A program made the position numbers and the translations under genes. The notes under the pieces were generated by a model. That model saw only the letters and a list, made by a program, of their open reading frames with translations. It searched no databases and was not told the origin of the DNA. Below, piece by piece: positions 1 to 64,000 of a DNA stretch of 64,000 bases (position 1 is the first letter of the stretch; every line of letters begins with the position of its first letter). This DNA is from an uncultured Gemmatimonadota bacterium (GTDB taxonomy: Bacteria > JAAXHH01). The stretch covers positions 1,248,001 through 1,312,000 of the forward strand of contig OX638340.1 in the NCBI GenBank assembly GCA_951812955.1. Reading direction: 5' to 3'.

Positions 1-485
1 GGACACCACGTGACAGGCGCTTCTTTCTGGTAGGCCAGGCCGGCCTTGAATAGCTGAATGAATATCCACTGGGTCCACCGGTAGTAGTCCGGATCGGTGG
101 TCTGCACCTCGTGACGCCAGTCGAACATGGCACCCAGGCGCTTGAACTGGTTAGTGAAGTTGACGATGTTGTCCGGGATCAGCCGGCCGGGATGGGTGTT
201 GATCTTGAGGGCGAAGTTTTCGGAATGAATCCCGAAGGCGTCGAAACCCATGGGTTCGAACACGTCATATCCCCTGGCGCGTATGTACCTGCCATGGATA
301 TCCGCTCCCGTGTAGGCGAACACGTTGCCCACGTGCATGCCCTCGGCGGAGGGATAGGGGAACATCATCAGGTTGTAGTAGGGATTCCGGGCTGCTTCCA
401 GGTCGACCTCGTAGGTCCCTTCCGAATCCCAGCGCTCGATCCAACGCGCCTCTACCGCTCCGTGATCGTATTTTTCGCCTTTCAT
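1..485 (-). CDS. leuS: leucyl-tRNA synthetase, N-terminal part (gene continues beyond window start)
   Basis: Minus-strand translation from ATG (complement of cat at ~483-485) reads [19 protein letters not shown]...[19 protein letters not shown]...DAFG...[33 protein letters not shown]. These are class-I aaRS HIGH-type motif and LeuRS-specific blocks. The ORF runs off the window edge, so it is absent from the ORF track. The listed +111..497 ORF is its shadow. Confidence 0.85.
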   Translation of the reverse strand, partial: [161 protein letters not shown]

Positions 486-695
486 CAATTCCCCTGAACT
501 GGTTTTTCGTTGCTGAACGGTTTTTACATTACTTTACTGGATATTCGTGTCCTGTTTCCGGTCCCCTGACTACGGGTAGTTTACCGGTTCTGCGCCTTAC
601 ATTCGGCGTCCCGTAATTTACCCATCTTGACGTGGTAAATCAAGTTACTACTTTATAGGTAACCGAATACCGAATTTGATTCCGAAGGGTCCGTC

Positions 696-2147
696 ATGAC
701 TCCCCACAACGCCCATCTACTCACAGTCGATGATATCCACCGCTTCATCACGGACGGGTACGTCCAGGTGAATGCCGGTCTTCCCGCGGAGTTCCACCGG
801 GACCTGTACGAAAAAATCGAGACCGTGCTCGAGGAAGAAGGCAACCCGGGAAACAATATTCTGCCCCGGATCCCCGAGATCCGGAGGGTCTTCGATCAAC
901 CCTCCGTACGGGGCGCGTTGACCAGTCTGCTCGGACCCGGTTACCTGATGCATCCCCACAGATACTGCCACCTGAACAAGCCGGGTAGCCCCGGCCAGCA
1001 GTGGCACAAGGACGATTACGTCTTCGACCACAACGTACGGCACGCGCGATGTCGCTGGGTCATGGCCTTCTACTATCCCCAGGACGTGAGCGAGGACATG
1101 GGACCCACGGGCATCCTGCCCGGCAGGCAGCACTACAATCGCATCTCAGACTGCGATGCGGCCCGGTCCACCGAGTCCGCATTGGGACTGACCGGCCCCG
1201 CGGGAACGGTCTCCATCGTCAATTTCGATTCCTGGCACCGGGCCACGGCAAATGCCAGCGACAAGAAAAGGTACATGCTGAAGTTCCAGTTTACCCGTAC
1301 GCGGGAACCGGGTGGACCCTCCTGGGGAGGCCGGAAGGCAGAATGGAATCCTTCGAACGGTAACGCCCATCCCGCGGTTTCGGAGATCGTGTGGAACTGG
1401 ATGTCAGGGTTGGAGCCAGCCAGTGTTAAACCCAACGGCGCGTCCATCGACCGGTACCTGTCCGCCCTGGACGGCCCGGACGAGGGAGCACGGCTTCAGG
1501 CCGCATACGAATTAGGGCGGCGAGGAGATAGTGCGGTAGAACCTCTGGTAGAACGACTGTGCGCGACCCAGGTAGAGGATGCGCTGGCGAGCGTGCCCAA
1601 AAACCCGGCGAATCCCACGGGAGGGAATCCATCGGAATTGACGTCCGCATATGCCCTTTCAGCTATGGGGCGCCCCGCGGTCAGCCGACTGGAGGAACTG
1701 TTGGAAGACGACAAGTGGTGGGTCCGGGCCGCCGCCGCGGACGTGCTGGGCGACATCGGCCTGCCGGCGTCTACCTCCCGGCCCGCGCTGTTGCGTTCCC
1801 TCGGCGAGGATGAAAACGCATGGGTGAGGCGAAACGCGTCTGAATCCCTGGCGGTCCTGGGCGATTTCGTCCCGGGTGACGTCCCGGTCCTTCGAAGCGC
1901 GCTCGCGGATGAAGACGAACGGGTACGGCGAAACATCGCCTTCGCCCTGGCAAGGCACCCTTTGCGGGACGCAAGCCTGGTCGACGACCTTGCGGTGCGT
2001 TCTGTGGAAGACGAAGGGCGCTATGTCCGGTACTACGCCCAGGCAGCCGCGGCCAGGATGGCGGGGAATGCGGGTAACGAGTCCCTGTGGGAGGCGATGC
2101 TCGCGACGCGATGGTGTCCGCTGACGACACCGAAGAGCGCGTTCTGA
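696..2147 (+). CDS. PhyH-family Fe(II)/2-oxoglutarate dioxygenase domain fused to C-terminal PBS-lyase HEAT-like repeats
   Basis: True ATG start with AAGGG upstream. N-terminal ~270 aa has PhyH hallmarks (DGYVQV..., WHKDDYVFDH HxD). C-terminal ~200 aa has repeated WVRAAAADVLGDIG / AWVRRNASESLAVLG / ERVRRNIAFALARH HEAT-like units. Confidence 0.7.
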   Translation: MTPHNAHLLTVDDIHRFITDGYVQVNAGLPAEFHRDLYEKIETVLEEEGNPGNNILPRIPEIRRVFDQPSVRGALTSLLGPGYLMHPHRYCHLNKPGSPGQQWHKDDYVFDHNVRHARCRWVMAFYYPQDVSEDMGPTGILPGRQHYNRISDCDAARSTESALGLTGPAGTVSIVNFDSWHRATANASDKKRYMLKFQFTRTREPGGPSWGGRKAEWNPSNGNAHPAVSEIVWNWMSGLEPASVKPNGASIDRYLSALDGPDEGARLQAAYELGRRGDSAVEPLVERLCATQVEDALASVPKNPANPTGGNPSELTSAYALSAMGRPAVSRLEELLEDDKWWVRAAAADVLGDIGLPASTSRPALLRSLGEDENAWVRRNASESLAVLGDFVPGDVPVLRSALADEDERVRRNIAFALARHPLRDASLVDDLAVRSVEDEGRYVRYYAQAAAARMAGNAGNESLWEAMLATRWCPLTTPKSAF

Positions 2148-2206
2148 TTTAGGGTCGGGGATAATCTCGCCATTGGTGGTGTGCATTCTCCGGACCAGGA
2201 TTTCCT

Positions 2207-2308
2207 CGAGGTTCCTACCCCGTTACCTTCCGATCCGCCTCGAGGTTCCTACCCCGTTACCTTCCGATCCGCCTCGAGGTTCCTACCCCGTTTCCTTCCG
2301 ATCCGCCT
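2207..2308. repeat. 34-bp tandem direct repeat x3 (cgaggttcctaccccgttaccttccgatccgcct); third copy overlaps the stop and last 8 codons of the convergent permease gene
   Basis: Read directly. Copies 1-2 are identical; copy 3 differs by tt/ta and contains the TAG stop (cta on plus) of the minus-strand APC permease. Confidence 0.85.
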
Positions 2309-3638
2309 CCCGATTGATCCTGCGAAACAGCAGGTACAGGGGATAACTCAGGACGACCACGACGAGCGCCGTCAGGCTGACTCCCGTGCCGCCCATGATA
2401 TTGCCTGCCAGAAACGCCAGGGCGGCGGCGAGTGTCAGTGCCGTGGTCCACGGATATCCCCAGGCACGATAAGGCCGGGGAAGGTCCGGTTCCTTTCGTC
2501 TGAGGATAAAAACGGAAAGGAACAGGATGGCGTAGTTGACCACGGTAAAGAACGCCAGGGCCTCCACCAGCCGCACGAAACTCCCGCTGAACAGCAGGAA
2601 GATGATCGTAGCCGCCAGGCTGGCCAGGAGCGCCACTGTAGGCGTGCCGCCCTTGTTAACGCGGCGGCACTGCCAAAAGAAGAGTCCATCGGTGCTCATG
2701 GCGTAAATCACACGGGCCGCAAACATGTACCCCAGGTTGATCCCCACGATCATGAACCCGGTCACAAAGGCTGTGATGAGTGTCTCCGCGAGTGGCCCGA
2801 AAACGGCTTCCACGGCCCGGCCCACGGCCAGTTCGGCCCCCACGATTTCCGACATGGGCAGCATGCGTAGAACGGCTATGTTGATGAGCAGATACACCGC
2901 GATGACGATCCCGACGCCCATGAACATCGACCGGGGAATCGTCCTGCCGGGGTCTTCCATCTCCTCCGAAAAGTAAGCGGTGAATACCCAGCCATCATAC
3001 GCGTAAAGCACCCCTCTCAGCGCCACGATGAAGGCAACGACCACGGTCCATCCCGTGGGCATGGACGGAGAAGCGGCCGCCTCGACCTCCGAACCTTCAC
3101 TACCCGTCAGCAGGAAGCAGGCGATGATGAGCACGGCGAAGATGACCGCCTTGATCATGCTGGCGACGTTGTGCACGCCGGTTCCCCATTTCACGCCCCT
3201 CCACTGAATCACGGCGAAAGAAACCGCGATTCCCAGGCAAAGCGATAGGCTGAACTGGGGTATGCCTGCGTTGAGGAGATGTAGATACTCGTTGATCACG
3301 ATGATGGTCATGGCTGTCGCGCCGCACCAGTTCAACCAGTCGGTCCAACCGCTGACGAACCCGACGAAGGGTCCGAGGGTCCGGTGTGCGTAGACGTAGT
3401 AGGCGCCGGCGCGCGGCAGTGCTGTGGCCAACTCGGCGGCGGAAGCCGTGCTGAATATCACGAACACACCCGCCGCTATCCAGGTGGCCATGTACCACCA
3501 CGGATCGGGCAGCTGGGCCGCCACTTCACCCGGCGCTCTGAGAATGCCGAGGCTGACGATGCCGCCGAAGGTGATGGCCAGTCCCGTGATCAGGCCGAGG
3601 ACGCGCAGCAGCCCGCCAGGGGAAGACGAGGAAGACAT
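2283..3638 (-). CDS. APC-superfamily amino acid permease
   Basis: 451 aa with ~12 hydrophobic segments and typical APC N-terminus (GLITGLAITFGGIVSLGILRAPGE). ATG start confirmed. Confidence 0.8.
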   Translation of the reverse strand: MSSSSSPGGLLRVLGLITGLAITFGGIVSLGILRAPGEVAAQLPDPWWYMATWIAAGVFVIFSTASAAELATALPRAGAYYVYAHRTLGPFVGFVSGWTDWLNWCGATAMTIIVINEYLHLLNAGIPQFSLSLCLGIAVSFAVIQWRGVKWGTGVHNVASMIKAVIFAVLIIACFLLTGSEGSEVEAAASPSMPTGWTVVVAFIVALRGVLYAYDGWVFTAYFSEEMEDPGRTIPRSMFMGVGIVIAVYLLINIAVLRMLPMSEIVGAELAVGRAVEAVFGPLAETLITAFVTGFMIVGINLGYMFAARVIYAMSTDGLFFWQCRRVNKGGTPTVALLASLAATIIFLLFSGSFVRLVEALAFFTVVNYAILFLSVFILRRKEPDLPRPYRAWGYPWTTALTLAAALAFLAGNIMGGTGVSLTALVVVVLSYPLYLLFRRINREADRKETG

Positions 3639-4040
3639 AGTAGAAGCCTTAATTCAGAAGAAGGATCGGTCGGAGTCTTTGATAGTTGAATCGTTACGTA
3701 CCCTGGGATTCAAAGCGCTCCGTCAATATGGTTCGACGGAAATCATGAAACAAGGGTTTACCCGTTGGCGATAGATCGCGTCAGGTCAGCATCGCTCAAT
3801 CCTGTGGTGACAAACTTAATTACAGCTTCCGGTGCACCTGCTCCGATTCTGTTTTACCACGTCGGGCAAGAGGGTTTGCTAGCCAAGGCGATGCGGTTTA
3901 TATTGACCGCGCGCGGGATATCGCAGATTGATTGTCCTGCCTGCACAGAATGAACTTATTCTAATGTTTTTGTGGGTGCGTCCACGCTCCTGAACCTGAT
4001 GAGTTTAACCCTTAAAAGCTGGACACAGGGCATTGGAATT

Positions 4041-5207
4041 ATGGATCTGCCACTGAAATACGGACTCAATCCCCATCAGCATCCCGCCCGGGTGACCCTG
4101 CCTCCCTCATCACCGCTGCGCGTGCTAAACGGCACACCAGGCTATGTCAATATCATCGACGCCATGGGCGCCTGGCAACTGGCACGGGAATTGAAACAGG
4201 CGACCGGAGTGCCGGGTGCGGCATCCTTCAAACACGCGAGTCCAGCCGGAGCGGCGATTGCCGGCGAACTTAGTGATACCTATCTTTCGTCCCAGTTTCT
4301 GGCCGGTAAGGCGTACTCACCGGGTGCTGCCGCCTATATCCGTGCCCGAGGCGGCGACCGCATGTGTTCCTTCGGGGACGCCGCGGCCGTGAGCGAGGTG
4401 GTGGACCGGACCCTGGCCAACTTGTTAAGGCGGGAAGTGTCCGACCTGATCATCGCGCCGGGATACGATAGGGACGCGTTGGAGATCCTCAGTGCAAAGA
4501 AGGGCGGAGGCTACCTCGTGCTGGAGATCGATCCGGACTACGAGCCGCCCGAGATAGAGCAGAGAACGCTGTTCGGTCTTCAACTGGAACAACCCCGCAA
4601 CGATGCAGCCATCAACCGGGATACTTTTTCCAATATCGTTACCGGCAATCGGGACATTCCGGATTCCGCCCTCGACACGCTCGTCGTGGCGACGATCGCG
4701 CTCAAATACACGCAGTCGAATTCCGTCTGCGTGGCCTACGACGGCCAGGTGATCGGCATGGGCGCGGGCCAGCAATCCCGGATTCACTGCACCCGGCTGG
4801 CCTGCGACAAGGCCGACAAGTGGTTCCTGCAACAGCATCCCCGGACACTGGATCTCCCCTTCCGCGAGGGACTCAAACGCACGAAAAAGACGAACCTCGT
4901 CGACCAGTACCTCCTGTGGGACCAACTTTCCACCACGGAGGAGAACCACAAGCTGGACGGCCTTTCGGCACGTCCGGCACCCATCTCTTCAGAAGAACGC
5001 CGGGAATACCTTGCCCGATTCGACGGAATCTGCCTGTCATCGGACGCCTACATACCCTTTCGCGACAACATCGACCGGGCCAGCCGGAGCAACGTGCAAT
5101 TCGTGGCGCAGACCGGCGGGTCGGCGGCGGATAAGGGCGTGACGGAAGCGGCCGATGAATACGGCATGGCGATGGTCCATACCGGGCTACGGCTGTTTTT
5201 GCACTAG
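4041..5207 (+). CDS. AICAR transformylase-like protein (PurH C-terminal AICARFT domain only, no MGS/IMP cyclohydrolase domain)
   Basis: LKYGLNPHQ, FKHASPAGAA, IAPGYDRDALEIL, PFRDNID and C-terminal GGSAADKGVTEAADEYGMAMVHTGLRLFLH align with PurH residues ~200-529. Start at the internal ATG (MDLPLKYGLNPHQ) chosen by the domain boundary; the ORF-track start at 3972 is possible. Confidence 0.75.
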   Translation: MDLPLKYGLNPHQHPARVTLPPSSPLRVLNGTPGYVNIIDAMGAWQLARELKQATGVPGAASFKHASPAGAAIAGELSDTYLSSQFLAGKAYSPGAAAYIRARGGDRMCSFGDAAAVSEVVDRTLANLLRREVSDLIIAPGYDRDALEILSAKKGGGYLVLEIDPDYEPPEIEQRTLFGLQLEQPRNDAAINRDTFSNIVTGNRDIPDSALDTLVVATIALKYTQSNSVCVAYDGQVIGMGAGQQSRIHCTRLACDKADKWFLQQHPRTLDLPFREGLKRTKKTNLVDQYLLWDQLSTTEENHKLDGLSARPAPISSEERREYLARFDGICLSSDAYIPFRDNIDRASRSNVQFVAQTGGSAADKGVTEAADEYGMAMVHTGLRLFLH

Positions 5208-5366
5208 CGACGGCCGTGGTGGCTTCTACTGTGACATTTCTTGCAGGACCACTTTCAATCGCACTGGAAAATCCGTCAGGATCCTTTCAACCCCCTTCTC
5301 GATGAAAGCCCGCAAGCTTCAGCGGTGTCCGCGAAGAAAACACGGACGGTAGTGAAAGGGCTTCGA

Positions 5367-6764
5367 GTGACACGCAAGCCGAATATCATCTATCTGCTGG
5401 CGGACGACTGGGGATACGGGGATGTAAGCTGTCTCAATCCCGATTCCAAAATCCCGACGCTGCATACCGATCGGCTCGCAGGCGAAGGGATGGTGTTTAC
5501 GGATGCCCACAGCAATTCCGCGGTATGCACGCCCACGCGATACGGCGTGCTGACGGGACGTTACTGCTGGCGATCGCGGCTGAAGCGCGGGGTCTTGAAC
5601 GGCTATTCCGAACCGTTGATCGAGGAGGGACGCATGACGGTCCCTACGCTGCTTCGCGACCAGGGATATACGACGGCCTGCGTGGGCAAGTGGCACCTGG
5701 GACTGGGCTGGCAGACCTCCGGAGGAGTGGAGACGGTAAATAAGGAGACGGTGCGTTTCTCCGCTCCTTTGTCCCATGGTCCCCATACGGTGGGATTCGA
5801 CCATTCATACATCATCCCGGCGTCCCTCGATATGGAGCCCTACTGCTATATCGAAGATGGGGAGGTCGTGGAGCTTTCGGTCGAAGAGATAGCGGACTCG
5901 CCTCGGCCGGCCTTTTGGCGTGGAGGGGCCTGCGCGCCGGGGTTTTCCCATGAGACCTGCCTGCTGGAACTGACGATGCGGGCCGAGGGATTTATCCATC
6001 GGCACGCGAAAGAACATGGCGATCGGCCATTCTTTCTTTACTTCCCCGCACCTTCTCCCCATACGCCTCATTTTTCGCGAGACCGATTTGCCGGCCGGAG
6101 CCAGGCGGGCGTGTATGGAGATTACGTGACGGAGCACGACTGGAGTATCGGGCGAATCCTGGAGGCGGTGAAGCGCAATGGCCTGGAGGAGAATACGCTG
6201 ATTATCGTGACGAGTGACAATGGCTGCCACGCAGAGCCTATCGGGTTGAAGGAAAAGTATGATCACCTTGGAAATTACGTTTTCCGGGGTCAGAAGTCAG
6301 ATGCCTGGGACGGCGGTCACCGCATCCCGTTTATCGCGTCGTGGCCGGGCGTGATCGAACCAGGGTCACGATGTGAAAAGACGGTTTGTCTGACGGATCT
6401 GCTTGCGACCGTTGCCGGGATCTGCGAAGTGGACCTGCCGGTAGACGCCGGCGAAGACAGCTGCAATATCCTGCCCTATCTGCGGGGCGAACAGGCAGAG
6501 ACGATCCGTGAAGCGACGGTGCATCACTCGATCAGCGGGGAATTCGCCATACGGAAGGACAGGTGGAAGCTGGTAGAATGCCGCGGTTCGGGTGGGTGGA
6601 CCCTGAAAGAATCGGATGTGCCCGGGGATGCGCCGCCGATGCAACTCTACGATATGGTTTCCGATCCGGGAGAACGGTTAAACCTGTTTAGCAAAAAGCC
6701 CGGTGTGGTCGAGGATTTGCTCGACACGCTGAATCGGTACCGGACCGGCGGCCGGAGCACGTGA
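5367..6764 (+). CDS. formylglycine-dependent sulfatase (arylsulfatase family), no signal peptide
   Basis: NIIYLLADDWGYGD...CTPTRYGVLTGRY (CxPxR) and ...GKWHLG. The ORF-track start at 5241 is TTG. GTG at 5367 (VTRKPNIIYL) has AAAGGG 7 nt upstream; GTG at 5352 is also possible. No hydrophobic N-terminal segment in any version. Confidence 0.8.
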   Translation: MTRKPNIIYLLADDWGYGDVSCLNPDSKIPTLHTDRLAGEGMVFTDAHSNSAVCTPTRYGVLTGRYCWRSRLKRGVLNGYSEPLIEEGRMTVPTLLRDQGYTTACVGKWHLGLGWQTSGGVETVNKETVRFSAPLSHGPHTVGFDHSYIIPASLDMEPYCYIEDGEVVELSVEEIADSPRPAFWRGGACAPGFSHETCLLELTMRAEGFIHRHAKEHGDRPFFLYFPAPSPHTPHFSRDRFAGRSQAGVYGDYVTEHDWSIGRILEAVKRNGLEENTLIIVTSDNGCHAEPIGLKEKYDHLGNYVFRGQKSDAWDGGHRIPFIASWPGVIEPGSRCEKTVCLTDLLATVAGICEVDLPVDAGEDSCNILPYLRGEQAETIREATVHHSISGEFAIRKDRWKLVECRGSGGWTLKESDVPGDAPPMQLYDMVSDPGERLNLFSKKPGVVEDLLDTLNRYRTGGRST

Positions 6765-6765
6765 A

Positions 6766-6850
6766 ACCGCGAGGTAGGTGAGACCTTCGAATCAGGTAAG
6801 GCCGCGAGGTACTTGAGACCGCGAGGCAGGGTAGGCCGCGAGGTACGTGA
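6766..6850. repeat. 4 degenerate copies of a ~20-bp unit centred on CCGCGAGGTA, starting at the sulfatase stop codon
   Basis: Read directly: gtgaAACCGCGAGGTAggtgaga / gtaaGGCCGCGAGGTActtgaga / CCGCGAGGcagggtag / GCCGCGAGGTAcgtgagc, ending at the AAGGAG RBS of the next sulfatase. Confidence 0.55.
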
Positions 6851-6869
6851 GCAAAGGAGTGTGGATGCG

Positions 6870-8714
6870 ATGAACGGCAAGAGACCCAACGTCATACTGG
6901 TTATCACTGACGACCAGGGATACGGGGACCTGGGTTGTACGGGCCACCCCTGGTTGAGGACGCCAAGTATCGATGCATTTCACCGCGACGCGGTCCGCCT
7001 TGCGGATTTCCACGTTTCGCCTCTGTGTACGCCGACGCGCGGAGCCTTGATGACGGGACGGCGACCCGTACGAAACGGCGCATGGGCGACCTGCTGGGGA
7101 CGGTCCATCCTACGGAAGTCCGAGACGACCATGGCGGACGTTTTCAGCGAGGCCGGGTACCGAACCGCCATGTTCGGAAAGTGGCACCTGGGCGACAACT
7201 ATCCCTATCGTCCCCAGGACCGGGGATTCCGGCACGTGGTGGCCCACAAGGGCGGGGGCGTGGGACAGACGCCCGATTTCTGGGGCAACAATTACTTCGA
7301 CGACACCTATTTCCAAAACGGGGAGCCCGTGGAACACGCCGGATACTGCACGGACGTGTGGTTCGACGAGGCGATCCGTTTCATCGAGGGGTGCGCGGCC
7401 GGCCGGTCCGCCGGTTCGTCGCCAGCGCAGAGGCAGCGCCAGGAAGCATCCCCGGCCAGTCCGAACGGAGCGGACAGAGCGGACAGTCCGAACGGAGCGG
7501 ACGGAGCGGACGAGCCGTTCTTCGTTTATCTGGCAACCAACGCACCGCACACCCCTTATCTCGTGTCCGAGGAATACGCCCATCCGTACCAGGGTATTCA
7601 AGATATACCGGAACCCGAGTTCTGCGGAATGATCGCGAACATCGACGAGAATTTCGGCCGACTGCGGCGTACGCTGGCACAACTGGGTCTGGAAGAAAAC
7701 ACCATCCTGGTCTTCATGACCGACAACGGGAGCTCCGGTGGCAGTGAACTCGATGAAAACCAGCACGCGGTGCGAGGTTACAACGCGGGGATGCGGGGCA
7801 AGAAGGGCTCCTACTACGACGGCGGTCATCGCGTGCCCTTCTTCCTTCGCTGGCCTGGAGGCGGTCTCGGGGGAGGACGTGACGTGGACGAGATGACCCT
7901 CCACGTAGACATCCTGCCGACACTCGTCGCGTTGTGCGGGTTGGACGAACCCGATGTGGACTTCGACGGGGTCAGTGTGGCGCCGCTACTTCGTGGTGAG
8001 CGGTCGGGCCTGCCCGGCGACCGGGTGCACTTTCTTCAGTACCGGCAGGATACCGTGCCTCCGGAGAAATGGACCAGCGCGGTCATGACCCGACGTTGGC
8101 GGCTGGTGCGGGGAAAGGAACTGTACGATATCAAGGCCGATCCGGGACAGTGGTGTGATGTCGCCCGGGAGCATCCCGACGTGGTGGACCGGCTGCGATG
8201 TAATCACGACGCCTGGTGGGACGAGATATCACCCGGTCTCGATGTGTATTGCCCCATCGAACTGGGAAGCCCCGCCGAGAATCCCACCCGCCTCTGCGCC
8301 ATGGACGTCCTTGGCGACGTGGCCTGGCACCAGACCCATATTGCCCGGGCACAGGAGAGCAGCGGGACCTGGGCCGTCGAGATCGAAAGGCCGGCCCGCT
8401 ACCGGTTCAATCTTCGCCGGTGGCCCGCCGAACGCGAGCTTGCGATCGACGGCGTGATACCGCCGGACGAGGCGCGCCGCCTTATCTATGCGCCTGAAGA
8501 TGCGGGCGCGCTGGCCATTCAGCCCGTCGAAGCACGCCTGTCCCTGTTCGGTCAAACACACCGCATGACAGTGAGTAAAGGCGATACGGCCGTCGAATTC
8601 ACCCTCGAAATCACACATACGGGTGTGACGAACCTGGAAGCCTCCTTCGTCGACGTGACCGGAGATGCCAGGGGAGCGTTCTATGTGGATGTCGAGCGGC
8701 TGGATGAGGTTTAG
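6870..8714 (+). CDS. formylglycine-dependent sulfatase, no signal peptide, with an acidic low-complexity insertion
   Basis: ATG at 6870 preceded by AAGGAG. NVILVITDDQGYGD...CTPTRGALMTGR...GKWHLG. Insertion SPASPNGADRADSPNGADGADEP is encoded by an 18-bp nucleotide repeat at ~7440-7515. Confidence 0.85.
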   Translation: MNGKRPNVILVITDDQGYGDLGCTGHPWLRTPSIDAFHRDAVRLADFHVSPLCTPTRGALMTGRRPVRNGAWATCWGRSILRKSETTMADVFSEAGYRTAMFGKWHLGDNYPYRPQDRGFRHVVAHKGGGVGQTPDFWGNNYFDDTYFQNGEPVEHAGYCTDVWFDEAIRFIEGCAAGRSAGSSPAQRQRQEASPASPNGADRADSPNGADGADEPFFVYLATNAPHTPYLVSEEYAHPYQGIQDIPEPEFCGMIANIDENFGRLRRTLAQLGLEENTILVFMTDNGSSGGSELDENQHAVRGYNAGMRGKKGSYYDGGHRVPFFLRWPGGGLGGGRDVDEMTLHVDILPTLVALCGLDEPDVDFDGVSVAPLLRGERSGLPGDRVHFLQYRQDTVPPEKWTSAVMTRRWRLVRGKELYDIKADPGQWCDVAREHPDVVDRLRCNHDAWWDEISPGLDVYCPIELGSPAENPTRLCAMDVLGDVAWHQTHIARAQESSGTWAVEIERPARYRFNLRRWPAERELAIDGVIPPDEARRLIYAPEDAGALAIQPVEARLSLFGQTHRMTVSKGDTAVEFTLEITHTGVTNLEASFVDVTGDARGAFYVDVERLDEV

Positions 8715-8774
8715 AGCCGGCCTGCTGTTCGACTATCTGTGGCTCGGATCGAATGTGAAACCGAAGCGTAAGAC

Positions 8775-9713
8775 CTAAGCCGTCACCCCGTGACGGATGC
8801 CAAGCGCCCCGGAGAACCTTTCGATGGAAGTCGCCAGCCCGTCGATCAGTCCCTCGTCAAAGGCTGTCAACCTGGCGTCCGTAGATCGGCAGCGCGTGGT
8901 GATGGGCAATCCGACGCGTTGCAGGTACCGCTTGCAGGTCACGAGGTACTTGTTGTTCACGACCGGCGCCAGGGCAGTCATCATCCGTTGTACCTCCTCC
9001 GCCGTTTCCGGCTGTCCGTCATATTCCGCGCACAGCCAGGAGAACAGTTCGGGAAACACGTTGGCGGCAACGGGCGAAATGCCCGCGGCGCCGTGGCGCA
9101 GCCCCTCGAGACCGGTTTCGAAATGGGCGTTGTAGACACCGAGCCGCGTAGACCTTACAGCGTCGATCTTCCGCCTTAGTATATCGATATTGCAGGCGGT
9201 ATCCTTGTGATATAGGAACCTGTCTGTGCTGCCGAAATGACCGAAGAGACCGGGCGAAATGAGCCGGTGATAGGGCGTTGGACATTCGTAGAGACCCAGC
9301 GGGACAGGGTCGGTCAGTTCGAGCAACCGCTCCATATTCCGTTTAAGCACTTCCTCGCTCTCGTCCCGGCCGGCCAGCAGGCAAACGATGACGACTACCG
9401 CGTCCACGCCCGTACCGGCCATGCGCCGGACGAAATCGGCCTGGCCGTCGACCGGACCGCCGAAGGTGCCAGTCGCGACCACCGGTACCCGTCCGCCGGC
9501 CCGCTGTACGACGCGGCGGGTCACCTCCAGGCGTTCGTCATCGTCCAGGTGAAACATCTCGCTTGAACCACAGCAGGCAAAGAGTCCGGCCGATCCTCTT
9601 TCGATGTACCAGTCGGTCAGGGCATCCACGCCCCGCCAGTCGATGGATCCGTCTTCGTGAAAGGCGTTGAGCATCACCGGCCAGAGGCCGCGTGGCAGTT
9701 TATTCATAGACAT
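8775..9713 (-). CDS. DapA/NAL-family class I aldolase (dihydrodipicolinate synthase / N-acetylneuraminate lyase-like)
   Basis: MSMNKLPRGLWPVMLNAFHEDGSIDWRGVDALTDWYIERGSAGLFACCGSSEMFHLDDDERLEV matches the DHDPS-family N-terminal pattern. Start set at a true internal ATG; the ORF-track upstream extension is unlikely. Confidence 0.65.
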   Translation of the reverse strand: MSMNKLPRGLWPVMLNAFHEDGSIDWRGVDALTDWYIERGSAGLFACCGSSEMFHLDDDERLEVTRRVVQRAGGRVPVVATGTFGGPVDGQADFVRRMAGTGVDAVVVIVCLLAGRDESEEVLKRNMERLLELTDPVPLGLYECPTPYHRLISPGLFGHFGSTDRFLYHKDTACNIDILRRKIDAVRSTRLGVYNAHFETGLEGLRHGAAGISPVAANVFPELFSWLCAEYDGQPETAEEVQRMMTALAPVVNNKYLVTCKRYLQRVGLPITTRCRSTDARLTAFDEGLIDGLATSIERFSGALGIRHGVTA

Positions 9714-9996
9714 GGCGTGGCGTCCTGAGTGGACAGGGCATGGTTCGATTGACTGGAATGAGTTCGCGGTCCAGGGATCATATCCTTTAATCGTCCTCGG
9801 TGTCAAGAATAACCGTACCGAAACAAACGGCCGGACGAACGCCGGTTTTGATTGGCCAGGCACGCGGCGTAGTCCTTTACACCCAACGGCGTCGAAGGTA
9901 TATTTTCGGGTAGCGATCCTGGTATCGCATGGGCGTTTCCAACCCCATTCACAATGACGAATCCGCCATATTTCCGTTCAAAATCGAAAGAAAGCC

Positions 9997-11289
9997 ATGT
10001 CCGTTCTCGGCCTTACCTGTACCCGTTGCGATGCCCAGTATCCACTGGGACCCATGTTCTTCGGTTGTCCCGCTTGCGCTGACGGCCCGGATCGCGGCAC
10101 TGACGACCCCGGTCATGGCGCGGTCGACCTCGGTCGCGGCGCGGCTGCCTTGACCGTGACCTATGACTACCAGGCGATCGCCGCCGAACTGAACGTGGAG
10201 AACTGGAACCGGGCGGGGCACGGCATCTGGCGGTTCGATGCCCTCCTTCCAATTCGGGATCCGTCTGTTCAGATTTCTCTTGGCGAGGGGAACACGGCCC
10301 TTGTGCGGCCCAGGAAAGTCTGCGAAGCGACCGGGTTGTCGAATCTGTTCATAAAGAACGAAACGACCAATCCCACCTGGGCCTTCAAGGACCGCTTCCA
10401 CGCTTCCTCGGTCTCCATGGCGAAGTCCCTGGGCTTCTCCCGGATTACGGCCAGCACCACGGGCAATCACGGCGCTTCGGCCGCGGCCTATGCCGCTGCC
10501 GCGGAGATGGATTCATGCATCATCCTGTGCCACCCGGAATCATCCATGCTCCAGCGGGACATGATCGCCCTGTACGGTGGTCACGCCTTCGTGCTGGAGA
10601 ACCGGTTCAAGTACCTGGACACGCTGATCCGGGATCATGGCTACTATCCCTCCACGACCATGACGCCGATGCCCACCGGTACGCCCTACGGTATCGAGGG
10701 CTACAAGACCATTGCGTTCGAGATCTTCGTACAGCTCGGTGGCCACGTTCCCGACCGTATGTTCTGTCCGATCGCCGCCGGTGATGCGCTTTTCGGTCCG
10801 TGGAAGGGGTTCAACGAGATGCGCCTGCTCGATCTGTCTGATCGGAATCCGGTCATGCACGGTGTCCAGCCGGCGGGATGCAATCCCTACGTACAGTCGT
10901 TCCAGCAGAGACGCAGGGACGTGATCGTCCATCCGGATCCGAGTTCCATCGCCCTTTCCATTCGCGACGACACCGGCGGCCCCTCGGCGCTGCGGGCCAT
11001 ATACGATTCAGGTGGCGACGCGACCGACGTTACCGAAGACGAGATCATCGAGGCGGTGCGCCTGCTCGCGCACAGCGGGTACCTGGTAGAACCCTCCTCG
11101 GCGGCGTCCGTTGCTGGAGCGATCAAGGCGGCCCGGGCGGGTCGACTCGCCCCGGATGAGACCGTCGTCTGCCTGGTCACCGGATCGGGCGCCAAGTGGC
11201 CGGAGGTCATGGCCGAACTCTCCAGTCGAGAAGCGCTCGTCGAGCCCACGTGGGATGAGATCAAGGCGCGGGCAGGCCTCGACGGCTGA
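9997..11289 (+). CDS. threonine-synthase-like PLP enzyme (fold type II) with N-terminal Cys4 zinc ribbon
   Basis: CTRCDAQYP...FGCPAC ribbon, NPTWAFKDR (PLP lysine), STGNHGASAAAYAA. ATG start confirmed. Confidence 0.75.
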   Translation: MSVLGLTCTRCDAQYPLGPMFFGCPACADGPDRGTDDPGHGAVDLGRGAAALTVTYDYQAIAAELNVENWNRAGHGIWRFDALLPIRDPSVQISLGEGNTALVRPRKVCEATGLSNLFIKNETTNPTWAFKDRFHASSVSMAKSLGFSRITASTTGNHGASAAAYAAAAEMDSCIILCHPESSMLQRDMIALYGGHAFVLENRFKYLDTLIRDHGYYPSTTMTPMPTGTPYGIEGYKTIAFEIFVQLGGHVPDRMFCPIAAGDALFGPWKGFNEMRLLDLSDRNPVMHGVQPAGCNPYVQSFQQRRRDVIVHPDPSSIALSIRDDTGGPSALRAIYDSGGDATDVTEDEIIEAVRLLAHSGYLVEPSSAASVAGAIKAARAGRLAPDETVVCLVTGSGAKWPEVMAELSSREALVEPTWDEIKARAGLDG

Positions 11290-11302
11290 CCACTGCAATA
11301 GC

Positions 11303-13816
11303 ATGGCAATGACCACAACCCTTTATATGCTCGCCGACGACCTCGCCGGCGCTCACGACGTGGCGGTTCCCTTCGCGAAGCGCAACTTCGCCGTGGCCGT
11401 ACTGTCCGATCCGAACCGCCTGGATCGATTCGATTCCGCCGACCTGGTTGTGCTGAACACGAACACCCGTTCCTGCAGCGAGTCGGAAGCCGCGGAACGA
11501 GTCGGCGCGGCCTGCGAAGCGGTACGGGTGCGTAACGGTTCGATTATCTACAAGAAGATCGACTCGACCCTGAGGGGGCATGTCGGCCTCGAAATCGACC
11601 TGGTGAGCGAAATGATGGACTTCAATCTGGCCGTATGCGCACCGGCTTTCCCGGAACTCGGAAGGACCACGGTGGGCGGTTATCAACTGCTCCGCGGCAT
11701 GCCCGTCAGCGGCGCGGACATGGCGGGACCCGACATTCCACCGCAACATGCTTTCATTCCGGATCTACTGCATACCGGCTCCGGCAGGAAGACCGTCCTC
11801 GTCGACTTGAAGACCGTCCAGGAAGGCGCGACGGCCATTCGTGAAGCAGTCGCCTGTTTCAGGGCGGTGCCGGGGACCAGGATAGTGGTGGACATGGCAG
11901 ATCCAACGTGCTGGAACGGGCTGCTGGACGCGGTCCTTGAAAACAGCGTGGTGTCGGCCAGGAGTGGATCTCCAGCGGCCGCCACGGCCACTACGCTGCT
12001 CTGCGGCTCAGGTGGAATGGCCGCCGCGCTCGCCGACAGGTTCGCATCCGCACGGGGTCAGCGGGCGTCGTCAACGACCCTGAAGCCGCGCTTCGATAGC
12101 GTTTCCCCGGAATCCAAAAGCCATCCTGTCCTAGTCTTCGCCTGCAGCCTGCACGCCACGACCGCTCGCCAGGTCGAGCAGGTCAGCGGCCGGGACTCGG
12201 TGGTGACCTGCCCCTTCGATCCCCTGTTGATTGTGGACGAAGGGTCCCGGAACGACGAGGTGGATCGACTGGCAGCACGCGTCGCTGAGGTCCTTGCGAA
12301 TGGACGGAACGCCGTCGTAACACCTGTTCGCCCCGGGCGCGGGGGGCGGCGGGCGTGGCTTGAGAGGTTGTCGGCGGCAACAGCCGGCCGCGATCCCGCG
12401 TCTGCAGTCATCGAGAACCTGGGAGAAGTCGCACGCAGACTGTTAACGAGCGTTCGCCCGGAGGGTCTCATACTCACGGGAGGGGAAACCGCCTGCAGCG
12501 TATTTCACGAACTGAACGCGGATGGCGCCTGGGTCCTCGAAGAGATGGATACCGGCGTTGGCCTGGCCGCTGTCGCGGGTGGTCCCCACGATGGAATGGG
12601 TCTGGTCATTAAGCCCGGATCCTTCGGCGACGAGCGGACGCTGGTGCGGGCCATGGAACGGCTCAATTCGCGTTCCAGCGGCTCGCAGGCAGGCGGCGTC
12701 CGTGCCCGTACCGGCGAAAACAGCAGTGGTGCGGATGATCGGCCGGTTGTCGGGATCACCATGGGCGATCCGAACGGCGTGGGACCGGAAGTCATCGTAA
12801 AGATCCTGTCGCAGGAATGGGTCTACGAACTGTGCCGGCCGCTCGTCATCGGGCATGATGAAGTAATCCGCCGGGTCCTCCCGTTGGCACGGACGGGCTC
12901 CTCCAACGGCTGCGATGGCCGTGATACCGGTCCATGCCTCGGAATCCGCCGGGTCGACCGTCCAGGAAACGGCCGGTACCGCCATGGCAAGGTGGACGTC
13001 ATGAACGCCTGGGAGGTGGAAATCGATAAACTTACTCCAGGCCAAGTACAATCCGAAGCCGGTCGTCTAGCCGTGGAATCCGTCAAGCTGGCCGCCCGCA
13101 TGGCGATGGAGGATGAAATCGACGCCGTGGTCACCGCGCCGATGAATAAGGAAGCCATGGGACTTGCCGGCTATGCCTTCGCCGGTCACACCGAATTGCT
13201 TGCCGAAGCCACCGGATCGGCGAAATTCCGGCTTTCGCTGGCCTTCGACGGGATCCTGGTCTCCCACGCGACGACCCACGTATCCCTGAGAGACGCCATC
13301 GACCGTCTTTCCGAGGAGGAAATCCTCGTCACCGTGGACCTGGTCGGCAACGCGCTGGTCGGCATGGGCGTGACCGCGCCCCGGATCGCCGTCTGCGGTC
13401 TGAATCCCCATGCGGGGGAGGGCGGTCTCTTTGGAGACGAGGAAATTCGGATCATCGAACCTGCGCTCGAAAAGGCACGCGAGAGAGCCGTCAACCGTGG
13501 TTGGCAAATTGTCGGCCCATTGCCGCCCGACACCGTGTTCATGCGGGCTCGAAAGGGCGATTTCGACGGGATCGTCGGCATGTACCACGACCAGGGCCAC
13601 ATTCCGGTCAAGGCCATCGCCTTCGACCGCGCGGTCAACGTGACGCTGGGCCTGCCTATCGTCCGCACTTCCGTGGACCACGGCACCGCATTTGATATCG
13701 CGGGCAGGGGCGTAGCCGACGCGGGCAACCTGGGCGAAGCGCTCAGGATGGCCGTGAAGCTGATCGGCGAACAGTGGTCCGTGGGAAACAGAACAGGAGG
13801 GGGTTCCGCGTCATGA
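11303..13816 (+). CDS. fusion of a DUF1537 four-carbon acid sugar kinase (OtnK/DtnK/4-hydroxythreonine kinase family) and a PdxA/PdxA2-family NAD-dependent 4-phospho-hydroxyacid dehydrogenase
   Basis: N-terminal LADDLAGAHDVAVPFAKRNF and later LTGGETACSVFHELNADG...VIKPGSFG match DUF1537 N and C lobes. After a Ser/Gly linker, GITMGDPNGVGPEVIVKIL, LNPHAGEGGLFGDEEIRIIEPA and MYHDQGHIPVKA match PdxA. Start at ATG just after the thrC-like stop; the ORF-track 11111 start lies inside the previous gene. Confidence 0.8.
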   Translation: MAMTTTLYMLADDLAGAHDVAVPFAKRNFAVAVLSDPNRLDRFDSADLVVLNTNTRSCSESEAAERVGAACEAVRVRNGSIIYKKIDSTLRGHVGLEIDLVSEMMDFNLAVCAPAFPELGRTTVGGYQLLRGMPVSGADMAGPDIPPQHAFIPDLLHTGSGRKTVLVDLKTVQEGATAIREAVACFRAVPGTRIVVDMADPTCWNGLLDAVLENSVVSARSGSPAAATATTLLCGSGGMAAALADRFASARGQRASSTTLKPRFDSVSPESKSHPVLVFACSLHATTARQVEQVSGRDSVVTCPFDPLLIVDEGSRNDEVDRLAARVAEVLANGRNAVVTPVRPGRGGRRAWLERLSAATAGRDPASAVIENLGEVARRLLTSVRPEGLILTGGETACSVFHELNADGAWVLEEMDTGVGLAAVAGGPHDGMGLVIKPGSFGDERTLVRAMERLNSRSSGSQAGGVRARTGENSSGADDRPVVGITMGDPNGVGPEVIVKILSQEWVYELCRPLVIGHDEVIRRVLPLARTGSSNGCDGRDTGPCLGIRRVDRPGNGRYRHGKVDVMNAWEVEIDKLTPGQVQSEAGRLAVESVKLAARMAMEDEIDAVVTAPMNKEAMGLAGYAFAGHTELLAEATGSAKFRLSLAFDGILVSHATTHVSLRDAIDRLSEEEILVTVDLVGNALVGMGVTAPRIAVCGLNPHAGEGGLFGDEEIRIIEPALEKARERAVNRGWQIVGPLPPDTVFMRARKGDFDGIVGMYHDQGHIPVKAIAFDRAVNVTLGLPIVRTSVDHGTAFDIAGRGVADAGNLGEALRMAVKLIGEQWSVGNRTGGGSAS

Positions 13817-15615
13817 AGTCCAAACACCTGGGCCGTGACGGACGGTCCAAGGACTCCGGCCCGAAGGACGCCGCCGGAAGCCATATTTTTTTGCCGAAAA
13901 AGTCTCCTGCCGCCGGCCTACGCCGTTCGTCCATCTCCGGCCGGTGGTATCCGGCTATCCTTGCGGCTGCCTTCCTGGGATGCGCGGGCGTGCTGGTCGC
14001 CCGAACCTTGCCGATGATCCCGCAGGGCGACGCCCCGGTCTTCAACTCCATCGGCAAGCAGTTGCCGCCCGATGCTGCGCCGCTCGAATTCCAGACCTAC
14101 CGGTTCATGCGCGACGAGCCCCGAAGCCTGGACGTCAGCGTCAATCTCTACGTGGGGCAGTGGAACGAGTTCCTCTTCGAGACCCTGGTCGCGAAGGACG
14201 AAAACGGCGACCTCATCCCGGCCGCGGCGGATCGCTGGGAGATCTCGCCCGACGGAAAAACCTGGACCTTCTTCCTGCGGAAAACGGGACGGTGGAGCGA
14301 CGGAAGGCCCGTCACGGCCCACGATTTCGTTTACACTTTCCGCCGTTCCCTGTCCTACGAGACGGCCAATCCATACGCCGCCTTCTACAGCGACATCGTG
14401 GGCGCAAAAACCTACAGCCAGACCCCTAACGCCGATCCCTCCATGCTGGGCGTCAGGGCGATCGACGACCATACGCTGACGGTCGAAACCACCCACCCGG
14501 CGCCCTACCTCGGCCTCATCCTTTCCGTCCCCACTTCCATGCCAGTGCCCCGGTGGCAGGTGGAAAAGCATGGTCCCAGATGGACCGAGGAAGGGAATTG
14601 CGTATCCAACTCGAGCTATCGATTGACGGAGTGGAAACATGGCAGCCACATGGATTTCGAACTCAATCCCCACTACGACGGTCCCATCAAGGGCTATGTG
14701 GAAAAAATAAACCGGGTATTCCGTCATCCGTCTACGGCCAACCTGCTCCCTTATGAAAACGACGAGGTGGGTTTTGCCGAGGTGCAGGCCAACGAATTGA
14801 TTCGCGTGCAGCGCGACCCCGGATTGCATGCGGAACTGATCTCGAATCCGACGGACGGCACGTGGTACATCTTCTTTAATACACGGCAACCGCCCTTCAG
14901 CGATGCCAGGGTCCGGCGCGCCATCGCCCGGGCCATCGATCGCGAGACGATCTGCCGCGTAGTGCTGCACGGCGCCGCGGTTCCCGCCTATTCCATGCTG
15001 CCGGTCACGTTCGACGCCCACGGCGACTACAGGGAGTTCCAGGAGTTCGATCCGTCAAAGGCGCGGGAACTCCTGGCCGATGCGGGGTATCCCGGCGGCC
15101 GTGGATTCCCCAGGATGGAGATGTGGCTCCGGCAGCCGAGGCCGGATATCAGGATGGTCGCGGAAGTGATCCAGGGCATGCTGAATGAGCACCTGGGCGT
15201 CGATATCACGTTCCGAAGCGCGGATTACCCGGTTTTCACCAATTACATGTTCAACTGGAACATCGATCTTGGACTGGTGCCCTTCTTCGGGGATTACCGC
15301 GATCCCAAGAACATGCTGGACATGATCTGGCGCCCCGGAACCCGCGGGCGCAGCCGACACGATTTCGAGCACACGGAATTCGAGGCGTTGCTGGACGCCG
15401 CGGATCAGGAAATAGATCCGGATAAACGGACCGGGATCTTCCGCCGGGCAGAGCGCATCCTGGTAGAGGAATCGGGAGCCGCTTTCGTCTTCCACCCCAT
15501 GGCCAATTCCCTGTTCAAGCCATGGCTCAGGGGACTCAAAACCAACCGATTCGGCGGAAAAACCGTGATCTTCACAGATTTATATATCGGCGAGGATTTT
15601 TCCGGGGCGAGGTAG
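13813..15615 (+). CDS. ABC transporter solute-binding protein, family 5 (DppA/OppA-like), orphan (no permease/ATPase genes adjacent)
   Basis: ~600 aa with signal-like N-terminus (WYPAILAAAFLGCAGVLVA) and family-5 SBP length and blocks. ATGA overlap with the preceding fusion gene (translational coupling). Confidence 0.8.
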   Translation: MKSKHLGRDGRSKDSGPKDAAGSHIFLPKKSPAAGLRRSSISGRWYPAILAAAFLGCAGVLVARTLPMIPQGDAPVFNSIGKQLPPDAAPLEFQTYRFMRDEPRSLDVSVNLYVGQWNEFLFETLVAKDENGDLIPAAADRWEISPDGKTWTFFLRKTGRWSDGRPVTAHDFVYTFRRSLSYETANPYAAFYSDIVGAKTYSQTPNADPSMLGVRAIDDHTLTVETTHPAPYLGLILSVPTSMPVPRWQVEKHGPRWTEEGNCVSNSSYRLTEWKHGSHMDFELNPHYDGPIKGYVEKINRVFRHPSTANLLPYENDEVGFAEVQANELIRVQRDPGLHAELISNPTDGTWYIFFNTRQPPFSDARVRRAIARAIDRETICRVVLHGAAVPAYSMLPVTFDAHGDYREFQEFDPSKARELLADAGYPGGRGFPRMEMWLRQPRPDIRMVAEVIQGMLNEHLGVDITFRSADYPVFTNYMFNWNIDLGLVPFFGDYRDPKNMLDMIWRPGTRGRSRHDFEHTEFEALLDAADQEIDPDKRTGIFRRAERILVEESGAAFVFHPMANSLFKPWLRGLKTNRFGGKTVIFTDLYIGEDFSGAR

Positions 15616-15687
15616 GACTTCGGGGCAGGGCGATGCAAGGCGAGCGAAGCGTCCCGAGGGGGACACTCGCCGCCATCAGGCCGCCGA

Positions 15688-15777
15688 TTACTTCTTCTTA
15701 TGCCTGTCGGCCCGCAAGCGTTTCTTGCGCTTATGGGTAGCGATCTTCGACCGCTTACGCTTCTTACCACTGGGCAC
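15688..15777 (-). CDS. ribosomal protein bS22-like mini-protein (Bacteroidetes/Actinobacteria type)
   Basis: Not in the ORF track (29 aa). Minus-strand GTG...TAA encodes MPSGKKRKRSKIATHKRKKRLRADRHKKK, immediately downstream of HU with AAGGGAG upstream. Closely resembles the Flavobacteria/Mycobacteria bS22 family from memory. Confidence 0.55.
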   Translation of the reverse strand: MPSGKKRKRSKIATHKRKKRLRADRHKKK

Positions 15778-15794
15778 GTCTGTCTCCCTTTGTG

Positions 15795-16076
15795 TTAGTT
15801 TTCCTTCTGTACACGGTTTTTAAGATGATCTGACGGTTTGAAAACAGGCACCACGCACGGCGGGATCCTGATCCCCGTACCGGTCTTCGGATTGCGGGCG
15901 ACGCGCGCCTTCCTTTCCTTCACCTTGAATATACCGAATCCACGCAGTTCAATCTTCTCGCCCCTGCCTAGTGCCGACGAGATGGAATCCAGCAACGCGT
16001 TCAACACTTCAGCTGTGTCCACCTTGGTCATCCCCGTGGACTGCGCTATTCGTGCCACGATATCGGCCTTAGTCAT
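15795..16076 (-). CDS. hup: HU-family DNA-binding protein
   Basis: MTKADIVARIAQ...RGFGIFKVKERKARVARNPKTGTGIRIPPCVVPVFKPSDHLKNRV. Strong AAGGAG RBS. Confidence 0.9.
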   Translation of the reverse strand: MTKADIVARIAQSTGMTKVDTAEVLNALLDSISSALGRGEKIELRGFGIFKVKERKARVARNPKTGTGIRIPPCVVPVFKPSDHLKNRVQKEN

Positions 16077-16106
16077 ACCATTCTCCTTGATCGTTGGTGT
16101 TGCCGT

Positions 16107-16985
16107 TCAGCGATACCGGTATTCGACGATTCCCGGTGAATACAGACTTGTCACCGAATCCATGTTATCCATCAGCAATTCGAAAAAGGATTTGGGGCGT
16201 TGCCGGACCACGTTGGGTTTGCCCGGAAGACCGGCCATCCTGCCGGCCATGGCGATCGCGTCCTGGTAGGTTCCCAGGCGGTCCACGAGCCGCAGGGGAA
16301 GTGCCTGATTGCCCGTGTATATCCGCCCGTCGGCCAGTTCAACGACTTCTTCCCGCGAAAGCGGCCTGAATTGCGTGACCGCTTCGACGAACTGATCGTA
16401 GACATCGTCCACAACCGACTGGAGCAGTCCAACCTCCGTATCCGTCATGCCCCGGGCAACCGAACCGATATCCTTGTGCCTTCCGCTCTTTACGACCTGC
16501 CAGTCGATACCCACCTTTTCCAGCAGGCCTTCGGCTTGCGGTACCACCATGATCACGCCGATACTGCCCGTTAGCGTACCCGGATTGGCCATGATGGAAT
16601 CCGCCGCGCAGGCAATATAGTAACCGCCCGACGCAGCCACGCTTCCCATGGACGCCACGATGACCTTTCCCGCTTCACGGGTCTTCCGCAGTTCATCGAA
16701 GATCTCCTGCGTGGGGGCCACGGCGCCGCCGGGACTCTCGACGCGTAGCACTACGGCCCGCACGGAATCGTCCTCGCGATACTTGATGATCTGGCTGACC
16801 GTGTCGTCGGACCGGGTGATCGGACCCCTGACTTCGACCAGTGCGACCCGGCCATCGCCCATGCCGGAAAAGGACTTTTCACTGCTCAACATGGGACCGA
16901 CGATCAGCAGCACCATGACGATGGCGATAACCAGTACCCCGCCGCCGAGCATTCCGCCGATAATCCAGTCTGATTTTCGAGCCAT
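16107..16985 (-). CDS. sppA: signal peptide peptidase SppA (S49, 36K type)
   Basis: N-terminal TM then VALVEVRGPI..., VVLRVESPGG, ASMGSVAASGGYYIA (Ser nucleophile), SIGVIMV. The ORF-track start at 17000 is TTG; ATG at 16985 with GGAG upstream preferred. Confidence 0.8.
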   Translation of the reverse strand: MARKSDWIIGGMLGGGVLVIAIVMVLLIVGPMLSSEKSFSGMGDGRVALVEVRGPITRSDDTVSQIIKYREDDSVRAVVLRVESPGGAVAPTQEIFDELRKTREAGKVIVASMGSVAASGGYYIACAADSIMANPGTLTGSIGVIMVVPQAEGLLEKVGIDWQVVKSGRHKDIGSVARGMTDTEVGLLQSVVDDVYDQFVEAVTQFRPLSREEVVELADGRIYTGNQALPLRLVDRLGTYQDAIAMAGRMAGLPGKPNVVRQRPKSFFELLMDNMDSVTSLYSPGIVEYRYR

Positions 16986-17045
16986 TACAATGCTCCGCAA
17001 TCCCGCGTCGCGTACAAATTCCAGTACAGTCCAGGATCATTTTGG

Positions 17046-17075
17046 ACGTGATATTCCGTGATCAAAATATCACGT
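17046..17075. promoter_or_regulatory. perfect 10-bp inverted repeat ACGTGATATT-N10-AATATCACGT in the AT-rich mltD-sppA intergenic region
   Basis: Read directly. Not followed by a U-tract in the transcribed (minus) direction, so more likely an operator than an intrinsic terminator. Confidence 0.3.
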
Positions 17076-17098
17076 TAGTTTAAGTATGTCAATGACTT

Positions 17099-18919
17099 TT
17101 AGGAATCGGACGGATCGATGTGGAGCCGGTCGCCGGGGTGTATGGCGCTGCGCCGGCCCAGTCCGTTCGTCCTGCGCAGTGCGCTCACGGTCACGTTGTG
17201 GGCCCGCGCGATTTCCCAGAGGGTGTCGCCGGGTTTTACGGTGTAGATGATGGTGCCGGGCGCCGATGCGCTGCCCGCGCCGCGATTCGTTCCGTCTCCC
17301 GTACCGGACGTTCGAGTCGAGGACGAAGCGCCTCCGTCCGCGGCGCCGCGCGGCCGCGGGACATAGATGGTCAGGCTGCGGCCGGCAATGATATCACCCG
17401 GATTGTTCAGCTTGTTCCAGTCCTGCAGGTTTGCCATGGAAACGCTGTATCTTCTTCCGATACGTGCCAGCGTATCGCCCCGCCTGATCCGGTAGGATAT
17501 GGCTCGATGGGTCGCTGGATCGGGCGGTGCTACGTCCCTGGGCCGCCGATTTGAAATGGATCGATTCGACGAACGGATCGACGAGCCGAATAGCGGTATG
17601 GCGAGCACCTGGCCGATCCGCAGCCGGTTAGGACGGCGTATGCTGTTTTCGACGACGATATCCCTCGTACTTACTCCGAAACGGCGGGAAATACGCCCCA
17701 GGGTGTCTCCTCTCCGGACTTTGTAAAACGCCATGTCGGATGGATCCGGTCCGGGCGGTTCGATGCCGGCCCACGTGGTGTAGGACCGCTTCGTTCCCAG
17801 CGGAACGTTGAGGTCGAACCCCGGCACAGCCTTCCAGCGGCGCAGTTCCGGGTTCAGTTCACGCAGTTTCTCGACCTGGATCTTCATGCCCTCGGCCACT
17901 TCTTCCAATACCATGGCCCGCTGCACCGGAACGGATTCGTGTATCAGCGGCAGGCCTCCCAGGGGATCGAATCCATATTCCTCCGGCGTCTTTGCGATGA
18001 CGGCCGACGCCATGACGAAGGCAACGAAGTGAATCGAACGGCCGGGCAGTCTCATGTTCCAGAGACTCAGGCCTTGCGCTGTTCGCACCGGCTCGGATCC
18101 GGCATGGTGCGCCGCCATTACGAGATCCCAACTGCCCAGTTCCAGATAGAGATCCTTGAACCTGGCCACCGCCGCGCGCGTGGACTTCTCAGGATCGTAA
18201 CGCTCGTCGACCTCGTCGCTTCGGGCCAGGCCGTAACGGTCCGCGTCTTCCAGAGAAAGTTGCCACAAACCCGCCCTGCCATCTCCGGAGCGCGCCCTGG
18301 GGTCGAAGCCGCTTTCGACCATGGCGACGTAGACCAGGTCGTCCGGAAGACCGGATCTGGAAAGAATCGACTGGATCATGGCCCGGTACCGGTTCGTCCG
18401 GCTCAGCCACCCTGTGAAAATGCCGGAAGCATCGTTCCGCAGGACTTGAATCGCCCTTTTCACCCGGTCGTCGTAGCTTATGGGAACGTCGAACCGGCCG
18501 AAATCGGGCCATGGTGGTTCAACCGCTGGAACGCGGTCAAATCCATCCACGTAGGATGCGAGGAGTGAAAAACCTTCGGCGCCGGACCTTTCTTCGAGGT
18601 AAGTGTCCGTCGTCGAACCCGCATCCGCCGTGACGGAATCGGTTGCAGGATGGCGCTCCCTCGCGTCGGAATCCGCGGTGATTCCCTGATTTCCTTCAAA
18701 GGCCGTAGTCGCGCTAGTATCGGGTAAATGGAAAGGAGCATACAAAAATACCGACGCTGAAATCGAAGTAGCGTCGGTTGGCGAGTCCACGGCGGCGGGG
18801 GAGGCCGCATGGAGGACGGCGTGAGACGGGCACAGGAAAGCCAGGCAGATCGTCAGCCGCCACAGGGTGCGTAAACGGCTGGCCGGTATACTGCGATTTA
18901 CCGTGCAGATGGTACTGAG
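17099..18919 (-). CDS. membrane-bound lytic murein transglycosylase (MltD-like): SLT domain plus three C-terminal LysM domains
   Basis: VYVAMVESGFDPRARSGDGRAGLWQL (SLT catalytic Glu block). Three LysM units: YKVRRGDTLGRISRRFGVS, YRIRRGDTLARIGRRYSVS, YTVKPGDTLWEIARAHNVT. Start set at the ATG that precedes a signal peptide (RLRTLWRLTICLAFLCPSHAVLHAA); ATG at 19039 is the alternative. Confidence 0.8.
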   Translation of the reverse strand, partial: LSTICTVNRSIPASRLRTLWRLTICLAFLCPSHAVLHAASPAAVDSPTDATSISASVFLYAPFHLPDTSATTAFEGNQGITADSDARERHPATDSVTADAGSTTDTYLEERSGAEGFSLLASYVDGFDRVPAVEPPWPDFGRFDVPISYDDRVKRAIQVLRNDASGIFTGWLSRTNRYRAMIQSILSRSGLPDDLVYVAMVESGFDPRARSGDGRAGLWQLSLEDADRYGLARSDEVDERYDPEKSTRAAVARFKDLYLELGSWDLVMAAHHAGSEPVRTAQGLSLWNMRLPGRSIHFVAFVMASAVIAKTPEEYGFDPLGGLPLIHESVPVQRAMVLEEVAEGMKIQVEKLRELNPELRRWKAVPGFDLNVPLGTKRSYTTWAGIEPPGPDPSDMAFYKVRRGDTLGRISRRFGVSTRDIVVENSIRRPNRLRIGQVLAIPLFGSSIRSSNRSISNRRPRDVAPPDPATHRAISYRIRRGDTLARIGRRYSVSMANLQDWNKLNNPGDIIAGRSLTIYVPRPRGAADGGASSSTRTSGTGDGTNRGAGSASAPGTIIYTVKPGDTLWEIARAHNVTVSALRRTNGLGRRSAIHPGDRLHIDPSDS

Positions 18920-19046
18920 CATAGTGAGCGCTGTATACGAAAATCCGACTGCGTTCGATGGATCTTTACAGGCCGATGGGTCGGCCGGAACCTCGGTCAG
19001 TCCAACAGGCACTGACATTCGGGATGAGGTCGCCACCATCGGGTAG

Positions 19047-19119
19047 TGGAGCTGAGCGGGATCGAACCGCTGACCTCATGAATGCCATTCATGCGCTCTC
19101 CCAGCTGAGCTACAGCCCC
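19047..19119 (-). tRNA. tRNA-Ala (anticodon GGC)
   Basis: Reverse complement is GGGGCTGTAGCTCAGCTGGGAGAGCGCATGAATGGCATTCATGAGGTCAGCGGTTCGATCCCGCTCAGCTCCA. It folds as a cloverleaf with a G3:U70 Ala identity pair and anticodon loop ATGGCAT. No encoded CCA. Confidence 0.85.
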
Positions 19120-19472
19120 TGACGCCGCTAAAAATATGAACAGGACAGGAGACTGTCAAGTGAAAACCTCGCGCGGATGCAGTCGCTGAAAGTGCAGGAT
19201 GCCGCCGTGGATAAAGCGCGGGCGACACCTCGGAACTAACGCGGATGCCGCCGCAAATGGATACGTTTGCAACCCAGATCGAAATCAAGATTACCGCTTG
19301 ATGTCGACGGAGTTCCTGATTAACGTCGAGGTACCGGGCACGCCTTCAGTCCGCGCGGCGGATCGACGCCGGAATCCTGTGTATTCACGTTGGCAATTGC
19401 AGTCATCGACGAATCGGGGGCGTGCCGGAATAGCGGTCGGTACCCCTATGTTCATCGAAAGGCCATAGATTC

Positions 19473-20948
19473 ATGTCCATAGTCAAGACCAGCGTAAGCC
19501 ATCCAATCCGCGTCGATGCAGTACGTCCGAGGGACGGTTTCGGCCAGATCGGCGTCACCCTGTGTCCCGGCAAAAAGTATCCCTGGGGAATTGCGGGGAA
19601 CTGGGAACGCGACCTGTGCCTGGACCTCGAAAGGATCAGAAAGTGGGGCGCGACGGCGGTAGTCAGCCTGATCACCGAGGAGGAAATACGGGACCTGCAA
19701 GTTCAGGACATCTCAAGGGCGGTTGCGGACCGCCATATGGAGTGGTGGCACCTGCCCATCCCGGACGGGCAGCCACCCGGACCAGACTTCGAAAAAGCCT
19801 GGGTTCATGCGGGAGCGGCCATCCGGGACCGCCTGCGACTCGGATTCGACGTGCTCGTCCATTGTAAGGGCGGCCTGGGCCGCGCGGGTACGGTCGCCGC
19901 GCGGTTGCTCGTTGAGTTCGGCGAAAATCCGGACGAAGCGATACGGCGCGTTCGAGCGGCACGCTCGCAAAACGCCCTCGAAACGCGCGACCAGGAACGC
20001 CACGTAAAGCAATGCGCGCGGGCAGCGCCCACTCGACCCGTCACGACAGAAGAAAGCATCCGGGACCGCGCGATCGGCGCCTTCCTGGGTCTCGCGGTAG
20101 GGGACGCGGTCGGCACGACGCTCGAGTTCCGGGGCCGCGACGCGCAGGAGCGGGTGGACGATATGGTAGGCGGTGGTCCGTTCAATCTGTCAGCCGGCGA
20201 ATGGACCGACGACACCACCATGGCGCTGGCCCTGGCCGACAGTCTCGCCGAATGCGGGACGCTCGATTGCCGGGACCTGATGGACCGGTTCGTCCGATGG
20301 TGGAAGAAAGGCGAATACTCATGCACCGGGAGTTGCTTCGACATCGGGAATACCACGAGCGCGGCGCTTTCACGCTATGTGCGGACAGACGATCCGATCG
20401 CTGGTTCCACCGAATCCCGCGCCGCGGGAAACGGTTCGCTGATGCGGCTCGCCCCGGTCGCACTGCGCTACTGGGACGACCGCGCCTTGCTCGACGCCAC
20501 GGCGGCAGAACAGTCCCGGACCACCCACGGGTCCGAGGAGGCGGTGGACGCCTGCCGGGCCTTCGCGGAACTGCTTGCGGACGCCATCGCGGGCAAAGCA
20601 CGGGTGGAAGTCCTCGCCCCGAGGTCCTTCGATGGAGCACCGGCCGTCGCCCGGATTCTTGGTGGTAGCTGGCGCGGCCTTGCCCGGAGAAAGATCAGTT
20701 CGAGCGGATATGTGATAGACACCATGGAAGCCGCGTTATGGTCCGTCGCCCGCACCTCCGATTTCCGGGGCGCCGTGCTGCTCGCGGCCAACCTGGCTGA
20801 TGACGCCGACACGGTCGCCGCGGTGACGGGGCAGCTCGCCGGAGCGCTCTACGGCCTGAGCGGCATTCCCGGCGACTGGCTTGATCAGGTCGCGTGGAAG
20901 GATCGACTCCTGGACGTGGCGGGCCGATTGACGAGCAGAACCATCTGA
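19473..20948 (+). CDS. two-domain protein: N-terminal Cys-based protein-tyrosine/dual-specificity phosphatase-like domain (HCKGGLGRAG, CX5R) fused to C-terminal ADP-ribosylglycohydrolase (ARH/DraG family)
   Basis: VLVHCKGGLGRAGT P-loop in domain 1. AIGAFLGLAVGDAVGTTLEF, GEWTDDTTMALALADSL, SGYVIDTMEAALW and DADTVAAVTGQLAGALYG ARH signatures in domain 2. Confidence 0.75.
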   Translation: MSIVKTSVSHPIRVDAVRPRDGFGQIGVTLCPGKKYPWGIAGNWERDLCLDLERIRKWGATAVVSLITEEEIRDLQVQDISRAVADRHMEWWHLPIPDGQPPGPDFEKAWVHAGAAIRDRLRLGFDVLVHCKGGLGRAGTVAARLLVEFGENPDEAIRRVRAARSQNALETRDQERHVKQCARAAPTRPVTTEESIRDRAIGAFLGLAVGDAVGTTLEFRGRDAQERVDDMVGGGPFNLSAGEWTDDTTMALALADSLAECGTLDCRDLMDRFVRWWKKGEYSCTGSCFDIGNTTSAALSRYVRTDDPIAGSTESRAAGNGSLMRLAPVALRYWDDRALLDATAAEQSRTTHGSEEAVDACRAFAELLADAIAGKARVEVLAPRSFDGAPAVARILGGSWRGLARRKISSSGYVIDTMEAALWSVARTSDFRGAVLLAANLADDADTVAAVTGQLAGALYGLSGIPGDWLDQVAWKDRLLDVAGRLTSRTI

Positions 20949-21037
20949 CCTCTGCCCCTGGACCACATTCACAGGCTCTTGTATCTGCTATACTCTGACC
21001 GATTGACGAGCAGGACGAATTGACCTCTGTACAACCC
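20919..21037. repeat. spaced direct repeat (~33 bp x2, ~80 bp apart): copy 1 is the 3' end plus stop of the phosphatase-ARH gene, copy 2 lies downstream
   Basis: ccgattgacgagcagaaccatctgacctctg versus ccgattgacgagcaggacgaattgacctctg. Confidence 0.6.
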
Positions 21038-21175
21038 GGGGCGCATACCGGGTTCGGCATCGATTGGCGCAAATTTCTGCTTGAATAGCGCAGGGCGCCG
21101 TGTTATAGTCCTGCATCTCGTTACAACCTTTCCGAACGCATACGATTTCAGTTCGATCGTTGAATCAGGACGCCC

Positions 21176-22441
21176 ATGGCGGAATCCCTGGCAATCGACG
21201 GCGGAACACCGGTCCGCACGCAACAGTGGCCTCCGCTCATACCCGGTGGATCGGTTTACGGGGAAGAGGAAAAACAGGCCGCCATCGAAGTCATCGAGGC
21301 CCGTTCTCCTTTCCGTTACTACGGCATAGAGTCCCTGGGCAAGGTCGACCGGTTCGAAGCGGCCTACGCCCGGTACGTCGGCACCCGCTTCGCCCTGGCA
21401 ACCCACAGCGGAAGCACAGCGCTCTCCGTGGCCCTCGCCGCCCTCGACGTGGGTCCGGGCACGGAAGTCATCATGCCGGCCTTCATGTGGATCGCCGACG
21501 TCAACGCGGTCGTGCATCTGCGTGCCGTGCCGGTCCTCGCCGACATCGACGAAACGCTGAACCTCGACCCCGGTGACATTGAACGCCGCATCACGCCCCG
21601 CACCCGGGTCATCATCGCCGTCCACATGGCCGGAACGGCCGCCGACATGCCCGCCATCCTGGAGGTGGCGGACCGGCACGGGATCCCCGTGCTCGAGGAT
21701 TGCTCCCAGGCGGCGGGCGCGCGCATCGGAGGGCGGCCCGTGGGATCCATGGGCAAGGCCGGTGCCGTCAGCCTGCAGTACAACAAAAATTTCACCACCG
21801 GCGAAGGCGGGATGATTACGACGGACGACGATGAAGTCTACCGCCGGGCGGTCTGCTTCCACGACACGGGTTTCGAACGGGATCTCGAAGGGGTTTCGAC
21901 CGGAGAGGACTCGGCGTTCGAGACCTTTGGCATGGGCGTCCGCATGGACGAACTCCGCGGCGCGGTAGGCCTGGTCCAACTGGAGAAGTTGCCCGGCATC
22001 CTGGAAGGCATGCGACGCCATCAGGACAGGTTGCGCGAGACGCTCGGCAGGACGCCCGGTATCCAGCTTCGCCGCATCGCCGATCCCGAAGGCGACAGCG
22101 GGGCCTATTTCTCCTGGATTCATGATTCGGCGGAAGCGGCCGCCCGTTTCACCGCGGCCGTCAGGGCGGAAGGCATCCCTGCTGGAGAGCCCCACGGCGG
22201 CATTCACCAGTACAGGTACATGTCCAACCTGCTGAACAAGGCGCCGGTGACGACGGCCGGATGCCCCTGGACCTGTCCATTCAACTCCGAAAGCCCTATG
22301 GAATACCGCGCCGGCATGCTGCCGCGCAGCGACGATCTGCTGGACCGGGCGCGCATCCTGCCGTTGCCCGCACAGTTGACCGAAGAAGACGTGGACGACG
22401 TGATCCGGGCGTTCCGCAAGGTAGCGCGGGCCGTCCTGTAG
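21176..22441 (+). CDS. DegT/DnrJ/EryC1/StrS-family PLP-dependent aminotransferase
   Basis: AIEVIEARSPFRYYG..., ATHSGSTALSVAL, QYNKNFTTGEGGMITT (PLP lysine block). The minus ORF 20969..22207 is its shadow. Confidence 0.85.
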   Translation: MAESLAIDGGTPVRTQQWPPLIPGGSVYGEEEKQAAIEVIEARSPFRYYGIESLGKVDRFEAAYARYVGTRFALATHSGSTALSVALAALDVGPGTEVIMPAFMWIADVNAVVHLRAVPVLADIDETLNLDPGDIERRITPRTRVIIAVHMAGTAADMPAILEVADRHGIPVLEDCSQAAGARIGGRPVGSMGKAGAVSLQYNKNFTTGEGGMITTDDDEVYRRAVCFHDTGFERDLEGVSTGEDSAFETFGMGVRMDELRGAVGLVQLEKLPGILEGMRRHQDRLRETLGRTPGIQLRRIADPEGDSGAYFSWIHDSAEAAARFTAAVRAEGIPAGEPHGGIHQYRYMSNLLNKAPVTTAGCPWTCPFNSESPMEYRAGMLPRSDDLLDRARILPLPAQLTEEDVDDVIRAFRKVARAVL

Positions 22442-22506
22442 CGTGATCGAATCCGTAGTGCAACTTTATCAGGGCGTTCCGCAAGGTAGCGCGGGCCGTC
22501 CTGAAA
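22405..22506. repeat. spaced direct repeat (~32 bp x2): 3' end of the DegT gene duplicated ~66 bp downstream
   Basis: gggcgttccgcaaggtagcgcgggccgtcctg occurs at the gene terminus (followed by TAG) and again in the intergenic region. Confidence 0.6.
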
Positions 22507-22544
22507 GCTTGCCCTTTAACTGAACCAGCCACGGGAGAACCCGC

Positions 22545-23732
22545 ATGAGCGATGTTACGAGCCCGGTCCGGACAGACAACCTCCCCCCACCGGACGACGC
22601 ATTCTGGAAAGGAATCCGCCGCGACCAGTTCTACCTGGAACCCGATATCGCCTTTCTCCAGGGCGGCTCCGTCGGACCGTCACCCAAGCCGGTCGTGGAT
22701 CGCGTGACCGAGGCCATCCGGGCCTTCGACAGCGACCCTTTGAAGCACCAGCAGCAATACTGGCCTATTGTCGAGGAAGCGAGAGAAAAGCTGGCGAAAT
22801 ACGTTGGCACGCGGCCGGAGCGCATCGCGCTGGTCCAGAACACCACCATGGCGCTCAGCGTCTTCGCCCAGGGCGTGACCTGGAAGGTAGGCGGAGAAAT
22901 CCTGATGACGGACCAGGAATACGGCGCGGTAAACGCCTGCTTCGACTACGTGGCCGAACGGCACGGCATGACCGTCCGCAGGGTGCATCTGCCCATGGAG
23001 ATCACCGACAAGCAGCAGATTATCGATGTATTCAAAAGTGGAATAAACGAGCGTACGGCGGCCCTGGTCTTCGGGCACGTGTATTGGTCGACGGGCATGG
23101 TGACGCCAGTGAAGGAACTGACGGAAATCGGCCGTGAGCATGGCATCTGGGTCGTGGTGGACGGCGCTCACGCCGTGAGCATGGTCCCCCTGCATCTGGA
23201 CGAATGGAATCCCCATTTCTACGCGTCCAGCCTCCACAAGTGGACCCTGTCCCCCAAAGGCACGGGCATGCTCTTCGTATCGGACGACGCCCATGACCGG
23301 GTCGAGCCGCTCATCCTGGGTTCCAGCGCCCATCCCAATCCGAACGCGAGCCGGTTCGACATGATGGGCACCCGGGACCAGACGCCATTCATTGGGCTGG
23401 GAACGGCGCTCGATTTCCAGCAGGAGATCGGATGGGATCACATACGGACGTATTGTCGGGGCCTGGTGAATTACATGCGCGAACGCCTAGGCCGCATCCG
23501 GGGTGTACGCTTCCTGACGCCGCGCGACCCCGAGATGTCCGGGTTCATCACGACCTTCACTATCGAAGGCGCCGATCTCCAGAAAATCCGGCAGGAACTG
23601 TGGGACGACGAAAAGATCGAGACCGTGGCCTTCCACATCAACGACGTGCCCGTCTTCCGCATTTCCACTCATTTTTATAACAGCCGGGAGGAAATCGACC
23701 GCATGGTGCGGGCCATCGAGCGGCGGCTGTAG
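22545..23732 (+). CDS. class V aminotransferase-fold PLP enzyme (cysteine desulfurase / isopenicillin-N epimerase-like)
   Basis: VVVDGAHAV...ASSLHKWTLSPKGTGMLFV (PLP lysine). ~395 aa. Confidence 0.8.
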   Translation: MSDVTSPVRTDNLPPPDDAFWKGIRRDQFYLEPDIAFLQGGSVGPSPKPVVDRVTEAIRAFDSDPLKHQQQYWPIVEEAREKLAKYVGTRPERIALVQNTTMALSVFAQGVTWKVGGEILMTDQEYGAVNACFDYVAERHGMTVRRVHLPMEITDKQQIIDVFKSGINERTAALVFGHVYWSTGMVTPVKELTEIGREHGIWVVVDGAHAVSMVPLHLDEWNPHFYASSLHKWTLSPKGTGMLFVSDDAHDRVEPLILGSSAHPNPNASRFDMMGTRDQTPFIGLGTALDFQQEIGWDHIRTYCRGLVNYMRERLGRIRGVRFLTPRDPEMSGFITTFTIEGADLQKIRQELWDDEKIETVAFHINDVPVFRISTHFYNSREEIDRMVRAIERRL

Positions 23733-23747
23733 GGAAAGGAAATTGAA

Positions 23748-24803
23748 ATGAACGATGAACATGGGTTCATAACGCGCACCATCCACGAGGGCGAGGCGGG
23801 GAATTCGTCGGCGACGCCGATCTACCAGTCGACCACGGTGGACGGTGCATATCTTCGGGGAAGCAATCCGACTTTCACGGCATTCGAGGAGAAGATGTGC
23901 GCACTCGAGGGCGGCGGACGCAGTATCGCGACCGCCTGCGGCATGGCGTCGGTCACCCAGGCCGTGATGACGCTCATTCGCGCGGGCTCCAGAATCGTGT
24001 GTCACCAAACCGGCTACGTCTGGACCCGGCATTTCATGTCCGAAGAGCTGCCCCGGCTCGGTTTCGATACCGAACTGATCGACATGCGGGATCCGAAACA
24101 GCTCGACGCGGCCCTTGAGAAGCCCACGGACGTGGTTTACTTCGAACCCTTGTCCAATCCCACGCTGGACATCATCGATGCGCCCGGTGTCATTCAAAAG
24201 GCCCACCAGGCCGGCGCGAAGGTCGTAATCGATAATACGTTTCTCTCCCCCTATCTCTTCCGTCCCATGGACCACGGGGCAGACGTCGTGCTGCACAGTG
24301 CAACCAAGTATCTCTGCGGTCACGGAGACGCCCTGGCCGGCATCATCACGACCCGCGATCCCGATCTGGGTGAACAGGTCCTTCGATCCCGGAACACCTA
24401 TGGCGGCATCTTGAGCCCTATGAACGCCTTTCTCCTGCTCCGGGGGATAAAGACCCTCTCCATCCGCATGGACCGGCACAACCTGAACGCCCGCGCCGTG
24501 GCGGACTTCCTGGAATCCCATCCCCGGGTAAAAAGGACCTACTATCCCGGTCTTCCCTCCACGCCCGGACACGAAATCGCACGGTCCCAGTGGAACGGAT
24601 ATGGCGGGATGGTGAGTTTCGAAATCGCCGAGGAGACCGTCGTCGGATTCCTCGACCGCGTGCGCCTGTGCAAGCCCTGGGTGAGCCTGGGCGACGTCGG
24701 CTCCCTCGTCACCGGCGACCCGGAGGGGCAACGCGTAAGGATGTCCGTGGGTCTCGAAGACACCGATGACATTATCAAGGATCTCGAGCAGGCGCTGGGT
24801 TGA
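23748..24803 (+). CDS. Cys/Met-metabolism PLP enzyme (cystathionine gamma-synthase/lyase, methionine gamma-lyase family)
   Basis: TPIYQSTT, DNTFLSPYLFRPMDHGADVVLHSATKYLCGHGD (PLP lysine). AAAGGAAA RBS. Confidence 0.85.
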   Translation: MNDEHGFITRTIHEGEAGNSSATPIYQSTTVDGAYLRGSNPTFTAFEEKMCALEGGGRSIATACGMASVTQAVMTLIRAGSRIVCHQTGYVWTRHFMSEELPRLGFDTELIDMRDPKQLDAALEKPTDVVYFEPLSNPTLDIIDAPGVIQKAHQAGAKVVIDNTFLSPYLFRPMDHGADVVLHSATKYLCGHGDALAGIITTRDPDLGEQVLRSRNTYGGILSPMNAFLLLRGIKTLSIRMDRHNLNARAVADFLESHPRVKRTYYPGLPSTPGHEIARSQWNGYGGMVSFEIAEETVVGFLDRVRLCKPWVSLGDVGSLVTGDPEGQRVRMSVGLEDTDDIIKDLEQALG

Positions 24804-24876
24804 GGGATTGACGGAAATTCGCACACGCAACCGCTCGCGTACCTGATGCATGAAGTCTGGGTCACAAAGCACGTCG

Positions 24877-25077
24877 TCTCGAGCCGTGTCGTTATGAGCC
24901 GCGTCGATCAATGGACACGTAAGCGCAAGCTGCGGAGTCATGAGCCGCGTTGATCAATGGACACGTATGCGCAAGCTGCGGAGTCATGAGCCGCGTTGAT
25001 CAATGGACACGTATGCGCAAGCTACGGAGTCATGAGCCGCGTTGATCTCAGACTGCGCGTCATGAGCAGCGTCGAGT
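24877..25077. repeat. 46-bp tandem direct repeat, ~4 copies (tcatgagccgcgttgatcaatggacacgtatgcgcaagctgcggag), degenerate at both ends
   Basis: Read directly. Period of 46 bp measured between successive tcatgagccgcg occurrences. Confidence 0.85.
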
Positions 25078-25489
25078 AGCAATAGTTCCCACCCGGCATG
25101 ACGCAAGGTTCCCGCTTTCTACCACAGGCTCTCGCAACCACTTCACACAACCTGCCACCTGCTTCCTGCACCCATCACTACGATTTGATTCAGCGTAAAT
25201 GGCGCGCAACGAGAACGGACAGAAAGTGAGTCGTGTCCAGCGGGTCGGAGCGGTAACAGCTTGTCTGGTGCGTGAGCCGAATGGAATAACTGGTAGGGAA
25301 CCGACAGGATACGGCACGCGTTCAATGGAGCAATGGACAGGGAAGCCGACAGTACGCGGCACACGATCACCATCATCAGCAGGCTGGGAGCGAACTGCAG
25401 TTTAAGTCAATCGTAGCTGTAACAAGAGCCACACCAGTAAACAAGCCACGACAGAAAGAAGAGACCACAACATCAACAAGGAGCCGCGA

Positions 25490-26254
25490 ATGTCACGAAG
25501 GCGCGTATTCATTGGAGACCTGACACGTAAGGAGTTCCGCGAAGGGATCGAGGACGGTACAATCAAGGCCGCCATCGTGCCCACGGCGGCTACGGAACAG
25601 CACCTCGAACACCTTGAAATGATCCACGACACGGCCAGTGTCGCTTACATGGCTGAACACGCGGCCCTTGAGTTGTATCCCCAGGTCGTCGTCGCTTCTC
25701 CCATCGCCATTGGCGTATCGGAACACTGGATGGAACACAGAGGAACGCTGACGGTCCGTCCCGAGATCTTCACCGAATACGTCTACGATGTGTGCGATGC
25801 CCTGAAGCGGGGCGGGATAACCAACATCCTTATTCTGAATGGACACGGCGGCAACGTAGTCCCGATGATGAACCGGATAGAGGACTTTCGGCGACGACTC
25901 GGCGTCAACGTGCGCTTCAATTCCTACTGGGACACCTACCCCACGGATTTCGTGTATCGGTACATGGAACGCGAAGCACTCCCCGGACACGCCGACGAAT
26001 ACGAGACCTCCATGGCCATGGCCCTCTTCCCGCACCGGGTCCACCCGGACGACATGGAAATGGAAAGCACCGCCCGTTTTGGAACGAAGGAGAAGGGCGA
26101 AGCTCTCGCGCCCGTGGCGGTGAACGGCGTGGCGGACTTGCTGATCCGAATGATCGCCGGGGAGGAGATCGACCTGGAACCCCGCACGTTCCGTGCAGCC
26201 GGCGCCCAGTCGATGATCCGGGATCGGCTCATCGAGGCGAGATCTGAGCAATGA
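25490..26254 (+). CDS. creatininase-family amidohydrolase (creatinine amidohydrolase / ArfB / MftE family)
   Basis: TEQHLEHL (ligand block), ILNGHGGN, ADEYETSMAM. AAGGAG RBS. Confidence 0.8.
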   Translation: MSRRRVFIGDLTRKEFREGIEDGTIKAAIVPTAATEQHLEHLEMIHDTASVAYMAEHAALELYPQVVVASPIAIGVSEHWMEHRGTLTVRPEIFTEYVYDVCDALKRGGITNILILNGHGGNVVPMMNRIEDFRRRLGVNVRFNSYWDTYPTDFVYRYMEREALPGHADEYETSMAMALFPHRVHPDDMEMESTARFGTKEKGEALAPVAVNGVADLLIRMIAGEEIDLEPRTFRAAGAQSMIRDRLIEARSEQ

Positions 26255-26295
26255 CGGTTGATAGGAGAGGGCCGCGACAACGGCGTCTCTGCTTG

Positions 26296-26392
26296 CGAAA
26301 AGCGCATCAAGGTGTGCAACGTATGAGAAGCGCATCAAGGTGTGCAACGTATGAGAAGCGCATCAAGGTGTGCAGCTTATGAGAAGCGTGTA
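26296..26392. repeat. 30-bp tandem direct repeat x3 (agcgcatcaaggtgtgcaacgtatgagaag)
   Basis: Read directly. The third copy has 2 substitutions. Confidence 0.85.
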
Positions 26393-26424
26393 CCAGTAGG
26401 TGTTACAAGAACTGGAGGTAGGGA

Positions 26425-27105
26425 TTGACAGACCGCAATGCCCATCCGTACTATACGAATCCGCGCCGGGGAGGTTCCTTTCCGGTACCTGTTTCAGCAG
26501 TGTTTGTCGTTCTGGTTGTGTTCTTCGTCGGGATTTCGGTCGCGTTACTCGCGTGTTCGGAATCGTCGCCAACGGAACCGGAAATGGGAGAGCACGGAAC
26601 GAACGGCGGGGAATCAGGTGAGGGCGGTGAAGGAGGTTCAGGTGAACATGGTGAAGGTGGCGAGGGTGGCGAGGGTTCTGGTGGCGAGGGTGGCGAAGAA
26701 TCCGGCAACGCGCTGACAAAGGATCAGACCTTTGATTCGGTGCGGAAGGGTGCTCGCCTCGTCCTGCGTTACGATTCCACCGCCGACGCCTTCGTCGGGA
26801 CTGTGTCGAATACCACCGATTCCACCCTGGTCCAGGTCCGTGTCGAAGTGCACCTGTCCAACGGCACGGAACTGGGCCCCACTACGCCGGTCGACCTCGC
26901 CCCGGGTGGGTCGGTGCCCGTCACACTGTCCGCCATGGGAGAATCGTTCGACGGCTGGACCCCTCACGCCGAAGTGGGTCCCTCCAGCGGAAGCGGCGGC
27001 GAGCATGGAAGTGGCGGAGAGTCAGGTGAGGGCGCCAGCGAGTCAGGTGAAGGCAGCGGGGGCGAACATGGTGGAAGTGGTGAAGGCGGAGGTGATGGGG
27101 GTTGA
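26425..27105 (+). CDS. hypothetical lipoprotein: signal peptide with LLAC lipobox, Gly/Glu/His-rich repeats (GEHG/GEGG) flanking a conserved ~90-aa core
   Basis: TTG start with GGAGG 8 nt upstream. RR n-region, hydrophobic h-region, VALLACSESS. Core LVLRYDSTADAFVGTVSNTTDSTLVQVRVEVHLSNGTELGPTTPVDLAPGGSVPVTLSAMGESFDGWTPHAEVG. Minus-strand Pro/Ser-rich ORFs here are shadows of the GGx repeats. Confidence 0.55.
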   Translation: MTDRNAHPYYTNPRRGGSFPVPVSAVFVVLVVFFVGISVALLACSESSPTEPEMGEHGTNGGESGEGGEGGSGEHGEGGEGGEGSGGEGGEESGNALTKDQTFDSVRKGARLVLRYDSTADAFVGTVSNTTDSTLVQVRVEVHLSNGTELGPTTPVDLAPGGSVPVTLSAMGESFDGWTPHAEVGPSSGSGGEHGSGGESGEGASESGEGSGGEHGGSGEGGGDGG

Positions 27106-27209
27106 ATGTACAGCGCCATACCCAGCATCACCGCGACATTGATGCGGCATTGGACGAGGGAACAGTAAAGGAGGACGAATTGTCAACATCCAATATACGT
27201 TCAAACGGT

Positions 27210-27983
27210 ATGAATCCCCAGCCGGCGAATCACGCCCCGGAATCGGCTTTAACCGCGTTTGCTTTTTTGAGTGTACTCTTCGCCCTGGTTTCGGTCACGG
27301 CCTTGGCGTGTTCAAATGACGCGGGTGAAAACCAGTCCACGTCCGATACGGCACGGATGGTAGCTGTCGATGCGCAGCAGAACGGCGAAGCATCGGAGTC
27401 GCGTGGCGGAGAAAGGGCTTCCAGCGGGGAATCAGGTGAGCACGGCGGGGATGGCGAAGCGATGGAATCCGGCGGGGAATCAGGTGAGTACGGTGGGGAT
27501 GGCGGAGAAAACGAAGGCGAGGGGGGCGGTAGTGACGAAGGCGAAGAATCCGGCGCGTTGCTGGCCCTGGATGAGACCTATGATACGGTACGCAGAGGCG
27601 CCCGGCTTATCCTGAACTACGACGCCGGTACCAATTCCTTCGTCGGAACGGTGTCGAACACCACCGGTGAAACCCTTCGCCGCGTCCGGGTCGAAGTGCA
27701 CCTGTCCAACGGCACGGAACTGGGCCCCACGACTCCTGTCGATCTCACTTCGGGTGAGATGACCGAAGTTACCCTTTCTGCAACGGCAGAACCTTTTACC
27801 GGCTGGACGCCCCATGCCGAGGTAGACACGGGGGACGGTAGCGGAGGCGAGCATGGTGAAGGCGGTGAAGGCGGTGAAGGCGGTGAAGGCGGCGGTGAGC
27901 ATGGTGGACGCGGTGAAAGCAGCGAAGGTGGTGGAGAGGACGGCGAGCACGGTGAAGGTGGCGAGGGTGACGGGAGCGCGTAA
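27210..27983 (+). CDS. paralog of the preceding lipoprotein (same conserved core ~70% identical, longer GEHG/GEGG tails)
   Basis: MNPQPANHAPESALTAFAFLSVLFALVSVTALACS signal. Core ARLILNYDAGTNSFVGTVSNTTGETLRRVRVEVHLSNGTELGPTTPVDLTSGEMTEVTLSATAEPFTGWTPHAEVD. Start chosen at the ATG preceding the signal; the ORF-track start at 27102 is TTG with an acidic, non-signal-like extension. Confidence 0.55.
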   Translation: MNPQPANHAPESALTAFAFLSVLFALVSVTALACSNDAGENQSTSDTARMVAVDAQQNGEASESRGGERASSGESGEHGGDGEAMESGGESGEYGGDGGENEGEGGGSDEGEESGALLALDETYDTVRRGARLILNYDAGTNSFVGTVSNTTGETLRRVRVEVHLSNGTELGPTTPVDLTSGEMTEVTLSATAEPFTGWTPHAEVDTGDGSGGEHGEGGEGGEGGEGGGEHGGRGESSEGGGEDGEHGEGGEGDGSA

Positions 27984-28191
27984 GGCGGTGAAAGAGGCGA
28001 AGGCGGCGGGGGGCGACGAACACGGAACAGGCGGTGAAGACCGCGGCGAACATGACGGAGGCTGAGACTGGTTCGTATGCCATGTACCAGAATCCGTGAA
28101 AAACACCGCTTGATCGTACTCCTCAATGGACCTATTGTAACAACCAGCACATCAACATTACCGCCTGATAAAGAGTGATCGGAAAAGCAAA

Positions 28192-29292
28192 GTGCAACCA
28201 ACGCCAGCCAACCCAAGCCTGAAACAAATCCCGCTCCTGACCGCGAGCCAGATCGCCCGGTTCAAGCGCGACGGCTTCCTCGTTCTTCCCGCCGCGCTAG
28301 ACCCCGAACTCTGCCGCCAGGCCAGGGACGCGATGTGGGCCGCGGTGGCAACGCACCATCCCGTCATGAAGCGCGACGATCCCTCCACCTGGGCGCCGTT
28401 CAACGATGAAGTAAGCGGCCAACTTAAAGCGAAGCAGCCCGAGATCGGCGGGGACCCCTATTTCTTCACCGAAGGCCACCGCTTCTATGTCCGAAATGGC
28501 ACCGAGCCACTCATGCTCGATCTGGCCCCCAGACCCTTGTGGCAGGTCGCCGAGCAATTACTTGGTCAGGGCACGGTGGTATGGCCCGCCGGAGCGGATG
28601 CGTCCGGCATGACGACGGGACCGTGCTTCATGTCCGACGAAGCGGTGAGCGGTCTGGCCAGCCATGGAGTCAAAGAGACCGGGCAATGGCCTGAGAAGGG
28701 ATCCTTCACCACGGAAGAAGCGCTGCGCCTGCCCAGGACCGGTCCGGTGTGGTCGACCGGACAAGGGACACGCGGTTTGTACTGCACCCTGCCCAACAGC
28801 CCGTCTCCCGGTCCGGATTACCGCCGCGCCCATTCGGACGGGGTCTGCTACGGACGCGTCCGGTTTCAGGTAACCGCTTATGTCGACGACCTGCCGGCCA
28901 ATTCCGGTGGCTTCACGGTGTGGCCAGGCAGCCACAGACGAATCTGGCGCGAGCAGTGGCAGACCTTTCTCGAAGGTGAAAAGTACACGGACGACAACCT
29001 GGCGGAACGCAAGGCCGACGGTTATAACGATCCCGTCATCCAGCGCATCAAGGCCGACACCCGACCCGTTGATTGCCACGGTCCCGCCGGCACGGTGGTC
29101 TTGTGGCACACCAAGATCCTGCATATTGCCGGACAGAATACCTCCTCAGATATCATTCGCCAGGCAACTATCTACGGTTTCATGAAAACGCCGGAATCCC
29201 TTCCCGATCCGCTTGTAACGGACCACACCAACATGGATATCTGGCGTGACTGGTCCGATGAAGTGCGGGCTGTTGATGAGCGCCAGGAATAG
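28192..29292 (+). CDS. PhyH-family Fe(II)/2OG dioxygenase
   Basis: LTASQIARFKRDGFLVLPAAL, HSDG (HxD), WPGSH, VVLWHTKILHIAGQN. GTG start with GGAAAAG upstream. Confidence 0.7.
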   Translation: MQPTPANPSLKQIPLLTASQIARFKRDGFLVLPAALDPELCRQARDAMWAAVATHHPVMKRDDPSTWAPFNDEVSGQLKAKQPEIGGDPYFFTEGHRFYVRNGTEPLMLDLAPRPLWQVAEQLLGQGTVVWPAGADASGMTTGPCFMSDEAVSGLASHGVKETGQWPEKGSFTTEEALRLPRTGPVWSTGQGTRGLYCTLPNSPSPGPDYRRAHSDGVCYGRVRFQVTAYVDDLPANSGGFTVWPGSHRRIWREQWQTFLEGEKYTDDNLAERKADGYNDPVIQRIKADTRPVDCHGPAGTVVLWHTKILHIAGQNTSSDIIRQATIYGFMKTPESLPDPLVTDHTNMDIWRDWSDEVRAVDERQE

Positions 29293-29433
29293 CGCCTTGC
29301 TCCCGACCCTTGCCGGTGGAATCTACTTTTTCTGTCTCGCCCGTCAATACTCCAAAAACCCACATTTGCCAGGCATTTTCCTTGCGCTCCGATTCGATGT
29401 TATTACAATAGTAGTAACGACAGGGGGTATTTC

Positions 29434-29661
29434 ATGGTCGAACTCAAAGTCCGAAAATTCGGCAACTCGCTCGGCGTCGTCCTGCCCAAGGAAGTCGTCA
29501 ATCGGCTGCGCACGAAGGATGGGGAGCCACTGTTCCTCACCGAAGGACCGGACGGCAGCTACAAGTTGACGCCCTACGATCCCAACTTTGCAGAAAAGAT
29601 GGAGATGGCAGAAAAGATCATCGACCGCTATCGCAACACACTCCATGTCCTGGCCAAGTGA
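29434..29661 (+). CDS. AbrB/MazE(SpoVT)-fold antitoxin
   Basis: MVELKVRKFGNSLGVVLPKEVVNRL swapped-hairpin motif. AGGGGG RBS. Imperfect palindrome GTTATTAC-N5-TAGTAAC ~20 bp upstream. Confidence 0.7.
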   Translation: MVELKVRKFGNSLGVVLPKEVVNRLRTKDGEPLFLTEGPDGSYKLTPYDPNFAEKMEMAEKIIDRYRNTLHVLAK

Positions 29662-30053
29662 CGGAGCCGGTCTGGATAGAAACACGCGATGCACTGATGT
29701 TGCACGAGCGCCTTATTGTGCTACACGGTGGTGCGGCGGGGGTGCGCGACAAAGGCTTGCTGCAATCAGCTCTGGCCCGAGCGCGTCAAATCTACGCGTA
29801 TTCGGATACGCCAGATCTCATCGAAATGGCGACGGCCTATACAGTGAGCATCGTGCGCAACCATCCATTTGTAGATGGCAACAAGCGTACCGGCTTTGTA
29901 GTCGGAATCCTGTTTCTTGAGCTGAACGGATTTCACTTCACCGCCACTCAAGCGTGCGCGGCTCAGTCCGTTATAGAACTAGCAGGCGGGTCACTTGATG
30001 AAGCGGGCTACACGGCGTTCCTGCGCGCGAATGTCGAAACGCTGAAAGGATGA
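29658..30053 (+). CDS. doc: Doc-family toxin (Fic/Doc fold)
   Basis: HPFVDGNKRTGF (Doc variant of the Fic motif), LHERLIVLHGG. GTG start overlapping the antitoxin stop (GTGA). Confidence 0.85.
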   Translation: MTEPVWIETRDALMLHERLIVLHGGAAGVRDKGLLQSALARARQIYAYSDTPDLIEMATAYTVSIVRNHPFVDGNKRTGFVVGILFLELNGFHFTATQACAAQSVIELAGGSLDEAGYTAFLRANVETLKG

Positions 30054-30061
30054 ACGGAACG

Positions 30062-30130
30062 CGGAGCGATGAAACGAAAGTGGAGCGATGAAACGAACAT
30101 AGAGCGGTGAGCGGTGAACGGAACACGGAG
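30062..30130. repeat. short direct repeats (ggagcgatgaaacgaa x2 plus related gagcggtgaacggaac copies) downstream of doc
   Basis: Read directly. Degenerate. Confidence 0.4.
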
Positions 30131-30212
30131 CGATGACATCACATCTGCAACGCCCAACCGCCGCCACAACAAGCCTTAAGTCAGACCCTAAATCTGGAGG
30201 AATGGAGGGAAC

Positions 30213-31145
30213 ATGTCGACCATTACCAAACCGGGCAACGAAACCGGTGCCGATTCAGCTGTCGAGCCCGCCGCCGCATTTGACGCCGACTCCACATCTG
30301 CCGCCGCCCCCGTTCCCATGACCGAGGAGCAGAAGTTCTTCTTCGACCTGAAGGGCTGGATCCTCGTGCCCTCCGTATTGTCGGAGACCGAGATCGAGGA
30401 AATGAAGGCCGAAGCGTACGCTGCGGTAAAACCGGACTATCAGGGTAAAAACAGCGACCTGCAACAGGGCTATCAGGGCATGCTGGCCAACCTGCTCGAT
30501 CATCCGGCCGTGGTGGGCATTCTGAACGAGATCCTCACCGAGCCGCCCTTTGTGGGGGACGACCATTACGGATTCCGCTGCGAGAACTCCTTCCTCATGG
30601 TGCGGGAACCCGGCTGGGAGTCGACTGTTAAGGGCACCGGGCTGCCCCATGTCGTGCGCCCTCCCCAGCAGGCCAACGCCATGCGCTACCAGGTGCAGGG
30701 CGGCAAGATCTTCGCGGGACTGACGCGCGTCGTATGGGAGTTGGAGGAAGTCCGGGCGGGGTACGGCGGCACCTCCTTTCTGAGCGGTTCGCACAAGGCT
30801 CATTTCAATTACGGCGGACCGGACCGGTACCGGCCCAACATCAGCGAATCGCCCTGGGAGGAAAGTCTATACGCCGCCATGGAGGATTACAGTTGTCCGC
30901 CGGGGTCGATGCTGGTCTTCACCGAAAGCCTCATCCACGCTGCGAACGATTGGACCAATCCGGACAACCGTCGATGCGCTGTATTCAACTGCTACAACTC
31001 GATCTGGGCGCAGTGGCACCGGCTCAATCTCGACCACGAGGTTATCGATAAGATGCCACCCAAGCGGCAGTCCCTCTTCCGCGGTGCGTGGCAACTGGGC
31101 GGCGACGGGAATCGTACGTACTCGGCGGACAATCGGTCGGTGTGA
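30213..31145 (+). CDS. PhyH-family Fe(II)/2OG dioxygenase paralog
   Basis: MTEEQKFFFDLKGWILVPSVLSETEIEEMK PhyH N-terminus, GSHK..., SLIHAAN. ATG with GGAGG RBS. Confidence 0.65.
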   Translation: MSTITKPGNETGADSAVEPAAAFDADSTSAAAPVPMTEEQKFFFDLKGWILVPSVLSETEIEEMKAEAYAAVKPDYQGKNSDLQQGYQGMLANLLDHPAVVGILNEILTEPPFVGDDHYGFRCENSFLMVREPGWESTVKGTGLPHVVRPPQQANAMRYQVQGGKIFAGLTRVVWELEEVRAGYGGTSFLSGSHKAHFNYGGPDRYRPNISESPWEESLYAAMEDYSCPPGSMLVFTESLIHAANDWTNPDNRRCAVFNCYNSIWAQWHRLNLDHEVIDKMPPKRQSLFRGAWQLGGDGNRTYSADNRSV

Positions 31146-31283
31146 ACCGGCTCGTCTACTCGAGTCGACCAGTGGCGCGCCTCGCCGCATTACCGGTCGG
31201 TGTCGGTTCGCACCGGCGAATACGTTCACGCGCCGACCGAAAAACGCACTCGAGCGTATACCATCCACGACGAAAGATATGAG

Positions 31284-32567
31284 ATGACCGAAATACCCGG
31301 TGGCCTGGATGCCGTCCCGCCGCACCCCCCTTCCGTCCCGCGAAGTTCCGACCTGAAGATCACCGCCGTGGAGACCCTCATCCCCGATGATATCATGCCG
31401 GGGTTGGTCCTGCTTCGGATCCACACCGACACGGGCGCCGTCGGCCACGGGGAGACCTACTACGTCCCCCACGCGGTGGCCGCCGTGATCCATGACTGGA
31501 TGGCCCGCCGTCTGCTGGGCAGCGATCCATGTTCTATCGAGCACCACTGGCGGTTTTTCTATGAACGCATGAGTGCTTTCGGATCCCGCGGAGCGGAGAT
31601 GCGTGCCTTGAGCGCCGTAGACCTGGCCCTCTGGGATATCCTCGGCCAGGTGTGCGGACTACCTGTCTGGCAACTACTGGGCGGAAAGGCGCGGGAAGCC
31701 GTACGAGTCTACAACAGTTGCGGCGGTCCCACCTATGGACGACGTCCACCCGGGGCGCCTTCGGAGCAGGGCTGGCCCGGCCACGGTGACATCGGCAAAC
31801 CAGGGCCTTTGGAAGACAACTGGGCAGCACACAACGCCGCGGGCGACCTGGCCGAGGAACTTGTGGCGGAAGGCTACACGGGCATGAAGTTCTGGACCTT
31901 CGACCGGGCGTACCGGGCCCACGGAGCGAGTTACCTTCCCATGTCTACGGTCCGGGCATGAGTCAAGCCTCTGGAGGAGGTGCGCAAACGGGTGGGCGAC
32001 CGGATCGAGATCCTCCTAGACGGCCACGGATTCTTCCAGTTGCCCGCGGCATTACGTATCGCCGAGGCTGTACGGGACCTGAACCTGATGTGGCTCGAAG
32101 ACGTCATGCGCCTGGACAACGTGGACACGCTCAGGGATTTCCGCGACAAGGCGGGCGTCCCCCTGGCCGTCAGCGAGATGTTCATCAGCCGGGAAGACTA
32201 CCGGCACGTGCTGGAGAAAAACGCGGCCGACTACCTGATGGTGGATCCCACCTGGGTGGGCGGCATCAGCGAGACCAGGCGCCTGGCCGAAATGGCCCAG
32301 GGCTACAACATCCCGGCAGCCATGCATGATTGTACCGGTCCTTTGACGCTCTTCGCGGGCATCCATGTCGCCACTTCCGTACCCAACGTCGTCATCCAGG
32401 AGTCCGTCCGGGCCCATATCCGGACCTTCTACGATCTGCTCATCGAGCCCAACATCGTCATCGAGAACGGTTTTGCCCGGCCACCGGGGGGACCGGGCCT
32501 GGGCACTCGACTGCGCCCGGAGCTTTTCGACCCTGATCACAGGGGATATCGGATCTCGCGAGGCTAA
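31284..32567 (+). pseudogene. enolase-superfamily (mandelate racemase / mannonate-galactonate dehydratase subgroup) gene interrupted by an in-frame TGA at ~31959-31961
   Basis: ORFs 31200..31961 and 31980..32567 are in the same frame. The N part has the capping domain (KITAVETL...). The C part has barrel blocks (LLDGHG, LMWLEDV, EMF, MVDPTWVGGISE, AMHDCTGP). The junction MSTVRA*VKPLEEVRKRVGDRIEIL is contiguous conserved sequence. Confidence 0.65.
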
Positions 32568-32610
32568 TCTGGAGAACCTGCGGCACAGCACAGCAAAAAC
32601 ATCCGGAACC

Positions 32611-33435
32611 ATGTCTATCAAACTAACCGATTACCACTTCGACGCGCTTGTGAATAAAGGGTACGTTGTTATTCACCGTTTCCTGCCGGAAGCACAGTGC
32701 GCCGAGATGGCGGCTGCCGTACGGCGACTGCTGCCTCCGTGGGAGGAGATTGAAGATGACTCGCCGGATGACCGCAAGGAAGCCTGCTATTTCCCTTATT
32801 CGGAACAGTGCCTGAACCAAGCCATCATCAATCCGGAAGCCATTCACTTTGCGCAACGCTGGCTTGAAACGGAACATATTCACTATCGACCGGGACTGGC
32901 GCTCGTCCGGTATCCGGGCTTCAAGGGTAATCGCGGCAAGAGTCATATCGATAACGGCAACAATTCGTTGCTGCCGCCGACGGAAACGGACCACACCCAC
33001 GCACAGCTGAATTTCTGGTTCTATCTCGAAGATGTTGCCGCCGACCAGGCACCGACCCTTTTTATCGCAAATAACGACAATCTCGACCTTAGCAAATCGG
33101 AAGCCATGGTGGCGCCTGCGGGTTCGGTGTGCGTTTTTCACAACTATACGCAGCATGCCGCCAGCGATTATGCGCGCAGCCAGGGGCAACGATACGTATG
33201 GAAATTCGCATTCGGCCGAGCGGACCACTACTGGGAGGGCGTGCTGCACTACACGGATGCCGGCAAGGATAAACACTTCCGGGAATTCATCGGATCCATT
33301 TCCGCCAGGGAACGCGAACTGTTCCGCTTCCCACCTGCCGGCCACCCATACTACACCGAACAGACCCTCGCGGCGCTGGAGGAACAATACCCGGGATGGA
33401 ATCGACGCAACGAGTACGCGTTTCAGTCCGGGTGA
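32611..33435 (+). CDS. PhyH-family Fe(II)/2OG dioxygenase paralog
   Basis: MSIKLTDYHFDALVNKGYVVIHRFLPEAQCAEM, HIDNG, VCVFHNYTQHAAS. Start at the internal true ATG; the ORF-track extension is Ser/Pro low-complexity. Confidence 0.65.
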   Translation: MSIKLTDYHFDALVNKGYVVIHRFLPEAQCAEMAAAVRRLLPPWEEIEDDSPDDRKEACYFPYSEQCLNQAIINPEAIHFAQRWLETEHIHYRPGLALVRYPGFKGNRGKSHIDNGNNSLLPPTETDHTHAQLNFWFYLEDVAADQAPTLFIANNDNLDLSKSEAMVAPAGSVCVFHNYTQHAASDYARSQGQRYVWKFAFGRADHYWEGVLHYTDAGKDKHFREFIGSISARERELFRFPPAGHPYYTEQTLAALEEQYPGWNRRNEYAFQSG

Positions 33436-33529
33436 ATCGTCCGGGAAGGAAGTATTGCTGATCGTCTGGCCTGAAGAAACGGCCATGTAACCGGACCGCC
33501 TTCTTGGCTACCCAATCAAGGGAATAACC

Positions 33530-34306
33530 ATGCTAAAGGCCGAGATAGTCGAAGCGGTTGATATCGAGCGCGCCGCCGCCATCTTCCACCGGGACGGATT
33601 CGTCTGCGTAAGCGACCCCATGGACGAGAAACAGTTCGCCCTGAACCGCTCGGGCGCCGAACGTGTTATGCAGGAGCAGGAAGCCGAATTCGGGCGTGAA
33701 AAAATGAACCGGGGGTTCGCGCGTCAATCTTTCGGAAGTCAGTTGCACAACTGGGAGTGGTGCATCCTGATCGACTTGCCGACAATACTGCCGATATTAG
33801 ATACGATCTGGAGTAGCGACGACTATACCTGCACCGGCGCCGGGGGCGACTATTCCCTGCCTGGCGCGAAGATCCAGCACCTGCACTCCGATCGGAAAGA
33901 GGACATTTTCAATGATCCCCAGGGGCGGGTCAGCCTCCGGGACGTCCCGGCGCCCTTTATCGTAATCAACTTCACCATGGTGGATTTCACCGTGGAAAAC
34001 GGCGCCATCCGGTTCATTCCCGGCACCCATCGATCCCATGCGCCGATCCCTTCACTCGAAGAGGAACCGGAATGGATGCGCACCAACCACCTGTGCGCGC
34101 CGGCGAACACGGCCATCATCCGCGACGTGCGCTGCTGGCACGGGGGCACGGCGAACAACTCGGACATGAAACGGCCGATGACAAGCGTGGGATTCCATGC
34201 GCCGTGGCACCGCGCAGTCGAGGAGAAAACCTTGCCGAGGGAGCACTATAATCGGCTGTCTGCGCGGGCCCAGCGGCTGTGCCGGCATATCGTGGAGGCG
34301 GCATAG
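33530..34306 (+). CDS. PhyH-family Fe(II)/2OG dioxygenase paralog
   Basis: AAAIFHRDGFVCVSDPMDEKQ, HSD, FIPGTHRSH, RCWHGGTAN. Confidence 0.65.
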   Translation: MLKAEIVEAVDIERAAAIFHRDGFVCVSDPMDEKQFALNRSGAERVMQEQEAEFGREKMNRGFARQSFGSQLHNWEWCILIDLPTILPILDTIWSSDDYTCTGAGGDYSLPGAKIQHLHSDRKEDIFNDPQGRVSLRDVPAPFIVINFTMVDFTVENGAIRFIPGTHRSHAPIPSLEEEPEWMRTNHLCAPANTAIIRDVRCWHGGTANNSDMKRPMTSVGFHAPWHRAVEEKTLPREHYNRLSARAQRLCRHIVEAA

Positions 34307-34402
34307 GCTGTCCTCCGGGCTCATTCAATTGACTCGGTATCCTCTGTAGGGTGTAGTAACACGCTACCGACAGAAGAATTGAATCTGGATGTCAAGATAA
34401 TG

Positions 34403-34431
34403 TTGACAATATGCACACATTGTGTGATAAT
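34403..34431 (+). promoter_or_regulatory. sigma70-like promoter TTGACA-N17-GATAAT with embedded 14-bp perfect palindrome CACACAATTGTGTG, 6 nt upstream of the brnT ATG
   Basis: Read directly. The palindrome between -35 and -10 is a plausible autoregulatory operator for the BrnT/BrnA pair. No SD, so the mRNA may be leaderless. Confidence 0.45.
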
Positions 34432-34437
34432 TGACGT

Positions 34438-34722
34438 ATGGACATCGACTTCGACTGGAGCACCGAAAAGAATCGGCAGCTCATCGAGCAGCGGGAAATC
34501 TCGTTTGAGCGCGTTGTCGTTGCCATAGAGCAAGGCGGCTTGGTGGACGTGCTTGAACATCCAAACAAGGATGACTACCCGGGACAGTTGATCTACGCCG
34601 TGGAAATCGACCAGTACATACACCTCGTGCCTTTCGTGACGCAGAGCGATGGCACTCGCTTTCTGAAGCCGATCATTCCCAGCCGGAAGGCCACGAGAGA
34701 TTACAGGAGGAGGACATTGTGA
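34438..34722 (+). CDS. brnT: BrnT-family toxin (DUF497 ribonuclease, RelE-like fold)
   Basis: FDWSTEKNRQLIEQREISFERV (WDxxKxxxNxxxHGxSF-type N-terminus), ~94 aa. Toxin precedes antitoxin as in BrnTA loci. Confidence 0.7.
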   Translation: MDIDFDWSTEKNRQLIEQREISFERVVVAIEQGGLVDVLEHPNKDDYPGQLIYAVEIDQYIHLVPFVTQSDGTRFLKPIIPSRKATRDYRRRTL

Positions 34723-34994
34723 GTAAGGAATTGAGCGCTGAAGAACGCGACGTGCTCGAACGATTCGAGCGGGACGAGTTACGCTCCGCCGCTGACGCCG
34801 AACACGAGGCCGAGTTGGCCAGGCAGGCGGCTCGCAATACGTTCAACAAGACCAAGCGAGTGAATCTCCGGGTGACCGAACGCGACTTCAATCTCGCGCA
34901 CGCGAGAGCCAGGGAAGAGGGGATACCCTATCAGACGCTGCTGTCCAGCGTCATCCACAAGTACCTGTCAGGTCGCCTTACAGAGAAGAAGTAG
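34719..34994 (+). CDS. brnA: BrnA-family antitoxin
   Basis: VNLRVTERDFNLAHARAREEGIPYQTLLSSVIHKYLSGRL matches the BrnA C-terminal block. GTG start overlapping the brnT stop (GTGA). Confidence 0.7.
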   Translation: MSKELSAEERDVLERFERDELRSAADAEHEAELARQAARNTFNKTKRVNLRVTERDFNLAHARAREEGIPYQTLLSSVIHKYLSGRLTEKK

Positions 34995-35514
34995 GCCGAA
35001 TAAACTGCCTTCGCCTCCACTAATTTAGTAGTAATTAGTATTATATTGGTAGTGAGGAACTGGTATTCCTTGTATCACGTGAAAATCTACAATGAGAATA
35101 CCCAAGACACCTCCCGATTTCGCTGACCTGATCACTTTCTGGTCGACAAGAACGGCAACCAATTCAGTTATGATCTGGTAGACCCTATCCCCAGTTTCTT
35201 ACACGCGAAGAGTTGCCAGGGATAAAGGGTCATAAGTCAGACAGCCCGTACGGATCTGCTGGAGCTTTACGAGCGCGGACTCTTCAGCAAGCAGAAGATA
35301 GGCAGGAAGTGGGTTTTCGATGCACCGGAAGATTTGGAGGAGAGGCTGGCTGGTTAACCAGGCTAGTCCTTTGCCACCCCTGGTCGACACTCGAAGCAGA
35401 CATCCCGAAGTAAAAATCCGATGATGGACAGATTTGCCTCTGTCTCCATCGCCGCACCGTAATCCTTAAATCCATCCAATCACATCAGCCGGCTTCAAAT
35501 CTCAGACTCGCTAC

Positions 35515-36360
35515 CTACCGCTCCCACGTCCTCTTCTTGTCATCCGCGCAGGAGATTGTCAACGCGGGACCCAGTTTGTCGATGCTCAAGTGCAGGTGAT
35601 CGCCGTCCTGGACCGGGCTGAGGGCGTAGTGGTGCGTGCCCGTGGAGACGACGTCGCCGGGTTCGAGGGTGACAACGGCCGTCACTTCGGCGAGGAGTTC
35701 GGGGATGTGCCGCGCCATTTCGCCGGTGGAGAAATCGTGCTTGAGGTTGTCGTTGATCCACATCTTCGCGGGCAGGTCGTTGGCGTCGCCCACCTCGTCG
35801 GCCGTGACCAGCGCGGGCCCCATGGGACCGAAGGTGTGCCAGCTCTTGCCCAGAAAGAAGCCGCCGGGCAGTCCGCGGGCCGAGACGTCGATGAACTGGG
35901 TGTAGCCGAAGATGTGGTCTAGGGCCTCGTCCGCGCTGAGCTTGCTGGCGCGCTTGCCGATGACGATGGCGAGTTCGGGCTCGAAGTGGAAGACCGAAGC
36001 ATCGGTGTCGGGCAGTTCCACTACCGCGTTCTGGCCCATGACGGAGGTGTTGGATTTCAGAAATGCGTTGAAGGTTTCCTTGGTCGGGTGATCCGGTTCG
36101 ATGTAGTTCCCCGCCAGGCAGAGCAGTTGGCCGGGACGGGGGACCGGTGCCCTCAGACTGACCGAGGACAGAGGCGTACCGGACTGCCCCTGCGCGGCGT
36201 CGGCGATGCTTGGGCCGTAGGAATCCCAACCGCTGATTACCGCATCCAACTGCGCCTGGGGGCTGGATGCGCCGATACCCGCTACGGCGTCCGAAACGTC
36301 TTTGATCGTGTCATGCTCGATTACGCCCAGGGTATAGTCGTTGTAGTATGCCAGTTTCAC
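35515..36360 (-). CDS. fumarylacetoacetate hydrolase (FAH)-family protein (2-keto-4-pentenoate hydratase / oxaloacetate decarboxylase-like)
   Basis: FEPELAIVIGKRA, GPMGPALVTADEV, VVSTGT. GTG start with AGGAGG RBS. Confidence 0.8.
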   Translation of the reverse strand: MKLAYYNDYTLGVIEHDTIKDVSDAVAGIGASSPQAQLDAVISGWDSYGPSIADAAQGQSGTPLSSVSLRAPVPRPGQLLCLAGNYIEPDHPTKETFNAFLKSNTSVMGQNAVVELPDTDASVFHFEPELAIVIGKRASKLSADEALDHIFGYTQFIDVSARGLPGGFFLGKSWHTFGPMGPALVTADEVGDANDLPAKMWINDNLKHDFSTGEMARHIPELLAEVTAVVTLEPGDVVSTGTHHYALSPVQDGDHLHLSIDKLGPALTISCADDKKRTWER

Positions 36361-36544
36361 GTAAGCCTCCTGTTTACGGACGGTTTGCGAATCTGAAATC
36401 TGTTTTAGTACACTGTTGCCGGAAATGGACGAACTAATATAACCGGACCCGGCGTTCAGTCAACTTCAATCCCTACTATTGGATCTATCTTCTTTTCAAC
36501 TAGATTTCCCGTGCTGATTCCCATTCCATTGCTGCCCTGCGGCC

Positions 36545-36636
36545 CGACCTGGATGCCCACCTCAGTTTGACCTGGATGCCCACCTCAGCTTGACCTGCAT
36601 GCCCATCTCAATCCTGCCTGCATACCCATCTCAGAA
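36545..36636. repeat. 23-bp tandem repeat x4 (gacctggatgcccacctcagttt), progressively degenerate; the last copy overlaps the TonB-dependent receptor stop codon
   Basis: Read directly. Confidence 0.7.
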
Positions 36637-39600
36637 CGTATACCTTACCCCAATCTGGACCTGCCACCTGGATGAGAGGTTGGTAGTCTGGAACACGTCC
36701 TCACGGTCGATTTTCCCATCTTCGTTGGCGTCCCGGACCCGGAGGTCCAGGTCCGGCCTGCCCTGTTCGTCGTATCCGTCGAAATTGAACAGGCCTGCGG
36801 CGTCGAACAGCACGTAGCGGCTCTGACCCCAGGCGCCGTTGATCAGGTTGGCCAGGTTCAACACGTCCAGCGTCAATTCGAAGTGGTGGGTCCGAATCGA
36901 GGGCAGTTCCTGGATCAGGCGCAGGTCCAACCGGTTTCGCCACGGCGAGCGGGACGCGTTGCGTTTGACGATGGCGCCCCGGGCCGCGCGCAAAACGGGA
37001 TCGGAATCGACAAAAGCGTCGATCGCCCTCCACTCGTCGTCGGTTACCATTGCGCTGACGTCGCTCCTGCTCGCCGGGATGTAGGCGAGGTCGTTGCCCC
37101 TTATGCCGTCGCCGTTCACGTCGTCGGCGTACATGTAGCTGTAGGGATCTCCCGCGCTGCCTTCGTAAAAGAGGGAGAGCGTCGTGGCGAGTCCCCGTCC
37201 GAATTCGTATTTCCATGACCCGGTGGCCAGGACCCGGTGACGGACTTCGAAATCGGACGTTGCGGTCGTCTCGCCGTTGGGGTCGTCGGTCTCGTTGTAC
37301 TGCCAGTTGGAGATGGCGCGGCTGGACCGTCCGCTGTTGACGTCCTCGGCGTCCTGGAACACGTAGGCGACGCTTCCGAAGAGCCCGGGCAGAAAGGACG
37401 CGTTCCCTCTCTTGCGTAGGCGCAGTGTCAGGTTGAACTGGCGCCCCTTGTCCGTGTTCTCCAGGAGTATGACATTGGTGAAATCGCCGCTGACCGTCTT
37501 CCCAGCGTAGTCGGACCGGCCGTCCGGAGTCCTTCCCGTCGGGCGGCCGTTGTCGCCGATGTTGAGGTTGCGGAAACGGACCTCGTCGATGTTACGGGCA
37601 AGCAGGAGTTCCACGGTTCCGACCAGATCCAGGGGCAGTCTGCGGTCGAGGGCGAGGTTGGCGCGAAAAACCCGGGGCAGCCGAAATTCCGGGTCGATGA
37701 CGTTTACCTCCGAGGTCTCGGGCGCGTCGAGACGGCCATCCAGCGGAAGCGGTTGCGCGAAAGGATCCGCCACGAACGCAGGAACGTCCTGGTCCCGGAA
37801 GGATGCAAGATCGATGCGGGTGAAATCCACCCCCGTGTTGCTGTACGCGTTGGAGAGCCAAACGGCCGGCGGCAGCCCCGCGAAAACCCCGCCGCCGCCG
37901 CGGAACTGCGTCCCGCGGTCCCCTCCCGCGTCGAAGTTGAACCCGAAGCGCGGCGACCAGAGGATCCGGCCGCCCGGAGTCCGGTCCGTCCGATGTCCGG
38001 CGAACTGGCGGGCGAATCGGTCGTTGGACAGAGGTTTGTCCGGCAGGATCGGCACTTCGGCCCGCAATCCGAATTTCACGCTGAGCCGAGGACTGATCCG
38101 CCAATTGTCCTGCGCGTAGAATCCCATCTGCACGTAGTCCCACGCGGCGCGGGGCTGTTCGACGCCGGGCACCATAGATCGGCTAAGGAGGTAGCGGGTA
38201 GGCTCACCACGCTCAAAGGCCTCGATGCCGTCGAACTCGTAGGCGCCGTAGTAGTCCTGAATGAACAGGTTGTCGAAAGAAATGAACTCGTTGTGCGTGC
38301 CGATCGTTATGGTATGATCCGCCCTGAACAGGTGAAGGTCGTTGGTGAATTCGAAGGTGTCCTGGTTCAGCGCGTTGGCCTGGGAGAACCGCTCCACGCC
38401 AAGCCGGACCTCGCCGAGGAACGCTCCGCCTGCCTCTTCGAGGTCGATCTGTACCTGGGGGAAGGTGCCGGACAGCGGCGACCTGCTGTCCCGCACGCGG
38501 CTGTAGGACAACCGAGCTTCATTGGCCAGGCTGCCGGAGAAAGTGCTGTTGAGTTGCGCGACCGTGGACTGGGTGACGTTATCGCGTGTAAACTGGTTGC
38601 TGGTCAGTGTAAAGATTGTGCGACCCCGGCGCAATCCGTCGTCCAGGTCGCCGGTTACATAGTTGTGGCGCAGGGTGAGCCGGTGCCTGGAAGACAGGTT
38701 GACGTCAAGCCGCCCGAAGAATTTCTCATTACGCGTGCGCTGAGAAAAGGGATCGAATCCCCCGGCATCATAGCCGTAATTGTCGCGGGCGATGTCCACG
38801 ATTTGCTGAAGGGCAGCCGACCCGGCGCCGAAACGGATGGGCTGGCCTGAATCCGCGGGACCGACGCTCGAAGGACTTGCACGCCGCCGCAGTTCACCGT
38901 TGATGAAGAAGAAAACCCGGTTGGTGACCAACGGTCCACCAAGCCGAAAACCAAGCTGATAGTCGGCAAAATCTCCGAATTTGTCGCCTTCCAGGTCCCC
39001 CACCAGGGATTCGTTCCGGCCGAAATAGTACAGGGAGCCGCGGAACCGGTTCGTTCCACTGCGCGTTACCGCGTTGATGAGCCCGCCCGCGAATCCACCC
39101 GAACGGACGTCAAAGGGCGCCACCTGGACCTGAAACTCTTCGATGGCATCGAGGCTGATCAGCTGGGCATTCACCTGCCCTGTGGGCAGACCCTCGTTCG
39201 ACAGCCCGAAGGCATCGTTCAGCACGGCGCCGTCCACCTGGAAGTTGTTCATGCGGTTGTTCTTACCCGCGATACTTTGCCCGCCGGCTTTCGACGCCGC
39301 TTCAGGCGCCAGCCGGGTATAGTCCTGTATGCTCCGGGCAATGGATGGCAGCCGGGCGATTTCGTTGGCCGTGACGTGGGTCTCGGTTCCGATGTTCGAT
39401 GCGTTGAGCACCTCGTCCCTGTGGGCTGTGACGACGACTGCCTCGGTCTCGATGACGTCCTCGCGCAACCCGAAGTTCACACGCAGGTTCTGCCCCATCG
39501 ACAGGGTTACATCCCGGCGGACAGCGGTTTGATATCCGATATAACTGACTCGTATCTCGTACGGACCGCCGGTCCTGAGTCCCGCAATGTTGTACCGCCC

Positions 39601-39792
39601 GTCGGCACGGGAAAACACGCCTGAAGAGACTCCCGTGGGCTCATGCAGGGCGATCACGGTGGCGTCAGGGAGCGGCGCACCATTGTCATCCAGAATCCTG
39701 CCGTTGAGCGTCGCGGTTGTAATGCCCTGCGCGTTGACCAGGGTCGATGTGGGAAGGACCAGAATCAGAATAGTTCGGAGCAAGATACGCAT
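36631..39792 (-). CDS. TonB-dependent receptor with N-terminal carboxypeptidase-regulatory-like domain
   Basis: Signal peptide MRILLRTILILVLPTSTLVNAQG. TLNGRILDDNGAPLPDATV...RYNIAGL (CarbopepD_reg). Plug (TAHRDEVLNASNIGTETHV). 1053 aa ending ...WQVQIGVRYTF (C-terminal Phe). Confidence 0.9.
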   Translation of the reverse strand: MRILLRTILILVLPTSTLVNAQGITTATLNGRILDDNGAPLPDATVIALHEPTGVSSGVFSRADGRYNIAGLRTGGPYEIRVSYIGYQTAVRRDVTLSMGQNLRVNFGLREDVIETEAVVVTAHRDEVLNASNIGTETHVTANEIARLPSIARSIQDYTRLAPEAASKAGGQSIAGKNNRMNNFQVDGAVLNDAFGLSNEGLPTGQVNAQLISLDAIEEFQVQVAPFDVRSGGFAGGLINAVTRSGTNRFRGSLYYFGRNESLVGDLEGDKFGDFADYQLGFRLGGPLVTNRVFFFINGELRRRASPSSVGPADSGQPIRFGAGSAALQQIVDIARDNYGYDAGGFDPFSQRTRNEKFFGRLDVNLSSRHRLTLRHNYVTGDLDDGLRRGRTIFTLTSNQFTRDNVTQSTVAQLNSTFSGSLANEARLSYSRVRDSRSPLSGTFPQVQIDLEEAGGAFLGEVRLGVERFSQANALNQDTFEFTNDLHLFRADHTITIGTHNEFISFDNLFIQDYYGAYEFDGIEAFERGEPTRYLLSRSMVPGVEQPRAAWDYVQMGFYAQDNWRISPRLSVKFGLRAEVPILPDKPLSNDRFARQFAGHRTDRTPGGRILWSPRFGFNFDAGGDRGTQFRGGGGVFAGLPPAVWLSNAYSNTGVDFTRIDLASFRDQDVPAFVADPFAQPLPLDGRLDAPETSEVNVIDPEFRLPRVFRANLALDRRLPLDLVGTVELLLARNIDEVRFRNLNIGDNGRPTGRTPDGRSDYAGKTVSGDFTNVILLENTDKGRQFNLTLRLRKRGNASFLPGLFGSVAYVFQDAEDVNSGRSSRAISNWQYNETDDPNGETTATSDFEVRHRVLATGSWKYEFGRGLATTLSLFYEGSAGDPYSYMYADDVNGDGIRGNDLAYIPASRSDVSAMVTDDEWRAIDAFVDSDPVLRAARGAIVKRNASRSPWRNRLDLRLIQELPSIRTHHFELTLDVLNLANLINGAWGQSRYVLFDAAGLFNFDGYDEQGRPDLDLRVRDANEDGKIDREDVFQTTNLSSRWQVQIGVRYTF

Positions 39793-39915
39793 GGCTGGTT
39801 ATGTCCCGGATCGATAAATCGTTGCACAATATCACGAATGTCGAATATAATACCCCACAAGCCTGAAAACGACACGGAACTTCGATGCGCTTTCGTAAAA
39901 TGGCAAATCGGTGCC

Positions 39916-40029
39916 GGTCACACAGAGCCTGGCCGCCTGTCACACAGAACCTGGCCGCCGGTCACGCAGAGCCCGGCTTCATGTCATGTACAGCCGACCT
40001 CATGTCACGTATAGCCCGACCTCCTGACC
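39916..40029. repeat. 22-bp tandem repeat x5 (ggtcacacagagcctggccgcc), each unit beginning (T/G)GTCA(C/T)
   Basis: Read directly. Lies in the divergent intergenic region between the TonB-dependent receptor (minus) and uxuA (plus); the last copy is ~40 bp upstream of the uxuA ATG. Confidence 0.8.
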
Positions 40030-40065
40030 AGTCCTATAGGTCGTATACCAGAAAAGGAGCCTGCC

Positions 40066-41076
40066 ATGGCGTTGATGGAAATTGAACCCGGTCTCAAGAT
40101 CGCGGGTCAGATGTCTCCCGAACCGACGCGGGAAGACCTGGAGTTCGCCCAGCAGTTGGGCATAGAATACGTCTGTCTGTGGACGGACGGTGAACACGCG
40201 AACTACGACTATTTCATGAGCCGCAGGGAGATCTACGAGGAAGCAGGCATCAAGATCTACGGATTCGGCAACAGCGACGTGCACAACCAGGATGCCATTG
40301 TGCTCAACCTGCCGAACCGGGACGCGAAAGTGGAGCAGTACAAGAGATACATTCGCGACCTCGGCAGGGCGGGCATCCCCTATACGACGTACGCACACAT
40401 GGGCAACGGAATCTGGAGCACGGAGCGGGAGACCACCCGCGGCGGCGCCCCGGCCCGGGGTTTCGACCTGGCCAGCGCCGAGGAGGGGCACTGGGGCGGC
40501 CGGTTGTTCAGGATGCCGCTGACCCACGGACGAGTGTACAGCGAGGACGAAATATGGGACAATTTCGCCCATTTCGTCGGTGAAGTCGCGCCCGTCGCCG
40601 AAGAGGCCGGCGTCCGGATCGGCATTCATCCGGACGATCCTCCCCAGCCGGAACTCGGCGGCATTCCGCGGTGTATTTTCAGCAGTTTCGACGGCTATTA
40701 CCGGGCCATGGAGATCGCCGACAGCCCGAACGTGGGGCTCTGCTTCTGTATCGGCTGCTGGCTAGAGGGCGGATCGCTGATGGGCAGGGGCGTGGAAGAT
40801 TCGCTGCGACATTTCGGCGAACAGGGCAAGGTCTTCAAGGTCCACTACCGCAACGTGGACCAGCCGCTGCCTCATTTCGTGGAGACCTTCATCGATAACG
40901 GATATTTCGACATGTACCAGGCCGCGCGGGTCCTGGAAGAAACCGGCTTCTACGGGGTCATGATTCCTGATCACATTCCCGAGATGGCGGGAGACGGCCG
41001 GATCGGCTACGCCTACTCGATCGCGTACATGAAGGCGCACGCGGACCGGGCGAGAGCGGAATGCGCCGCCGCGTAA
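40066..41076 (+). CDS. uxuA: D-mannonate dehydratase
   Basis: VAEEAGVRIGIHPDDPP matches UxuA VAEEVGVRMAVHPDDPP, plus overall xylose-isomerase-like TIM-barrel blocks. AAGGAG RBS. Confidence 0.85.
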   Translation: MALMEIEPGLKIAGQMSPEPTREDLEFAQQLGIEYVCLWTDGEHANYDYFMSRREIYEEAGIKIYGFGNSDVHNQDAIVLNLPNRDAKVEQYKRYIRDLGRAGIPYTTYAHMGNGIWSTERETTRGGAPARGFDLASAEEGHWGGRLFRMPLTHGRVYSEDEIWDNFAHFVGEVAPVAEEAGVRIGIHPDDPPQPELGGIPRCIFSSFDGYYRAMEIADSPNVGLCFCIGCWLEGGSLMGRGVEDSLRHFGEQGKVFKVHYRNVDQPLPHFVETFIDNGYFDMYQAARVLEETGFYGVMIPDHIPEMAGDGRIGYAYSIAYMKAHADRARAECAAA

Positions 41077-41119
41077 GTGTATAGCGGGCCGGGCGAGAGC
41101 AAAGTGCGCCGCCGCGTAA
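41046..41119. repeat. spaced direct repeat (~31 bp x2): uxuA 3' terminus plus TAA duplicated ~43 bp downstream
   Basis: cgggcgagagcggaatgcgccgccgcgtaag versus cgggcgagagcaaagtgcgccgccgcgtaag. Confidence 0.6.
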
Positions 41120-41168
41120 GCGTAAACGACTGTTCCTGACCTTGTCCGAGGAAGGACCGGCGCGCGTC

Positions 41169-42053
41169 ATGGACGAACTGAACGACTTCCTTACCCACCT
41201 GATCATCGAACGTGGGCTGTCGCCGAACAGCTACGAGGCGTACCGCCGCGACCTGACTTCCTACAAGGATCACCTCGACCGGCGGGGGATCGCTTCCTTC
41301 TCGGTTGCGACGCGTCAGGACGTCCAGGGATTCATCGCATACCTGCGCCGGCGCGGCCTCGCGCCTTCGAGCATCGCGCGGCACGTATCGGCGGTCCGGA
41401 TTTTCCACCGATTCCTCATCGGTGAAGGGCTGGCCACGGCCGATCCGACCGAACACGTCAGGGTGCCCAAGCAGCCCCGGCGCCTTCCCGTCGTCCTGAA
41501 CCGGGAGGAGATCGGGAAGTTGCTCGAGCAGCCGGACCATACGACGTCGCTGGGACTGCGCGACCGGGCGATCCTCGAATTCATGTATGCTACCGGCCTG
41601 CGCGCGTCCGAGTTGCTGGATTTCAGGAGGCCCGATCTGCTCTTTGAATCGGGATTGGCGCGCATCTTTGGGAAGGGCGGCAAGGAGCGGCTGGTACCCG
41701 TGGGCCGCCAGGCGATCAACCTGATCAGGAACTACCTGCACAAGGTGCGTCCCGCCCTGGCCTCATCGAACAGCGGCGAGGTGCTCTTCCTGAACGCCCG
41801 GGGAGGCCGGCTGTCCCGCATGGGCCTGTGGAAGATCATGGATACCTACGTGGAGCTCGCCGGTTTCGAAAAGAAAGTCAGTCCCCATACCATGCGCCAT
41901 TCCTTCGCCACCCATCTCCTGGAGGGCGGCGCCGATCTCCGCGCCGTCCAGGAAATGCTGGGTCACGTGGACATCGCCACGACGCAGATCTACACCCACG
42001 TGGACCGCAAATACCTCAAGGATGTGTACGCCCGGTACCATCCCCGGGGTTGA
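41169..42053 (+). CDS. xerD: tyrosine recombinase XerD
   Basis: LRDRAILEFMYATGLRASELLDF, HTMRHSFATHLLEGGADLRAVQEMLGHVDIATTQIYTHV (R..HxxR..Y catalytic tetrad/tyrosine). The ORF-track start at 41142 is TTG; ATG at 41169 preferred. Confidence 0.85.
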   Translation: MDELNDFLTHLIIERGLSPNSYEAYRRDLTSYKDHLDRRGIASFSVATRQDVQGFIAYLRRRGLAPSSIARHVSAVRIFHRFLIGEGLATADPTEHVRVPKQPRRLPVVLNREEIGKLLEQPDHTTSLGLRDRAILEFMYATGLRASELLDFRRPDLLFESGLARIFGKGGKERLVPVGRQAINLIRNYLHKVRPALASSNSGEVLFLNARGGRLSRMGLWKIMDTYVELAGFEKKVSPHTMRHSFATHLLEGGADLRAVQEMLGHVDIATTQIYTHVDRKYLKDVYARYHPRG

Positions 42054-42084
42054 TTCGCTGGGTGGGAACGAAACGTCTACGCAG

Positions 42085-43683
42085 TCATTTCGATTTGCTT
42101 CTGAATAGTACTGCGGTCCCGCCGCCCGCCAGGTAAGCCGCGGCGACGGCGAGTACGCAGCAGAAAAGGGCGAAGACATCACCGTACCGGGTGTAGAACG
42201 TGGGACCACTCCGGTTGGGATGGACTTCCGCGACCGTGGTCGTCGCTACCATCATGGGCGTGGTACCATACACCTCGCCGGTGGACGATATGAACCCCGA
42301 TATGCCGGTGTTCGCCGCTCGGATGACGGGCATGCCGTTTTCCACGGCGCGCAGCACCGCCATGGAAAAATGCTGGGCAGGCGCGGATGAAGTCCCGAAC
42401 CAGGCGTCATTGGTCATGACCACGAGCACGTTGGCGCCGTTCAGCGGGAATCTACGGACCAGGTCCGGGAAGATGGATTCGTAGCAGATGACCGTACCGA
42501 TATGCATATCGAGACCGCTGAGGGGCATAACGGTCAGTTCGTCACCGGGCGTCAGATCGCCGATCGCGCCGGTCAACCCGGCAAGAAAGGAGAACAGACT
42601 CGGCATAGGCAGGTATTCGCCGAAGGGCACCAGGTGCATCTTGCTGTAGGAGCTGACGATCCCACGTTCTGGCAGCAGCAGGAAGGCACTGTTTAAGATG
42701 TCTCTTTCGCCCGAACGGAATCCCAGCGCGCCGGTAAGCATCGGCACCCCGGCCTCCTCGGTCAACGCATGCACCTGGTCATTGAACTGCTGATAGACCG
42801 GGCTTTCCAGGTAGAAGGTCATCGCCGTCTCGGGAAACACGATGAACTCGGGCTCCTGGGGCAGCACGGACCGGGTCAGGTCCCGGTACACGTCCACGGT
42901 CTGCTGGATGATGGATTCCGACCACTTCATGCCCTGTTCCTTGCTTCCCTGGACGACGGCCACCTTGACCGGGGGCGTCATTCGTTCCACGCCCCGCGCC
43001 TGCGAGATCGACCACCAGCCGAATCCCGTCGCGCCGATTACGGCCAACCAGGCCAGCGACATGGCGAACACCAGAGCGCGCCAGGTGGTGCGCTCGCGAA
43101 GGGCAATGAATACCATGGCCAGCGTCGCATTCAGCAGCATGACCAGGAAACTGACGCCGTAGACACCCGTGAATTTCGCGATCTGTATGACGGGAAGGAC
43201 CTGGTGCTGAGAGTAACCCAGCAGTTCCCAGGGAAATCCCGTGAAAAGGTAGGTCTGAATGTATTCCAGGGCCGTCCACAGGGCGGCCGCGGACAACGGG
43301 AACAGGGGGGACTTCCAGTCGGCCCGCGCCGCGAATATACCGAAAATGAGGGCATACAGGGCGACGACGAGGGCCACGCCCGCCATGCTGACCAGACCCA
43401 GCGCCAGGTTCAGGCCGCCGTAATTCATGACGGTTTCCATGATCCAGTATACCTTGGCGACGCCTGACAGAAACGCGAATGCCAGGGCGATCAAAACCAC
43501 CCTTGACATGGCGCCGTTCCGGCCGGCGTCGTGCAGGGCAATCATGACCGGCACGAACGCGATCCAGGCCAGGGGCCACCAGTCTACCTTGGGAATGCTG
43601 AGGAAGATGAACAGTGCGGAACAGCAAGCGAGCCCGAACCCGGCTATGGGCGATGCGGCGTGTAGTCGCTGAAGCAGGACCAT
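42085..43683 (-). CDS. lnt: apolipoprotein N-acyltransferase
   Basis: N-terminal polytopic membrane domain plus CN-hydrolase domain (VKVAVVQG..., FPETA, ICYESIFPDL catalytic Cys block). Confidence 0.85.
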   Translation of the reverse strand: MVLLQRLHAASPIAGFGLACCSALFIFLSIPKVDWWPLAWIAFVPVMIALHDAGRNGAMSRVVLIALAFAFLSGVAKVYWIMETVMNYGGLNLALGLVSMAGVALVVALYALIFGIFAARADWKSPLFPLSAAALWTALEYIQTYLFTGFPWELLGYSQHQVLPVIQIAKFTGVYGVSFLVMLLNATLAMVFIALRERTTWRALVFAMSLAWLAVIGATGFGWWSISQARGVERMTPPVKVAVVQGSKEQGMKWSESIIQQTVDVYRDLTRSVLPQEPEFIVFPETAMTFYLESPVYQQFNDQVHALTEEAGVPMLTGALGFRSGERDILNSAFLLLPERGIVSSYSKMHLVPFGEYLPMPSLFSFLAGLTGAIGDLTPGDELTVMPLSGLDMHIGTVICYESIFPDLVRRFPLNGANVLVVMTNDAWFGTSSAPAQHFSMAVLRAVENGMPVIRAANTGISGFISSTGEVYGTTPMMVATTTVAEVHPNRSGPTFYTRYGDVFALFCCVLAVAAAYLAGGGTAVLFRSKSK

Positions 43684-43944
43684 GGAGGTTTTCTCTGCGG
43701 GATAAATGCGTCGTTTTAAGTGACTGAAATCAACACGCAATACGGTAGACTGTCAACTTAAAGAAGCGGTGTTCGCCGGGGATGCCGGAGTCAAAGGGGT
43801 TGACTGTTCGCCGTGCCGACAACTACATTCCTGCCGGCGTCCGGCCGGGGCGATCCGCCGCCGAAAGGGCCATGCCAATCCGTCCGGCGGCACGCACCGG
43901 ATCGTCGGGACTACAGCAGGCAGGATGGCACGGAGTATCTGCAC

Positions 43945-44931
43945 TTGGACCCCTTGCGAATAGCCGTAATCGGTGTCGGACGGCTCGGTGAAGCCCATGC
44001 CCGGGTGCTGGCGGGAATGCCCGGCGTGAAGCTTTCCGGCGTGTACGACATACGGGAAGATCGCGCGGAGGAGGTCGCGCGTCGCTACGGCACGAATGCG
44101 CTCGACAGCCTGTCGCGTGCCACGGAGGAATCGGACGCTGTCACCGTGGTCGTACCCACCACCGCGCACTACGAGGTGGCGTCATTCGTCCTGTCCCGGG
44201 GCATGCATACCTTCGTAGAGAAGCCGATCACCGCCACCGTGGAGGAAGCCGACCGGCTGATCGAACTGGCGGACACCGGGGACCTGGTGCTTCAGGTCGG
44301 ACACATCGAACGGTTCAACGGCGCCTTCCTCGCCCTCGAGGGCATGGACATATCGCCAGGTTTCATCGAAGCGCACCGGCTGGCCTCCTTCGACCCCAGG
44401 GGAACGGACGTGTCCGTCGTCCACGACCTGATGATCCACGATATCGATCTCATCCTGCGTCTCGTCAAATCGGACCTGGAGTCGGTGGACGCCACGGGTG
44501 TCGCCGTGATTTCCAACCAGGTAGACATCGCCAACGCCCGCATGCGGTTCGCCGACGGATGCGTGGCCAACGTCACGGCCAGCCGCATCTCGCTGAAAAA
44601 GATGCGCAAAATGCGTATCTTCCTGCGCGATCATTATGTTTCGATGGACTTTCTGGCGGGCGAAAGTGAGATATACCGATTGTTAGACGATCCCGGTCAG
44701 GCCGGGAAGCGGGGTTTGAAAATACCCGTCCAGACCGGTGATGGACGAACACGGCATATCACGCGGCAGAAGACTTCGAAGAAGCGGAACGAGCCGTTGA
44801 AATCGGAACTCGCCTCCTTCGTCGCGGCGGTGCGTGGCGAGGCGCCGCCTCCGGTGACCGGCTTCGACGGCCGGGAAGCCCTGCGCGTTTCGCTGGCGGT
44901 AGTCGATCAGATCGACATCAGCAGCCGGTAA
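43945..44931 (+). CDS. Gfo/Idh/MocA-family NAD(P)-dependent oxidoreductase
   Basis: LRIAVIGVGRLGEAHARVL Rossmann N-terminus, EKPI block. No in-frame ATG exists. TTG at ~43945 or ~43954 is placed just before the Rossmann fold (GGAG ~11 nt upstream); the ORF-track GTG at 43813 would add a 44-aa basic extension. Confidence 0.7.
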   Translation: MDPLRIAVIGVGRLGEAHARVLAGMPGVKLSGVYDIREDRAEEVARRYGTNALDSLSRATEESDAVTVVVPTTAHYEVASFVLSRGMHTFVEKPITATVEEADRLIELADTGDLVLQVGHIERFNGAFLALEGMDISPGFIEAHRLASFDPRGTDVSVVHDLMIHDIDLILRLVKSDLESVDATGVAVISNQVDIANARMRFADGCVANVTASRISLKKMRKMRIFLRDHYVSMDFLAGESEIYRLLDDPGQAGKRGLKIPVQTGDGRTRHITRQKTSKKRNEPLKSELASFVAAVRGEAPPPVTGFDGREALRVSLAVVDQIDISSR

Positions 44932-45061
44932 GGCAGGCATCCTCGTACGTTGCGGCGACGAGGTCAGGACTGGCCGGCAGGCATCCTCGTTCATCTCTGC
45001 AACGAGATCCGGTCCCGCCGGCAGACCGGACGAATTAGCAGAAGGAGGACAGACCTTCAGC

Positions 45062-45631
45062 ATGAATATACGCGCCTTCGTCTTCGCTGCACGAAGCTAT
45101 ACGCCCATCCCGCTCGTCGCCGCCGTGCTGGTCATGGCCGAGCCCGGACCGATGACCTTCGTAGGAGGCGGCCTGCTGGTCCTACTCGGGGAATCCATAC
45201 GCCTGTGGGCGGTCGGCTATGCCGGCTCAGCCACCCGTACCCGACACGTTGGCGCGCCTTCGCTCATCACCAACGGTCCTTATGGACGGGTACGCAATCC
45301 GCTATACGTCGGCAACTTCGTGCTGAGTCTCGGCCTATGCATCATGGCTTGGGCCTGGATGCCCTACATGCTCGGAGTTTTCCTTGCCGCCTTCGGTGTG
45401 CAATACGGTCTCATCGTATCGCTGGAGGAAGAAAGCCTGCGAAAAACCTTCGGCGCGCAATACGAAGCGTACCTGACCGAGGTTCCCCGCTTCCTGCCTC
45501 GAATCTCCGAGTACGCCGCGGGCGAACCTGCGACTTACGATTTCGCAGCCGCCCTGCGCAGCGAGAGACGGACTTTCCAGTCCACGGCCGTGGTCATGGC
45601 TGCCATCGCCGCGCGCTGGTATTGGGGTTAG
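45062..45631 (+). CDS. ICMT/PEMT-family membrane methyltransferase (isoprenylcysteine carboxyl methyltransferase-like)
   Basis: LITNGPYGRVRNPLYVGNFVLSLG, EEESLRKTFGAQYEAY, 4-5 TM segments. Confidence 0.7.
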   Translation: MNIRAFVFAARSYTPIPLVAAVLVMAEPGPMTFVGGGLLVLLGESIRLWAVGYAGSATRTRHVGAPSLITNGPYGRVRNPLYVGNFVLSLGLCIMAWAWMPYMLGVFLAAFGVQYGLIVSLEEESLRKTFGAQYEAYLTEVPRFLPRISEYAAGEPATYDFAAALRSERRTFQSTAVVMAAIAARWYWG

Positions 45632-45653
45632 TCCGAGCTAGAGGTTGGCGGCG

Positions 45654-46079
45654 CTACGGATTCTTATCCACGCCGCTCAGGCTGTTCAGGGTCCGTTCAT
45701 GCATCGTGCAACGGATGGTATCGGAGTCCTGGCCGGGCGGGCCGGGCAGTCGGGACGACGCCGATCCGGGTGGATCCTCCGAACCGTCGGTGGCCCCGGC
45801 GTCCTGCTGCTTGACGGATCGCCTTTGTACCGTGACACCCGCGTTCCCGTGTAGGAGGCTGAGCAGAGCGATGAGCGCTACGAGGAGGACGACGGGCCAC
45901 CAGGGTACGCTGAACAGCATGCGGACCGAATCCGATCCGGCGTGGAACAGCAGTCCGTACATGAAGATGGGACCGAGGATAATCAACAAGGCAACCCCCA
46001 CGACGCATATCACTTGCGACCAGGCCGGGTTGCGCTGAAGAAACCTCGATAGTTGCGATATGTCGTGCTTTCTCTTCAT
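45654..46079 (-). CDS. hypothetical small membrane protein (two predicted TM helices)
   Basis: True ATG (MKRKHDISQ...), hydrophobic VICVVGVALLIILGPIFMYGLLF and PWWPVVLLVALIALLSLL. Competing plus-strand ORFs are Arg-rich and shadow-like. Low confidence. Confidence 0.35.
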   Translation of the reverse strand: MKRKHDISQLSRFLQRNPAWSQVICVVGVALLIILGPIFMYGLLFHAGSDSVRMLFSVPWWPVVLLVALIALLSLLHGNAGVTVQRRSVKQQDAGATDGSEDPPGSASSRLPGPPGQDSDTIRCTMHERTLNSLSGVDKNP

Positions 46080-46324
46080 GAGTCGTTCCGTTCGGCGAAT
46101 GGGTTCATTGTCATCGGTTACCCACCTCCCACCAGGGTGGATGCAGGTTAGTTTACGAAGAAAACAATCGGAATCGGCGAAGGTCCGCAGGGGGCCGGTA
46201 CGCACGCCGGTACGTGCGCCGGAACCTCTTGACAATCCCGATCCTCGGACCTACTGTTACAGGTCAAAACTGACACGAACCGCATGAGCAGAGTCGGCCA
46301 ACACGCCAACGTAATGAGGTATCC

Positions 46325-46912
46325 GTGCCTCGCACCGCCACGAAAACGCGCGAAACCCTGGAAACCCGTATCGAGCTGACCCTCAACCTCGAGGGCGAAG
46401 GCAAGCTTTCCGGAGAAACCGGCATCGGTTTCTTCGACCACATGCTGGGGAGTTTCGTGAAGCACGCGGGGTTCGACCTCGATCTTGCCTGTACCGGCGA
46501 TTTGCATATCGACGATCATCACACGGTGGAAGACGTGGGGATCTGCCTCGGTCAGGCCCTTGCCAGGGCGATCGGCGACGGATCCGGCATTGCGCGATTC
46601 GGCCATGCCTACGCACCACTGGACGAGGCACTGGCCCGGGCCGTCTTCGACGTAAGCGGCAGGGCGCACCTGGAATTCGACGCCGATTTCACCCGGTCTT
46701 CGGTCGGCGATTTCAGCACGGAAATGGTGCGGGAGTTCTTCGGGGCCCTCGTCCACCACGGACGGGTCACCCTGCACATTGCCCTGCTCTCCGGCGTAAA
46801 CGCGCACCACCAGGTCGAAGCGGTCTTCAAGGCGTCGGCCAGGGCCCTGCGCCAGGCCGTGGCCATGGATGACCGGGTATCGGGCGTGCCGTCCACCAAG
46901 GGCAGTCTCTAG
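46325..46912 (+). CDS. hisB: imidazoleglycerol-phosphate dehydratase
   Basis: RETLETRIELTLNLEG..., GIGFFDHMLGSF, DDHHTVEDVGI, HHQVEAVFKA (IGPD Mn-binding His clusters). GTG start with TGAGGT RBS. Confidence 0.9.
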   Translation: MPRTATKTRETLETRIELTLNLEGEGKLSGETGIGFFDHMLGSFVKHAGFDLDLACTGDLHIDDHHTVEDVGICLGQALARAIGDGSGIARFGHAYAPLDEALARAVFDVSGRAHLEFDADFTRSSVGDFSTEMVREFFGALVHHGRVTLHIALLSGVNAHHQVEAVFKASARALRQAVAMDDRVSGVPSTKGSL

Positions 46913-47041
46913 CCCGCGGACGGTTAATCTGTCTTGCCGGCAGAAGACGTGAATTAAATCATGGCGTTATTGACGACGTGTATACCGCATATACATAAAT
47001 GACGTGCGCCTGATACAGCTGCACAATAGACTCGGGACACC

Positions 47042-48085
47042 ATGCACATCGACGAACTGGACACCCCGGCCTACGTGGCCGACCTGGACGTGATGGAGCG
47101 GAATATCGCGTCCATGGCGCAGCACTGCCGCAATCTCGGTATCGCCCTTCGATGCCATACCAAAAGTCACAAGATCCCTGAAATCGCCCACCGCCAGGTC
47201 CGGGCCGGAGCGATCGGCATCTGCTGCCAGAAACTAGGCGAGGCGGAAGTCATGGCCGCGGCGGGCATCGAGAACATCCTGGTCCCTTACAACATCGTGG
47301 GACCCCGGAAGGTGGAACGCCTTACCCGTGTAGCCAGACGTACCGAGATCACCGTGGCCGTCGACGACGTCATCACGGCACAGGGCATTTCGGACCGGGC
47401 GCTACAGGACGGATGCCGGGTCAACGTAATCATCGAGCTGGATACGGGTACGAAGCGTTGTGGCGTCCAGTCGCCCGAAGCGGCGGCGGACCTGGCCGAA
47501 CGCATCATGGACCTGCGCGGTCTCGCATTCAAGGGCGTCATGATCTTTCCCAGTCCTATTGAAGCAAAAGGGTTCTTGCGTGAGACCGTCGAGCGGATCA
47601 CGGAGAAGGGCATCCCCATCGAGATCATCAGCGGGGGCGGCACGGGTGGCGAGGAGAATTCGAAGGCTATGGGCTGCACCGAAACCCGCAGCGGTTCCTA
47701 CATCTGGGAGGGCATGAGCCGCATCGGGAACTCCGGCATGCTCAACGCCGAGCGCTGCGCCTGCCGCATGATCGTCACCGTGGTGAGCGCTCCTACGCCG
47801 GACCGAATCATCATCGACGGCGGGATGAAGACCTTCGCCAGCTACCCGCCCACACCGTACGGCCATATCATCGAGCATCCCGAAGCGGAGATTTACGGCA
47901 TGTCCGTGGAACACGGCCACGTGGACGTATCCCGGTGCGCGCATCGCTTCAAGGTCGGAGAGCGCCTGTCGGTCATTCCCCTGCACCAGGAAATGGCGCT
48001 GAACCTGCACGACGAACTCAACGGCGTACGGGGCGAGCAGGTGGAAGTCGTCTGGCCCGTCGCCGGCCGGGGCAAAGTGAAATAG
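47042..48085 (+). CDS. fold-type-III PLP enzyme of the alanine-racemase-N-terminal / DSD1 / D-threonine aldolase family
   Basis: RCHTKSHK (PLP lysine), N-terminal TIM barrel plus C-terminal beta domain. 347 aa. Confidence 0.75.
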   Translation: MHIDELDTPAYVADLDVMERNIASMAQHCRNLGIALRCHTKSHKIPEIAHRQVRAGAIGICCQKLGEAEVMAAAGIENILVPYNIVGPRKVERLTRVARRTEITVAVDDVITAQGISDRALQDGCRVNVIIELDTGTKRCGVQSPEAAADLAERIMDLRGLAFKGVMIFPSPIEAKGFLRETVERITEKGIPIEIISGGGTGGEENSKAMGCTETRSGSYIWEGMSRIGNSGMLNAERCACRMIVTVVSAPTPDRIIIDGGMKTFASYPPTPYGHIIEHPEAEIYGMSVEHGHVDVSRCAHRFKVGERLSVIPLHQEMALNLHDELNGVRGEQVEVVWPVAGRGKVK

Positions 48086-48112
48086 CCACTGACAGTCTGG
48101 AAGGAGAAAACG

Positions 48113-49657
48113 ATGTCGGAACACCACGGAAGGGAAGTCTGGCAAAGCCGCCTGGGCCTGATCATGGCCATGGCGGGCAACGCCATCGGCCTGGGGAATT
48201 TCCTGCGGTTCCCTGTCCAGGCGGCCGCAAATGGCGGCGGGGCCTTCATGATTCCCTATTTCGTCGCGTTCCTGGTCGTGGGCATCCCCATGATGTGGGT
48301 GGAATGGAGCGTGGGCCGGTTCGGAGGCAAGCATGGCCACGGCACCACGCCGGGTATCCTGTACCGCCTGTGGAAACACCCGGCGGCAAAGTACATAGGC
48401 GTCCTCGGCATCGCTGCGCCGGTGGCCTTCGCGCTCTACTATTCCTACGTACAGTCGTGGACCCTGGCCTACAGCTTCTTCTCGCTGACCGGCGAGTACT
48501 TCGGCATCAGCACCCAGGCGGAGATGGGCGCATTCCTGAGCAGCTTCCAGGGCGTCTCCGAAAGTGCCTACTTCAGCAGCGTCGCCACCGCCTACGTCTT
48601 CTTCCTTATCAATCTCGGTATCGTATTCTGGGTGCTGACCCGTGGCGTGGTTCGGGGCATCGAAACCCTGGCCAAGTTTGCCATGCCCATGCTGCTGATC
48701 TTCGCGATCGTGCTGGTGGCGCGGGTGCTTACCCTGGGCACGCCCGATCCGTCCATGCCGGACCAAAGCGTCATGGCCGGTTTCGCCTGGATCTGGAATC
48801 CGGATCTCAGCCGACTTTCGGAAGGCAGCGTATGGCTCGCGGCAGCGGGTCAGATATTCTTCTCCCTGGGCATCGGCATCGGCAGCATGCAGTGCTACGC
48901 GAGTTATGTCCGCGCCCGGCAGGACGTCGCCCTGACCGGATTGACCACCTCCATGAGCAACGGCTTCGCCGAGGTGGTACTGGGCAGTTCCATCGCCATT
49001 CCCGTAGCCGTGGCCTTCTTCGGCGTCACCGCCACCGAGGCCATCGCGACCGGCGGATCCTTCGACCTGGGCTTTCAGTCCATGCCCCTGATCTTCCAGC
49101 AACTGCCCCTGGGCCAGTTCATCGGGACGCTGTGGTTCGGTCTGCTCTTTTTCGCCGGCATCACATCGACGGTAGCGCTGACGCAACCGCCCATGGCCTT
49201 CCTCCAGGACGAAATGGGCTGGCCGCGTAAGAAGGCGGCCATGGTCGTAGTCTCCTTCCTTTTCATCTTCGGAAACTTCATCGTCTTTAACATCGAGCAT
49301 GGCGTCATCGACGAGCTTGATTTCTGGATTGGGACCGTGGGACTGGTCGTATTTTCCTTCCTCGAGATCATTATATTCGCCTGGATTTTCGGCATGGACA
49401 AGGCATGGGAGGAGATCAACGAAGGTTCGGCAATCAAGATTCCACGGATATTCTACTACATGATCAAGTACGTCACGCCCGTTTCGCTTGCGATCCTGCT
49501 CGTCGTTTGGACCTACCAGGCGGGATTCGATTTGCTCCTGCTGCGCAACGCCAACCCGGAGGACATGCCCTTCCTGCTGATGACGCGCGGCATCATCGTG
49601 GGATTGATCCTGGTCGGCGTATTGCTGGTCAGACGGGTCTCTAAAAACTGGGGCTGA
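48113..49657 (+). CDS. neurotransmitter:sodium symporter (NSS/SNF) family transporter
   Basis: WQSRLGLIMAMAGNAIGLGNFLRFP, 11-12 TM. AAGGAG RBS. 28 bp after the preceding gene (operon). The minus ORF 47402..49300 is a shadow. Confidence 0.85.
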   Translation: MSEHHGREVWQSRLGLIMAMAGNAIGLGNFLRFPVQAAANGGGAFMIPYFVAFLVVGIPMMWVEWSVGRFGGKHGHGTTPGILYRLWKHPAAKYIGVLGIAAPVAFALYYSYVQSWTLAYSFFSLTGEYFGISTQAEMGAFLSSFQGVSESAYFSSVATAYVFFLINLGIVFWVLTRGVVRGIETLAKFAMPMLLIFAIVLVARVLTLGTPDPSMPDQSVMAGFAWIWNPDLSRLSEGSVWLAAAGQIFFSLGIGIGSMQCYASYVRARQDVALTGLTTSMSNGFAEVVLGSSIAIPVAVAFFGVTATEAIATGGSFDLGFQSMPLIFQQLPLGQFIGTLWFGLLFFAGITSTVALTQPPMAFLQDEMGWPRKKAAMVVVSFLFIFGNFIVFNIEHGVIDELDFWIGTVGLVVFSFLEIIIFAWIFGMDKAWEEINEGSAIKIPRIFYYMIKYVTPVSLAILLVVWTYQAGFDLLLLRNANPEDMPFLLMTRGIIVGLILVGVLLVRRVSKNWG

Positions 49658-49692
49658 TCCCTTAATTCGCGGGATTGAATGTGTAGACCGCC

Positions 49693-50772
49693 ATGAGCAG
49701 GCATAACGAAGAATACCAGAGCATCGGCTTGCCTCCCGGCATCATCCGCCTGAGTCGTAACGAGAATCCTATCGGGCCCTCGCCCGGCGTCATCGAAGCG
49801 GTGAAGGCAAGGTGCGCCCGGATCAATCGCTACGAAGACGCTGACCAGATCGCACTCTTCCGCAAACTGGCGGAACTGCACGGCGTGCCCCACGATGAGC
49901 ATCTCGCCCTTCCCGGGGTGGATTCGGACGGTGCGTGGATCCGCGTAGGCGACGGCTCCGAACACCTGATGCACGCCATCGCCCGCGCCTTCCTGTCCGC
50001 GGGAGACGAAGTGATCGAGCCCGACCCCTCCTTTGGACTCATGTCCCGGTACGCGGAGCAGTGTGGCGGCCGCGCCGTGCGCACGCCTTTGACTGCGGAT
50101 TACGTTTATGACCTGGATGCCATGGAAGGTGCCGTCAACGAACGGACCCGCATGGCCGTCATCACCAACCCGAACAATCCCACGGGGACGATCCTCACCC
50201 ACGACGAGCTGTCACGCTTTGTCGCCGGCCTGCCGGAACGGGTGATCGTCCTGGTGGACGAAGCCTACGCGGATCTGGTGGAGGATTGCGCATGCGCCGA
50301 TGGCGCCGCCCTGGTCCGGGAGTTCGAGAACGTCTTCGTGGTACGCACCTTCTCTAAAGGGTACGGCCTGGCGGGATTCCGTTTGGGTTACGGCCTGGCG
50401 CAACCTCATATGATGAAGCGCGTCCGCGCGTTCCATGGCGGAACACCCAGCGCCATGGTCATGACCGCGGGCATTGCCGCCCTCGACGATCCGGATCATG
50501 TATCACGGACCCGTGCCGCGGCGAGTGCCTCCAAGGCACTGTACTACGCGGCGTGCGCTGAACTCGGACTCGAGTATGTCCGCAGCGAGGCGGCCTTCGT
50601 CCTCATCAGGGTGGGAGACGCCGCGGCCGTTGTCGACGCCCTGGCGAAGCGCGGCATACTCGTCATCGACGCCGAATCCTCATGGAAGCTGAAGGGCATG
50701 ATCAGGGTTTCGTACGGCAACGAACGGGAAAGCCGGATATTCGCCGAGGCGCTGCGGCAGATTTTGTGCTGA
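49693..50772 (+). CDS. class II aminotransferase, histidinol-phosphate aminotransferase (HisC) family
   Basis: LSRNENPIGPSP, NPNNPTG, DEAY, RTFSKGYGLAGFRLGYG (PLP lysine). Confidence 0.8.
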   Translation: MSRHNEEYQSIGLPPGIIRLSRNENPIGPSPGVIEAVKARCARINRYEDADQIALFRKLAELHGVPHDEHLALPGVDSDGAWIRVGDGSEHLMHAIARAFLSAGDEVIEPDPSFGLMSRYAEQCGGRAVRTPLTADYVYDLDAMEGAVNERTRMAVITNPNNPTGTILTHDELSRFVAGLPERVIVLVDEAYADLVEDCACADGAALVREFENVFVVRTFSKGYGLAGFRLGYGLAQPHMMKRVRAFHGGTPSAMVMTAGIAALDDPDHVSRTRAAASASKALYYAACAELGLEYVRSEAAFVLIRVGDAAAVVDALAKRGILVIDAESSWKLKGMIRVSYGNERESRIFAEALRQILC

Positions 50773-50846
50773 CGCGCCGGCGAAGACGTGCTCCACCCCC
50801 TCCGTAGCGTTATAAACAAACCGCAATCCAAATCGAAAGGCACACG

Positions 50847-52268
50847 ATGCCCGTATCCGAACTGTGTTTCACCCCGGCGACCGATCTCGTACGAATGATA
50901 CGTAAGAAGGACGTATCGGTAACCGAAGTCATGGAAGCCCATCTCGCGCAGGTCGACCGGGTGAACCCCGTCGTGAACGCCATCGTCACCTATCATCCGG
51001 AACAGGCGCTGGATGGCGCTCGGAAAGCCGACCAGGCCATTGCGCGCAACGAAGCTCAGGGCCCGCTATTCGGCCTGCCCATCGCCCACAAGGACCTGGT
51101 ATCAACCAAGGGAGTCCGGACGACTTTCGGTTCACCAATCTTCCAGGATTTCATTCCGGGACAAGACGAACTGATCGTGGAGCGTTTGAAAAAGGCCGGA
51201 GCGATTTCCTTCGGCAAGACCAACGTGCCGGAATTCGGCGCCGGTTCGCAGACTTTCAATCCAGTTTTCGGGGCGACCCTCAATCCATACGACACGTCCC
51301 GGACCTGCGGCGGAAGCAGCGGGGGCGCCGCGGTGGCGCTCGCCTGCGGCATGCTGCCCATTGCTGACGGGAGCGACATGGGCGGCTCGCTGCGCAACCC
51401 GGCCAGCTTCTGCAACGTGGTGGGGCTGCGGTCCGCGCCGGGCCGCGTGCCGCGGTGGCCGGCGATCAATGCCTGGGGTAAGCTCAGTGTCCAGGGACCT
51501 ATGGCTCGAACGGTCGAGGACGCCGCCCTCATGCTCAGCGCCATAGCGGGTCCCGATCCTCGCGCACCGCTTGCCATCCGCGAACCGGGCCGTGCATTCG
51601 CCCTGCCCCTGGAACGCGATTTCAAGGGGGCGACCGTCGCCTGGAGCATGGACTTCGGCGGGCTGCCCGTGGATCCCGAGGTCACCTCGGCCATCGAAGC
51701 GAAGCGCCAGATATTCGACGATCTCGGGATGACCGTCGAGCCTGGTCAGCCCGATTTCACCGAAGCCGACGAGGTATTCAAGACGCTGCGGGCGTGGAGC
51801 TTCATCCAGGGTTACGGCGATCTCCTCGAGACGCACCGCGACCAGATCAAGGACACCGTCATCTGGAATCTCGAGGCCGGCTTCGCCCTTTCAGGTCCGC
51901 AGATCGCCCGCGCGGAAGTGGACAGGACCACCCTGTACCACCGGGTCCGCAGGTTCATGGAGCGCCACGATTTCATGGTCTTCCCCGTCAGTCAGGTTCC
52001 TCCTTTCGACGTGAATACGCCCTATCCCACGGAAATAGACGGCGTGCGGATGGAAACCTACATTGACTGGATGAAGTCGTGCTACTACGTCACCGTCACG
52101 GGACTGCCCGCCATTTCCGTTCCCTGCGGATTCACTTCGTCGGGGCTCCCCGTGGGACTGCAGATCGTCGGCCGGCACGAGGACGAGTTCGGCGTCCTGC
52201 AACTCGCCCACGCCTTCGAACAGGCAACACAGACGTATAGAAAGCGCCCGTCGGTGGCCGAGGCATGA
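50847..52268 (+). CDS. amidase-signature (AS) family amidase
   Basis: GGSSGGAAVALACGMLPIADGSDMGGSLRNPA (Ser-cisSer-Lys signature), KDL. Confidence 0.85.
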   Translation: MPVSELCFTPATDLVRMIRKKDVSVTEVMEAHLAQVDRVNPVVNAIVTYHPEQALDGARKADQAIARNEAQGPLFGLPIAHKDLVSTKGVRTTFGSPIFQDFIPGQDELIVERLKKAGAISFGKTNVPEFGAGSQTFNPVFGATLNPYDTSRTCGGSSGGAAVALACGMLPIADGSDMGGSLRNPASFCNVVGLRSAPGRVPRWPAINAWGKLSVQGPMARTVEDAALMLSAIAGPDPRAPLAIREPGRAFALPLERDFKGATVAWSMDFGGLPVDPEVTSAIEAKRQIFDDLGMTVEPGQPDFTEADEVFKTLRAWSFIQGYGDLLETHRDQIKDTVIWNLEAGFALSGPQIARAEVDRTTLYHRVRRFMERHDFMVFPVSQVPPFDVNTPYPTEIDGVRMETYIDWMKSCYYVTVTGLPAISVPCGFTSSGLPVGLQIVGRHEDEFGVLQLAHAFEQATQTYRKRPSVAEA

Positions 52269-52337
52269 GCGGGCTCGGCGCATTGCCCATACCGAACTGC
52301 AATGCCACGGACGGACCGATCTGAATCACCGCGTTCG

Positions 52338-52400
52338 GCCATCTCACGCTTTGCCATCATTCGTTCTGCCATTATTCATTCTGCCATTACTCGTCTTGTC
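52338..52400. repeat. 3 copies of a ~13-bp unit (ttctgccatta(t/c)tc) immediately upstream of the FAD-oxidase gene; the 13-mer GTTCTGCCATTAT recurs upstream of clpB
   Basis: Read directly: ttgccatcattc gttctgccattattc attctgccattactc. Confidence 0.5.
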
Positions 52401-52420
52401 CCGTTCAGTCGGTTATCACC

Positions 52421-53779
52421 ATGTCCAATAAGGCGGAAGTCGTCATCTGCGGGGCGGGCATTGCAGGCGTGTCCGCTGCGTACCATCTCTCCCTGCGCCA
52501 TGGCGTGCGGGACATCGTACTCGTCGATGAAAGACCGCCTCTCTCCCTGACCAGCGCCTACGGGACCGAGGCCTACCGAAACTGGTGGCCCGATCTCCCC
52601 ATGTTCCGGTTTATGGACCGGAGCATCGGCCTGATGGAGGAGCTCGCCCGGGAGAGCAATAATGCGATCCGAATGAACCGTAGGGGATACGTTTTCCTCA
52701 CAGGTGACGAGAACCGCGTTCAGGAACTGACAGAAGAAGCGGACGCTGTGTCCAGCCTGGATGGAGGCGCCTTGCGTGTACACCGCGACGCCGGATCGTA
52801 TGTTCCGTCACGGCCGGAAGGCCTGGAACCGGATCTGACGGGCGCCGATCTGCTGCTGGATGAGGATGCGGTGAATACCCTGTTTCCATTTATCACGGAC
52901 GATGCAGTCGCCATGCTGCACGTTCGCCGCTGCGGATGGCTGGATGTACCGTCCCTCGGCCGGTGGATGCTGGACCGCATCGCATCCCGGGGCGGCAGGC
53001 TCGTTCAGGACAGGATTTCGCGGGTCGTGACAGTAAACAACCGGGTCAGGGGCGTGACGCTGGAATCAGGATCGGTCCTCGAAACAGGTAAATTCGTCCT
53101 CGCGGCCGGTCCACTGGTACCTGAAGCCGGCCGGATGCTGGGACTGGATATCCCGGTCTTCATGGAACTGCACGGCAAGGTCGTCGTGGAAGACCGGGCC
53201 GGCGTACTTCCGCCCGAGGCGCCCATGTTGATCTGGACGGACCCCATCGAGCTGGTCTGGGACAATGATGAGCGTGAGACACGCTCTGCGGATCCTGCCA
53301 CGCGCTACCTCACCGAACCCTTCCCCGGGGGGCTCCACATCCGTCCCCGGTTCAGGGACGGTAAACAGACCTTTCTGGGCATCTGGACTTACGATATCAA
53401 GCCGAGGAAGGCTGAATTCCCGCTCGAGTTCGACCCGGCCTACCCGGTGATCATCCTGCGCGGACTCGCCCGGATGATCCCGGGGATGCGCGCGTATTTC
53501 GAAACGGCCGACGCTATGCAGGTCGACGGCGGGTACTACTGCAAGACGGTGGACAACCGGCCGCTGATCGGACCACTGCCCGTCGAAGGCGCATATATCG
53601 CAGGCGCGCTTTCCGGCTACGGTGTGATGGGTTCCCAGGCCGCGGGAGAACTGATCGCCGCCCAGGTCACCGGCGCGGCACTGCCTGATTATGCGGAGGA
53701 CTTCTCCTTCGGTCGTTTTGACGGCCTGTCGTCCGACGACATGTTGAAAATGCGCGACGCGACCAGGGGGCAGCTGTAG
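52421..53779 (+). CDS. FAD-dependent oxidoreductase of the DAO superfamily (D-amino-acid oxidase / glycine oxidase / sarcosine oxidase-beta-like)
   Basis: VVICGAGIAGVSAAYHLS (GxGxxG) ... VLVDE, C-terminal GYG...G block. Confidence 0.75.
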   Translation: MSNKAEVVICGAGIAGVSAAYHLSLRHGVRDIVLVDERPPLSLTSAYGTEAYRNWWPDLPMFRFMDRSIGLMEELARESNNAIRMNRRGYVFLTGDENRVQELTEEADAVSSLDGGALRVHRDAGSYVPSRPEGLEPDLTGADLLLDEDAVNTLFPFITDDAVAMLHVRRCGWLDVPSLGRWMLDRIASRGGRLVQDRISRVVTVNNRVRGVTLESGSVLETGKFVLAAGPLVPEAGRMLGLDIPVFMELHGKVVVEDRAGVLPPEAPMLIWTDPIELVWDNDERETRSADPATRYLTEPFPGGLHIRPRFRDGKQTFLGIWTYDIKPRKAEFPLEFDPAYPVIILRGLARMIPGMRAYFETADAMQVDGGYYCKTVDNRPLIGPLPVEGAYIAGALSGYGVMGSQAAGELIAAQVTGAALPDYAEDFSFGRFDGLSSDDMLKMRDATRGQL

Positions 53780-53985
53780 GTATGGATGTATGGATGTGTG
53801 CTGTCCCATGGCGGACCCGGCCGGACTGCCTGTGGTGTTAAATCACCAGAGAACATGTTGTGCGGCGCTCAAACGACATTTTGTATTGGTCCCCCGTCCC
53901 GCTCATGGTATAATCAGTCAGCACTTTCCCCAGGCAAAACCCGATACCTCGACAATCGGAAATACCAGTCTGAACCGGAGCTTAC

Positions 53986-55104
53986 ATGCCTGCACCTGAC
54001 TACGACCTGCTCATACGCGCCGGCCGCGTGTTCTGCGCGGAAACCGGTCTCGACGGACCGGGCGCCGTGGCTGTGAAAGACGGGCGCATAGCGGCATCCG
54101 GCCCCGGGGTCGAGGGTACCGCCGCCATGGTTTACGACTTCCCCGACGCCCTGGCGTTGCCCGGACTCGTGGACCTGCACGCCCATCCCGCGCGGGGCGG
54201 TTCGCGTTACGGCGTGGATCCCGATGTCCATTTTCTTTCCCGGGGTGTTACGACCGTCATGTCCCAGGGGGACGCGGGCGCCGGAAACTGGCCGGCGTAC
54301 CGGGAACGTGTGATCCGGGCCTGCAGGACGCGGGTACTGCTCGCCATCAATTTATCGATTCATGGTGAATCCCATCCGGACGGCTGCTTTCCCGACCTGG
54401 ACGCCGCGGACATGGACGCCTGCGTTTCCGCCATCGAATCGGGGGGCGGGGATATATGGGGTATCGCGGCGAACACGGGACCCAGCAATCCCACGCCGCC
54501 CAGGGAGATCATGAATCGGGCATTGGAAGCCTCCGAACGATCGGGTAAGCCCCTACTGGTCGGTACGCGCCTTTCCAGCGACTGGTCTCTCGACGACCAA
54601 TTGCCCCTGCTGCGCGCCGGGGACGTGGTGACTTACTGCTTCAACGATTTTCCGGAGAGCGTCGTTAAGGACGGCAGGATCCGGGCCAGCGTGCGCGACG
54701 CCCGCGAACGGGGCGTAATCTTCGATATCGGCCACGGCATGCGGTCATTCAGCTTCGCGGTCGCCGAGGCGGCCATCGCGGACGGATTCCTGCCGGATAC
54801 GATATCCACCGACCAGTACAGCCGTCACGTGGGGAGCAGCCCGCAGCACGACCTGCCCAGAACAATGTCCAAGCTGATCGCCGCGGGGATGTCGGAACGC
54901 GACGCGCTCCCACGTATGACGAGCCGTCCCGCGGAAGTGCTGGGATTGAAGGGCGAGGTCGGCACCCTGCGCGCCGGCGCCTGCGGCGACGTGGCGTTGC
55001 TGCGTTGGAACGAACATGCTCCTCCGCTGCGCGACGTGGACGGCCTAGAGCGGCCCGGCGGATGCTGGGAACCCGTGCTCGCCGCCCGGGCGGGCGTAGT
55101 CTGA
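53986..55104 (+). CDS. metal-dependent amidohydrolase-superfamily protein (dihydroorotase / D-aminoacylase-like)
   Basis: LPGLVDLHAHP (HxH), later His/Asp ligand blocks. The minus ORF 54749..56101 is a shadow. Confidence 0.7.
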   Translation: MPAPDYDLLIRAGRVFCAETGLDGPGAVAVKDGRIAASGPGVEGTAAMVYDFPDALALPGLVDLHAHPARGGSRYGVDPDVHFLSRGVTTVMSQGDAGAGNWPAYRERVIRACRTRVLLAINLSIHGESHPDGCFPDLDAADMDACVSAIESGGGDIWGIAANTGPSNPTPPREIMNRALEASERSGKPLLVGTRLSSDWSLDDQLPLLRAGDVVTYCFNDFPESVVKDGRIRASVRDARERGVIFDIGHGMRSFSFAVAEAAIADGFLPDTISTDQYSRHVGSSPQHDLPRTMSKLIAAGMSERDALPRMTSRPAEVLGLKGEVGTLRAGACGDVALLRWNEHAPPLRDVDGLERPGGCWEPVLAARAGVV

Positions 55105-55273
55105 CATTACGCACGCAATGTGCGACTGCGGCGCGAGCGGGTTTACCAACCACGCCGCCCGGGCGGGTATCATGTAGGCGGATCGGCCGGCTACCGGAAA
55201 GCAGATCACGCAGTTCAGATCCATGCTCAACCCAGGCTAATCCAACCGGCCACACCGATGAGGAGATTTCAAC

Positions 55274-56131
55274 ATGGTATATGGATCGGGAGACTTTACC
55301 TACGAGCTCGTCGAAGGCTGGGGAGGCGGAGCCGCAGGCCGGGACCTCGGGGTGGTATCCTCCATGGCCGTGGATTCGCAGGACCGCGTCCACGTCATCG
55401 ACCGGGAACCGGATCCGGCCGTCGTCGTTTACGACCGCGACGGGCGATTCCTGTACGACTGGGGGCAGGATATCTTCAAGGTGCCCCATTCCATCTGGAT
55501 CAGCGAGGACGACATCATCTACATGACTGACGTCGAGCTGCATACCGTCATGGCCTTCACCCTCGATGGGAAGATGCTCTCCATGCTCGGAACGCCTGAC
55601 AGGCCGGGTGAACTCGGCCAGCCGTTCAATGCGCCAACCTGGGCGGTGCTCGGTCTGGATGACGACCTTTACGTGACCGACGGCTACGGCCAGAGTTACG
55701 CGCACCGTTTTACGACGGCGGGAGAGCGGCTCTGTACATGGGGCGGCCACGGCAACGAGGCGGGACAGTTCGACACGCCCCACTGCGTCCGCGTCGACAA
55801 GGATGGCCGCGTCCTGATCGTGGACCGCGGCAACTCCCGGGTACAGGTATTCGACGCCAACGGCGGCTTCCTCGAATCGTGGGACCATTTGCTGGCCGCC
55901 AACGACCTGTATATCGACCCAGACAACGTGGTGTACCTTGCCGAGGCGCCCGGCAGGGTCAGCATACTCAACCTGGATGGCGAGGTACTGTCGCAGTGGG
56001 GCAACCGGGACGGGAAGTCCGGGCTGTTCGTGGACGCGCCCCACGGGATCTGGGTGGACTCCCATGGTGATATCTACGTGTGCGAAGTACCCTTCGCGCA
56101 TAACCGCATTCAGAAATTCCGGCGGGTGTAG
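55274..56131 (+). CDS. NHL-repeat six-bladed beta-propeller protein
   Basis: Repeated ...P.G(I/V).VD..G.(I/L)YV(T/A)D... units (e.g. PHGIWVDSHGDIYVCE, PHCVRVDKDGRVLIVD). GAGGAG RBS. Confidence 0.65.
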   Translation: MVYGSGDFTYELVEGWGGGAAGRDLGVVSSMAVDSQDRVHVIDREPDPAVVVYDRDGRFLYDWGQDIFKVPHSIWISEDDIIYMTDVELHTVMAFTLDGKMLSMLGTPDRPGELGQPFNAPTWAVLGLDDDLYVTDGYGQSYAHRFTTAGERLCTWGGHGNEAGQFDTPHCVRVDKDGRVLIVDRGNSRVQVFDANGGFLESWDHLLAANDLYIDPDNVVYLAEAPGRVSILNLDGEVLSQWGNRDGKSGLFVDAPHGIWVDSHGDIYVCEVPFAHNRIQKFRRV

Positions 56132-56248
56132 GATTCCACAGGCACCGACCTATGAATCTGCAGGCCGCCGACCCTTGATTCTGCAGGCCGCCGTCAGCGG
56201 GCGGGTCCACATGCGTCGCGGAGTGGCACAAGGAAAGGCTCATAGCAT

Positions 56249-56749
56249 TTGAACTGGCTCGTTCCACTTCTGTTGGGTCTCGTCGTCACCTGGGCGGCGG
56301 CCTGTGGGAACGGCGATGACAATCCCATCTCAAAAACACCTGCACCGGATCCTCCCGCCGACGTCAATAAGGCGGGAAACGTCGTCTTCAGTCCGGGTGG
56401 GGTCGAATCCGCCGCGCAGTGGGGTTCGGATGACTTTGAACTGGGGGCCGTTGCCGTTGCCGGCGATACGCTTACAGTTACCGTATCGTATAGCGGCGGA
56501 TGCAGAACGCACCGGTTCACGCTCGTTGCCGCCGACGGCTTCCTGGAATCGGATCCCGTACAGCTCGAAGTCGCCATTGCCCACGACGCCGACGGCGACC
56601 CGTGCGAGGCATACCCCACGGAAGACTGCCATTTCATCCTCGATCCGATCAAGGCGCGGTACAAGGCGTCCTACGGACCCGGGCCGGGCGCCGTCGTCCT
56701 CAGGCTCGATCGCGCCACGGGCGCACCGCTCATCTATGAGTTCGATTAA
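56249..56749 (+). CDS. hypothetical secreted/lipoprotein (4 Cys)
   Basis: TTG start. MNWLVPLLLGLVVTWAAACGN signal-like N-terminus. No recognisable family. Confidence 0.45.
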   Translation: MNWLVPLLLGLVVTWAAACGNGDDNPISKTPAPDPPADVNKAGNVVFSPGGVESAAQWGSDDFELGAVAVAGDTLTVTVSYSGGCRTHRFTLVAADGFLESDPVQLEVAIAHDADGDPCEAYPTEDCHFILDPIKARYKASYGPGPGAVVLRLDRATGAPLIYEFD

Positions 56750-56759
56750 CCGAGCCCGG

Positions 56760-56868
56760 GTAGCGCGTTGCGGCGAGGCGTCGACAAACTCAGTCCGGGG
56801 TGGCGCGTTGCGATGAGGCGTCGAAAAACTCAGTACGGGGTGGCGCGGTGCGATGAGGCGTCGATTTC
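56760..56868. repeat. 40-bp tandem repeat, 2.7 copies (gtggcgcgttgcgatgaggcgtcgaaaaactcagtacggg)
   Basis: Read directly. Lies between the lipoprotein stop and the GAGGAG RBS of the BNR-repeat gene. Confidence 0.8.
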
Positions 56869-56892
56869 CGGTAACCTGATGAGGAGCGTACG

Positions 56893-57990
56893 ATGGCATT
56901 CGAAATCCTGGAACAAGGCATGATCGCCCGGCAGCCGACCACCGGGCCGGACGCAGTCGCGGCATGCTCCCGCTGCGTGGTCACCGCGGAAAGCAACCTG
57001 GTCTGTTCTTTCGCCGTACAGGAAGCGCTCGGTCAGAATGACTTCAAGCAGGTCATCGTCCATTCAGACGACGGCGGCCGAACGTGGACTAAGCCCGCCT
57101 ATATGTGGCCCCATCTGCACGACGATTTCGCGCACATCGGTTCTATAAGCAAGGCGCCGGACGGAACCTGCTTCATCACGGGCATTCGCATCCCCATCGA
57201 CTCCCCCGGCGAATCGTTCTGGCTCGACGAAACCCAGGGCATCAAGCAGAACGCCATGTTCTGGGCGTCCTCGGCGGACCAGGGACTAACCTGGACCGAC
57301 CCGGTTCCCATCGACCTGCCCGCCGCCGGTTCGGCCGAAGCGCCCGGCGCGCTCACCGTGACCCGCGACGGATCGTGGATCTGCTGCTATTCGCCTTACA
57401 ACACCTTTGATCCCGACGTGGAAGTGGACCGTAACCGGGTGGTTTACCTGCGTAGCGAGGACCGGGGCGCTACCTGGCAACATGGATCGATGCTGCGTTT
57501 CGACGACGCCGGATCTACTGCCGCCGAGGCTTGGGTTGTGGAACTGGCCGATGGCCGGCTCCTCGGCGCGTGCTGGCAAATCGCGCCGCACGGCAAGCCG
57601 GACTATCCCAACGCGTACGCCCTGTCCCATAACGGCGGCCTGTCGTGGACGCCCACCCGCTCCACGGGCACAATGGGCCAGTCCATATCCCTGACCGCCC
57701 TGGCGGACGGAAGTGCGCTGATGGCATACAACCAGCGCCAGCACGGAGAACCGGGAATCCGCCTCGCCGTCGCCCGGCCCGCGGACGATGACTTCGGTAT
57801 CGAAGCGGATGAGCTCGTCTGGAAGGCTGAGGTGCGGACGCAAAGTGACTCCTCCGGCGAACATGACGAGTGGCAGGACTATTCCTTCGGCGAACCCGCG
57901 GTGACCGTCCTTCCGGACGGCGCGTTTCTGGTCGTCTTCTGGCTCATCCAACCCGATGTCCGGGGCATCGGCTACGTCAAGGTAAAGTAG
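56893..57990 (+). CDS. BNR/Asp-box repeat protein (sialidase-like beta-propeller)
   Basis: Four Asp-boxes: SDDGGRTW, SADQGLTW, SEDRGATW, SHNGGLSW. Confidence 0.7.
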   Translation: MAFEILEQGMIARQPTTGPDAVAACSRCVVTAESNLVCSFAVQEALGQNDFKQVIVHSDDGGRTWTKPAYMWPHLHDDFAHIGSISKAPDGTCFITGIRIPIDSPGESFWLDETQGIKQNAMFWASSADQGLTWTDPVPIDLPAAGSAEAPGALTVTRDGSWICCYSPYNTFDPDVEVDRNRVVYLRSEDRGATWQHGSMLRFDDAGSTAAEAWVVELADGRLLGACWQIAPHGKPDYPNAYALSHNGGLSWTPTRSTGTMGQSISLTALADGSALMAYNQRQHGEPGIRLAVARPADDDFGIEADELVWKAEVRTQSDSSGEHDEWQDYSFGEPAVTVLPDGAFLVVFWLIQPDVRGIGYVKVK

Positions 57991-57994
57991 CGCC

Positions 57995-58525
57995 GTGTCC
58001 AGCACCCGGATCATACTGGGCTCCCTGATCGCGGCGTCGGTACGCCACGGCATTTTCACGATCGCCTTGCCCTGGCTTATCCTGTACCAGGCCGCCGGCA
58101 TGGAGGAGATGGGATTCGATTCCGGTTATCCGGCTGCGGGATCGGTGTTCATCCTCCTGGGCGCGGCACTCTATATCCGCGCCTTCGCCGAACGTCTTCG
58201 CATGACCGCCATGGTGGCCGCGTCCAGCGAAACCTTCGAGGATAGTGGCGCGAAGGATCCTCGCCCGGTCTGGTCCGAAGGGATCCACGGATGGTCTCGC
58301 AATCCCCTGCAACTCGGCGTCGTCGTCATCCTGTTCGGAGAGTCCCTCGCCTTCGAATCGCTCTTGTTGCTAGTCTACGCGGCGCTGTATTGGACCTGGA
58401 CGACCCTGTACCTGATCATCGCCGAAGAGCCAGTCCTTAGACGCACACTGGGTGACGAATATACCGCATACTGCCGCCATGTCCCGCGCTGGTTTCTACC
58501 ATTTCGATTCCGCAAGCCGGCCTGA
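57995..58525 (+). CDS. ICMT/PEMT-family membrane methyltransferase, paralog of 45062..45631
   Basis: GIHGWSRNPLQLGVVVILFGESL, EEPVLRRTLGDEYTAYCRHVPRWF. GTG start. Confidence 0.65.
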   Translation: MSSTRIILGSLIAASVRHGIFTIALPWLILYQAAGMEEMGFDSGYPAAGSVFILLGAALYIRAFAERLRMTAMVAASSETFEDSGAKDPRPVWSEGIHGWSRNPLQLGVVVILFGESLAFESLLLLVYAALYWTWTTLYLIIAEEPVLRRTLGDEYTAYCRHVPRWFLPFRFRKPA

Positions 58526-58597
58526 TTCTCCACGCTGAGAGATTTCCTCCAATCGACACGATTCTCGTCGGCCTTCCATATTACACCATACAATTCA

Positions 58598-58627
58598 TGC
58601 CATTTTGGCAGTTCTGCCATTATGGCA
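58598..58627. promoter_or_regulatory. two adjacent 13-bp palindromes TGCCA-N3-TGGCA (tgccattttggca, tgccattatggca) ~200 bp upstream of clpB
   Basis: Read directly. Does not match CIRCE (HrcA) or CtsR consensus. AT-rich context. Confidence 0.35.
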
Positions 58628-58827
58628 TATCTGGTTATTTTCATTCCGGTCTAGCAAACGGAAACTGCCTTCCGGTTATGTCGAAACCCCCGGAAACGCG
58701 GGGATAACACTCCATGGCACACGTTTTGCAATCTATAGGGTGTGTAATGCGTGGGGATAGGGACTGGAGCTGGGACTGAGCGCATACACATACAGATAAA
58801 TTGAAAACGAGCGAGGAGGCAAAGGGC

Positions 58828-61425
58828 ATGAGAACAGACAAACTGACCCAGAGATCGATGGAAGCGCTTCAGATCTCCCAGGAGATCGCACGAGGTCGAA
58901 ACCACAACCGATTGGAGCCCGTCCACCTGGCGCTGGCACTGCTTGATCAAGACGAAAGCCTGGCGGCCACGTTGCTGAAGAAGTCGGGAACGGATCCGGC
59001 TCGAGTCCGGGAGGGACTGGAAGCCGTCCTGGCCAAACTTCCCCGGGTGACCGGGGACGGCGCGTCACTATACGCATCCGACGCTTTCCAGCGTGTACTG
59101 GACGAAGCGCTGAAGGAGGCGCAGGGACTGAAAGACGAATACATCAGCGTGGAGCACCTGCTCCTCGCGCTGTTGAAGGACGGCGGGGAGACCGGCCGCG
59201 CCATGAAGGATGCGGACGCTCACCGCGACGGCATATTGAAAGCCATGCAAGCGGTCCGTGGAAACCAGCGCGTCACCAGCCAGACGCCGGAATCCGGCTA
59301 CCAGGTCCTGGAAAAGTTCAGCATGGACCTGACCGAACAGGCCCGGGAAGGCCGGCTCGACCCGGTCATCGGACGCGACGAGGAGATCCGGAGGGTGATC
59401 AAGGTGCTGTCCCGGCGGACCAAGAACAATCCTGTGCTCATCGGCGAGCCCGGCGTGGGAAAGACGGCCATCGTGGAGGGACTGGCCCAGAAGGTCGTGG
59501 CCGAGGACGTGCCGGAATCCCTAAAGGGACGCAAGGTGATCAGTCTCGATATGGGCGCCATGCTGGCCGGGGCCAAGTTCCGCGGCGAATTCGAGGAACG
59601 ATTCAAGGCCGTGCTGAAGGAGGTGGAGGAGGCCGCGGGCGACATCGTCCTGTTTATCGATGAACTGCACACCATCGTCGGCGCGGGGGCCGCGGAAGGC
59701 GCCGTGGACGCCTCCAACATGCTCAAGCCGGCGCTGGCGCGGGGGACGCTGCGCTGCGTGGGCGCTACGACCCTGGACGAATACCGCAAACATATCGAGA
59801 AAGACGCCGCGCTCGAAAGGCGGTTCGCACCGGTATTCGTCGGTGAACCTTCCGTTGAAGACACCGTGTCCATACTGCGCGGACTCAAGGAGCGCTACGA
59901 GATCCATCACGGGGTGCGCATCCGGGACAGCGCGCTGGTCACGGCGGCGACCCTGGCGGAGCGTTACATCAGCGACAGGTTCATGCCCGACAAGGCCATC
60001 GACCTGATCGACGAGGCCGCGGCGAACCTGCGCATGGAAATCGACAGCATGCCGGCCGAACTGGACGACCTCGAGAAGCAGATCCGACAGCTTGAAATCG
60101 AGCGTGAAGCCGTAAAACACGAAAACGACGCGGAAGAGCGGCTCAAGCCATTGGTTAGCCGGCTGGCCGACCTGGAAGAACAGCGTAACGCCCTGCGGGC
60201 GCACTGGCTCGCCGAGAAAGAGATGGTAAAAACAATCCAGGAGATCAAGGAAAAGACCGAGCAGCTCAAAATCGAGGCCGACCGGGCCCAGCGAGCCGGA
60301 GACTACGAACGGGCGGCCCGTATACAGTACGGTGAGCAACGGGAGCTTGACAGCCGGCTCGAAGAGAAAAACCTGGCGCTTACCGAGTTACAGCAGGAAC
60401 GCCGGATGCTCAAGGAGGAAGTGGACGAGGAGGACATCGCCCAGGTCGTTTCCAAGTGGACCGGGATTCCGGTCAACCGCCTGGTCGAAGGCGAGGTCGA
60501 GAAGCTGGTCCGGATGGAGTCTCGGCTACACAGGCAGGTGGTAGGCCAGGATGAGGCCATCGCCGCCGTTTCCAACGCCGTCAGACGAAGCCGGGCCGGT
60601 CTGGGTGATGGCGACAGGCCCATCGGGTCCTTCCTGTTCCTCGGACCCACCGGCGTGGGCAAGACCGAACTGGCCCGGGCCCTGGGAGAGTTTCTATTCG
60701 ACGACAGGAACGCGATGGTGCGCGTCGACATGTCCGAGTACATGGAGCGCCATTCCGTCGCCCGGCTCGTCGGCGCCCCACCCGGTTACGTGGGTTACGA
60801 GGAAGGCGGCCAGCTGACCGAAGCGGTGCGTCGCAGGCCTTACCAGATCGTGCTGCTTGACGAGATCGAGAAGGCACATCCCGACGTGTTCAACATGCTG
60901 CTGCAGGTCCTCGACGACGGAAGGCTCACGGACGGCCAGGGACGCACGGTGGATTTCAGGAACACCGTGATCATCATGACTTCCAACATCGGGACGGAGT
61001 TCATCGGCGGTCACGATGCGTCCCGAGACCAACAGGTGCGGACGGACGTGATGAATGCGGTGCGTTCCCATTTCTGCCCCGAATTCATCAATCGACTGGA
61101 GGAGATCATCATCTTCCACCCCCTGGACCGGGATCACATCCGGGAGATTGTCCGCATTCAGATTCGCGAACTGCAGGAACGCCTGTCGAAACAGGCCGGA
61201 TTGACGCTGGAACTGGCGCCCGAGGCCGAATCGCTGCTAGCCGATGAGGGGTACGAGCCCCAGTACGGCGCGCGGCCCCTCAAGCGGGTTATACGCAAGT
61301 TCGTTGAGAACCCGCTGTCCATGGCACTGCTCGAAGGCAGGTTCCGTGAAGGGGATGCGATCCGGGCCATCCGCGAGGGCGACCGCCTGGACTTTGTCCG
61401 CCAGGATGCTTCGGCAGCCGCATAA
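58828..61425 (+). CDS. clpB: ATP-dependent chaperone ClpB
   Basis: ClpN repeats, two AAA modules ([15 protein letters not shown]; [18 protein letters not shown]), long middle coiled-coil, C-terminal D2-small domain. ATG with GAGGAGG RBS; the ORF-track 58801 start is TTG. Confidence 0.95.
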
Positions 61426-61644
61426 ATCGGGCTCAGGGGTTCGTTGCCGGCCGCCTCATAGTGTGGTCACCTGGGATCGTATTCGGCCGCCTCGCAGTGG
61501 ACACCGGGCATCGTACCTGGTAGCAGGTACAATTGAATTGACTGCGGATTGGCGAATGTTCATCTTAATCTGACGGAAATTGCATACCGTAACAGGTCTA
61601 ACGGGCGATCGACAACCTCCACGGTTCAAAGGCTGCCGCATAAT

Positions 61645-62748
61645 ATGAATAGGCGATCCTTTCTACAAAAATCCGCCGGAGTGACCAGCGCGGGTATCTT
61701 GGCGGGATTCGGTAACCGGACCGAATTCGCTACCGGCCAGACGGCCGATCCGTACGGGCCATCAGGGTCCGTCACGGATGTTGCCGGAATCAAAGTCGGA
61801 CACTTCACCGATACGCGGCGACCCACGGGCTGCACGGTAATCCTGGCTGAAGACGGCGCCGTGGGCGGAGTGGACGTCCGTGGAGGCGCGCCAGGCACTC
61901 GGGAAACCGATCTCCTGGATCCTGTGAACATGGTGCAGCATGTCCACGCTGTCGTCCTGTCCGGAGGCAGCGCCTATGGCCTGGACACGGCCACGGGCGC
62001 GATGCGTTATCTCGAAGAGAAATCCATCGGCTTCGACGTGCGCATTGCCCGGGTGCCGATCGTTCCCGCGGCGATCCTCTTCGATCTAGGCATCGGTGGC
62101 AAACCCCATATTCGTCCCGACGCAGAAGCCGGCTACCAGGCCTGCGAAGCCGCAACGCACGGTCCGGTGGCCGAGGGCAGTGTCGGGGCGGGAGCGGGTG
62201 CCACGGTGGGTAAGATGTCCATCGGTGCACCAGGCACGCGCACGTCCATGAAAAGTGGCATAGGCAATGCGTGCTTCACCATGCCTGACGGGCTCAGGGT
62301 CGGCGCCATCGTTGCGGTGAATGCCGTGGGCGATGTGTACGATCCGGACACGGGGAGTGTGCTCGCCGGCGCGAGGATGCCGGATGGGTCCGGATTCGTC
62401 CAGATAGTCCGGCGGATCCGTGAGTCGGGGTCTCTTAGGTTGGAGACGCCGCCGGGAAATACGACCATCGGTGTGATCGTGACCAATGTCGGGCTGACCA
62501 AGACCCAGGCCAACCGGATCGCCCAGGTCGGGCACGACGGACTGGCCCGCGCTATCAATCCATCCCACCTCCAGGCGGATGGAGACACCCTTTTCGCCAT
62601 GGCCACCGGGACCTGGGAGGGCGACGTAAACCTGTCTCTGGTATCCATCCTTGCGGCGGAAGCCGTCACCCGGGCCATCATCCGCGCCGTGGTGACAGCC
62701 GATGGGCTGCCCGGGTATCCTTCCTATTCGGACTTGAACAATGGCTGA
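61645..62748 (+). CDS. S58 (DmpA/OAT) family peptidase, L-aminopeptidase / D-Ala-esterase-amidase-like, with twin-arginine signal
   Basis: MNRRSFLQKSAGVTSAGILAGF (Tat motif RRSFLQK), GIKVGHFTD (family hallmark), autoproteolysis-type Gly-rich blocks. Confidence 0.75.
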   Translation: MNRRSFLQKSAGVTSAGILAGFGNRTEFATGQTADPYGPSGSVTDVAGIKVGHFTDTRRPTGCTVILAEDGAVGGVDVRGGAPGTRETDLLDPVNMVQHVHAVVLSGGSAYGLDTATGAMRYLEEKSIGFDVRIARVPIVPAAILFDLGIGGKPHIRPDAEAGYQACEAATHGPVAEGSVGAGAGATVGKMSIGAPGTRTSMKSGIGNACFTMPDGLRVGAIVAVNAVGDVYDPDTGSVLAGARMPDGSGFVQIVRRIRESGSLRLETPPGNTTIGVIVTNVGLTKTQANRIAQVGHDGLARAINPSHLQADGDTLFAMATGTWEGDVNLSLVSILAAEAVTRAIIRAVVTADGLPGYPSYSDLNNG

Positions 62749-62802
62749 CCGTGGGTCCGATGGCCGTGGTGCACCGCCCGTTACGAACGATTACCCACGG
62801 AA

Positions 62803-62871
62803 GAACACGTACCCGTTCCCGTACCCTGAAGCGTTCCCGTACTCTGAAGTGTTCCCGTACACTGAAGCGTT
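62803..62871. repeat. 18-bp tandem repeat x3.5 (gttcccgtacNctgaagN) abutting the start codon of the SSF transporter gene
   Basis: Read directly. The last partial copy runs into the ATG, leaving no room for an SD. Confidence 0.8.
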
Positions 62872-64000
62872 ATGTCCCCCTATGTAACCGCCCTCCTCGT
62901 CTATTCCATTTTCCTCATGGTGATCGGCTGGTGGACGTCGCGGTCGGTACGCCGCGCCGAGGACTTTTTCGTGGCCGGCCGGCGGCTTTCTCCCGTCCTG
63001 CTGTTTTCCACGCTACTGGCCGCTAATCTGGGCGCAGGATCTACAGTTGGCGCCACCGGCATAGGATATACACACGGACTGTCCGCGTGGTGGTGGGTGG
63101 GATCGGCGGGGATCGGCAGTCTCATCCTGGGATTGACCGTCGGGCCCCGCATGTGGCGCGTGGCAAAGGACCACGACCTGTACACGGTCGGAGATTTTCT
63201 GGAGCACCGGTATAGCCGCAGTGTCCGGGGTCTCATCGCGGTACTGTTATGGTTCGGTTCCCTGGCGATCCTGGCCGGCCAGTTCATTCCCCTTGCCTGG
63301 ATCCTCAACCTGGTCCTGGGCATCCCGAAGTACGTCGCCTGCCTGGCCGGCGGCGCCGTGGTGGTCGTGTATTTCACCTTCGGGGGCCTGACGTCCACGG
63401 CCCGGGTCAACATGGTCCAGCTGGTGGTGAAAATCTCCGGTTTCGTCCTTGCTTTTCTCCTGATCGTCTCAGGGGGCGATCTCCTGTCCGCCGAAGGCGT
63501 GGCGAAGGAAGGATTCACGACCTGGTTCGGAGACGATCCGTCCCGTATCTGGGCCTACTTCATCGTCCTCGTTCCCGCCTTTATCGTTTCGCCGGGCCTT
63601 CTGCAGAAGATCTACGGCGCAAGGGACGCCAGGGCGGTCCGGCGTGGTGTCTGCACGAATGCTGTCGCCCTGATGCTCTTTGCCTTCATTCCCGCACTGC
63701 TCGGCATGGCGGCCTACCACGCCTTCCCTGCCCTGCCCTCGCAGGACCTGGCGCTGCCCCGCCTGCTGATGGACGCCCTCCCCTTCTGGATCGGCGGACT
63801 GACCCTGGCGGCCGTGTTCTCCGCGGAGATCAGTTCGGCGGACGCCGTGCTCTTCATGCTGACGACCTCTCTGAGCCGGGACCTGTACCAGACCTATATC
63901 GAACCCGGCGCTTCCGAGCAACGGATGCTGACCGTCAGCCGGATCACGGCCGTCGTCGCGGGGCTCGCGGGCGTCGTCCTGGCGGCCGTGCTGCCGGACG
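62872..64000 (+). CDS. sodium:solute symporter (SSF) family transporter, 5' part (gene continues beyond window end)
   Basis: MSPYVTALLVYSIFLMVIGWW...FFVAGRRLSPVLLFSTLLAANLGAGSTVG typical SSF N-terminus; open to the window end, so absent from the ORF track. Start coordinate approximate (+/-2). Confidence 0.75.
   Translation, partial: MSPYVTALLVYSIFLMVIGWWTSRSVRRAEDFFVAGRRLSPVLLFSTLLAANLGAGSTVGATGIGYTHGLSAWWWVGSAGIGSLILGLTVGPRMWRVAKDHDLYTVGDFLEHRYSRSVRGLIAVLLWFGSLAILAGQFIPLAWILNLVLGIPKYVACLAGGAVVVVYFTFGGLTSTARVNMVQLVVKISGFVLAFLLIVSGGDLLSAEGVAKEGFTTWFGDDPSRIWAYFIVLVPAFIVSPGLLQKIYGARDARAVRRGVCTNAVALMLFAFIPALLGMAAYHAFPALPSQDLALPRLLMDALPFWIGGLTLAAVFSAEISSADAVLFMLTTSLSRDLYQTYIEPGASEQRMLTVSRITAVVAGLAGVVLAAVLPD

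What the first reader, a model, noticed from the sequence alone, without database searches (positions are those of the whole stretch)
2207..41119. Recurrent duplication of gene 3' termini (stop codon included) immediately downstream of the gene
At six loci a segment covering the last ~8-10 codons plus the stop codon is repeated downstream:
- APC permease: 34 bp, three tandem copies at 2207-2308.
- Sulfatase 1: stop-adjacent CCGCGAGGTA units at 6766-6850.
- Phosphatase-ARH gene: two copies 80 bp apart at 20919-21037.
- DegT gene: two copies 66 bp apart at 22405-22506.
- TonB-dependent receptor: 23 bp, four tandem copies at 36545-36636.
- uxuA: two copies 43 bp apart at 41046-41119.
The spaced cases are not simple A-B-A-B tandem duplications, because the spacer is not repeated after the second copy. 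Possible explanations are a slippage or template-switch bias of this organism's replisome at convergent or terminating transcription units, a tiny insertion-excision scar, or a strain-heterogeneity artefact of metagenome assembly.
Basis: seen in the sequence. Interest (0 to 1): 0.55.

Follow-up and report, generated by a model that had tools for sequence, protein, structure and literature searches.

The report
Slippage duplications spilling over stop codons
The repeated gene ends are real short tandem duplications made by DNA-replication slippage; they persist where they do no harm, between genes or across a stop codon, and are unusually common in this sponge-symbiont lineage, but they are a known kind of repeat.

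Summary
All six repeats exist at the stated coordinates. Four (APC permease, phosphatase-ARH, DegT, uxuA) copy the last 8-14 codons plus the stop. The sulfatase and TonB-receptor arrays overlap only the stop and 1-5 further bases. They belong to a larger set: at least 14 intergenic arrays in 64 kb, 8 of which reach a stop codon.

The window comes from a sponge-associated Latescibacterota/Gemmatimonadota-labelled clade. In that clade about 12% of gene ends are re-found downstream, against about 1-3% in control loci. 5' ends stay at background.

Each unit is specific to its locus. At the APC site, related assemblies carry 1, 2 or 3 copies of the 34-nt unit, and these include long-read assemblies. 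The single-copy form is flanked by GAGG...GAGG. A single-copy DegT relative has TGAT...TGAT 44 nt apart, which matches the 44-nt duplication seen elsewhere. Indels inside genes among the three closest relatives are all multiples of three.

A simple placement model predicts 6.9-7.4 stop-including arrays out of 14; 8 were observed.

Verdict: these are microhomology-mediated tandem duplications (VNTR-like) filtered by selection. They are not an assembly artefact, an excision scar or a mobile element, and no mechanism specific to 3' ends is needed. The cause of the clade-wide excess is unknown.

The parts
2204..2309 (-). 34-nt unit x 3.1. The gene-proximal copy (2272-2309) holds the last 8 codons and TAG stop (2283-2285) of the APC permease gene 2283-3638(-). 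It lies in the convergent intergenic region with gene 696-2147(+).
   Evidence: Relatives have 1 copy (L088-L095), 2 copies (L086, L087, L096) or 3 copies (window). The single-copy form is flanked by GAGG...GAGG.
6759..6851 (+). 17/34-nt array (CCGCGAGGTA-containing units) between sulfatase 1 (stop 6762-6764) and sulfatase 2 (start 6870, SD 6853-6859). It overlaps only ACGTGA of the upstream gene.
   Evidence: The window has one 16-nt unit more than L096.
20924..21029 (+). Two copies (20924-20954, 20999-21029; 87% identical; 75 nt apart) of the last 7 codons plus TGA of the phosphatase-ADP-ribosylglycohydrolase gene 19473-20948. The spacer starts with a decayed CCCTGGACC remnant of the unit.
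   Evidence: Relatives have 17-nt arrays (L003, L008, L009) or a 54-nt duplication (L007) at the same gene end, and single copy in L010, L012, L014 and L025.
22398..22503 (+). Two copies (22398-22438, 22463-22503; 93% identical) of the last 13 codons of the DegT aminotransferase gene 21176-22441. The first copy is followed directly by the TAG stop. A degenerate middle copy (GTGATCGAATCCGTAG) lies between them.
   Evidence: Simple 43-45-nt tandem form in L005, L006, L008 and L011, and three copies in L018. Single-copy L010 has TGAT...TGAT 44 nt apart.
24870..25047 (+). 46-nt unit x 3.3, wholly intergenic, in a 686-nt spacer. Absent from L002.
26297..26388 (+). 28-nt unit x 3.2, wholly intergenic, 43 nt after the creatininase gene stop (26252-26254).
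30038..30136 (+). 19/26-nt units containing GATGA. The first unit includes the TGA stop (30051-30053) of the Fic-domain gene.
36546..36634 (-). 23-nt unit x 3.8 directly downstream of the TonB-dependent receptor gene 36631-39792(-). It overlaps only the stop and one base (CTGA).
   Evidence: L082 has a different 15-16-nt array at the same place.
39913..40023 (.). 22-nt unit x 4.7 in the divergent promoter region between the TonB-receptor and uxuA-like genes. It touches no gene end.
   Evidence: Absent from L082.
41041..41124 (+). 43-nt unit x 2.0. It contains the last 11 codons plus TAA (41074-41076) of the uxuA-like gene 40066-41076.
   Evidence: L082 has a single copy.
44932..45024 (+). 44-nt unit x 2.1 starting at the first base after the TAA of the GFO/IDH/MocA oxidoreductase gene (43813-44931). 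Each unit holds a small hairpin.
55080..55167 (+). 15-nt match (CGCCGCCCGGGCGGG) at the amidohydrolase gene end (55080-55094; stop 55102-55104) and again at 55153-55167. This is a weak, decayed case, and the match itself does not include the stop.
56145..56193 (+). 23-nt unit x 2.1, wholly intergenic, 14 nt after the stop of the NHL-repeat gene.
56755..56864 (+). 40-nt unit x 2.7, wholly intergenic. It starts 6 nt after the stop at 56747-56749 and ends 28 nt before the next start codon.
62814..62871 (+). 18-nt unit x 3.2, wholly intergenic. It ends at the base before the ATG (62872) of the sodium:solute symporter gene.

Best explanation
The repeats are locus-specific minisatellites made by microhomology-mediated tandem duplication, that is, replication slippage between 3-6-nt direct repeats that lie 17-75 nt apart. 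Arrays then expand, contract and decay.

Duplications probably arise everywhere, and selection removes those that damage a gene. Inside genes only in-frame ones survive. Those that disturb a ribosome-binding site or start codon are lost.

A duplication that starts in the last codons of a gene and runs past its stop leaves the protein unchanged and is tolerated. The original spacers here are short (about 20-80 nt) compared with the duplicated unit. Many of the tolerated duplications therefore have to include the upstream gene's 3' end and stop codon. The 'spaced' cases are older arrays in which an inner copy has decayed or has been pushed apart by nested duplications.

Shown here:
- The repeats themselves and the fact that each unit is local to its site.
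- The 1/2/3-copy series at the APC site.
- Microhomology arms at two sites.
- The multiple-of-three rule for indels inside genes.
- The fit of the placement model.
- The excess in this clade.

Inferred: slippage as the molecular event, and selection as the cause of the asymmetry between 3' and 5' ends.
For: (1) Most repeats are head to tail: 81 of 102 repeat clusters in the clade have matched length at least 0.8 of a period.

(2) No unit occurs anywhere else in the window or in the fetched loci.

(3) APC site:
- Eight loci recovered from different assemblies (L088-L095), including a closed 3.9-Mb chromosome, carry one copy. It reads GAGG-N30-GAGG.
- L086 (hifiasm contig), L087 (SPAdes contig) and L096 carry two copies.
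- The window carries three.

(4) DegT site: single-copy L010 has TGAT at two positions 44 nt apart, and L005, L006, L008 and L011 carry a 43-45-nt tandem duplication starting at that TGAT.

(5) Indels against the three closest relatives (L086, L087, L096):
- Inside genes they measure 3, 9, 18, 24, 42 and 63 nt, and several (9, 18, 42, 63 nt) lie in or beside tandem arrays.
- Intergenic indels have any length (7, 10, 11, 16, 20, 34 nt).

(6) Tandem-repeat periods: within genes they are 21, 27 and 48 nt. Between genes they are 15, 17, 18, 19, 22, 23, 28, 34, 40, 43, 44 and 46 nt, only two of which (15 and 18) are multiples of three.

(7) Repeat coverage rises about 40 nt before stops, stays high for about 100 nt after them, and falls towards start codons. 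End scan:
- 3' ends: 5/44 in the window and 32/270 in relatives.
- 5' ends: 1/44 and 5/263. Three of those five are over-extended ORFs that run into the DegT repeat.

(8) The placement model with no 3'-end bias expects 6.9-7.4 +/- 1.5 stop-including arrays of 14, and 8 were observed.

(9) Tandem duplication by microhomology has been reported as universal in bacteria (bioRxiv 10.64898/2026.02.28.708716; PMC8639346).
Against: - Two window sites (ARH and DegT) are not head to tail as they stand. Reading the spacer as a decayed copy rests on short similarities and on relatives.
- Non-coding copies stay nearly identical to the coding copy while the sequence between them diverges, and they share lineage-specific bases: GGTAGCG in both copies in the window against GGTCGCG in both copies in L002. 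Simple neutral decay does not predict this. It requires gene conversion, repeated re-duplication or selection.
- The 3'/5' asymmetry is not significant in the window alone (p = 0.10), and the relatives are orthologous loci rather than independent samples.
- The model does not explain why this clade has 4-13 times more such duplications than the control loci.
- One intragenic indel against the more distant L088 is 5 nt long. It lies near the probable start of the DHDPS gene.
Confidence: 0.8

Rival explanations
1. A mutational hot spot specific to gene 3' ends. Replication or repair would stall where transcription or translation ends (R-loops, hairpins, collisions), so duplications arise preferentially at stop codons rather than merely surviving there.
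For: - The same gene ends (ARH, DegT, the aminotransferase at 23732) are duplicated in many species with different unit lengths and boundaries.
- The DegT unit contains a 10-bp GC-rich hairpin.
- 8 observed is slightly above the 6.9-7.4 expected.
Against: - The placement model without any hot spot already fits.
- Six of 14 arrays do not touch a stop, and one lies in a divergent promoter region.
- Duplications occur at an operon-internal junction with a 15-nt spacer.
- No terminator-like site lies in an array, and terminator counts are at shuffle level.
- In-frame tandem gains and losses also occur in the middle of genes.
Confidence: 0.1
2. The duplicated ends are functional and kept by selection. 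Possible roles are back-up stop signals, 3'-UTR elements that affect mRNA stability or termination, or copies that preserve the downstream gene's translation-initiation context after the spacer grew.
For: - At the gene 15/16 junction, a copy or remnant of the upstream gene end stays next to the downstream Shine-Dalgarno sequence in most lineages with an expanded spacer.
- The two DegT copies show concerted base changes.
- The second ARH copy is in frame and ends in its own stop.
Against: - Folding energies of 14 arrays scatter around those of shuffled sequence: z from -2.3 to +2.0, with only one below -2.
- No Rfam family matches any array.
- Unit lengths are mostly not multiples of three, so read-through would not reach the next stop in frame.
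- Copy number and unit differ among close relatives, and many relatives have a single copy.
- The genes involved are unrelated housekeeping enzymes and transporters.
Confidence: 0.06
3. Artefact of metagenome assembly. Strain variants of a gene end would have been laid side by side by the assembler.
For: The window is a mosaic relative to L086: 3 mismatches across 2322-12500, but about 2.5% divergence to the left of 2321. The break lies on the 34-nt array, so the third copy there could come from a chimeric join.
Against: - The same duplications and spacers are present in closed long-read chromosomes and in hifiasm and SPAdes contigs from other samples.
- Copies are diverged by up to 13-25%.
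- Arrays with 2 copies exist in three independent assemblies at the APC site.
Confidence: 0.02
4. Footprints of a small mobile element or of site-specific integration at gene 3' ends: target-site or att-site duplication, MITE/REP/MIRU-type units, a CRISPR-like array, or DGR-like repeats.
For: - The A-B-A layout at two sites resembles a duplicated target flanking an insert.
- A XerC/D-type recombinase gene (41142-42053) follows the uxuA duplication.
Against: - Units and spacers are unique to each locus.
- Spacers are 0-45 nt and contain remnants of the unit.
- L082 has the same uxuA-recombinase gene order with one copy.
- No cas gene, reverse transcriptase or transposase domain appears among the window's genes.
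- Mismatches between copies are not limited to adenines.
Confidence: 0.02

Closest known systems
Microhomology-mediated tandem duplications (MTDs) and the tandem repeats that grow from them (Dan et al. 2021, PMC8639346; Wei et al. 2026 preprint, 10.64898/2026.02.28.708716)
   Same: A single-copy segment flanked by a few identical bases becomes two or more head-to-tail copies. The change is reversible, copy number varies among close relatives, and units are specific to each locus. All of this is seen at the APC and DegT sites.
   Different: Those papers do not describe the recurrent inclusion of a gene's last codons and stop codon: neither term occurs in the preprint. They also do not describe a lineage in which about one gene end in eight carries such a duplication.
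Bacterial VNTR / minisatellite loci used for strain typing (own knowledge)
   Same: Intergenic arrays of 10-100-nt units whose copy number differs between strains. In-frame arrays inside genes are also known, and the window has one: the 21-nt array in the PALP gene.
   Different: The density here is high: 18.8 arrays with a period that is not a multiple of three per 100 kb in the window, against 3.4 in control loci.
Mycobacterial interspersed repetitive units (MIRUs)
   Same: Short tandem units at junctions between co-oriented genes that are arranged so that the flanking reading frames stay intact. The review PMC12548453 describes insertion at start codons with translational coupling.
   Different: MIRUs are one dispersed, apparently mobile family with related sequence at many loci, and they sit at start codons. 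Here every unit derives from its own locus, and arrays avoid start codons.
TAACTGA intergenic direct repeats of marine Beggiatoaceae (PMC4679880)
   Same: Intergenic direct repeats that contain stop codons and are abundant in one lineage (title and abstract listed).
   Different: That is a single 7-nt motif shared by about 170 sites in a genome. Here the units are 17-75 nt and unrelated between sites.

Membership tests
Microhomology-mediated tandem duplication / VNTR-type array | Copies lie head to tail without unrelated spacer | tested here: met
   Tandem Repeats Finder arrays. 81 of 102 repeat clusters in the clade have matched length at least 0.8 of a period. Exceptions in the window are the ARH, DegT and amidohydrolase sites.
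Microhomology-mediated tandem duplication / VNTR-type array | The single-copy allele carries short identical arms spaced by exactly one period | tested here: met
   APC site: GAGG-N30-GAGG in L088-L095, period 34. DegT site: TGAT...TGAT 44 nt apart in L010. Not testable at the other sites because no single-copy near relative was available.
Microhomology-mediated tandem duplication / VNTR-type array | Copy number differs among close relatives | tested here: met
   APC site: 1, 2 or 3 copies. uxuA: 2 copies in the window against 1 in L082. DegT: 1, 2 or 3 copies. A hexamer array has 1-2, 5 or about 12 copies.
Microhomology-mediated tandem duplication / VNTR-type array | The unit is derived from the local sequence and not shared between loci | tested here: met
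   blastn-short of 14 units against the window and the fetched loci found hits only at the home locus and its orthologues, apart from one borderline 15-nt match (E = 0.036) in an unrelated locus, L065.
Dispersed intergenic repeat families (REP/BIME, MITE, MIRU) | The same unit occurs at many unrelated loci, often with palindromic or inverted ends | tested here: not met
   No match between loci. Folding is no better than for shuffled sequence. A whole genome could not be searched.
CRISPR array | Three or more near-identical repeats separated by unique spacers of similar length, usually with cas genes | tested here: not met
   Arrays have no spacers, and the spaced cases have only two copies. 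No cas domain was found among the annotated genes.
Diversity-generating retroelement (variable/template repeat pair at a gene's 3' end) | The template copy differs from the gene copy at adenines only, with a reverse transcriptase gene nearby | tested here: not met
   Mismatches include A>G, C>G, T>A and C>T (family D18). No reverse transcriptase domain is present. The repeats are 30-45 nt long, not about 100-150 nt.
Integrated element with att-site duplication of a gene 3' end | The two copies flank cargo DNA that includes an integrase | tested here: not met
   Spacers are 0-45 nt. The recombinase gene next to uxuA lies outside the pair, and the gene order is the same in single-copy L082.
Intrinsic transcription terminators | GC-rich hairpin followed by a T run | tested here: not met
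   No terminator-like site lies within any array, and counts equal shuffle expectation: 20 against 17.0, 13 against 16.3, and 14 against 14.2.

The most novel reading that the evidence does not exclude
The excess is not only tolerated noise. Two readings remain open:
- This sponge-symbiont clade may have a heritable, strongly raised rate of microhomology-mediated duplication, for example through altered lagging-strand maturation or repair.
- The 3'-end duplications may be put to use. Copying the gene end would separate two signals that overlapped in a compact junction: the upstream gene's last codons and the downstream gene's translation-initiation context. Both copies would then be maintained by selection or gene conversion, and which copy is the coding one would occasionally swap.
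Probability: 0.12. Interest if true: 0.6.

Novelty: new member of a known kind. Interest (0 to 1): 0.3.

Why it matters
The finding gives a clean natural example of how selection shapes where slippage duplications can persist in a compact bacterial genome: in frame inside genes, any length between genes, and across stop codons but not across start codons.

It also has three practical consequences:
- Intergenic length and some protein C-termini in this clade are unstable.
- Copy number at such arrays can mislead strain-resolved assembly and can seed chimeric joins.
- These arrays could serve as strain markers for uncultured sponge symbionts.

If the clade-wide excess reflects a changed replication or repair function, the closed genomes now available would allow that to be tested.

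Tried and rejected
- Exact-protein look-ups for the uxuA-like and HisB proteins found nothing on record. The APC permease worked after a homology search.
- Rfam at gathering thresholds found only tRNA-Ala.
- Folding of 14 arrays gave no consistent structure signal.
- Promoter and terminator scans were at shuffle level, with no terminator in any array.
- My first start-codon heuristic, weighted by Shine-Dalgarno matches, picked internal starts. I dropped it in favour of a manual gene map for the window and the 5'-most start for relatives. The 5'-most start inflates 5' hits, which makes the comparison conservative.
- An attempt to read microhomology-arm length from the residual of the matched length failed because the extension overshoots. 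Arm evidence therefore rests on the two sites where single-copy relatives exist.
- A mantis mitogenome paper turned out not to be a close analogue.
- CRISPR, DGR, MITE/REP, att-site duplication and excision footprints were considered and rejected (see the membership tests).

Full report
**Observation.** All six repeats named in the finding are in the sequence at the stated coordinates.

Four of them copy the last codons of a gene together with its stop codon:
- APC permease (- strand, stop 2283-2285): 34 nt x 3.1 at 2204-2309.
- Phosphatase-ADP-ribosylglycohydrolase gene (stop 20946-20948): copies at 20924-20954 and 20999-21029, reading RLTSRTI* and RLTSRTN*.
- DegT (stop 22439-22441): copies at 22398-22438 and 22463-22503.
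- The uxuA-like gene (stop 41074-41076): 43 nt x 2.0.

Two sites are described too generously. The sulfatase array (6759-6851) shares only ACGTGA with the gene. The TonB-receptor array (36546-36634) shares only CTGA, and the protein ends ...GVRYTF*. The uxuA case is a plain tandem duplication, not a spaced one.

**Wider picture in the window.** The six sites are a subset of a larger population.
- Tandem Repeats Finder and the direct-repeat search list further intergenic arrays at 24870-25047 (46 nt), 26297-26388 (28 nt), 30038-30136 (19 nt, includes the Fic gene stop), 39913-40023 (22 nt, divergent promoter region), 44932-45024 (44 nt, starts right after a stop), 56145-56193 (23 nt), 56755-56864 (40 nt) and 62814-62871 (18 nt, ends at a start codon).
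- There is also a weak spaced repeat at the amidohydrolase gene end.
- The gene map rests on codon-position GC and Pfam.
- Arrays inside genes have periods of 21, 27 and 48 nt. Arrays between genes have periods of 15-46 nt, and all but two of these (15 and 18 nt) are not multiples of three.

**Source and relatives.** A scan of species-representative genomes with the DegT protein returned about 25 syntenic loci at 79-94% nucleotide identity.
- They come from sponge-associated metagenome-assembled genomes labelled Gemmatimonadetes or Candidatus Latescibacterota.
- Several are closed chromosomes of 3.7-3.9 Mb.
- A metagenome scan with the TonB receptor gave two more relatives.
- A homology search with the APC permease, followed by contig look-ups, gave eleven loci at 97-100% protein identity, including hifiasm and SPAdes contigs.

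**Is it more than chance, and is it specific to 3' ends?** I asked whether the last 30 nt of a gene, stop included, recur within 200 nt downstream. The threshold was the 99th percentile of internal 30-mers.

| Set | 3' ends | 5' ends (equivalent test) |
|---|---|---|
| Window | 5/44 (11.4%) | 1/44 |
| Clade relatives | 32/270 (11.9%) | 5/263 |
| High-GC loci of other phyla | 3/327 (0.9%) | 2/319 |
| Distant Latescibacterota (cruder gene caller) | 2/72 (2.8%) | not scanned |
| Low-GC loci of other phyla (cruder gene caller) | 4/173 (2.3%) | not scanned |

- Three of the five 5' hits in relatives are over-extended ORFs that run into the DegT repeat.
- Window against the high-GC controls gives Fisher p = 8e-4.
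- The 3'/5' contrast within the window alone gives p = 0.10.
- The relatives are orthologous loci and so are not independent samples.
- A metagene profile shows repeat coverage rising about 40 nt before stops, staying at 5-16% for about 100 nt after them, and falling to 1-4% at start codons.
- Arrays with a period that is not a multiple of three occur at 11 per 100 kb in the clade and 18.8 in the window. Other phyla have 3.4 and distant Latescibacterota 2.4.

**Comparative anatomy.**
- *APC site.* Eight loci from different assemblies of the OY762445 species carry one copy, which reads GAGG-N30-GAGG. L086, L087 and L096 carry two copies and the window three. This is the signature of a microhomology-mediated tandem duplication followed by expansion.
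- *DegT site.* L005, L006, L008 and L011 have a simple 43-45-nt tandem duplication and L018 has three copies. Single-copy L010 has TGAT twice, 44 nt apart, at the expected positions. The window and L002 share the 65-nt spaced form, and its spacer begins GTGATC... like the unit. I read that spacer as a decayed inner copy.
- *ARH site.* Relatives show 17-nt arrays, a 54-nt duplication, or a single copy.
- *Operon-internal junction at 23732/23748.* The window has a 15-nt spacer there. Many relatives carry 35-36-nt duplications of the upstream gene end, up to three copies, with nested repeats between them.
- *uxuA and the TonB receptor.* L082 has a single copy at uxuA, no 22-nt array, and a different 15-16-nt array after the TonB-receptor stop.
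- Each unit is confined to its own locus.

**Indel spectrum.** I aligned the window to L086, L087, L096 and L088.
- Against the three closest relatives (L086, L087, L096), indels inside genes are multiples of three: 3, 9, 18, 24, 42 and 63 nt. Several lie in or beside tandem arrays, for example a 21-nt coding array in the PALP gene.
- Intergenic indels have any length (7, 10, 11, 16, 20, 34 nt).
- Against the more distant L088 there is one 5-nt intragenic indel near a probable start site, a 20-nt one in the first gene, and two large deletions (132 and 295 nt) at the sulfatase-1 gene.
- Further spacers outside the window vary by gain and loss of 6-nt and 17-nt units. A 211-nt promoter-bearing spacer is constant in length.

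**Why stop codons?** Collapsing each array to one unit gives original spacers of about 20-200 nt, often shorter than or similar to the unit.
- In the model, a unit is placed uniformly among positions that keep both neighbouring genes and the last 10-20 nt before a start codon intact.
- That predicts 6.9-7.4 +/- 1.5 of the 14 arrays should include a stop codon; 8 do.
- No mutational preference for 3' ends is therefore required.
- The avoidance of start codons is most simply explained by selection against disturbing ribosome-binding sites. This step is an inference.

**Alternatives examined.**
- *Assembly artefact.* The architectures recur in independent long-read and short-read assemblies, which argues against it. 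One caveat remains. Relative to L086, the window has 3 mismatches over 2322-12500 but about 2.5% divergence on either side, and the left break lies on the 34-nt array. The third copy there could reflect a chimeric join or a natural recombination point.
- *Mobile elements, att duplication, CRISPR and DGR* all fail their defining tests.
- *RNA function.* There is no Rfam match, folding z-scores run from -2.3 to +2.0, and no terminator-like sites lie in the arrays.

**What remains unexplained.**
- The cause of the clade-wide excess cannot be addressed from 64 kb.
- Some separated copies evolve in concert. Both DegT copies read GGTAGCG in the window and GGTCGCG in L002.
- The window's non-coding ARH copy equals the coding copy of L002.
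- In L023 two copies 130 nt apart are 25/26 identical around unrelated sequence.
- Gene conversion or repeated loss and re-duplication would account for these last three points, and selection on the copy next to the downstream Shine-Dalgarno sequence is not excluded.

**Comparison with known systems and verdict.** The mechanism matches microhomology-mediated tandem duplication, recently reported as universal (10.64898/2026.02.28.708716; PMC8639346), and the arrays behave like VNTR loci.
- They differ from MIRUs, which are a dispersed family inserting at start codons (PMC12548453).
- They differ from the Beggiatoaceae TAACTGA repeats, which are one shared heptamer (PMC4679880).
- In four literature searches I found no description of recurrent stop-including duplications as a lineage-wide feature.
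- I rate this as a new member of a known kind. It is of modest interest, mainly as a clear illustration of selective filtering and as a practical caveat for assembly and annotation of these symbionts.

Noticed in passing
window 58598-58730: Upstream of the clpB gene (start 58801 or 58828) there is an exact sigma-54 promoter consensus, TGGCAC-N5-TTGCA, at 58715-58730. About 100 nt further upstream lie two palindromes, TGCCA-N3-TGGCA, at 58598-58610 and 58615-58627. They look like binding sites for an enhancer-binding protein. Tandem Repeats Finder had listed them as a 17-nt repeat.
   Followed up: partly
window 1-13640 versus L086 (ENA ERZ18545484 ptg000094l): The two sequences show mosaic identity: 3 mismatches in 2322-12500, about 2.5% divergence to the left of 2321, and about 2.6% beyond 12500. 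The left boundary coincides with the 34-nt array. This is either recombination between strains or a chimeric assembly join at the repeat.
   Followed up: partly
window 31200-32567: A mandelate racemase / enolase-superfamily gene is split into an N-domain ORF (31200-31961) and a C-domain ORF (31980-32567). It is a frameshifted or interrupted gene, or a sequencing error.
   Followed up: no
window 26425-27983: Two adjacent genes (26425-27105 and 27102-27983) encode Gly/Glu/His-rich repeat proteins built from 9-nt and 48-nt periodic units. They have no Pfam match. The L015 orthologue appears to start with a hydrophobic N-terminal segment.
   Followed up: no
window 10104-10144 (PALP-enzyme gene 9997-11289): There is an in-frame coding minisatellite of 21 nt. 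The window has 2 copies, L087 has 42 nt more and L096 has 63 nt more, so the N-terminal region of this enzyme varies in length among close relatives.
   Followed up: partly
L001 3412-5199 and L023 (same position after DegT): A 1.9-kb two-gene cassette is inserted between DegT and the next gene in two relatives and is absent from the window. It encodes an AAA_21/AAA_15 ATPase and a DUF4276 protein and looks like a defence-type module. These two relatives show no DegT 3'-end duplication.
   Followed up: partly
window 34307-35514: About 1.2 kb has lower GC (0.45-0.53 against 0.61 overall) and no confident gene. The only ORF (34321-34842, - strand) has atypical codon-position GC and no Pfam hit.
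   Followed up: no
window 52352-52389: A direct repeat TCTGCCATTAT(T/C) x 2.5 lies 30 nt upstream of the FAD oxidoreductase gene (52421). It shares TGCCATTAT with the clpB-upstream palindromes and may be a regulator binding site.
   Followed up: no
L088 (OY762445.1), orthologue of window 5241-6764: The sulfatase-1 gene of this closed genome lacks 132 + 295 nt relative to the window and is called as 310 aa instead of about 470-507 aa. It is probably a decaying gene.
   Followed up: no
L086/L087/L088/L096, downstream of the class-I aminoacyl-tRNA synthetase gene (outside the window's left edge): A hexamer array (CACCCG/TACCCG) has 1-2, 5, 6 or more, and about 12 copies in four close relatives. 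A 17-nt unit (CGCGAAGCCTCTCGCAC) is gained or lost in another spacer, whereas a 211-nt promoter-bearing spacer is invariant in length.
   Followed up: partly
window 19046-19119 (-) and 21081-21109 (+): tRNA-Ala(GGC) sits 7 nt upstream of the LysM/transglycosylase gene start. A sigma-70-like promoter (TTGAAT-17-TATAGT) upstream of DegT is conserved across all relatives. It follows a hairpin that shows compensatory changes between the window and L002.
   Followed up: no

Follow-up and report, generated by a model that had tools for sequence, protein, structure and literature searches.

Among the closest described counterparts of the locus analysed here is a pathway for D-threonate and D-erythronate, reportedly described by Zhang et al. 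(2016), in which a DtnK or DenK kinase works with PdxA2. The window (the whole 64-kb stretch of DNA that was analysed) encodes both of these families, with the DUF1537 kinase again ahead of a PdxA2-type oxidative decarboxylase, but as one polypeptide that does not reach the equivalog cut-offs; its conserved neighbour is a threonine-synthase-like (ThrC-like) PLP enzyme, and neither a transporter nor a regulator typical of catabolic loci is present. DUF1537 kinases act mainly in four-carbon acid-sugar catabolism, and phosphorylation of 4-hydroxythreonine is a demonstrated extra activity (PMC7954711, PMC9997740). A fusion of DUF1537 with a PLP-pathway gene is listed as a clue in Table 4 of the fusion survey of Henry et al. 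(2016) (PMC4921024), and according to the citation given there it put Thiaville et al. (2016) on the track of the kinase function. As far as they are cited there and in PMC9997740, the fusions of Thiaville et al. share their architecture with the window fusion, and in both cases 4-hydroxythreonine could be turned into the PdxA product by a side route. The plant multidomain L-threonate enzyme LTD is likewise a natural fusion of a DUF1537 kinase with enzymes of a C4 acid-sugar pathway, but its partners are LtnD (LtnD1/LtnD2) and OtnC-type domains and not PdxA (PMC12540250). A natural route through 4-hydroxythreonine to vitamin B6 has "yet to be found", and the absence of the early steps has long been recognised as a gap (PMC9997740).

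The first-pass annotation of this DNA had regarded the joining of kinase and dehydrogenase in one chain as a departure from the characterised pathways. The architecture is in fact already known and not new, and such proteins are present in NCBI and UniRef under the label "PdxA". We report here how the fusion is built, which neighbours are conserved with it, and which readings of the locus are best compatible with these data.

Results

The open reading frame of the fused gene runs from ATG 11303 to a stop codon at 13814-13816 with zero internal stops and encodes 837 amino acids; the 838 first given for it holds only when the stop codon is counted. The kinase lobes, the linker and a full PdxA domain do lie in one polypeptide, as had been annotated, and Pfam and AlphaFold agree on this (Table 1). 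The NBD_C match spans the complete model (1-168/168), and Pfam PdxA (PF04166) matches residues 509-817 with 331.7 bits against a cut-off of 27. The AlphaFold model consists of two confidently folded modules (pLDDT mostly 80-92 in the SBD_N lobe) and a disordered linker, of which residues 457-477 have a pLDDT below 50 and form the sole long interdomain segment that low; linker length differs between fused homologues. The three-domain arrangement recurs, at 45-99% identity, in more than 50 protein clusters (defined at 90% identity) that come from many independent assemblies, and because of this recurrence the 837-aa frame is a genuine single fused protein and not an artefact. Across 15 fused homologues, the DUF1537 motifs DDxxG, KKxDSxxRG, PAFPxxGR, TGGETA and KxGxFG are invariant, with the invariant columns D12, D13, G16, K84, K85, D87, S88, R91, G92, P114-P117, R121, T392-E395, K437, G439 and G442, which we take to be ATP and substrate contacts. 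The PdxA-half motifs GHTE, NPHAGE, MYHDQGH and RTSVDHGTAFD are invariant in the same set. Two doubts raised at first pass, a real stop or frameshift between the halves and a kinase half lacking its conserved residues, can thus be laid aside.

Table 1. Features of the locus, in window coordinates
Feature	Position	Strand	Basis or remark
DHDPS-family (class I aldolase-like) gene, 312 aa	8775..9713	-	PF00701, 81.6 bits
Intergenic region, 283 bp	9714..9996	.	divergent sigma-70-like candidate promoters
Threonine-synthase-like PLP enzyme, N-terminal 4-Cys Zn ribbon	9997..11289	+	PALP (PF00291), 208.6 bits
DUF1537-type four-carbon acid kinase–linker–PdxA2-type dehydrogenase fusion	11303..13816	+	837 aa; uninterrupted ORF, three Pfam domains
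Kinase substrate-binding lobe, SBD_N (PF07005)	11321..11947	+	residues 7-215; 149.7 bits, cut-off 25
Kinase nucleotide-binding lobe, NBD_C (PF17042)	12131..12643	+	residues 277-447; 87.9 bits, cut-off 28.3
Ser/Gly-rich interdomain linker	12671..12742	+	residues about 457-480
PdxA-family domain, PdxA2 type	12743..13762	+	residues about 481-820
Family-5 solute-binding protein (SBP), OppA/MppA-like	13813..15615	+	SBP_bac_5, 272.5 bits
HU	15795-16076	-	Pfam; context
S49 peptidase	16107-17000	-	Pfam; context
SLT/LysM transglycosylase	17099-19039	-	Pfam; context

Among 80 species-level loci with a related PdxA2, the DUF1537 kinase gene is adjacent but separate in 56 and fused in 2, which bears out, for most genomes, the earlier statement that the two are separate neighbours; the pairing of their activities is well established. 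Burkholderia, Rhodococcus, Verrucomicrobiae and one eukaryote have fused proteins too, and those of Burkholderia (locus L004) stand in quite different, catabolic-looking surroundings. In an unfused relative (L090), a stop and restart with a 10-nt gap separates the halves at the place that corresponds to the linker region. Since a neighbour-joining tree without support values places fused forms on all the deepest branches and nests the unfused ones within them, the unfused forms may have arisen by secondary fission.

The kinase half exceeds both Pfam gathering cut-offs of the DUF1537 family and has the conserved motifs of both lobes. Its top named model is D-threonate kinase (DtnK; NF047819, 175.6 bits, E 1.5e-51), the cut-off of which (450) is not reached, and the same holds for OtnK, 3-oxo-tetronate kinase (NF043035, 114.1 against 350), and for NF042436 (33.3 against 700). 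Identity to PdxA2-adjacent kinases of other phyla is only about 22-38%, and the kinase half is fast-evolving within the clade as well, with 32-37% identity between phyla.

The PdxA half scores 276-280 bits against PdxA2 or D-threonate-4-phosphate dehydrogenase structures (4jqp, 6e85, 2hi1; about 276 for Salmonella PdxA2, 2hi1 and 6e85) and 192-201 bits against the listed PdxA chains of E. coli, Salmonella and Pseudomonas (1ps6/1ps7, 1r8k, 1yxo). Its motifs APMNKEAM, GHTELL and MYHDQGHIPVK follow the PdxA2 pattern. Canonical PdxA, at about 200 bits, has the same fold and the same metal/substrate motifs NPHAGE and DHGTAFD, but shows P-V-H-K-G, GHTEF and HDQGLPVLK where the window protein has P-M-N-K-E-A, GHTELL and HDQGHIPVK. 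Nevertheless, this motif test is not decisive, because PdxA2-type motifs are also found in stand-alone genes without a nearby kinase in Latescibacterota, Nitrospirae and Planctomycetota. The TIGR00557 pdxA cut-off is passed (334.4 against 290.35), and NF002891, D-threonate-4-phosphate dehydrogenase, gives 304.7 against 583. One Latescibacterota genome encodes a stand-alone PdxA with 51% identity to the window PdxA domain, which could be the housekeeping copy.

A Zn-ribbon ThrC-like PLP enzyme had been placed upstream of the fusion, correctly so, as the protein has a PALP domain and its four ribbon cysteines (C8, C11, C24, C27) are invariant in the family. K131, which aligns with Lys61 of the Thermus enzyme, is also invariant, so that the PLP Schiff-base lysine is kept, and the top fold matches of the AlphaFold model (pLDDT 90) are threonine synthases (30-32% identity, Foldseek probability 1.0). 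The protein has the fold, the PLP lysine and the C-terminal TGxGxK in common with the small bacterial threonine synthases (6cgq, 2zsj, 2d1f, 1uim), but the N-terminal Zn ribbon is its own and the conserved motifs are replaced: STGNT, NSxNPxRxEGQKT and PVGNAGN, found in all four solved threonine synthases, are TTGNH, PxxPGxEGYKT and PIAAGDA in the window protein and about 118 homologues. The changed positions include Asn154, Ser155, Arg160 and Asn188 of Thermus threonine synthase, which presumably bind phosphate. The whole family, which numbers more than 500 proteins, shows this replacement. All threonine synthase equivalogs stay below cut-off for the window protein (NF006050, 241.5 against 303; TIGR00260, 156.4 against 167.1; the remaining models score lower), as does NF006050 for ten further relatives. 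Judged by its sequence, it is not a canonical threonine synthase, and the argument that the fusion product resembles threonine-synthase substrates is weakened by the replaced motifs and by scores under every NCBIfam cut-off. Distant members of the family adjoin genes for amino-acid permease, amidohydrolase, creatinase-like and luciferase-like proteins, and none of them lies beside DUF1537, PdxA or threonine biosynthesis genes.

Wherever the two genes of a clade locus are both readable, the ThrC-like gene adjoins the fusion. From the ThrC-like stop to the fusion start there are -4 to +44 nt in nine of ten loci, and 19 or 121 nt in L003, by start choice; across these loci, identity is 32-100% for the kinase half and 66-100% for the ThrC-like protein. 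The pair extends across Gemmatimonadota, Latescibacteria and Zixibacteria, and its upstream flanks vary between loci. A consensus scan gave candidate sigma-70-like sites at 9876-9904 (+) and 9806-9777 (-), matching 10/12 and 11/12 positions, and one weak match (9/12) inside the fusion gene at 13023-13052; it reported no promoter-like site at the thrC-like/fusion or fusion/SBP junctions, and Rfam had no match in the intergenic region 9714-9996. The conserved unit is therefore a predicted two-gene operon core, the ThrC-like gene and then the fusion. No description of this pairing was found in the searchable literature texts. Its constancy is a hint that a side route of hydroxy-amino-acid or vitamin B6 metabolism may have gone undescribed; the salvage route for hydroxy-amino acids first suggested for the locus may thus exist, perhaps in a PLP-related form, with the tight ThrC-like pairing as the one argument for it.

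The remaining neighbours behave differently. The SBP start codon, ATG 13813, overlaps the fusion stop (ATGA), and no permease or ATPase gene lies beside the SBP gene (HU, S49 peptidase and SLT/LysM genes come next), so that its description as an overlapping orphan was accurate. The closest structures are E. coli OppA (211 bits) and MppA (201 bits), and the OppA equivalog NF011684 gives 224 against a cut-off of 947. The gene is absent in L092, on the opposite strand in L003 and 51 nt from the fusion in L093, and is probably a lineage-variable neighbour outside the core. The divergent DHDPS-like gene is located on the minus strand where it had been annotated and matches PF00701. Its most likely start is ATG 9713, giving 312 aa as in relatives rather than the 362 aa of the maximal frame. 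Identification as DapA is ruled out by TIGR00674 (55 against 206) and by loss of the Arg138 position; PGRTG has become PTPYH. The Schiff-base Lys and the Tyr are kept, and we therefore assign the protein to the class I aldolase family only. Besides the window, the gene is present only in L001 and L090, which belong to one Gemmatimonadota subclade, and is absent from Latescibacteria, Zixibacteria and the other clade loci examined. The HU–S49–SLT/LysM block stays in synteny with the pair in different phyla, and its gene order is the same in L001, L003, L090, L092 and L093.

Discussion

We lean, with modest confidence, towards the explanation that the fusion is a bifunctional enzyme of known DUF1537-kinase/PdxA2 type, that it forms a core with the ThrC-like gene, and that the SBP, by type a binder of oligopeptides or murein peptides, and the DHDPS-like gene are lineage-specific neighbours outside this core. 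Going by the two families, the N-terminal two-lobed kinase would phosphorylate the 4-hydroxyl of a C4 2-substituted 3,4-dihydroxybutanoate with ATP, and the C-terminal PdxA2-type dehydrogenase, dependent on metal and NAD(P)+, would oxidise C3 of the 4-phospho product to a beta-keto acid that would lose CO2. D-threonate or D-erythronate would thereby yield dihydroxyacetone phosphate, and 4-hydroxy-L-threonine (4HT) would yield 3-amino-2-oxopropyl phosphate. Fusion through a disordered linker would keep both activities at a 1:1 ratio, and channelling of the phospho-intermediate may be possible. An acid sugar seems slightly more likely as the substrate than 4HT. Against this explanation count the specific equivalog cut-offs, none of which is reached, the low identity of the kinase half to PdxA2-adjacent kinases, the position of the locus in a housekeeping block (HU, SppA-like, MltD-like), and the fact that the window locus has no acid-sugar transporter, DeoR/GntR regulator or LtnD/OtnI/OtnC genes. 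The strictly conserved amino-acid-type PLP partner also fits 4HT better than a sugar acid.

The strongest competitor, which we nevertheless consider unlikely, is a natural 4HT module made up of the ThrC-like gene and the fusion. The kinase would produce 4-phosphohydroxythreonine, the PdxA domain would convert it to 3-amino-2-oxopropyl phosphate for PdxJ, and the ThrC-like enzyme would make, interconvert or remove 4HT or its phosphate, either in a branch that would feed DXP-dependent vitamin B6 synthesis from upstream in phyla lacking Epd/PdxB or in detoxification or recycling of 4HT. An amino-acid PLP enzyme is the strictly conserved partner, and no amino acid other than 4HT would suit both activities of the fusion; the housekeeping setting without regulator or sugar transporter and the TIGR00557 score of the PdxA half point the same way. 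DUF1537 proteins can phosphorylate 4HT and PdxA2 is able to carry out the PdxA reaction (PMC7954711, PMC9997740), and ThrB and PdxA draw 4HT into PLP synthesis in E. coli (PMC3010111). However, neither the 64-kb window nor the flanking regions of relatives contain pdxJ, pdxH or dxs, distant ThrC-like proteins are never encoded beside DUF1537 or PdxA, and the stand-alone PdxA of one Latescibacterota genome could already serve as the housekeeping enzyme. Moreover, we know of no chemistry by which a threonine-synthase-type enzyme forms 4HT. The bolder proposal that this operon is the primary 4HT entry to DXP-dependent vitamin B6 in Gemmatimonadota, Latescibacteria and Zixibacteria, with the ThrC-like enzyme supplying or processing 4HT, seems to us improbable; if true, it would close the gap at Epd/PdxB/SerC that most Gracilicutes are reported to have.

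Similarly improbable is the reading of the first-pass annotation, in which the DHDPS-like, ThrC-like, fusion and SBP genes work in a single pathway that salvages a C4 hydroxy acid or hydroxy amino acid after its import. They stand side by side in the window as well as in the close Gemmatimonadota relatives L001 and L090, the fusion and SBP genes overlap, and a DHDPS-family gene occurs within 8 kb of DUF1537/PdxA2 in unrelated loci (L004/5, L025, L052, L061, L071, L077, L083). However, only the ThrC-like gene and the fusion are conserved across the clade: the DHDPS-like gene is divergently transcribed and restricted to one Gemmatimonadota subclade, and the SBP, an OppA/MppA-like protein without a permease partner, is absent, inverted or unlinked in relatives. 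HU, S49 and SLT are equally syntenic, and adjacency here is therefore partly inherited gene order.

It is very unlikely that the ThrC-like protein is a true threonine synthase and that the DUF1537 kinase replaces homoserine kinase, acting on both homoserine and 4HT. Threonine synthases are its best matches in sequence and fold, it retains the PLP lysine, the order of the genes recalls a thrB-thrC arrangement, and E. coli ThrB uses homoserine and 4HT (PMC3010111), but the motifs of the four solved enzymes are replaced in every family member, the equivalog scores fall short in the window protein (for NF006050 also in ten relatives), and the neighbours of distant relatives are not threonine biosynthesis genes. 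That the fusion results from an assembly or frameshift error, or is a pseudogene in decay, could be argued from close unfused versions (17 clusters and L090), but this is effectively refuted by the same fusion in the independent clusters, with identities as low as 45%, and in further phyla, by the intact catalytic motifs and by the fused state of all the deepest branches.

The fusion by itself adds little, because the same architecture first pointed to the function of DUF1537 kinases. The wider interest lies in the more than 500 threonine-synthase-like PLP enzymes with a rebuilt active-site motif, which are commonly annotated as "threonine synthase" and catalyse an uncharacterised reaction. 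Annotating the proteins of this locus as PdxA, threonine synthase and DapA is misleading, and caution is advisable. One clade couples the ThrC-like family tightly to an enzyme pair for which 4-hydroxythreonine is the only plausible amino-acid substrate. If this coupling reflects shared metabolites, the locus would be a candidate for a natural 4-hydroxythreonine route to vitamin B6 or, alternatively, for a repair route that deals with a toxic antimetabolite.

The fused kinase-PdxA gene and its neighbours

Three Pfam domains, each far above its cut-off, were found in the fused protein: SBD_N (residues 7-215) and NBD_C (277-447), which make up the DUF1537 kinase half, and PdxA (509-817). Both the kinase module and the PdxA module are confidently folded in the AlphaFold model; the Ser/Gly-rich stretch at residues 457-477 has a pLDDT below 50, and the pTM is 0.56, so that the model does not fix how the two modules are oriented to each other. 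The first-pass annotation of the locus was borne out in every detail (ORF, domains, linker and ATGA overlap). An Rfam search of 8500-16200 returned no riboswitch or other RNA.

Features of the window
Feature	Position (nt)	Strand	Remarks
PhyH-family (phytanoyl-CoA dioxygenase-like) gene	696-2147		fused to HEAT repeats
AICARFT/IMPCHase-only gene	3972-5207		
Sulfatase genes (three)	5241-8714		
DHDPS-family gene	8775-9713	-	start ATG 9713 fits 312-aa relatives; maximal ORF reaches 9863
PALP-fold (ThrC-like) gene	9997-11289	+	430 aa
Fused kinase-PdxA gene	11303-13816	+	837 aa; ATG 11303 to stop at 13816
Family-5 solute-binding protein (SBP) gene	13813-15615		ATG overlaps fusion stop as ATGA
HU / S49 (SppA-like) / SLT+LysM block	15795-19039		
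PTP-like phosphatase (PTP-SAK)/ADP-ribosylglycohydrolase fusion	19473-20948		
PhyH-family genes (five in one stretch)	28192-34306		
Enolase-superfamily ORF	31200-32329		253 aa, MR_MLE N-terminal domain only; followed by an overlapping 123-aa ORF
Tyrosine recombinase gene	41142-42053		
Long ORFs (253-632 aa) without Pfam match	22680-26347, 44950-46038, 47402-49300, 54749-56101		GC3 0.59-0.64

A sequencing artefact as the source of the fusion was rejected, as more than 50 clusters (45-99% identity) among the 77 relatives found by protein search have the same three-domain architecture, and the assemblies behind them, labelled Gemmatimonadetes or Latescibacteria, are many and independent. Burkholderia and one eukaryotic transcriptome hold more distant fused proteins. 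A genome contig scan, in which the matches listed were all distant PdxA2 loci, served for the fused-versus-separate count and not for the study of close relatives. Among these matches, 80 species-level loci carried a related PdxA gene; the DUF1537 kinase was separate and adjacent in 56, fused in two (a Verrucomicrobiae MAG and Rhodococcus qingshengii), absent nearby in 21 and in another orientation in one. Fusion is therefore a minority state among the matches listed, yet a recurrent one. Table 4 of Henry et al. (2016, PMC4921024), citing Thiaville et al. (2016), has an entry "DUF1537 / PLP / kinase" among the fusions of unknown domains with B-vitamin genes that lie behind functional discovery. 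The fusion itself is not new, and the fused enzyme adds a member to a known kind. Inside the clade, 17 clusters are unfused; in one of them, the Gemmatimonadetes locus L090, the kinase and PdxA genes lie 10 nt apart in identical synteny. All deep branches of the kinase-half tree (neighbour-joining, no support values) are fused and the unfused forms are nested in at least three places, which suggests that the latter arose by secondary fission within the linker.

The kinase half matches D-threonate kinase best among the named models (175.6 bits), followed by 3-oxo-tetronate kinase (114 bits), both well below their cut-offs, and the motifs of both lobes do not vary in 15 fused homologues. The PdxA half passes TIGR00557 and scores 276-280 bits against solved PdxA2 / D-threonate-4-phosphate dehydrogenases versus 192-201 bits against the listed PdxA proteins of E. 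coli, Salmonella and Pseudomonas. It contains the PdxA2-type motifs APxNKEA, GHTELL and MYHDQGHIP, which are not decisive for its class, because stand-alone genes with no nearby kinase share them in Latescibacterota, Nitrospirae and Planctomycetota, and because the scan pattern used to compare loci itself included MYHDQGH and so preselected that motif. One such gene, on a 3.1-Mb Latescibacterota contig (L014, 7941-9056), encodes a stand-alone 371-aa PdxA with 51% identity to the PdxA half and is adjoined by GNAT, DUF6785 and helicase genes. The division into PdxA and PdxA2 motifs was drawn up on proteobacterial proteins and may not hold in these phyla.

A conserved gene pair

We compared the window with related loci from Gemmatimonadetes (L001, L002, L090), Latescibacteria (L003), Zixibacteria (L091) and unlabelled metagenomes (L092-L095). 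Wherever both genes could be read, the ThrC-like gene directly precedes the kinase/PdxA gene, with a spacer of -4 to +44 nt in 9 of 10 loci and of 19 or 121 nt in L003, depending on start choice. The genes further upstream vary between loci. Within the window, a promoter-like site was found only in the 283-bp region 5' of the ThrC-like gene, together with a second, divergent site for the DHDPS-like gene. The ThrC-like gene and the fusion form the core of an operon. Their pairing is clade-specific, and inside the clade loci compared it is without exception: among the matches listed, no ThrC-like gene adjoins any of the 80 distant kinase/PdxA2 loci, and the fusion stands beside a member of the ThrC-like family in 2 of 80 metagenomic loci, solely those with at least 68% identity.

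The five genes had been read as a single salvage pathway for C4 hydroxy acids or hydroxy-amino acids. This reading is only partly supported: among the clade loci, the pair at its centre is kept, the DHDPS-like gene is restricted to a Gemmatimonadota subclade, and the SBP is missing in L092, inverted in L003 and separated by 51 nt in L093. The DHDPS-like gene was rejected as DapA, and the SBP, nearest to OppA and the murein-peptide binder MppA, was rejected as a C4-acid binder. Elsewhere, two Burkholderia sp. loci (L004/L005, about 5900-13100) carry a distant fused kinase-PdxA (36% identity) in another operon with a DHDPS-family gene, Fe-ADH, an SSF transporter, a BNR (sialidase-like) protein and a DeoR regulator, and six further loci (L025, L052, L061, L071, L077, L083) have weak DHDPS-family matches no more than 8 kb from a kinase/PdxA2 pair.

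Synteny throughout the clade loci is just as strong for the downstream HU, S49 peptidase and SLT/LysM transglycosylase genes, which look like housekeeping genes; part of the conserved order is thus simple inheritance. This block stays with the pair in the window, L001, L003, L090, L092 and L093, where the proteins of Gemmatimonadota, Latescibacteria and relatives are only 42-58% identical, a gene order unusually stable for apparently unrelated functions.

The ThrC-like family

The ThrC-like protein was rejected as a canonical threonine synthase. It falls below the cut-off of all NCBIfam threonine synthase equivalogs, and ten further relatives miss that of NF006050. The motifs STGNT, NSxNPxRxEGQKT and PVGNAGN, common to four solved threonine synthases of four different phyla, are replaced by TTGNH, PxxPGxEGYKT and P(I/V)AAGDA in the window protein, as they are in about 118 homologues with identities as low as 37%. 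The altered positions include what we take to be the phosphate contacts of the Thermus enzyme (Asn154, Ser155, Arg160, Asn188). The PLP lysine and the four-Cys Zn ribbon are invariant, and the confident structure model (pLDDT 90) finds threonine synthases as its top fold matches at 30-32% identity.

Distant members neighbour an amino-acid permease and PAP2 phosphatase, a D-serine-dehydratase-like gene and FAD oxidase, or luciferase-like monooxygenases, M24/creatinase-like and M20 hydrolases, creatininase and Liv-type ABC transporters. Proteins with the TTGNH/PGxEGYK signature occur widely (L086-L089, L096-L173), often under the JGI label "threonine synthase" despite the missed NCBI cut-offs; recurrent neighbours in these loci are luciferase-like monooxygenases (16 loci) and M24/creatinase-like genes (10 loci), as well as Liv-type ABC components, M20 hydrolases and creatininase. 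The family is large and uncharacterised, and its context suggests amino-acid catabolism.

Other features of the window

The six PhyH-family genes and three sulfatases point to an organism that lives by scavenging, possibly with a host or in the sea. The AICARFT/IMPCHase-only protein (about 370-410 aa; also L001, 1656-2822, and L090, 611-1720) is not a normal PurH, because its match starts only at profile position 78; it adjoins GDPD and sulfatase genes, an arrangement kept in relatives. The position of the PTP-SAK/ADP-ribosylglycohydrolase fusion is kept in L001, L002 and L090. The enolase-superfamily ORF runs into an overlapping 123-aa ORF of very low GC3 (0.36), and this gene may be truncated or frameshifted. 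The long ORFs without Pfam match have a GC3 below that of their neighbours and, with the tyrosine recombinase gene, may represent foreign DNA.

Possible substrate and significance

The analysis shows the domain architecture, the intact motifs, the conservation of the fusion and the operon core. Judging from the families, the kinase half would phosphorylate O4 of a 2-substituted 3,4-dihydroxybutanoate with ATP, and the PdxA half would oxidise C3 in an NAD(P)+- and metal-dependent step followed by decarboxylation. The product would be DHAP if the substrate is threonate or erythronate, and 3-amino-2-oxopropyl phosphate if it is 4-hydroxythreonine. Both acid-sugar and 4-hydroxythreonine substrates are supported for these families (PMC7954711; PMC9997740); the supplements of PMC9997740 have no rows for Gemmatimonadetes, Latescibacteria or Zixibacteria. 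Judged by sequence similarity, an acid sugar is slightly the more likely substrate. Gene context favours an amino acid, because neither a transporter nor a regulator for sugar acids is present at the locus, the partner is an amino-acid PLP enzyme and the surroundings are housekeeping genes.

The searchable literature yielded nothing relevant on a threonine synthase linked with PdxA or 4-hydroxythreonine, and nothing on pdxJ or pdxA in Gemmatimonadetes. As far as it shows, the strict coupling of the fusion with an uncharacterised ThrC-like family is undescribed. As reported, a kinase and PdxA draw 4-hydroxythreonine into vitamin B6 synthesis in E. coli (PMC3010111); if this operon proved to be a naturally occurring path from 4-hydroxythreonine to vitamin B6, its significance would be sharply higher.

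Follow-up and report, generated by a model that had tools for sequence, protein, structure and literature searches.

A cysteine phosphatase-ADP-ribosylhydrolase fusion gene of an uncultured Gemmatimonadota bacterium, by homology a minimal core of the ARG-centric systems

Described systems and the Gemmatimonadota fusion gene

The closest described relatives of the gene considered here belong to the ARG-centric systems, the core of which consists of an ADP-ribosylglycohydrolase (ARG) and a phosphatase, mostly of the rhodanese-phosphatase superfamily (Iyer, Burroughs et al., Viruses 2022, PMC9503650, section 3.8). A Nudix/WYL regulator, ARPP, a chaperone and a nuclease are frequent, not universal, partners of this core, rapid evolution is claimed as a hallmark, and the role attributed to the systems, reversal of foreign ADP-ribosylation, is a prediction only (PMC9503650). 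Solved relatives are available for each half of the core. On the hydrolase side, Tri1 of Serratia proteamaculans (6dre/6drh) is an ADP-ribosylarginine hydrolase that confers immunity to the type VI toxin Tre1, and its N-terminal extension plugs the active site of the toxin (PMC8120803); DraG (2woc/2woe/3g9d), the dinitrogenase reductase-activating glycohydrolase, has the same fold. On the phosphatase side, KAP/CDKN3, SsoPTP, Tk-PTP, PRL and VHZ/DUSP23 are stand-alone protein phosphatases.

The window, i.e. the whole stretch of 64,000 nucleotides that was analyzed, carries an ARG combined with a PTP/rhodanese-superfamily cysteine phosphatase, here in one polypeptide (Table 1). As in the ARG-centric systems, the ARG has no adjoining ART or sirtuin gene (±6 kb, Pfam context, in the syntenic relatives L001 and L003). 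Unlike the full systems, the fusion gene stands alone: a tblastn search with the proteins of L073 found neither Nudix-WHD nor ARPP in the 64-kb window, and the genes lying within 6 kb in syntenic relatives included no chaperone or nuclease. The gene also departs from the rapid evolution of these systems by its slow evolution and its fixed locus in the window's lineage, whereas in other lineages the variable neighbourhoods typical of ARG-centric systems are found, with IS flanks, multiple copies and defence islands. By homology, the window gene represents the minimal core of the ARG-centric systems; PADLOC returned no matching defence-system model. The preliminary description had implied that the fusion was new. 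This does not hold, as the architecture is widespread (>6000 homologues) and has already been described in silico (PMC9503650): it is catalogued, and within this large family the window gene is well conserved and unremarkable. A literature search found no experimental work or biochemical data for any PTP-ARH member.

Table 1. Positions of the features of the fusion locus within the 64-kb window
Feature	Position	Strand	Basis or remark
tRNA-Ala(GGC), divergent neighbour	19046..19119	-	ARAGORN, Rfam
Putative promoter, TTGATG-17 nt-TAACGT	19298..19326	+	inferred from conservation
PTP-ARH fusion CDS, stop included	19473..20948	+	ORF list; ATG start; 491 aa
Cysteine phosphatase domain, aa 1-190, KAP/CDKN3-like DSP-PTP fold	19473..20042	+	PF22784, residues, AF2, Foldseek
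General acid D98	19764-19766	+	invariant, 45 sequences
P-loop H130-R137	19860-19883	+	HCKGGLGRAG = aa 130-139
ARH/DraG/Tri1-type domain, aa 196-487	20058..20933	+	PF03747, residues, PDB matches, Foldseek
Repeat copy 1	20924..20954	+	spans last codons, stop and 6 nt past stop
Repeat copy 2	20999..21029	+	3' untranslated region; matches gene end of L050
Hairpin past repeat copy 2, possible transcript end	21028..21059	+	fold -13.8 kcal/mol, z -1.1

The hydrolase and phosphatase domains

The coding sequence follows a ribosome binding site (GAAAGG, 19457-19462, read from the sequence) that is kept in relatives. Pfam, NCBIfam and PDB all match its product, and the claim that a cysteine phosphatase and an ARH are joined in one 491-aa ORF was confirmed, both Pfam matches lying above cut-off. 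An exact-sequence look-up of the 491-aa protein found no record. The full-length AF2 model has a pLDDT of 91.7 and a pTM of 0.92, the latter hinting at an interface that is fixed, and with a dN/dS of 0.12-0.25 both halves are under purifying selection.

ADP_ribosyl_GH (PF03747) matches the C-terminal half at aa 202-467 with 240.3 bits for a cut-off of 26.2, and 286 of 287 profile positions are covered. The catalytic and metal-binding set consists of E218, T245-D246-D247, D290, H352, D444, D446 and T447; T245 is kept in at least 90% of 45 sequences and all the others are invariant. PDB matches to this half are Tri1 (6dre, E=1.4e-78), 2cwc, 8za7 and DraG (2woc), and residues E28, D60 and D97 of DraG correspond to E218, D246 and D290 of the fusion. 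The position at which the D97N variant of DraG (2woe) differs from 2woc is precisely the one aligned with D290. Foldseek gave TM values of 0.92-0.93 (target-normalised) to 2cwc/2yzv/2yzw with an rmsd of about 2 Å, which corresponds to the all-alpha ARH fold; Tri1, the Thermus ARH, the Listeria ART-ARH immunity protein and DraG are the structural neighbours. With the E-D-D set and the metal ligands retained, both in the alignment to DraG and throughout the 45 sequences, a pseudo-enzyme hydrolase is ruled out.

Tri1 is the best match in sequence and in structure (aa 174-486; 44% identity in Foldseek) and has the same E-D-D catalytic set and metal ligands. Most of its N-terminal extension is without counterpart in the fusion, where the phosphatase domain stands N-terminal instead, and neither a Tre1-like ART toxin nor a T6SS context was found among the neighbours in L001 and L003. 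DraG differs in that the fusion has the extra phosphatase domain and no DraT, nif or PII context (syntenic relatives). The protein scores under the cut-offs of both equivalog models: 374 bits vs 490 for NF041672 (Tri1) and 166.8 bits vs 337 for TIGR02662 (DraG). Hydrolysis of an ADP-ribosyl linkage is most likely the activity of this domain, as predicted from its sequence. Specificity for arginine, which is not readable from sequence, is most likely in view of the 44% identity to Tri1 and of the DraG clade.

The N-terminal half is matched by PTP-SAK (PF22784) at aa 57-190 (45.3 bits, cut-off 27) and also, above cut-off, by PF22785 (32.5 vs 27). PF22784 'PTP-SAK' and PF20208 'ARPP-1' stem from the same group as the work of Iyer and colleagues, and an article by Burroughs and Aravind of 2023, in NAR Genom Bioinform, probably defines the PTP-SAK clade. 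Residues D98, H130, C131, R137 and Q174 (Q-loop) are invariant in 45 sequences; they are in register with the PIPD / HCxGGLGRxGT / ETxxQ motifs of the archaeal Tk-PTP and of ShufPTP, and with the D / HCX5R / Q residues of the solved PTP 25xa. Modelled alone (AF2, pLDDT 93.7), the domain finds KAP as its top Foldseek match (1fpz/1fq1, TM 0.75-0.82, rmsd 2.3-2.5 Å, ~172 columns), followed by SsoPTP, VHZ, Tk-PTP and PRL. Fold and D / HCX5R / Q apparatus are common to all of these, yet identity to KAP, the archaeal PTPs, PRL and VHZ is just 23-29%. The residue after the P-loop Arg is Ala (RAG), shared with PRL, in place of Ser/Thr. The P-loop is intact, in accordance with the preliminary description, and its Cys and Arg align residue for residue with those of solved PTPs; the invariant and aligned catalytic residues rule out a pseudo-enzyme phosphatase. 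Loss of the hydrolase's metal-binding residues, or a P-loop out of register with the PTP catalytic residues, had been named beforehand as grounds for abandoning the description; neither domain is a pseudo-enzyme, so neither ground was found.

KAP, the archaeal PTPs, PRL and VHZ stand alone, whereas the clade of the fusion's phosphatase is modular, with ADP-ribose hydrolases as its preferred partners. Among its 150 best phosphatase-domain representatives an ARH domain was present in 53, ARPP-1 in one and a PARG macro fold in one. This co-occurrence of domains backs a probable functional tie of the clade to ADP-ribose hydrolases, and an evolutionary locking of the phosphatase to these hydrolases is the best explanation.

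These features lead us to favour, at about even confidence, a two-domain eraser in which the ARH undoes foreign ADP-ribosylation and the phosphatase acts on the same substrate or product, as the minimal ARG-centric core. The C-terminal domain, of the DraG/Tri1 clade, would act as a metal-dependent mono-ADP-ribosylhydrolase, most likely cleaving the arginine-ribose bond and so freeing ADP-ribose from modified proteins. The modifying ADP-ribosyltransferases would not be encoded beside the gene: they would come from phages or be toxins that other bacteria inject. The phosphatase, equipped with C131 as nucleophile, R137 in the P-loop, D98 as general acid and Q174, would most likely strip a phosphate monoester from the substrate or product of the hydrolase. 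This phosphate could sit at the 2' or 1'' position of an ADP-ribose moiety, or belong to a remnant such as phosphoribosyl or ribose-5-phosphate; a less likely role would be to free the same target proteins of another mark, of phosphate type. Because the closest solved relatives are protein phosphatases, we can only infer an ADP-ribose-borne substrate. The Nudix/WYL regulator and the ARPP partner would have been lost in the window's lineage, or never present there. Relatives in defence or mobile contexts and the missing adjoining ART in syntenic relatives speak for such an eraser; housekeeping or metabolic neighbours, slow evolution and the fixed place in the window's lineage count against it.

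The tRNA-Ala neighbourhood and the 3' repeat

The gene had been described as lying directly downstream of a tRNA gene, at a common integration hot-spot. The adjacency is real, but the order is downstream only in plus-strand coordinates: since tRNA-Ala is on the minus strand, the two genes are adjacent and divergent. The fusion gene faces the 5'/promoter side of the tRNA, whose 3' end (19046), the usual integration point at tRNA genes, faces the SLT-LysM gene. In 20 of the 20 related genomes that include the region the same tRNA lies ~200-530 nt upstream of the fusion gene, and it is missing at the fusion loci of other phyla. Divergence of the fusion protein tracks that of its neighbours SppA and SLT-LysM. 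In L001 and L003 the genes called within 6 kb include no integrase, and there is no composition break, the GC content of the fusion gene (0.66-0.675) being like that of the adjoining DegT gene. Orientation, fixed synteny, shared divergence and these two negative results led to the rejection of a tRNA-targeted genomic island, and they give no support to the hot-spot proposal. A vertically inherited resident of its lineage, with a promoter that is probably its own, is the best explanation; the tRNA-Ala reflects conserved synteny and has no part in enzyme function. Nothing besides this tRNA was detected by the Rfam scan.

The candidate promoter is, the tRNA promoter aside, the sole conserved block in the tRNA-gene spacer. 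Throughout 12 sequences of the lineage its CTTG (19297-19300) and TTA..GT (19320-19326) do not vary; a strict consensus promoter scan did not call the block.

Such stability is also what would be expected of an endogenous, DraG-like switch, with the ARH reversing the mark of the cell's own transferase on a metabolic or envelope protein and the phosphatase adding a phospho-signal, i.e. housekeeping and not defence. The place of the gene among housekeeping and metabolic neighbours in syntenic relatives (SppA, SLT-LysM, tRNA-Ala, DegT, aminotransferases; none of defence type), its divergence parallel to SppA and SLT-LysM, the low dN/dS, the conserved promoter-like block without a regulator, and the DraG clade among its structural neighbours all agree with this proposal. 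However, the Pfam context of syntenic relatives (±6 kb) shows no transferase gene, the DraG equivalog score lies below its cut-off (167 vs 337), and proteins 70-88% identical cross phyla, are multicopy with IS flanks and occur in defence islands. Interphylum mobility, IS flanks and defence islands are not expected of a regulator tied to one endogenous target, and we consider a switch of this kind unlikely.

The odd 3'-end duplication noticed earlier is genuine: two copies of 31 nt, 87% identical, lie 75 nt apart from start to start with 44 nt between them. An 18-nt core (<=3 mismatches) has two sites only in the 64 kb, and two matches occurred in 0 of 100 shuffles. The second copy matches the gene end in the nearest genome, L050 (…RLTSRTN-stop). 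Comparable but different duplications occur in sister genomes: L006 has a 17-nt tandem, L007 and L008 carry several copies, and the 44-nt copy of L012 is perfect; the upstream spacer is full of tandem repeats in L006, L009 and L050. Because merely 44 nt separate the copies and sister genomes carry other duplications, an attL/attR reading was ruled out. Short tandem repeats are numerous in the intergenic DNA of the lineage, and this repeat looks like another of them, a local feature of slippage type. The hairpin that follows lacks a T-run and was missed by the terminator scan, so that it is only a weak candidate for a transcript end; its equivalent in L050 (-23 kcal/mol, z -1.8) is built from another stem sequence.

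Relatives, partners and biological meaning

More than 6000 homologues were recovered, and the best 120 are all full-length fusions (65-95% identity). Among relatives, the surroundings are of several types. A relative in Truepera is surrounded by GmrSD, PIN, Fic, a restriction endonuclease and Cas3; others stand beside Eco57I and a methylase, or are flanked by IS110/IS3. On the Roseomonas plasmid p546-4 the two domains form a split, reverse-order, translationally coupled gene pair (53% identical), and fused relatives 33-35% identical are carried by plasmids of cultured Alphaproteobacteria (Cereibacter, Leisingera, Fuscovulum). A phage origin of the fusion was ruled out, phage records carrying the ARH part alone: none of 48 covers >=80% of the fusion query, and among 42 viral-contig loci one is full length (29% identity).

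Partners known from ARG-centric systems reappear in some relatives. ARPP and a Nudix regulator lie beside the fusion gene in L022 and L062, the partners are also found in L073, and P0120, 70% identical, is a NUDIX-WHD_NrtR-PTP-ARH protein adjoining ARPP-1. Such fusion or adjacency to a NUDIX/NrtR-type ADP-ribose sensor would suit the small-molecule idea of the preliminary description, taken here as sequential action of the domains on soluble ADP-ribose derivatives (ADP-ribose-1''-phosphate, 2'-phospho-ADP-ribose, O-acyl-ADP-ribose or signalling nucleotides) for detoxification, NAD salvage or immune-signal quenching. So would the intact active sites of both domains, the placing by Pfam of the phosphatase with NAD/ADP-ribose-linked clades (PTP-SAK, PTP-NADK), and the suggestion of Iyer et al. 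that the phosphatase further processes released ADP-ribose (PMC9503650). On the basis of phyletic patterns, the same authors consider macromolecular adducts to be the preferred substrates of ARG domains (PMC9503650), and the characterised enzymes of the DraG/Tri1 clade use protein-Arg-ADP-ribose (PMC8120803). Moreover, no NAD salvage or tRNA-splicing (KptA/2H) genes occur nearby in L001 and L003. Another point against soluble substrates is that we know of no PTP-fold enzyme acting on Appr-1''-p. No result favours Appr-1''-p or the other proposed substrates over protein-linked ADP-ribose, and sequential processing of small molecules appears improbable to us, a little more so than the endogenous switch.

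Near-identical copies (up to 88%) are found in several phyla, often multicopy and with IS elements alongside. These cross-phylum copies come mostly from MAGs with names that suggest sponge or coral symbionts; the biome is known from the names alone, and the habitat signal is biased because the search finds close relatives only. YopH and SptP are phosphatases that blunt phagocytic tyrosine-phosphate signalling in host cells. By analogy, the fusion could be delivered to a sponge or coral host, its phosphatase blunting this signalling and its ARH reversing host ADP-ribosylation. The isolate names of nearly all the closest relatives, in many phyla, and a weak NCBIfam match to the SptP phosphatase region (E 0.0026) point in this direction. 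Sequence inspection, on the other hand, revealed no hydrophobic, signal-peptide-like stretch at the N-terminus, residues 4-6 form a strand within the phosphatase domain in the model, and no secretion-associated domain was found in the protein. The plasmid-borne relatives of Cereibacter, Leisingera, Fuscovulum and Roseomonas and the bias in the habitat signal also count against delivery to a host, which we hold to be very improbable. A cytoplasmic, stand-alone, two-domain protein is the best explanation.

A bolder proposal combines distribution with the favoured eraser: one PTP-ARH eraser gene would have passed recently among at least 5-6 phyla of one habitat, been IS-amplified in some Acidobacteriota and, in the window's lineage, reached fixation as part of the core genes, implying a habitat-wide ADP-ribosylating threat. 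We regard this as a long shot. If true, interphylum transfer would amount to a shared public-good immunity against a phage family, an interbacterial toxin or a host enzyme, and the phosphatase head would make a phosphorylated ADP-ribose adduct the candidate substrate.

For the window itself, the outcome is mostly clarifying: the gene belongs to a catalogued family and does not represent an island of recent integration, and its 3' repeat is of slippage type. Possible experimental entry points are plasmid pRSKD131B of Cereibacter sphaeroides KD131, Leisingera thetidis and the split pair of Roseomonas p546-4; the fused relative of strain KD131 has the accession WP_012642314.1. To our knowledge, no repair-type host countermeasure to ADP-ribosylation has been demonstrated yet. 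If the prediction of a two-domain eraser is true, the family would provide a general, non-abortive bacterial countermeasure, repairing ADP-ribosylated proteins without killing the cell, and its phosphatase half hints at a phosphate-bearing ADP-ribose adduct or product.

Two complete active sites in one fusion protein

The gene under study encodes a cytoplasmic two-domain protein which carries two complete active sites and is selected as a unit. The fusion of a cysteine phosphatase (PTP) to an ADP-ribosylhydrolase (ARH or ARG), with its P-loop as given in the preliminary description, was confirmed: both Pfam domains score above their curated cut-offs in a single ORF, preceded by a GAAAGG ribosome-binding site 10 nt 5' of the start.

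Features of the PTP-ARH gene and its surroundings in the window (aa, residues of the fusion protein)
Feature	Position	Strand	Remarks
tRNA-Ala(GGC)	19046..19119	-	adjoins fusion gene divergently
Promoter-like site	just upstream of tRNA-Ala	-	TTGACA-17-TATTTT
Plausible fusion-gene promoter	19297-19326	+	CTTG...17 nt...TTAACGT; block in the tRNA-gene spacer, conserved in the lineage
PTP-ARH fusion ORF	19473..20948	+	ATG start, 491 codons
PTP-SAK (PF22784)	aa 57-190		Pfam 45.3 bits, curated cut-off 27
P-loop	aa 130-139		HCKGGLGRAG
ADP_ribosyl_GH (PF03747)	aa 202-467		Pfam 240 bits, curated cut-off 26.2
3' repeat copies	20924-20954 and 20999-21029		31 nt, 87% identical, 75 nt apart (start to start)
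DegT promoter-like site	21081-21109	+	TTGAAT-17-(TG)TTATAGT, 5' of DegT-type aminotransferase gene 21176..22441

Conservation was analyzed by aligning 45 family members that share 69-85% identity with the window protein. Phosphatase residues D98, H130, C131, R137 and Q174 and hydrolase residues D211, E218, D246, D247, T248, D290, H352, D444, D446 and T447 are invariant. Two possible objections, loss of the ARH metal ligands and a P-loop Cys/Arg pair out of register with known PTPs, both fail: the ligands are among the invariant positions, and the phosphatase residues are in register with the PIPD, HCxGGLGRxGT and ETxxQ motifs of the archaeal Tk-PTP and ShufPTP. The catalytic set of DraG, E28/D60/D97 (PMC8120803), lines up with E218, D246 and D290, and the DraG D97N variant 2woe differs from 2woc exactly at the column aligned with D290.

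An AlphaFold model of residues 1-190 (pLDDT 93.7) matches human KAP/CDKN3 best (TM 0.75-0.82, rmsd 2.3-2.5 Å), followed by SsoPTP, VHZ, Tk-PTP, PRL, Cdc14 and PIR1. In the full-length model (pLDDT 91.7, pTM 0.92) the C-terminal half superposes with Tri1 (6dre/6drh, 44% identity), the Thermus ARH 2cwc/2yzv (TM 0.92), the Listeria ART-ARH immunity protein 8za7 and DraG. Its nearest NCBIfam model is the Tri1 ADP-ribosylarginine hydrolase, at 374 bits, below the equivalog cut-off of 490; it scores far under the cut-off of the DraG model. Against 12 relatives, dN/dS (Nei-Gojobori) lies at 0.12-0.25, equal in both halves. Both domains are predicted to be intact enzymes.

A fixed locus with repeat-prone spacers

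The tRNA-Ala adjoins the gene as described, at a distance of 353 nt, but the gene is not downstream in the sense of the tRNA: the two are divergent, since the tRNA is on the minus strand and the fusion gene on the plus strand. Elements that target tRNA genes integrate at the tRNA 3' end, which here is directed away from the fusion gene. The same tRNA keeps its place and direction in each of the 20 lineage loci covering the region, and is missing from the other-phylum loci. MAGs make up the nearest genomes, with the label Gemmatimonadetes, Latescibacterota or simply "bacterium"; one of them, L050, carries a 96% identical relative. In the called genes of L001 and L003 the order is the same: HU, SppA, SLT-LysM (minus strand), the fusion gene (plus strand), then a DegT-type aminotransferase, a class V aminotransferase and a Cys/Met PLP enzyme. 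Fusion-protein identity to the window copy (76-96%) declines in step with that of SppA and SLT-LysM of the same genomes, and no break in GC content was seen at the gene. In this lineage the gene is a fixed resident, and the proposal of a tRNA-associated integration hot-spot or island is rejected. Two loci (L001 9016-10489, L002 3385-4858) contain an insert of ~1.8 kb, with a 60-aa AAA/SMC-like fragment and small function-unassigned ORFs, which separates two genes that are neighbours in the window, those of the DegT-type and class V aminotransferases.

The gene looks monocistronic, because it has a plausible promoter of its own and the downstream DegT gene has a separate conserved one. In 20 related genomes the DegT site hardly varies and is far better conserved than the spacer around it. 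Long antisense or other-frame ORFs (20969..22207, minus; 19805..20356, minus; 20012..20668, plus) overlap real genes, the one opposite DegT reaching 412 aa; they are a high-GC artefact, and in relatives only shadows of real genes.

The 3'-end duplication reported initially is real (0/100 shuffles give such a match) and leaves the catalytic domains unaffected. The window and its two closest genomes, L050 and L005, have a second copy of the last ~25 nt of the gene and its stop 44 nt downstream. The downstream copy of the window resembles the L050 gene end (…RLTSRTN-stop), the copy in use having slightly diverged. Elsewhere at the gene's 3' end, L006 has a perfect 17-nt tandem, L007 and L008 several copies and L012 a perfect 44-nt copy. 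The intergenic DNA of the lineage is repeat-prone: spacers between tRNA and gene contain ~20-nt units in many copies (L006, ~7600-7900), GAGGCGTC ×6 (L009, ~7850-7900) or a ~47-nt duplication (L050, ~7650-7720). Since sister genomes differ in the duplication of the same spot and have tandem arrays in the upstream spacers, the simplest reading would be recurrent slippage-type duplication in such DNA. A hairpin 3' of the second copy, with a different stem sequence in L050, is statistically unremarkable.

Spread of the gene and coupling of its domains

Outside this lineage the gene is mobile. On a Truepera contig it lies amid GmrSD, PIN-RHH, Fic, restriction endonuclease and Cas3 genes, and in an 8-Mb genome it adjoins a DNA methylase and Eco57I. 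Within one genome of Marinacidobacterales or Vicinamibacterales there can be 4-5 copies, some shortened to the N-terminal part: at least five loci in OZ250169.1 of Marinacidobacterales (L029, L035, L055, L056, L063), and L022, L038, L053 and L071 in CBDHGC010000004.1. Transposase genes of the IS110 family and of IS3/rve type flank the Marinacidobacterales copies. Protein identity is 88% between L018 (Gammaproteobacteria) and L004, 82% between Truepera and Vicinamibacterales, and 83% between Longimicrobiales and Marinacidobacterales. Such values (82-88%) between differently labelled phyla argue for recent horizontal transfer; the set comprises L004, L018, L019, L028, L043 and L074 (gene at ~8001-9470 or 6001-7500), from MAGs labelled Gammaproteobacteria, Deinococcota/Truepera, Acidobacteriota and Gemmatimonadota/Longimicrobiales. 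Carriers are mostly MAGs whose isolate names (APA_, IRC1_, RHO3_, SB06xx, Plut_, Poriferisodalis), taken alone, hint at sponge or coral holobionts; this is no more than a lead, as the locus search recovers only close relatives. A host-directed symbiosis effector is highly improbable, the protein showing no sign of export.

The fusion protein has more than 6,000 matches in a collection of 5.8 billion proteins; each of the best 120 is a full-length fusion with both Pfam domains (65-95% identity). The phosphatase domain alone gave 5,632 matches at E ≤ 1e-3 (271 at E ≤ 1e-30) among 1.84 billion cluster representatives. Of the best 150, 53 also have an ARH domain and 47 are short sequences, either stand-alone proteins or fragments; ARPP-1 and a PARG macro fold are each found once. 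By these counts, the clade is modular, with ADP-ribose hydrolases as preferred partners. Stand-alone PTP-SAK-type homologues without ARH (29-48% identity) also occur on IMG/VR contigs, some >100 kb (L106, L109-L111, L113-L116, L118-L120), and ARH-only homologues on viral contigs of jumbo-phage size.

On plasmid p546-4 of Roseomonas haemaphysalidis (L077 5974-7496) the domains are two genes, ARH then PTP, overlapping by 4 nt. This reversed, split pair is independent evidence for functional coupling of PTP and ARH. Nearby genes are those of an SOS-response-associated peptidase (SRAP), a restriction subunit, a HepT/nucleotidyltransferase pair and a member of the uracil-DNA glycosylase family. Phages have ARH-only or PTP-only genes, and the fusion is essentially cellular.

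ARG-centric systems and possible function

ARG-centric systems, described in silico, contain an ARG without a neighbouring transferase (Iyer et al. 2022, PMC9503650, section 3.8). [quoted passage not shown] Judged by its sequence, the window protein is homologous to their core: P0120, 70% identical over its full length, is a NUDIX-WHD_NrtR-PTP-ARH protein adjoining an ARPP-1 gene, and L022 and L062 have separate ARPP and Nudix regulator genes beside the fusion gene. The window differs in having a bare, single-copy fusion gene, and its 64 kb contain neither ARPP nor a Nudix regulator. No PADLOC model matches the gene, and our literature search found no experimental work on any family member. 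The gene is thus of a kind already described computationally and biochemically uncharacterised; of the preliminary interpretation, the coupling to ADP-ribose stands, whereas the novelty of the architecture, like the island, does not.

In the function we propose, the ARH head would take mono-ADP-ribose off proteins modified by foreign transferases, probably from arginine, as the nearest characterised relatives are Tri1 and DraG. The phosphatase head would take a phosphate monoester off the same adduct or the released product, or alternatively clear a phosphate-type modification from the same target proteins. As a whole, this reading of an ADP-ribosylation eraser acting in conflicts has about even chances; any one phosphatase substrate is doubtful. 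An endogenous DraG-like regulatory switch would suit the housekeeping gene context in the window, but the gene is mobile elsewhere and no transferase appears within 6 kb of it in the syntenic relatives L001 and L003, which leaves the switch unlikely. Processing of soluble ADP-ribose derivatives, as first put forward, seems somewhat less likely still. To a specialist, only the phosphatase substrate and the spread of the gene across phyla would be worth pursuing.
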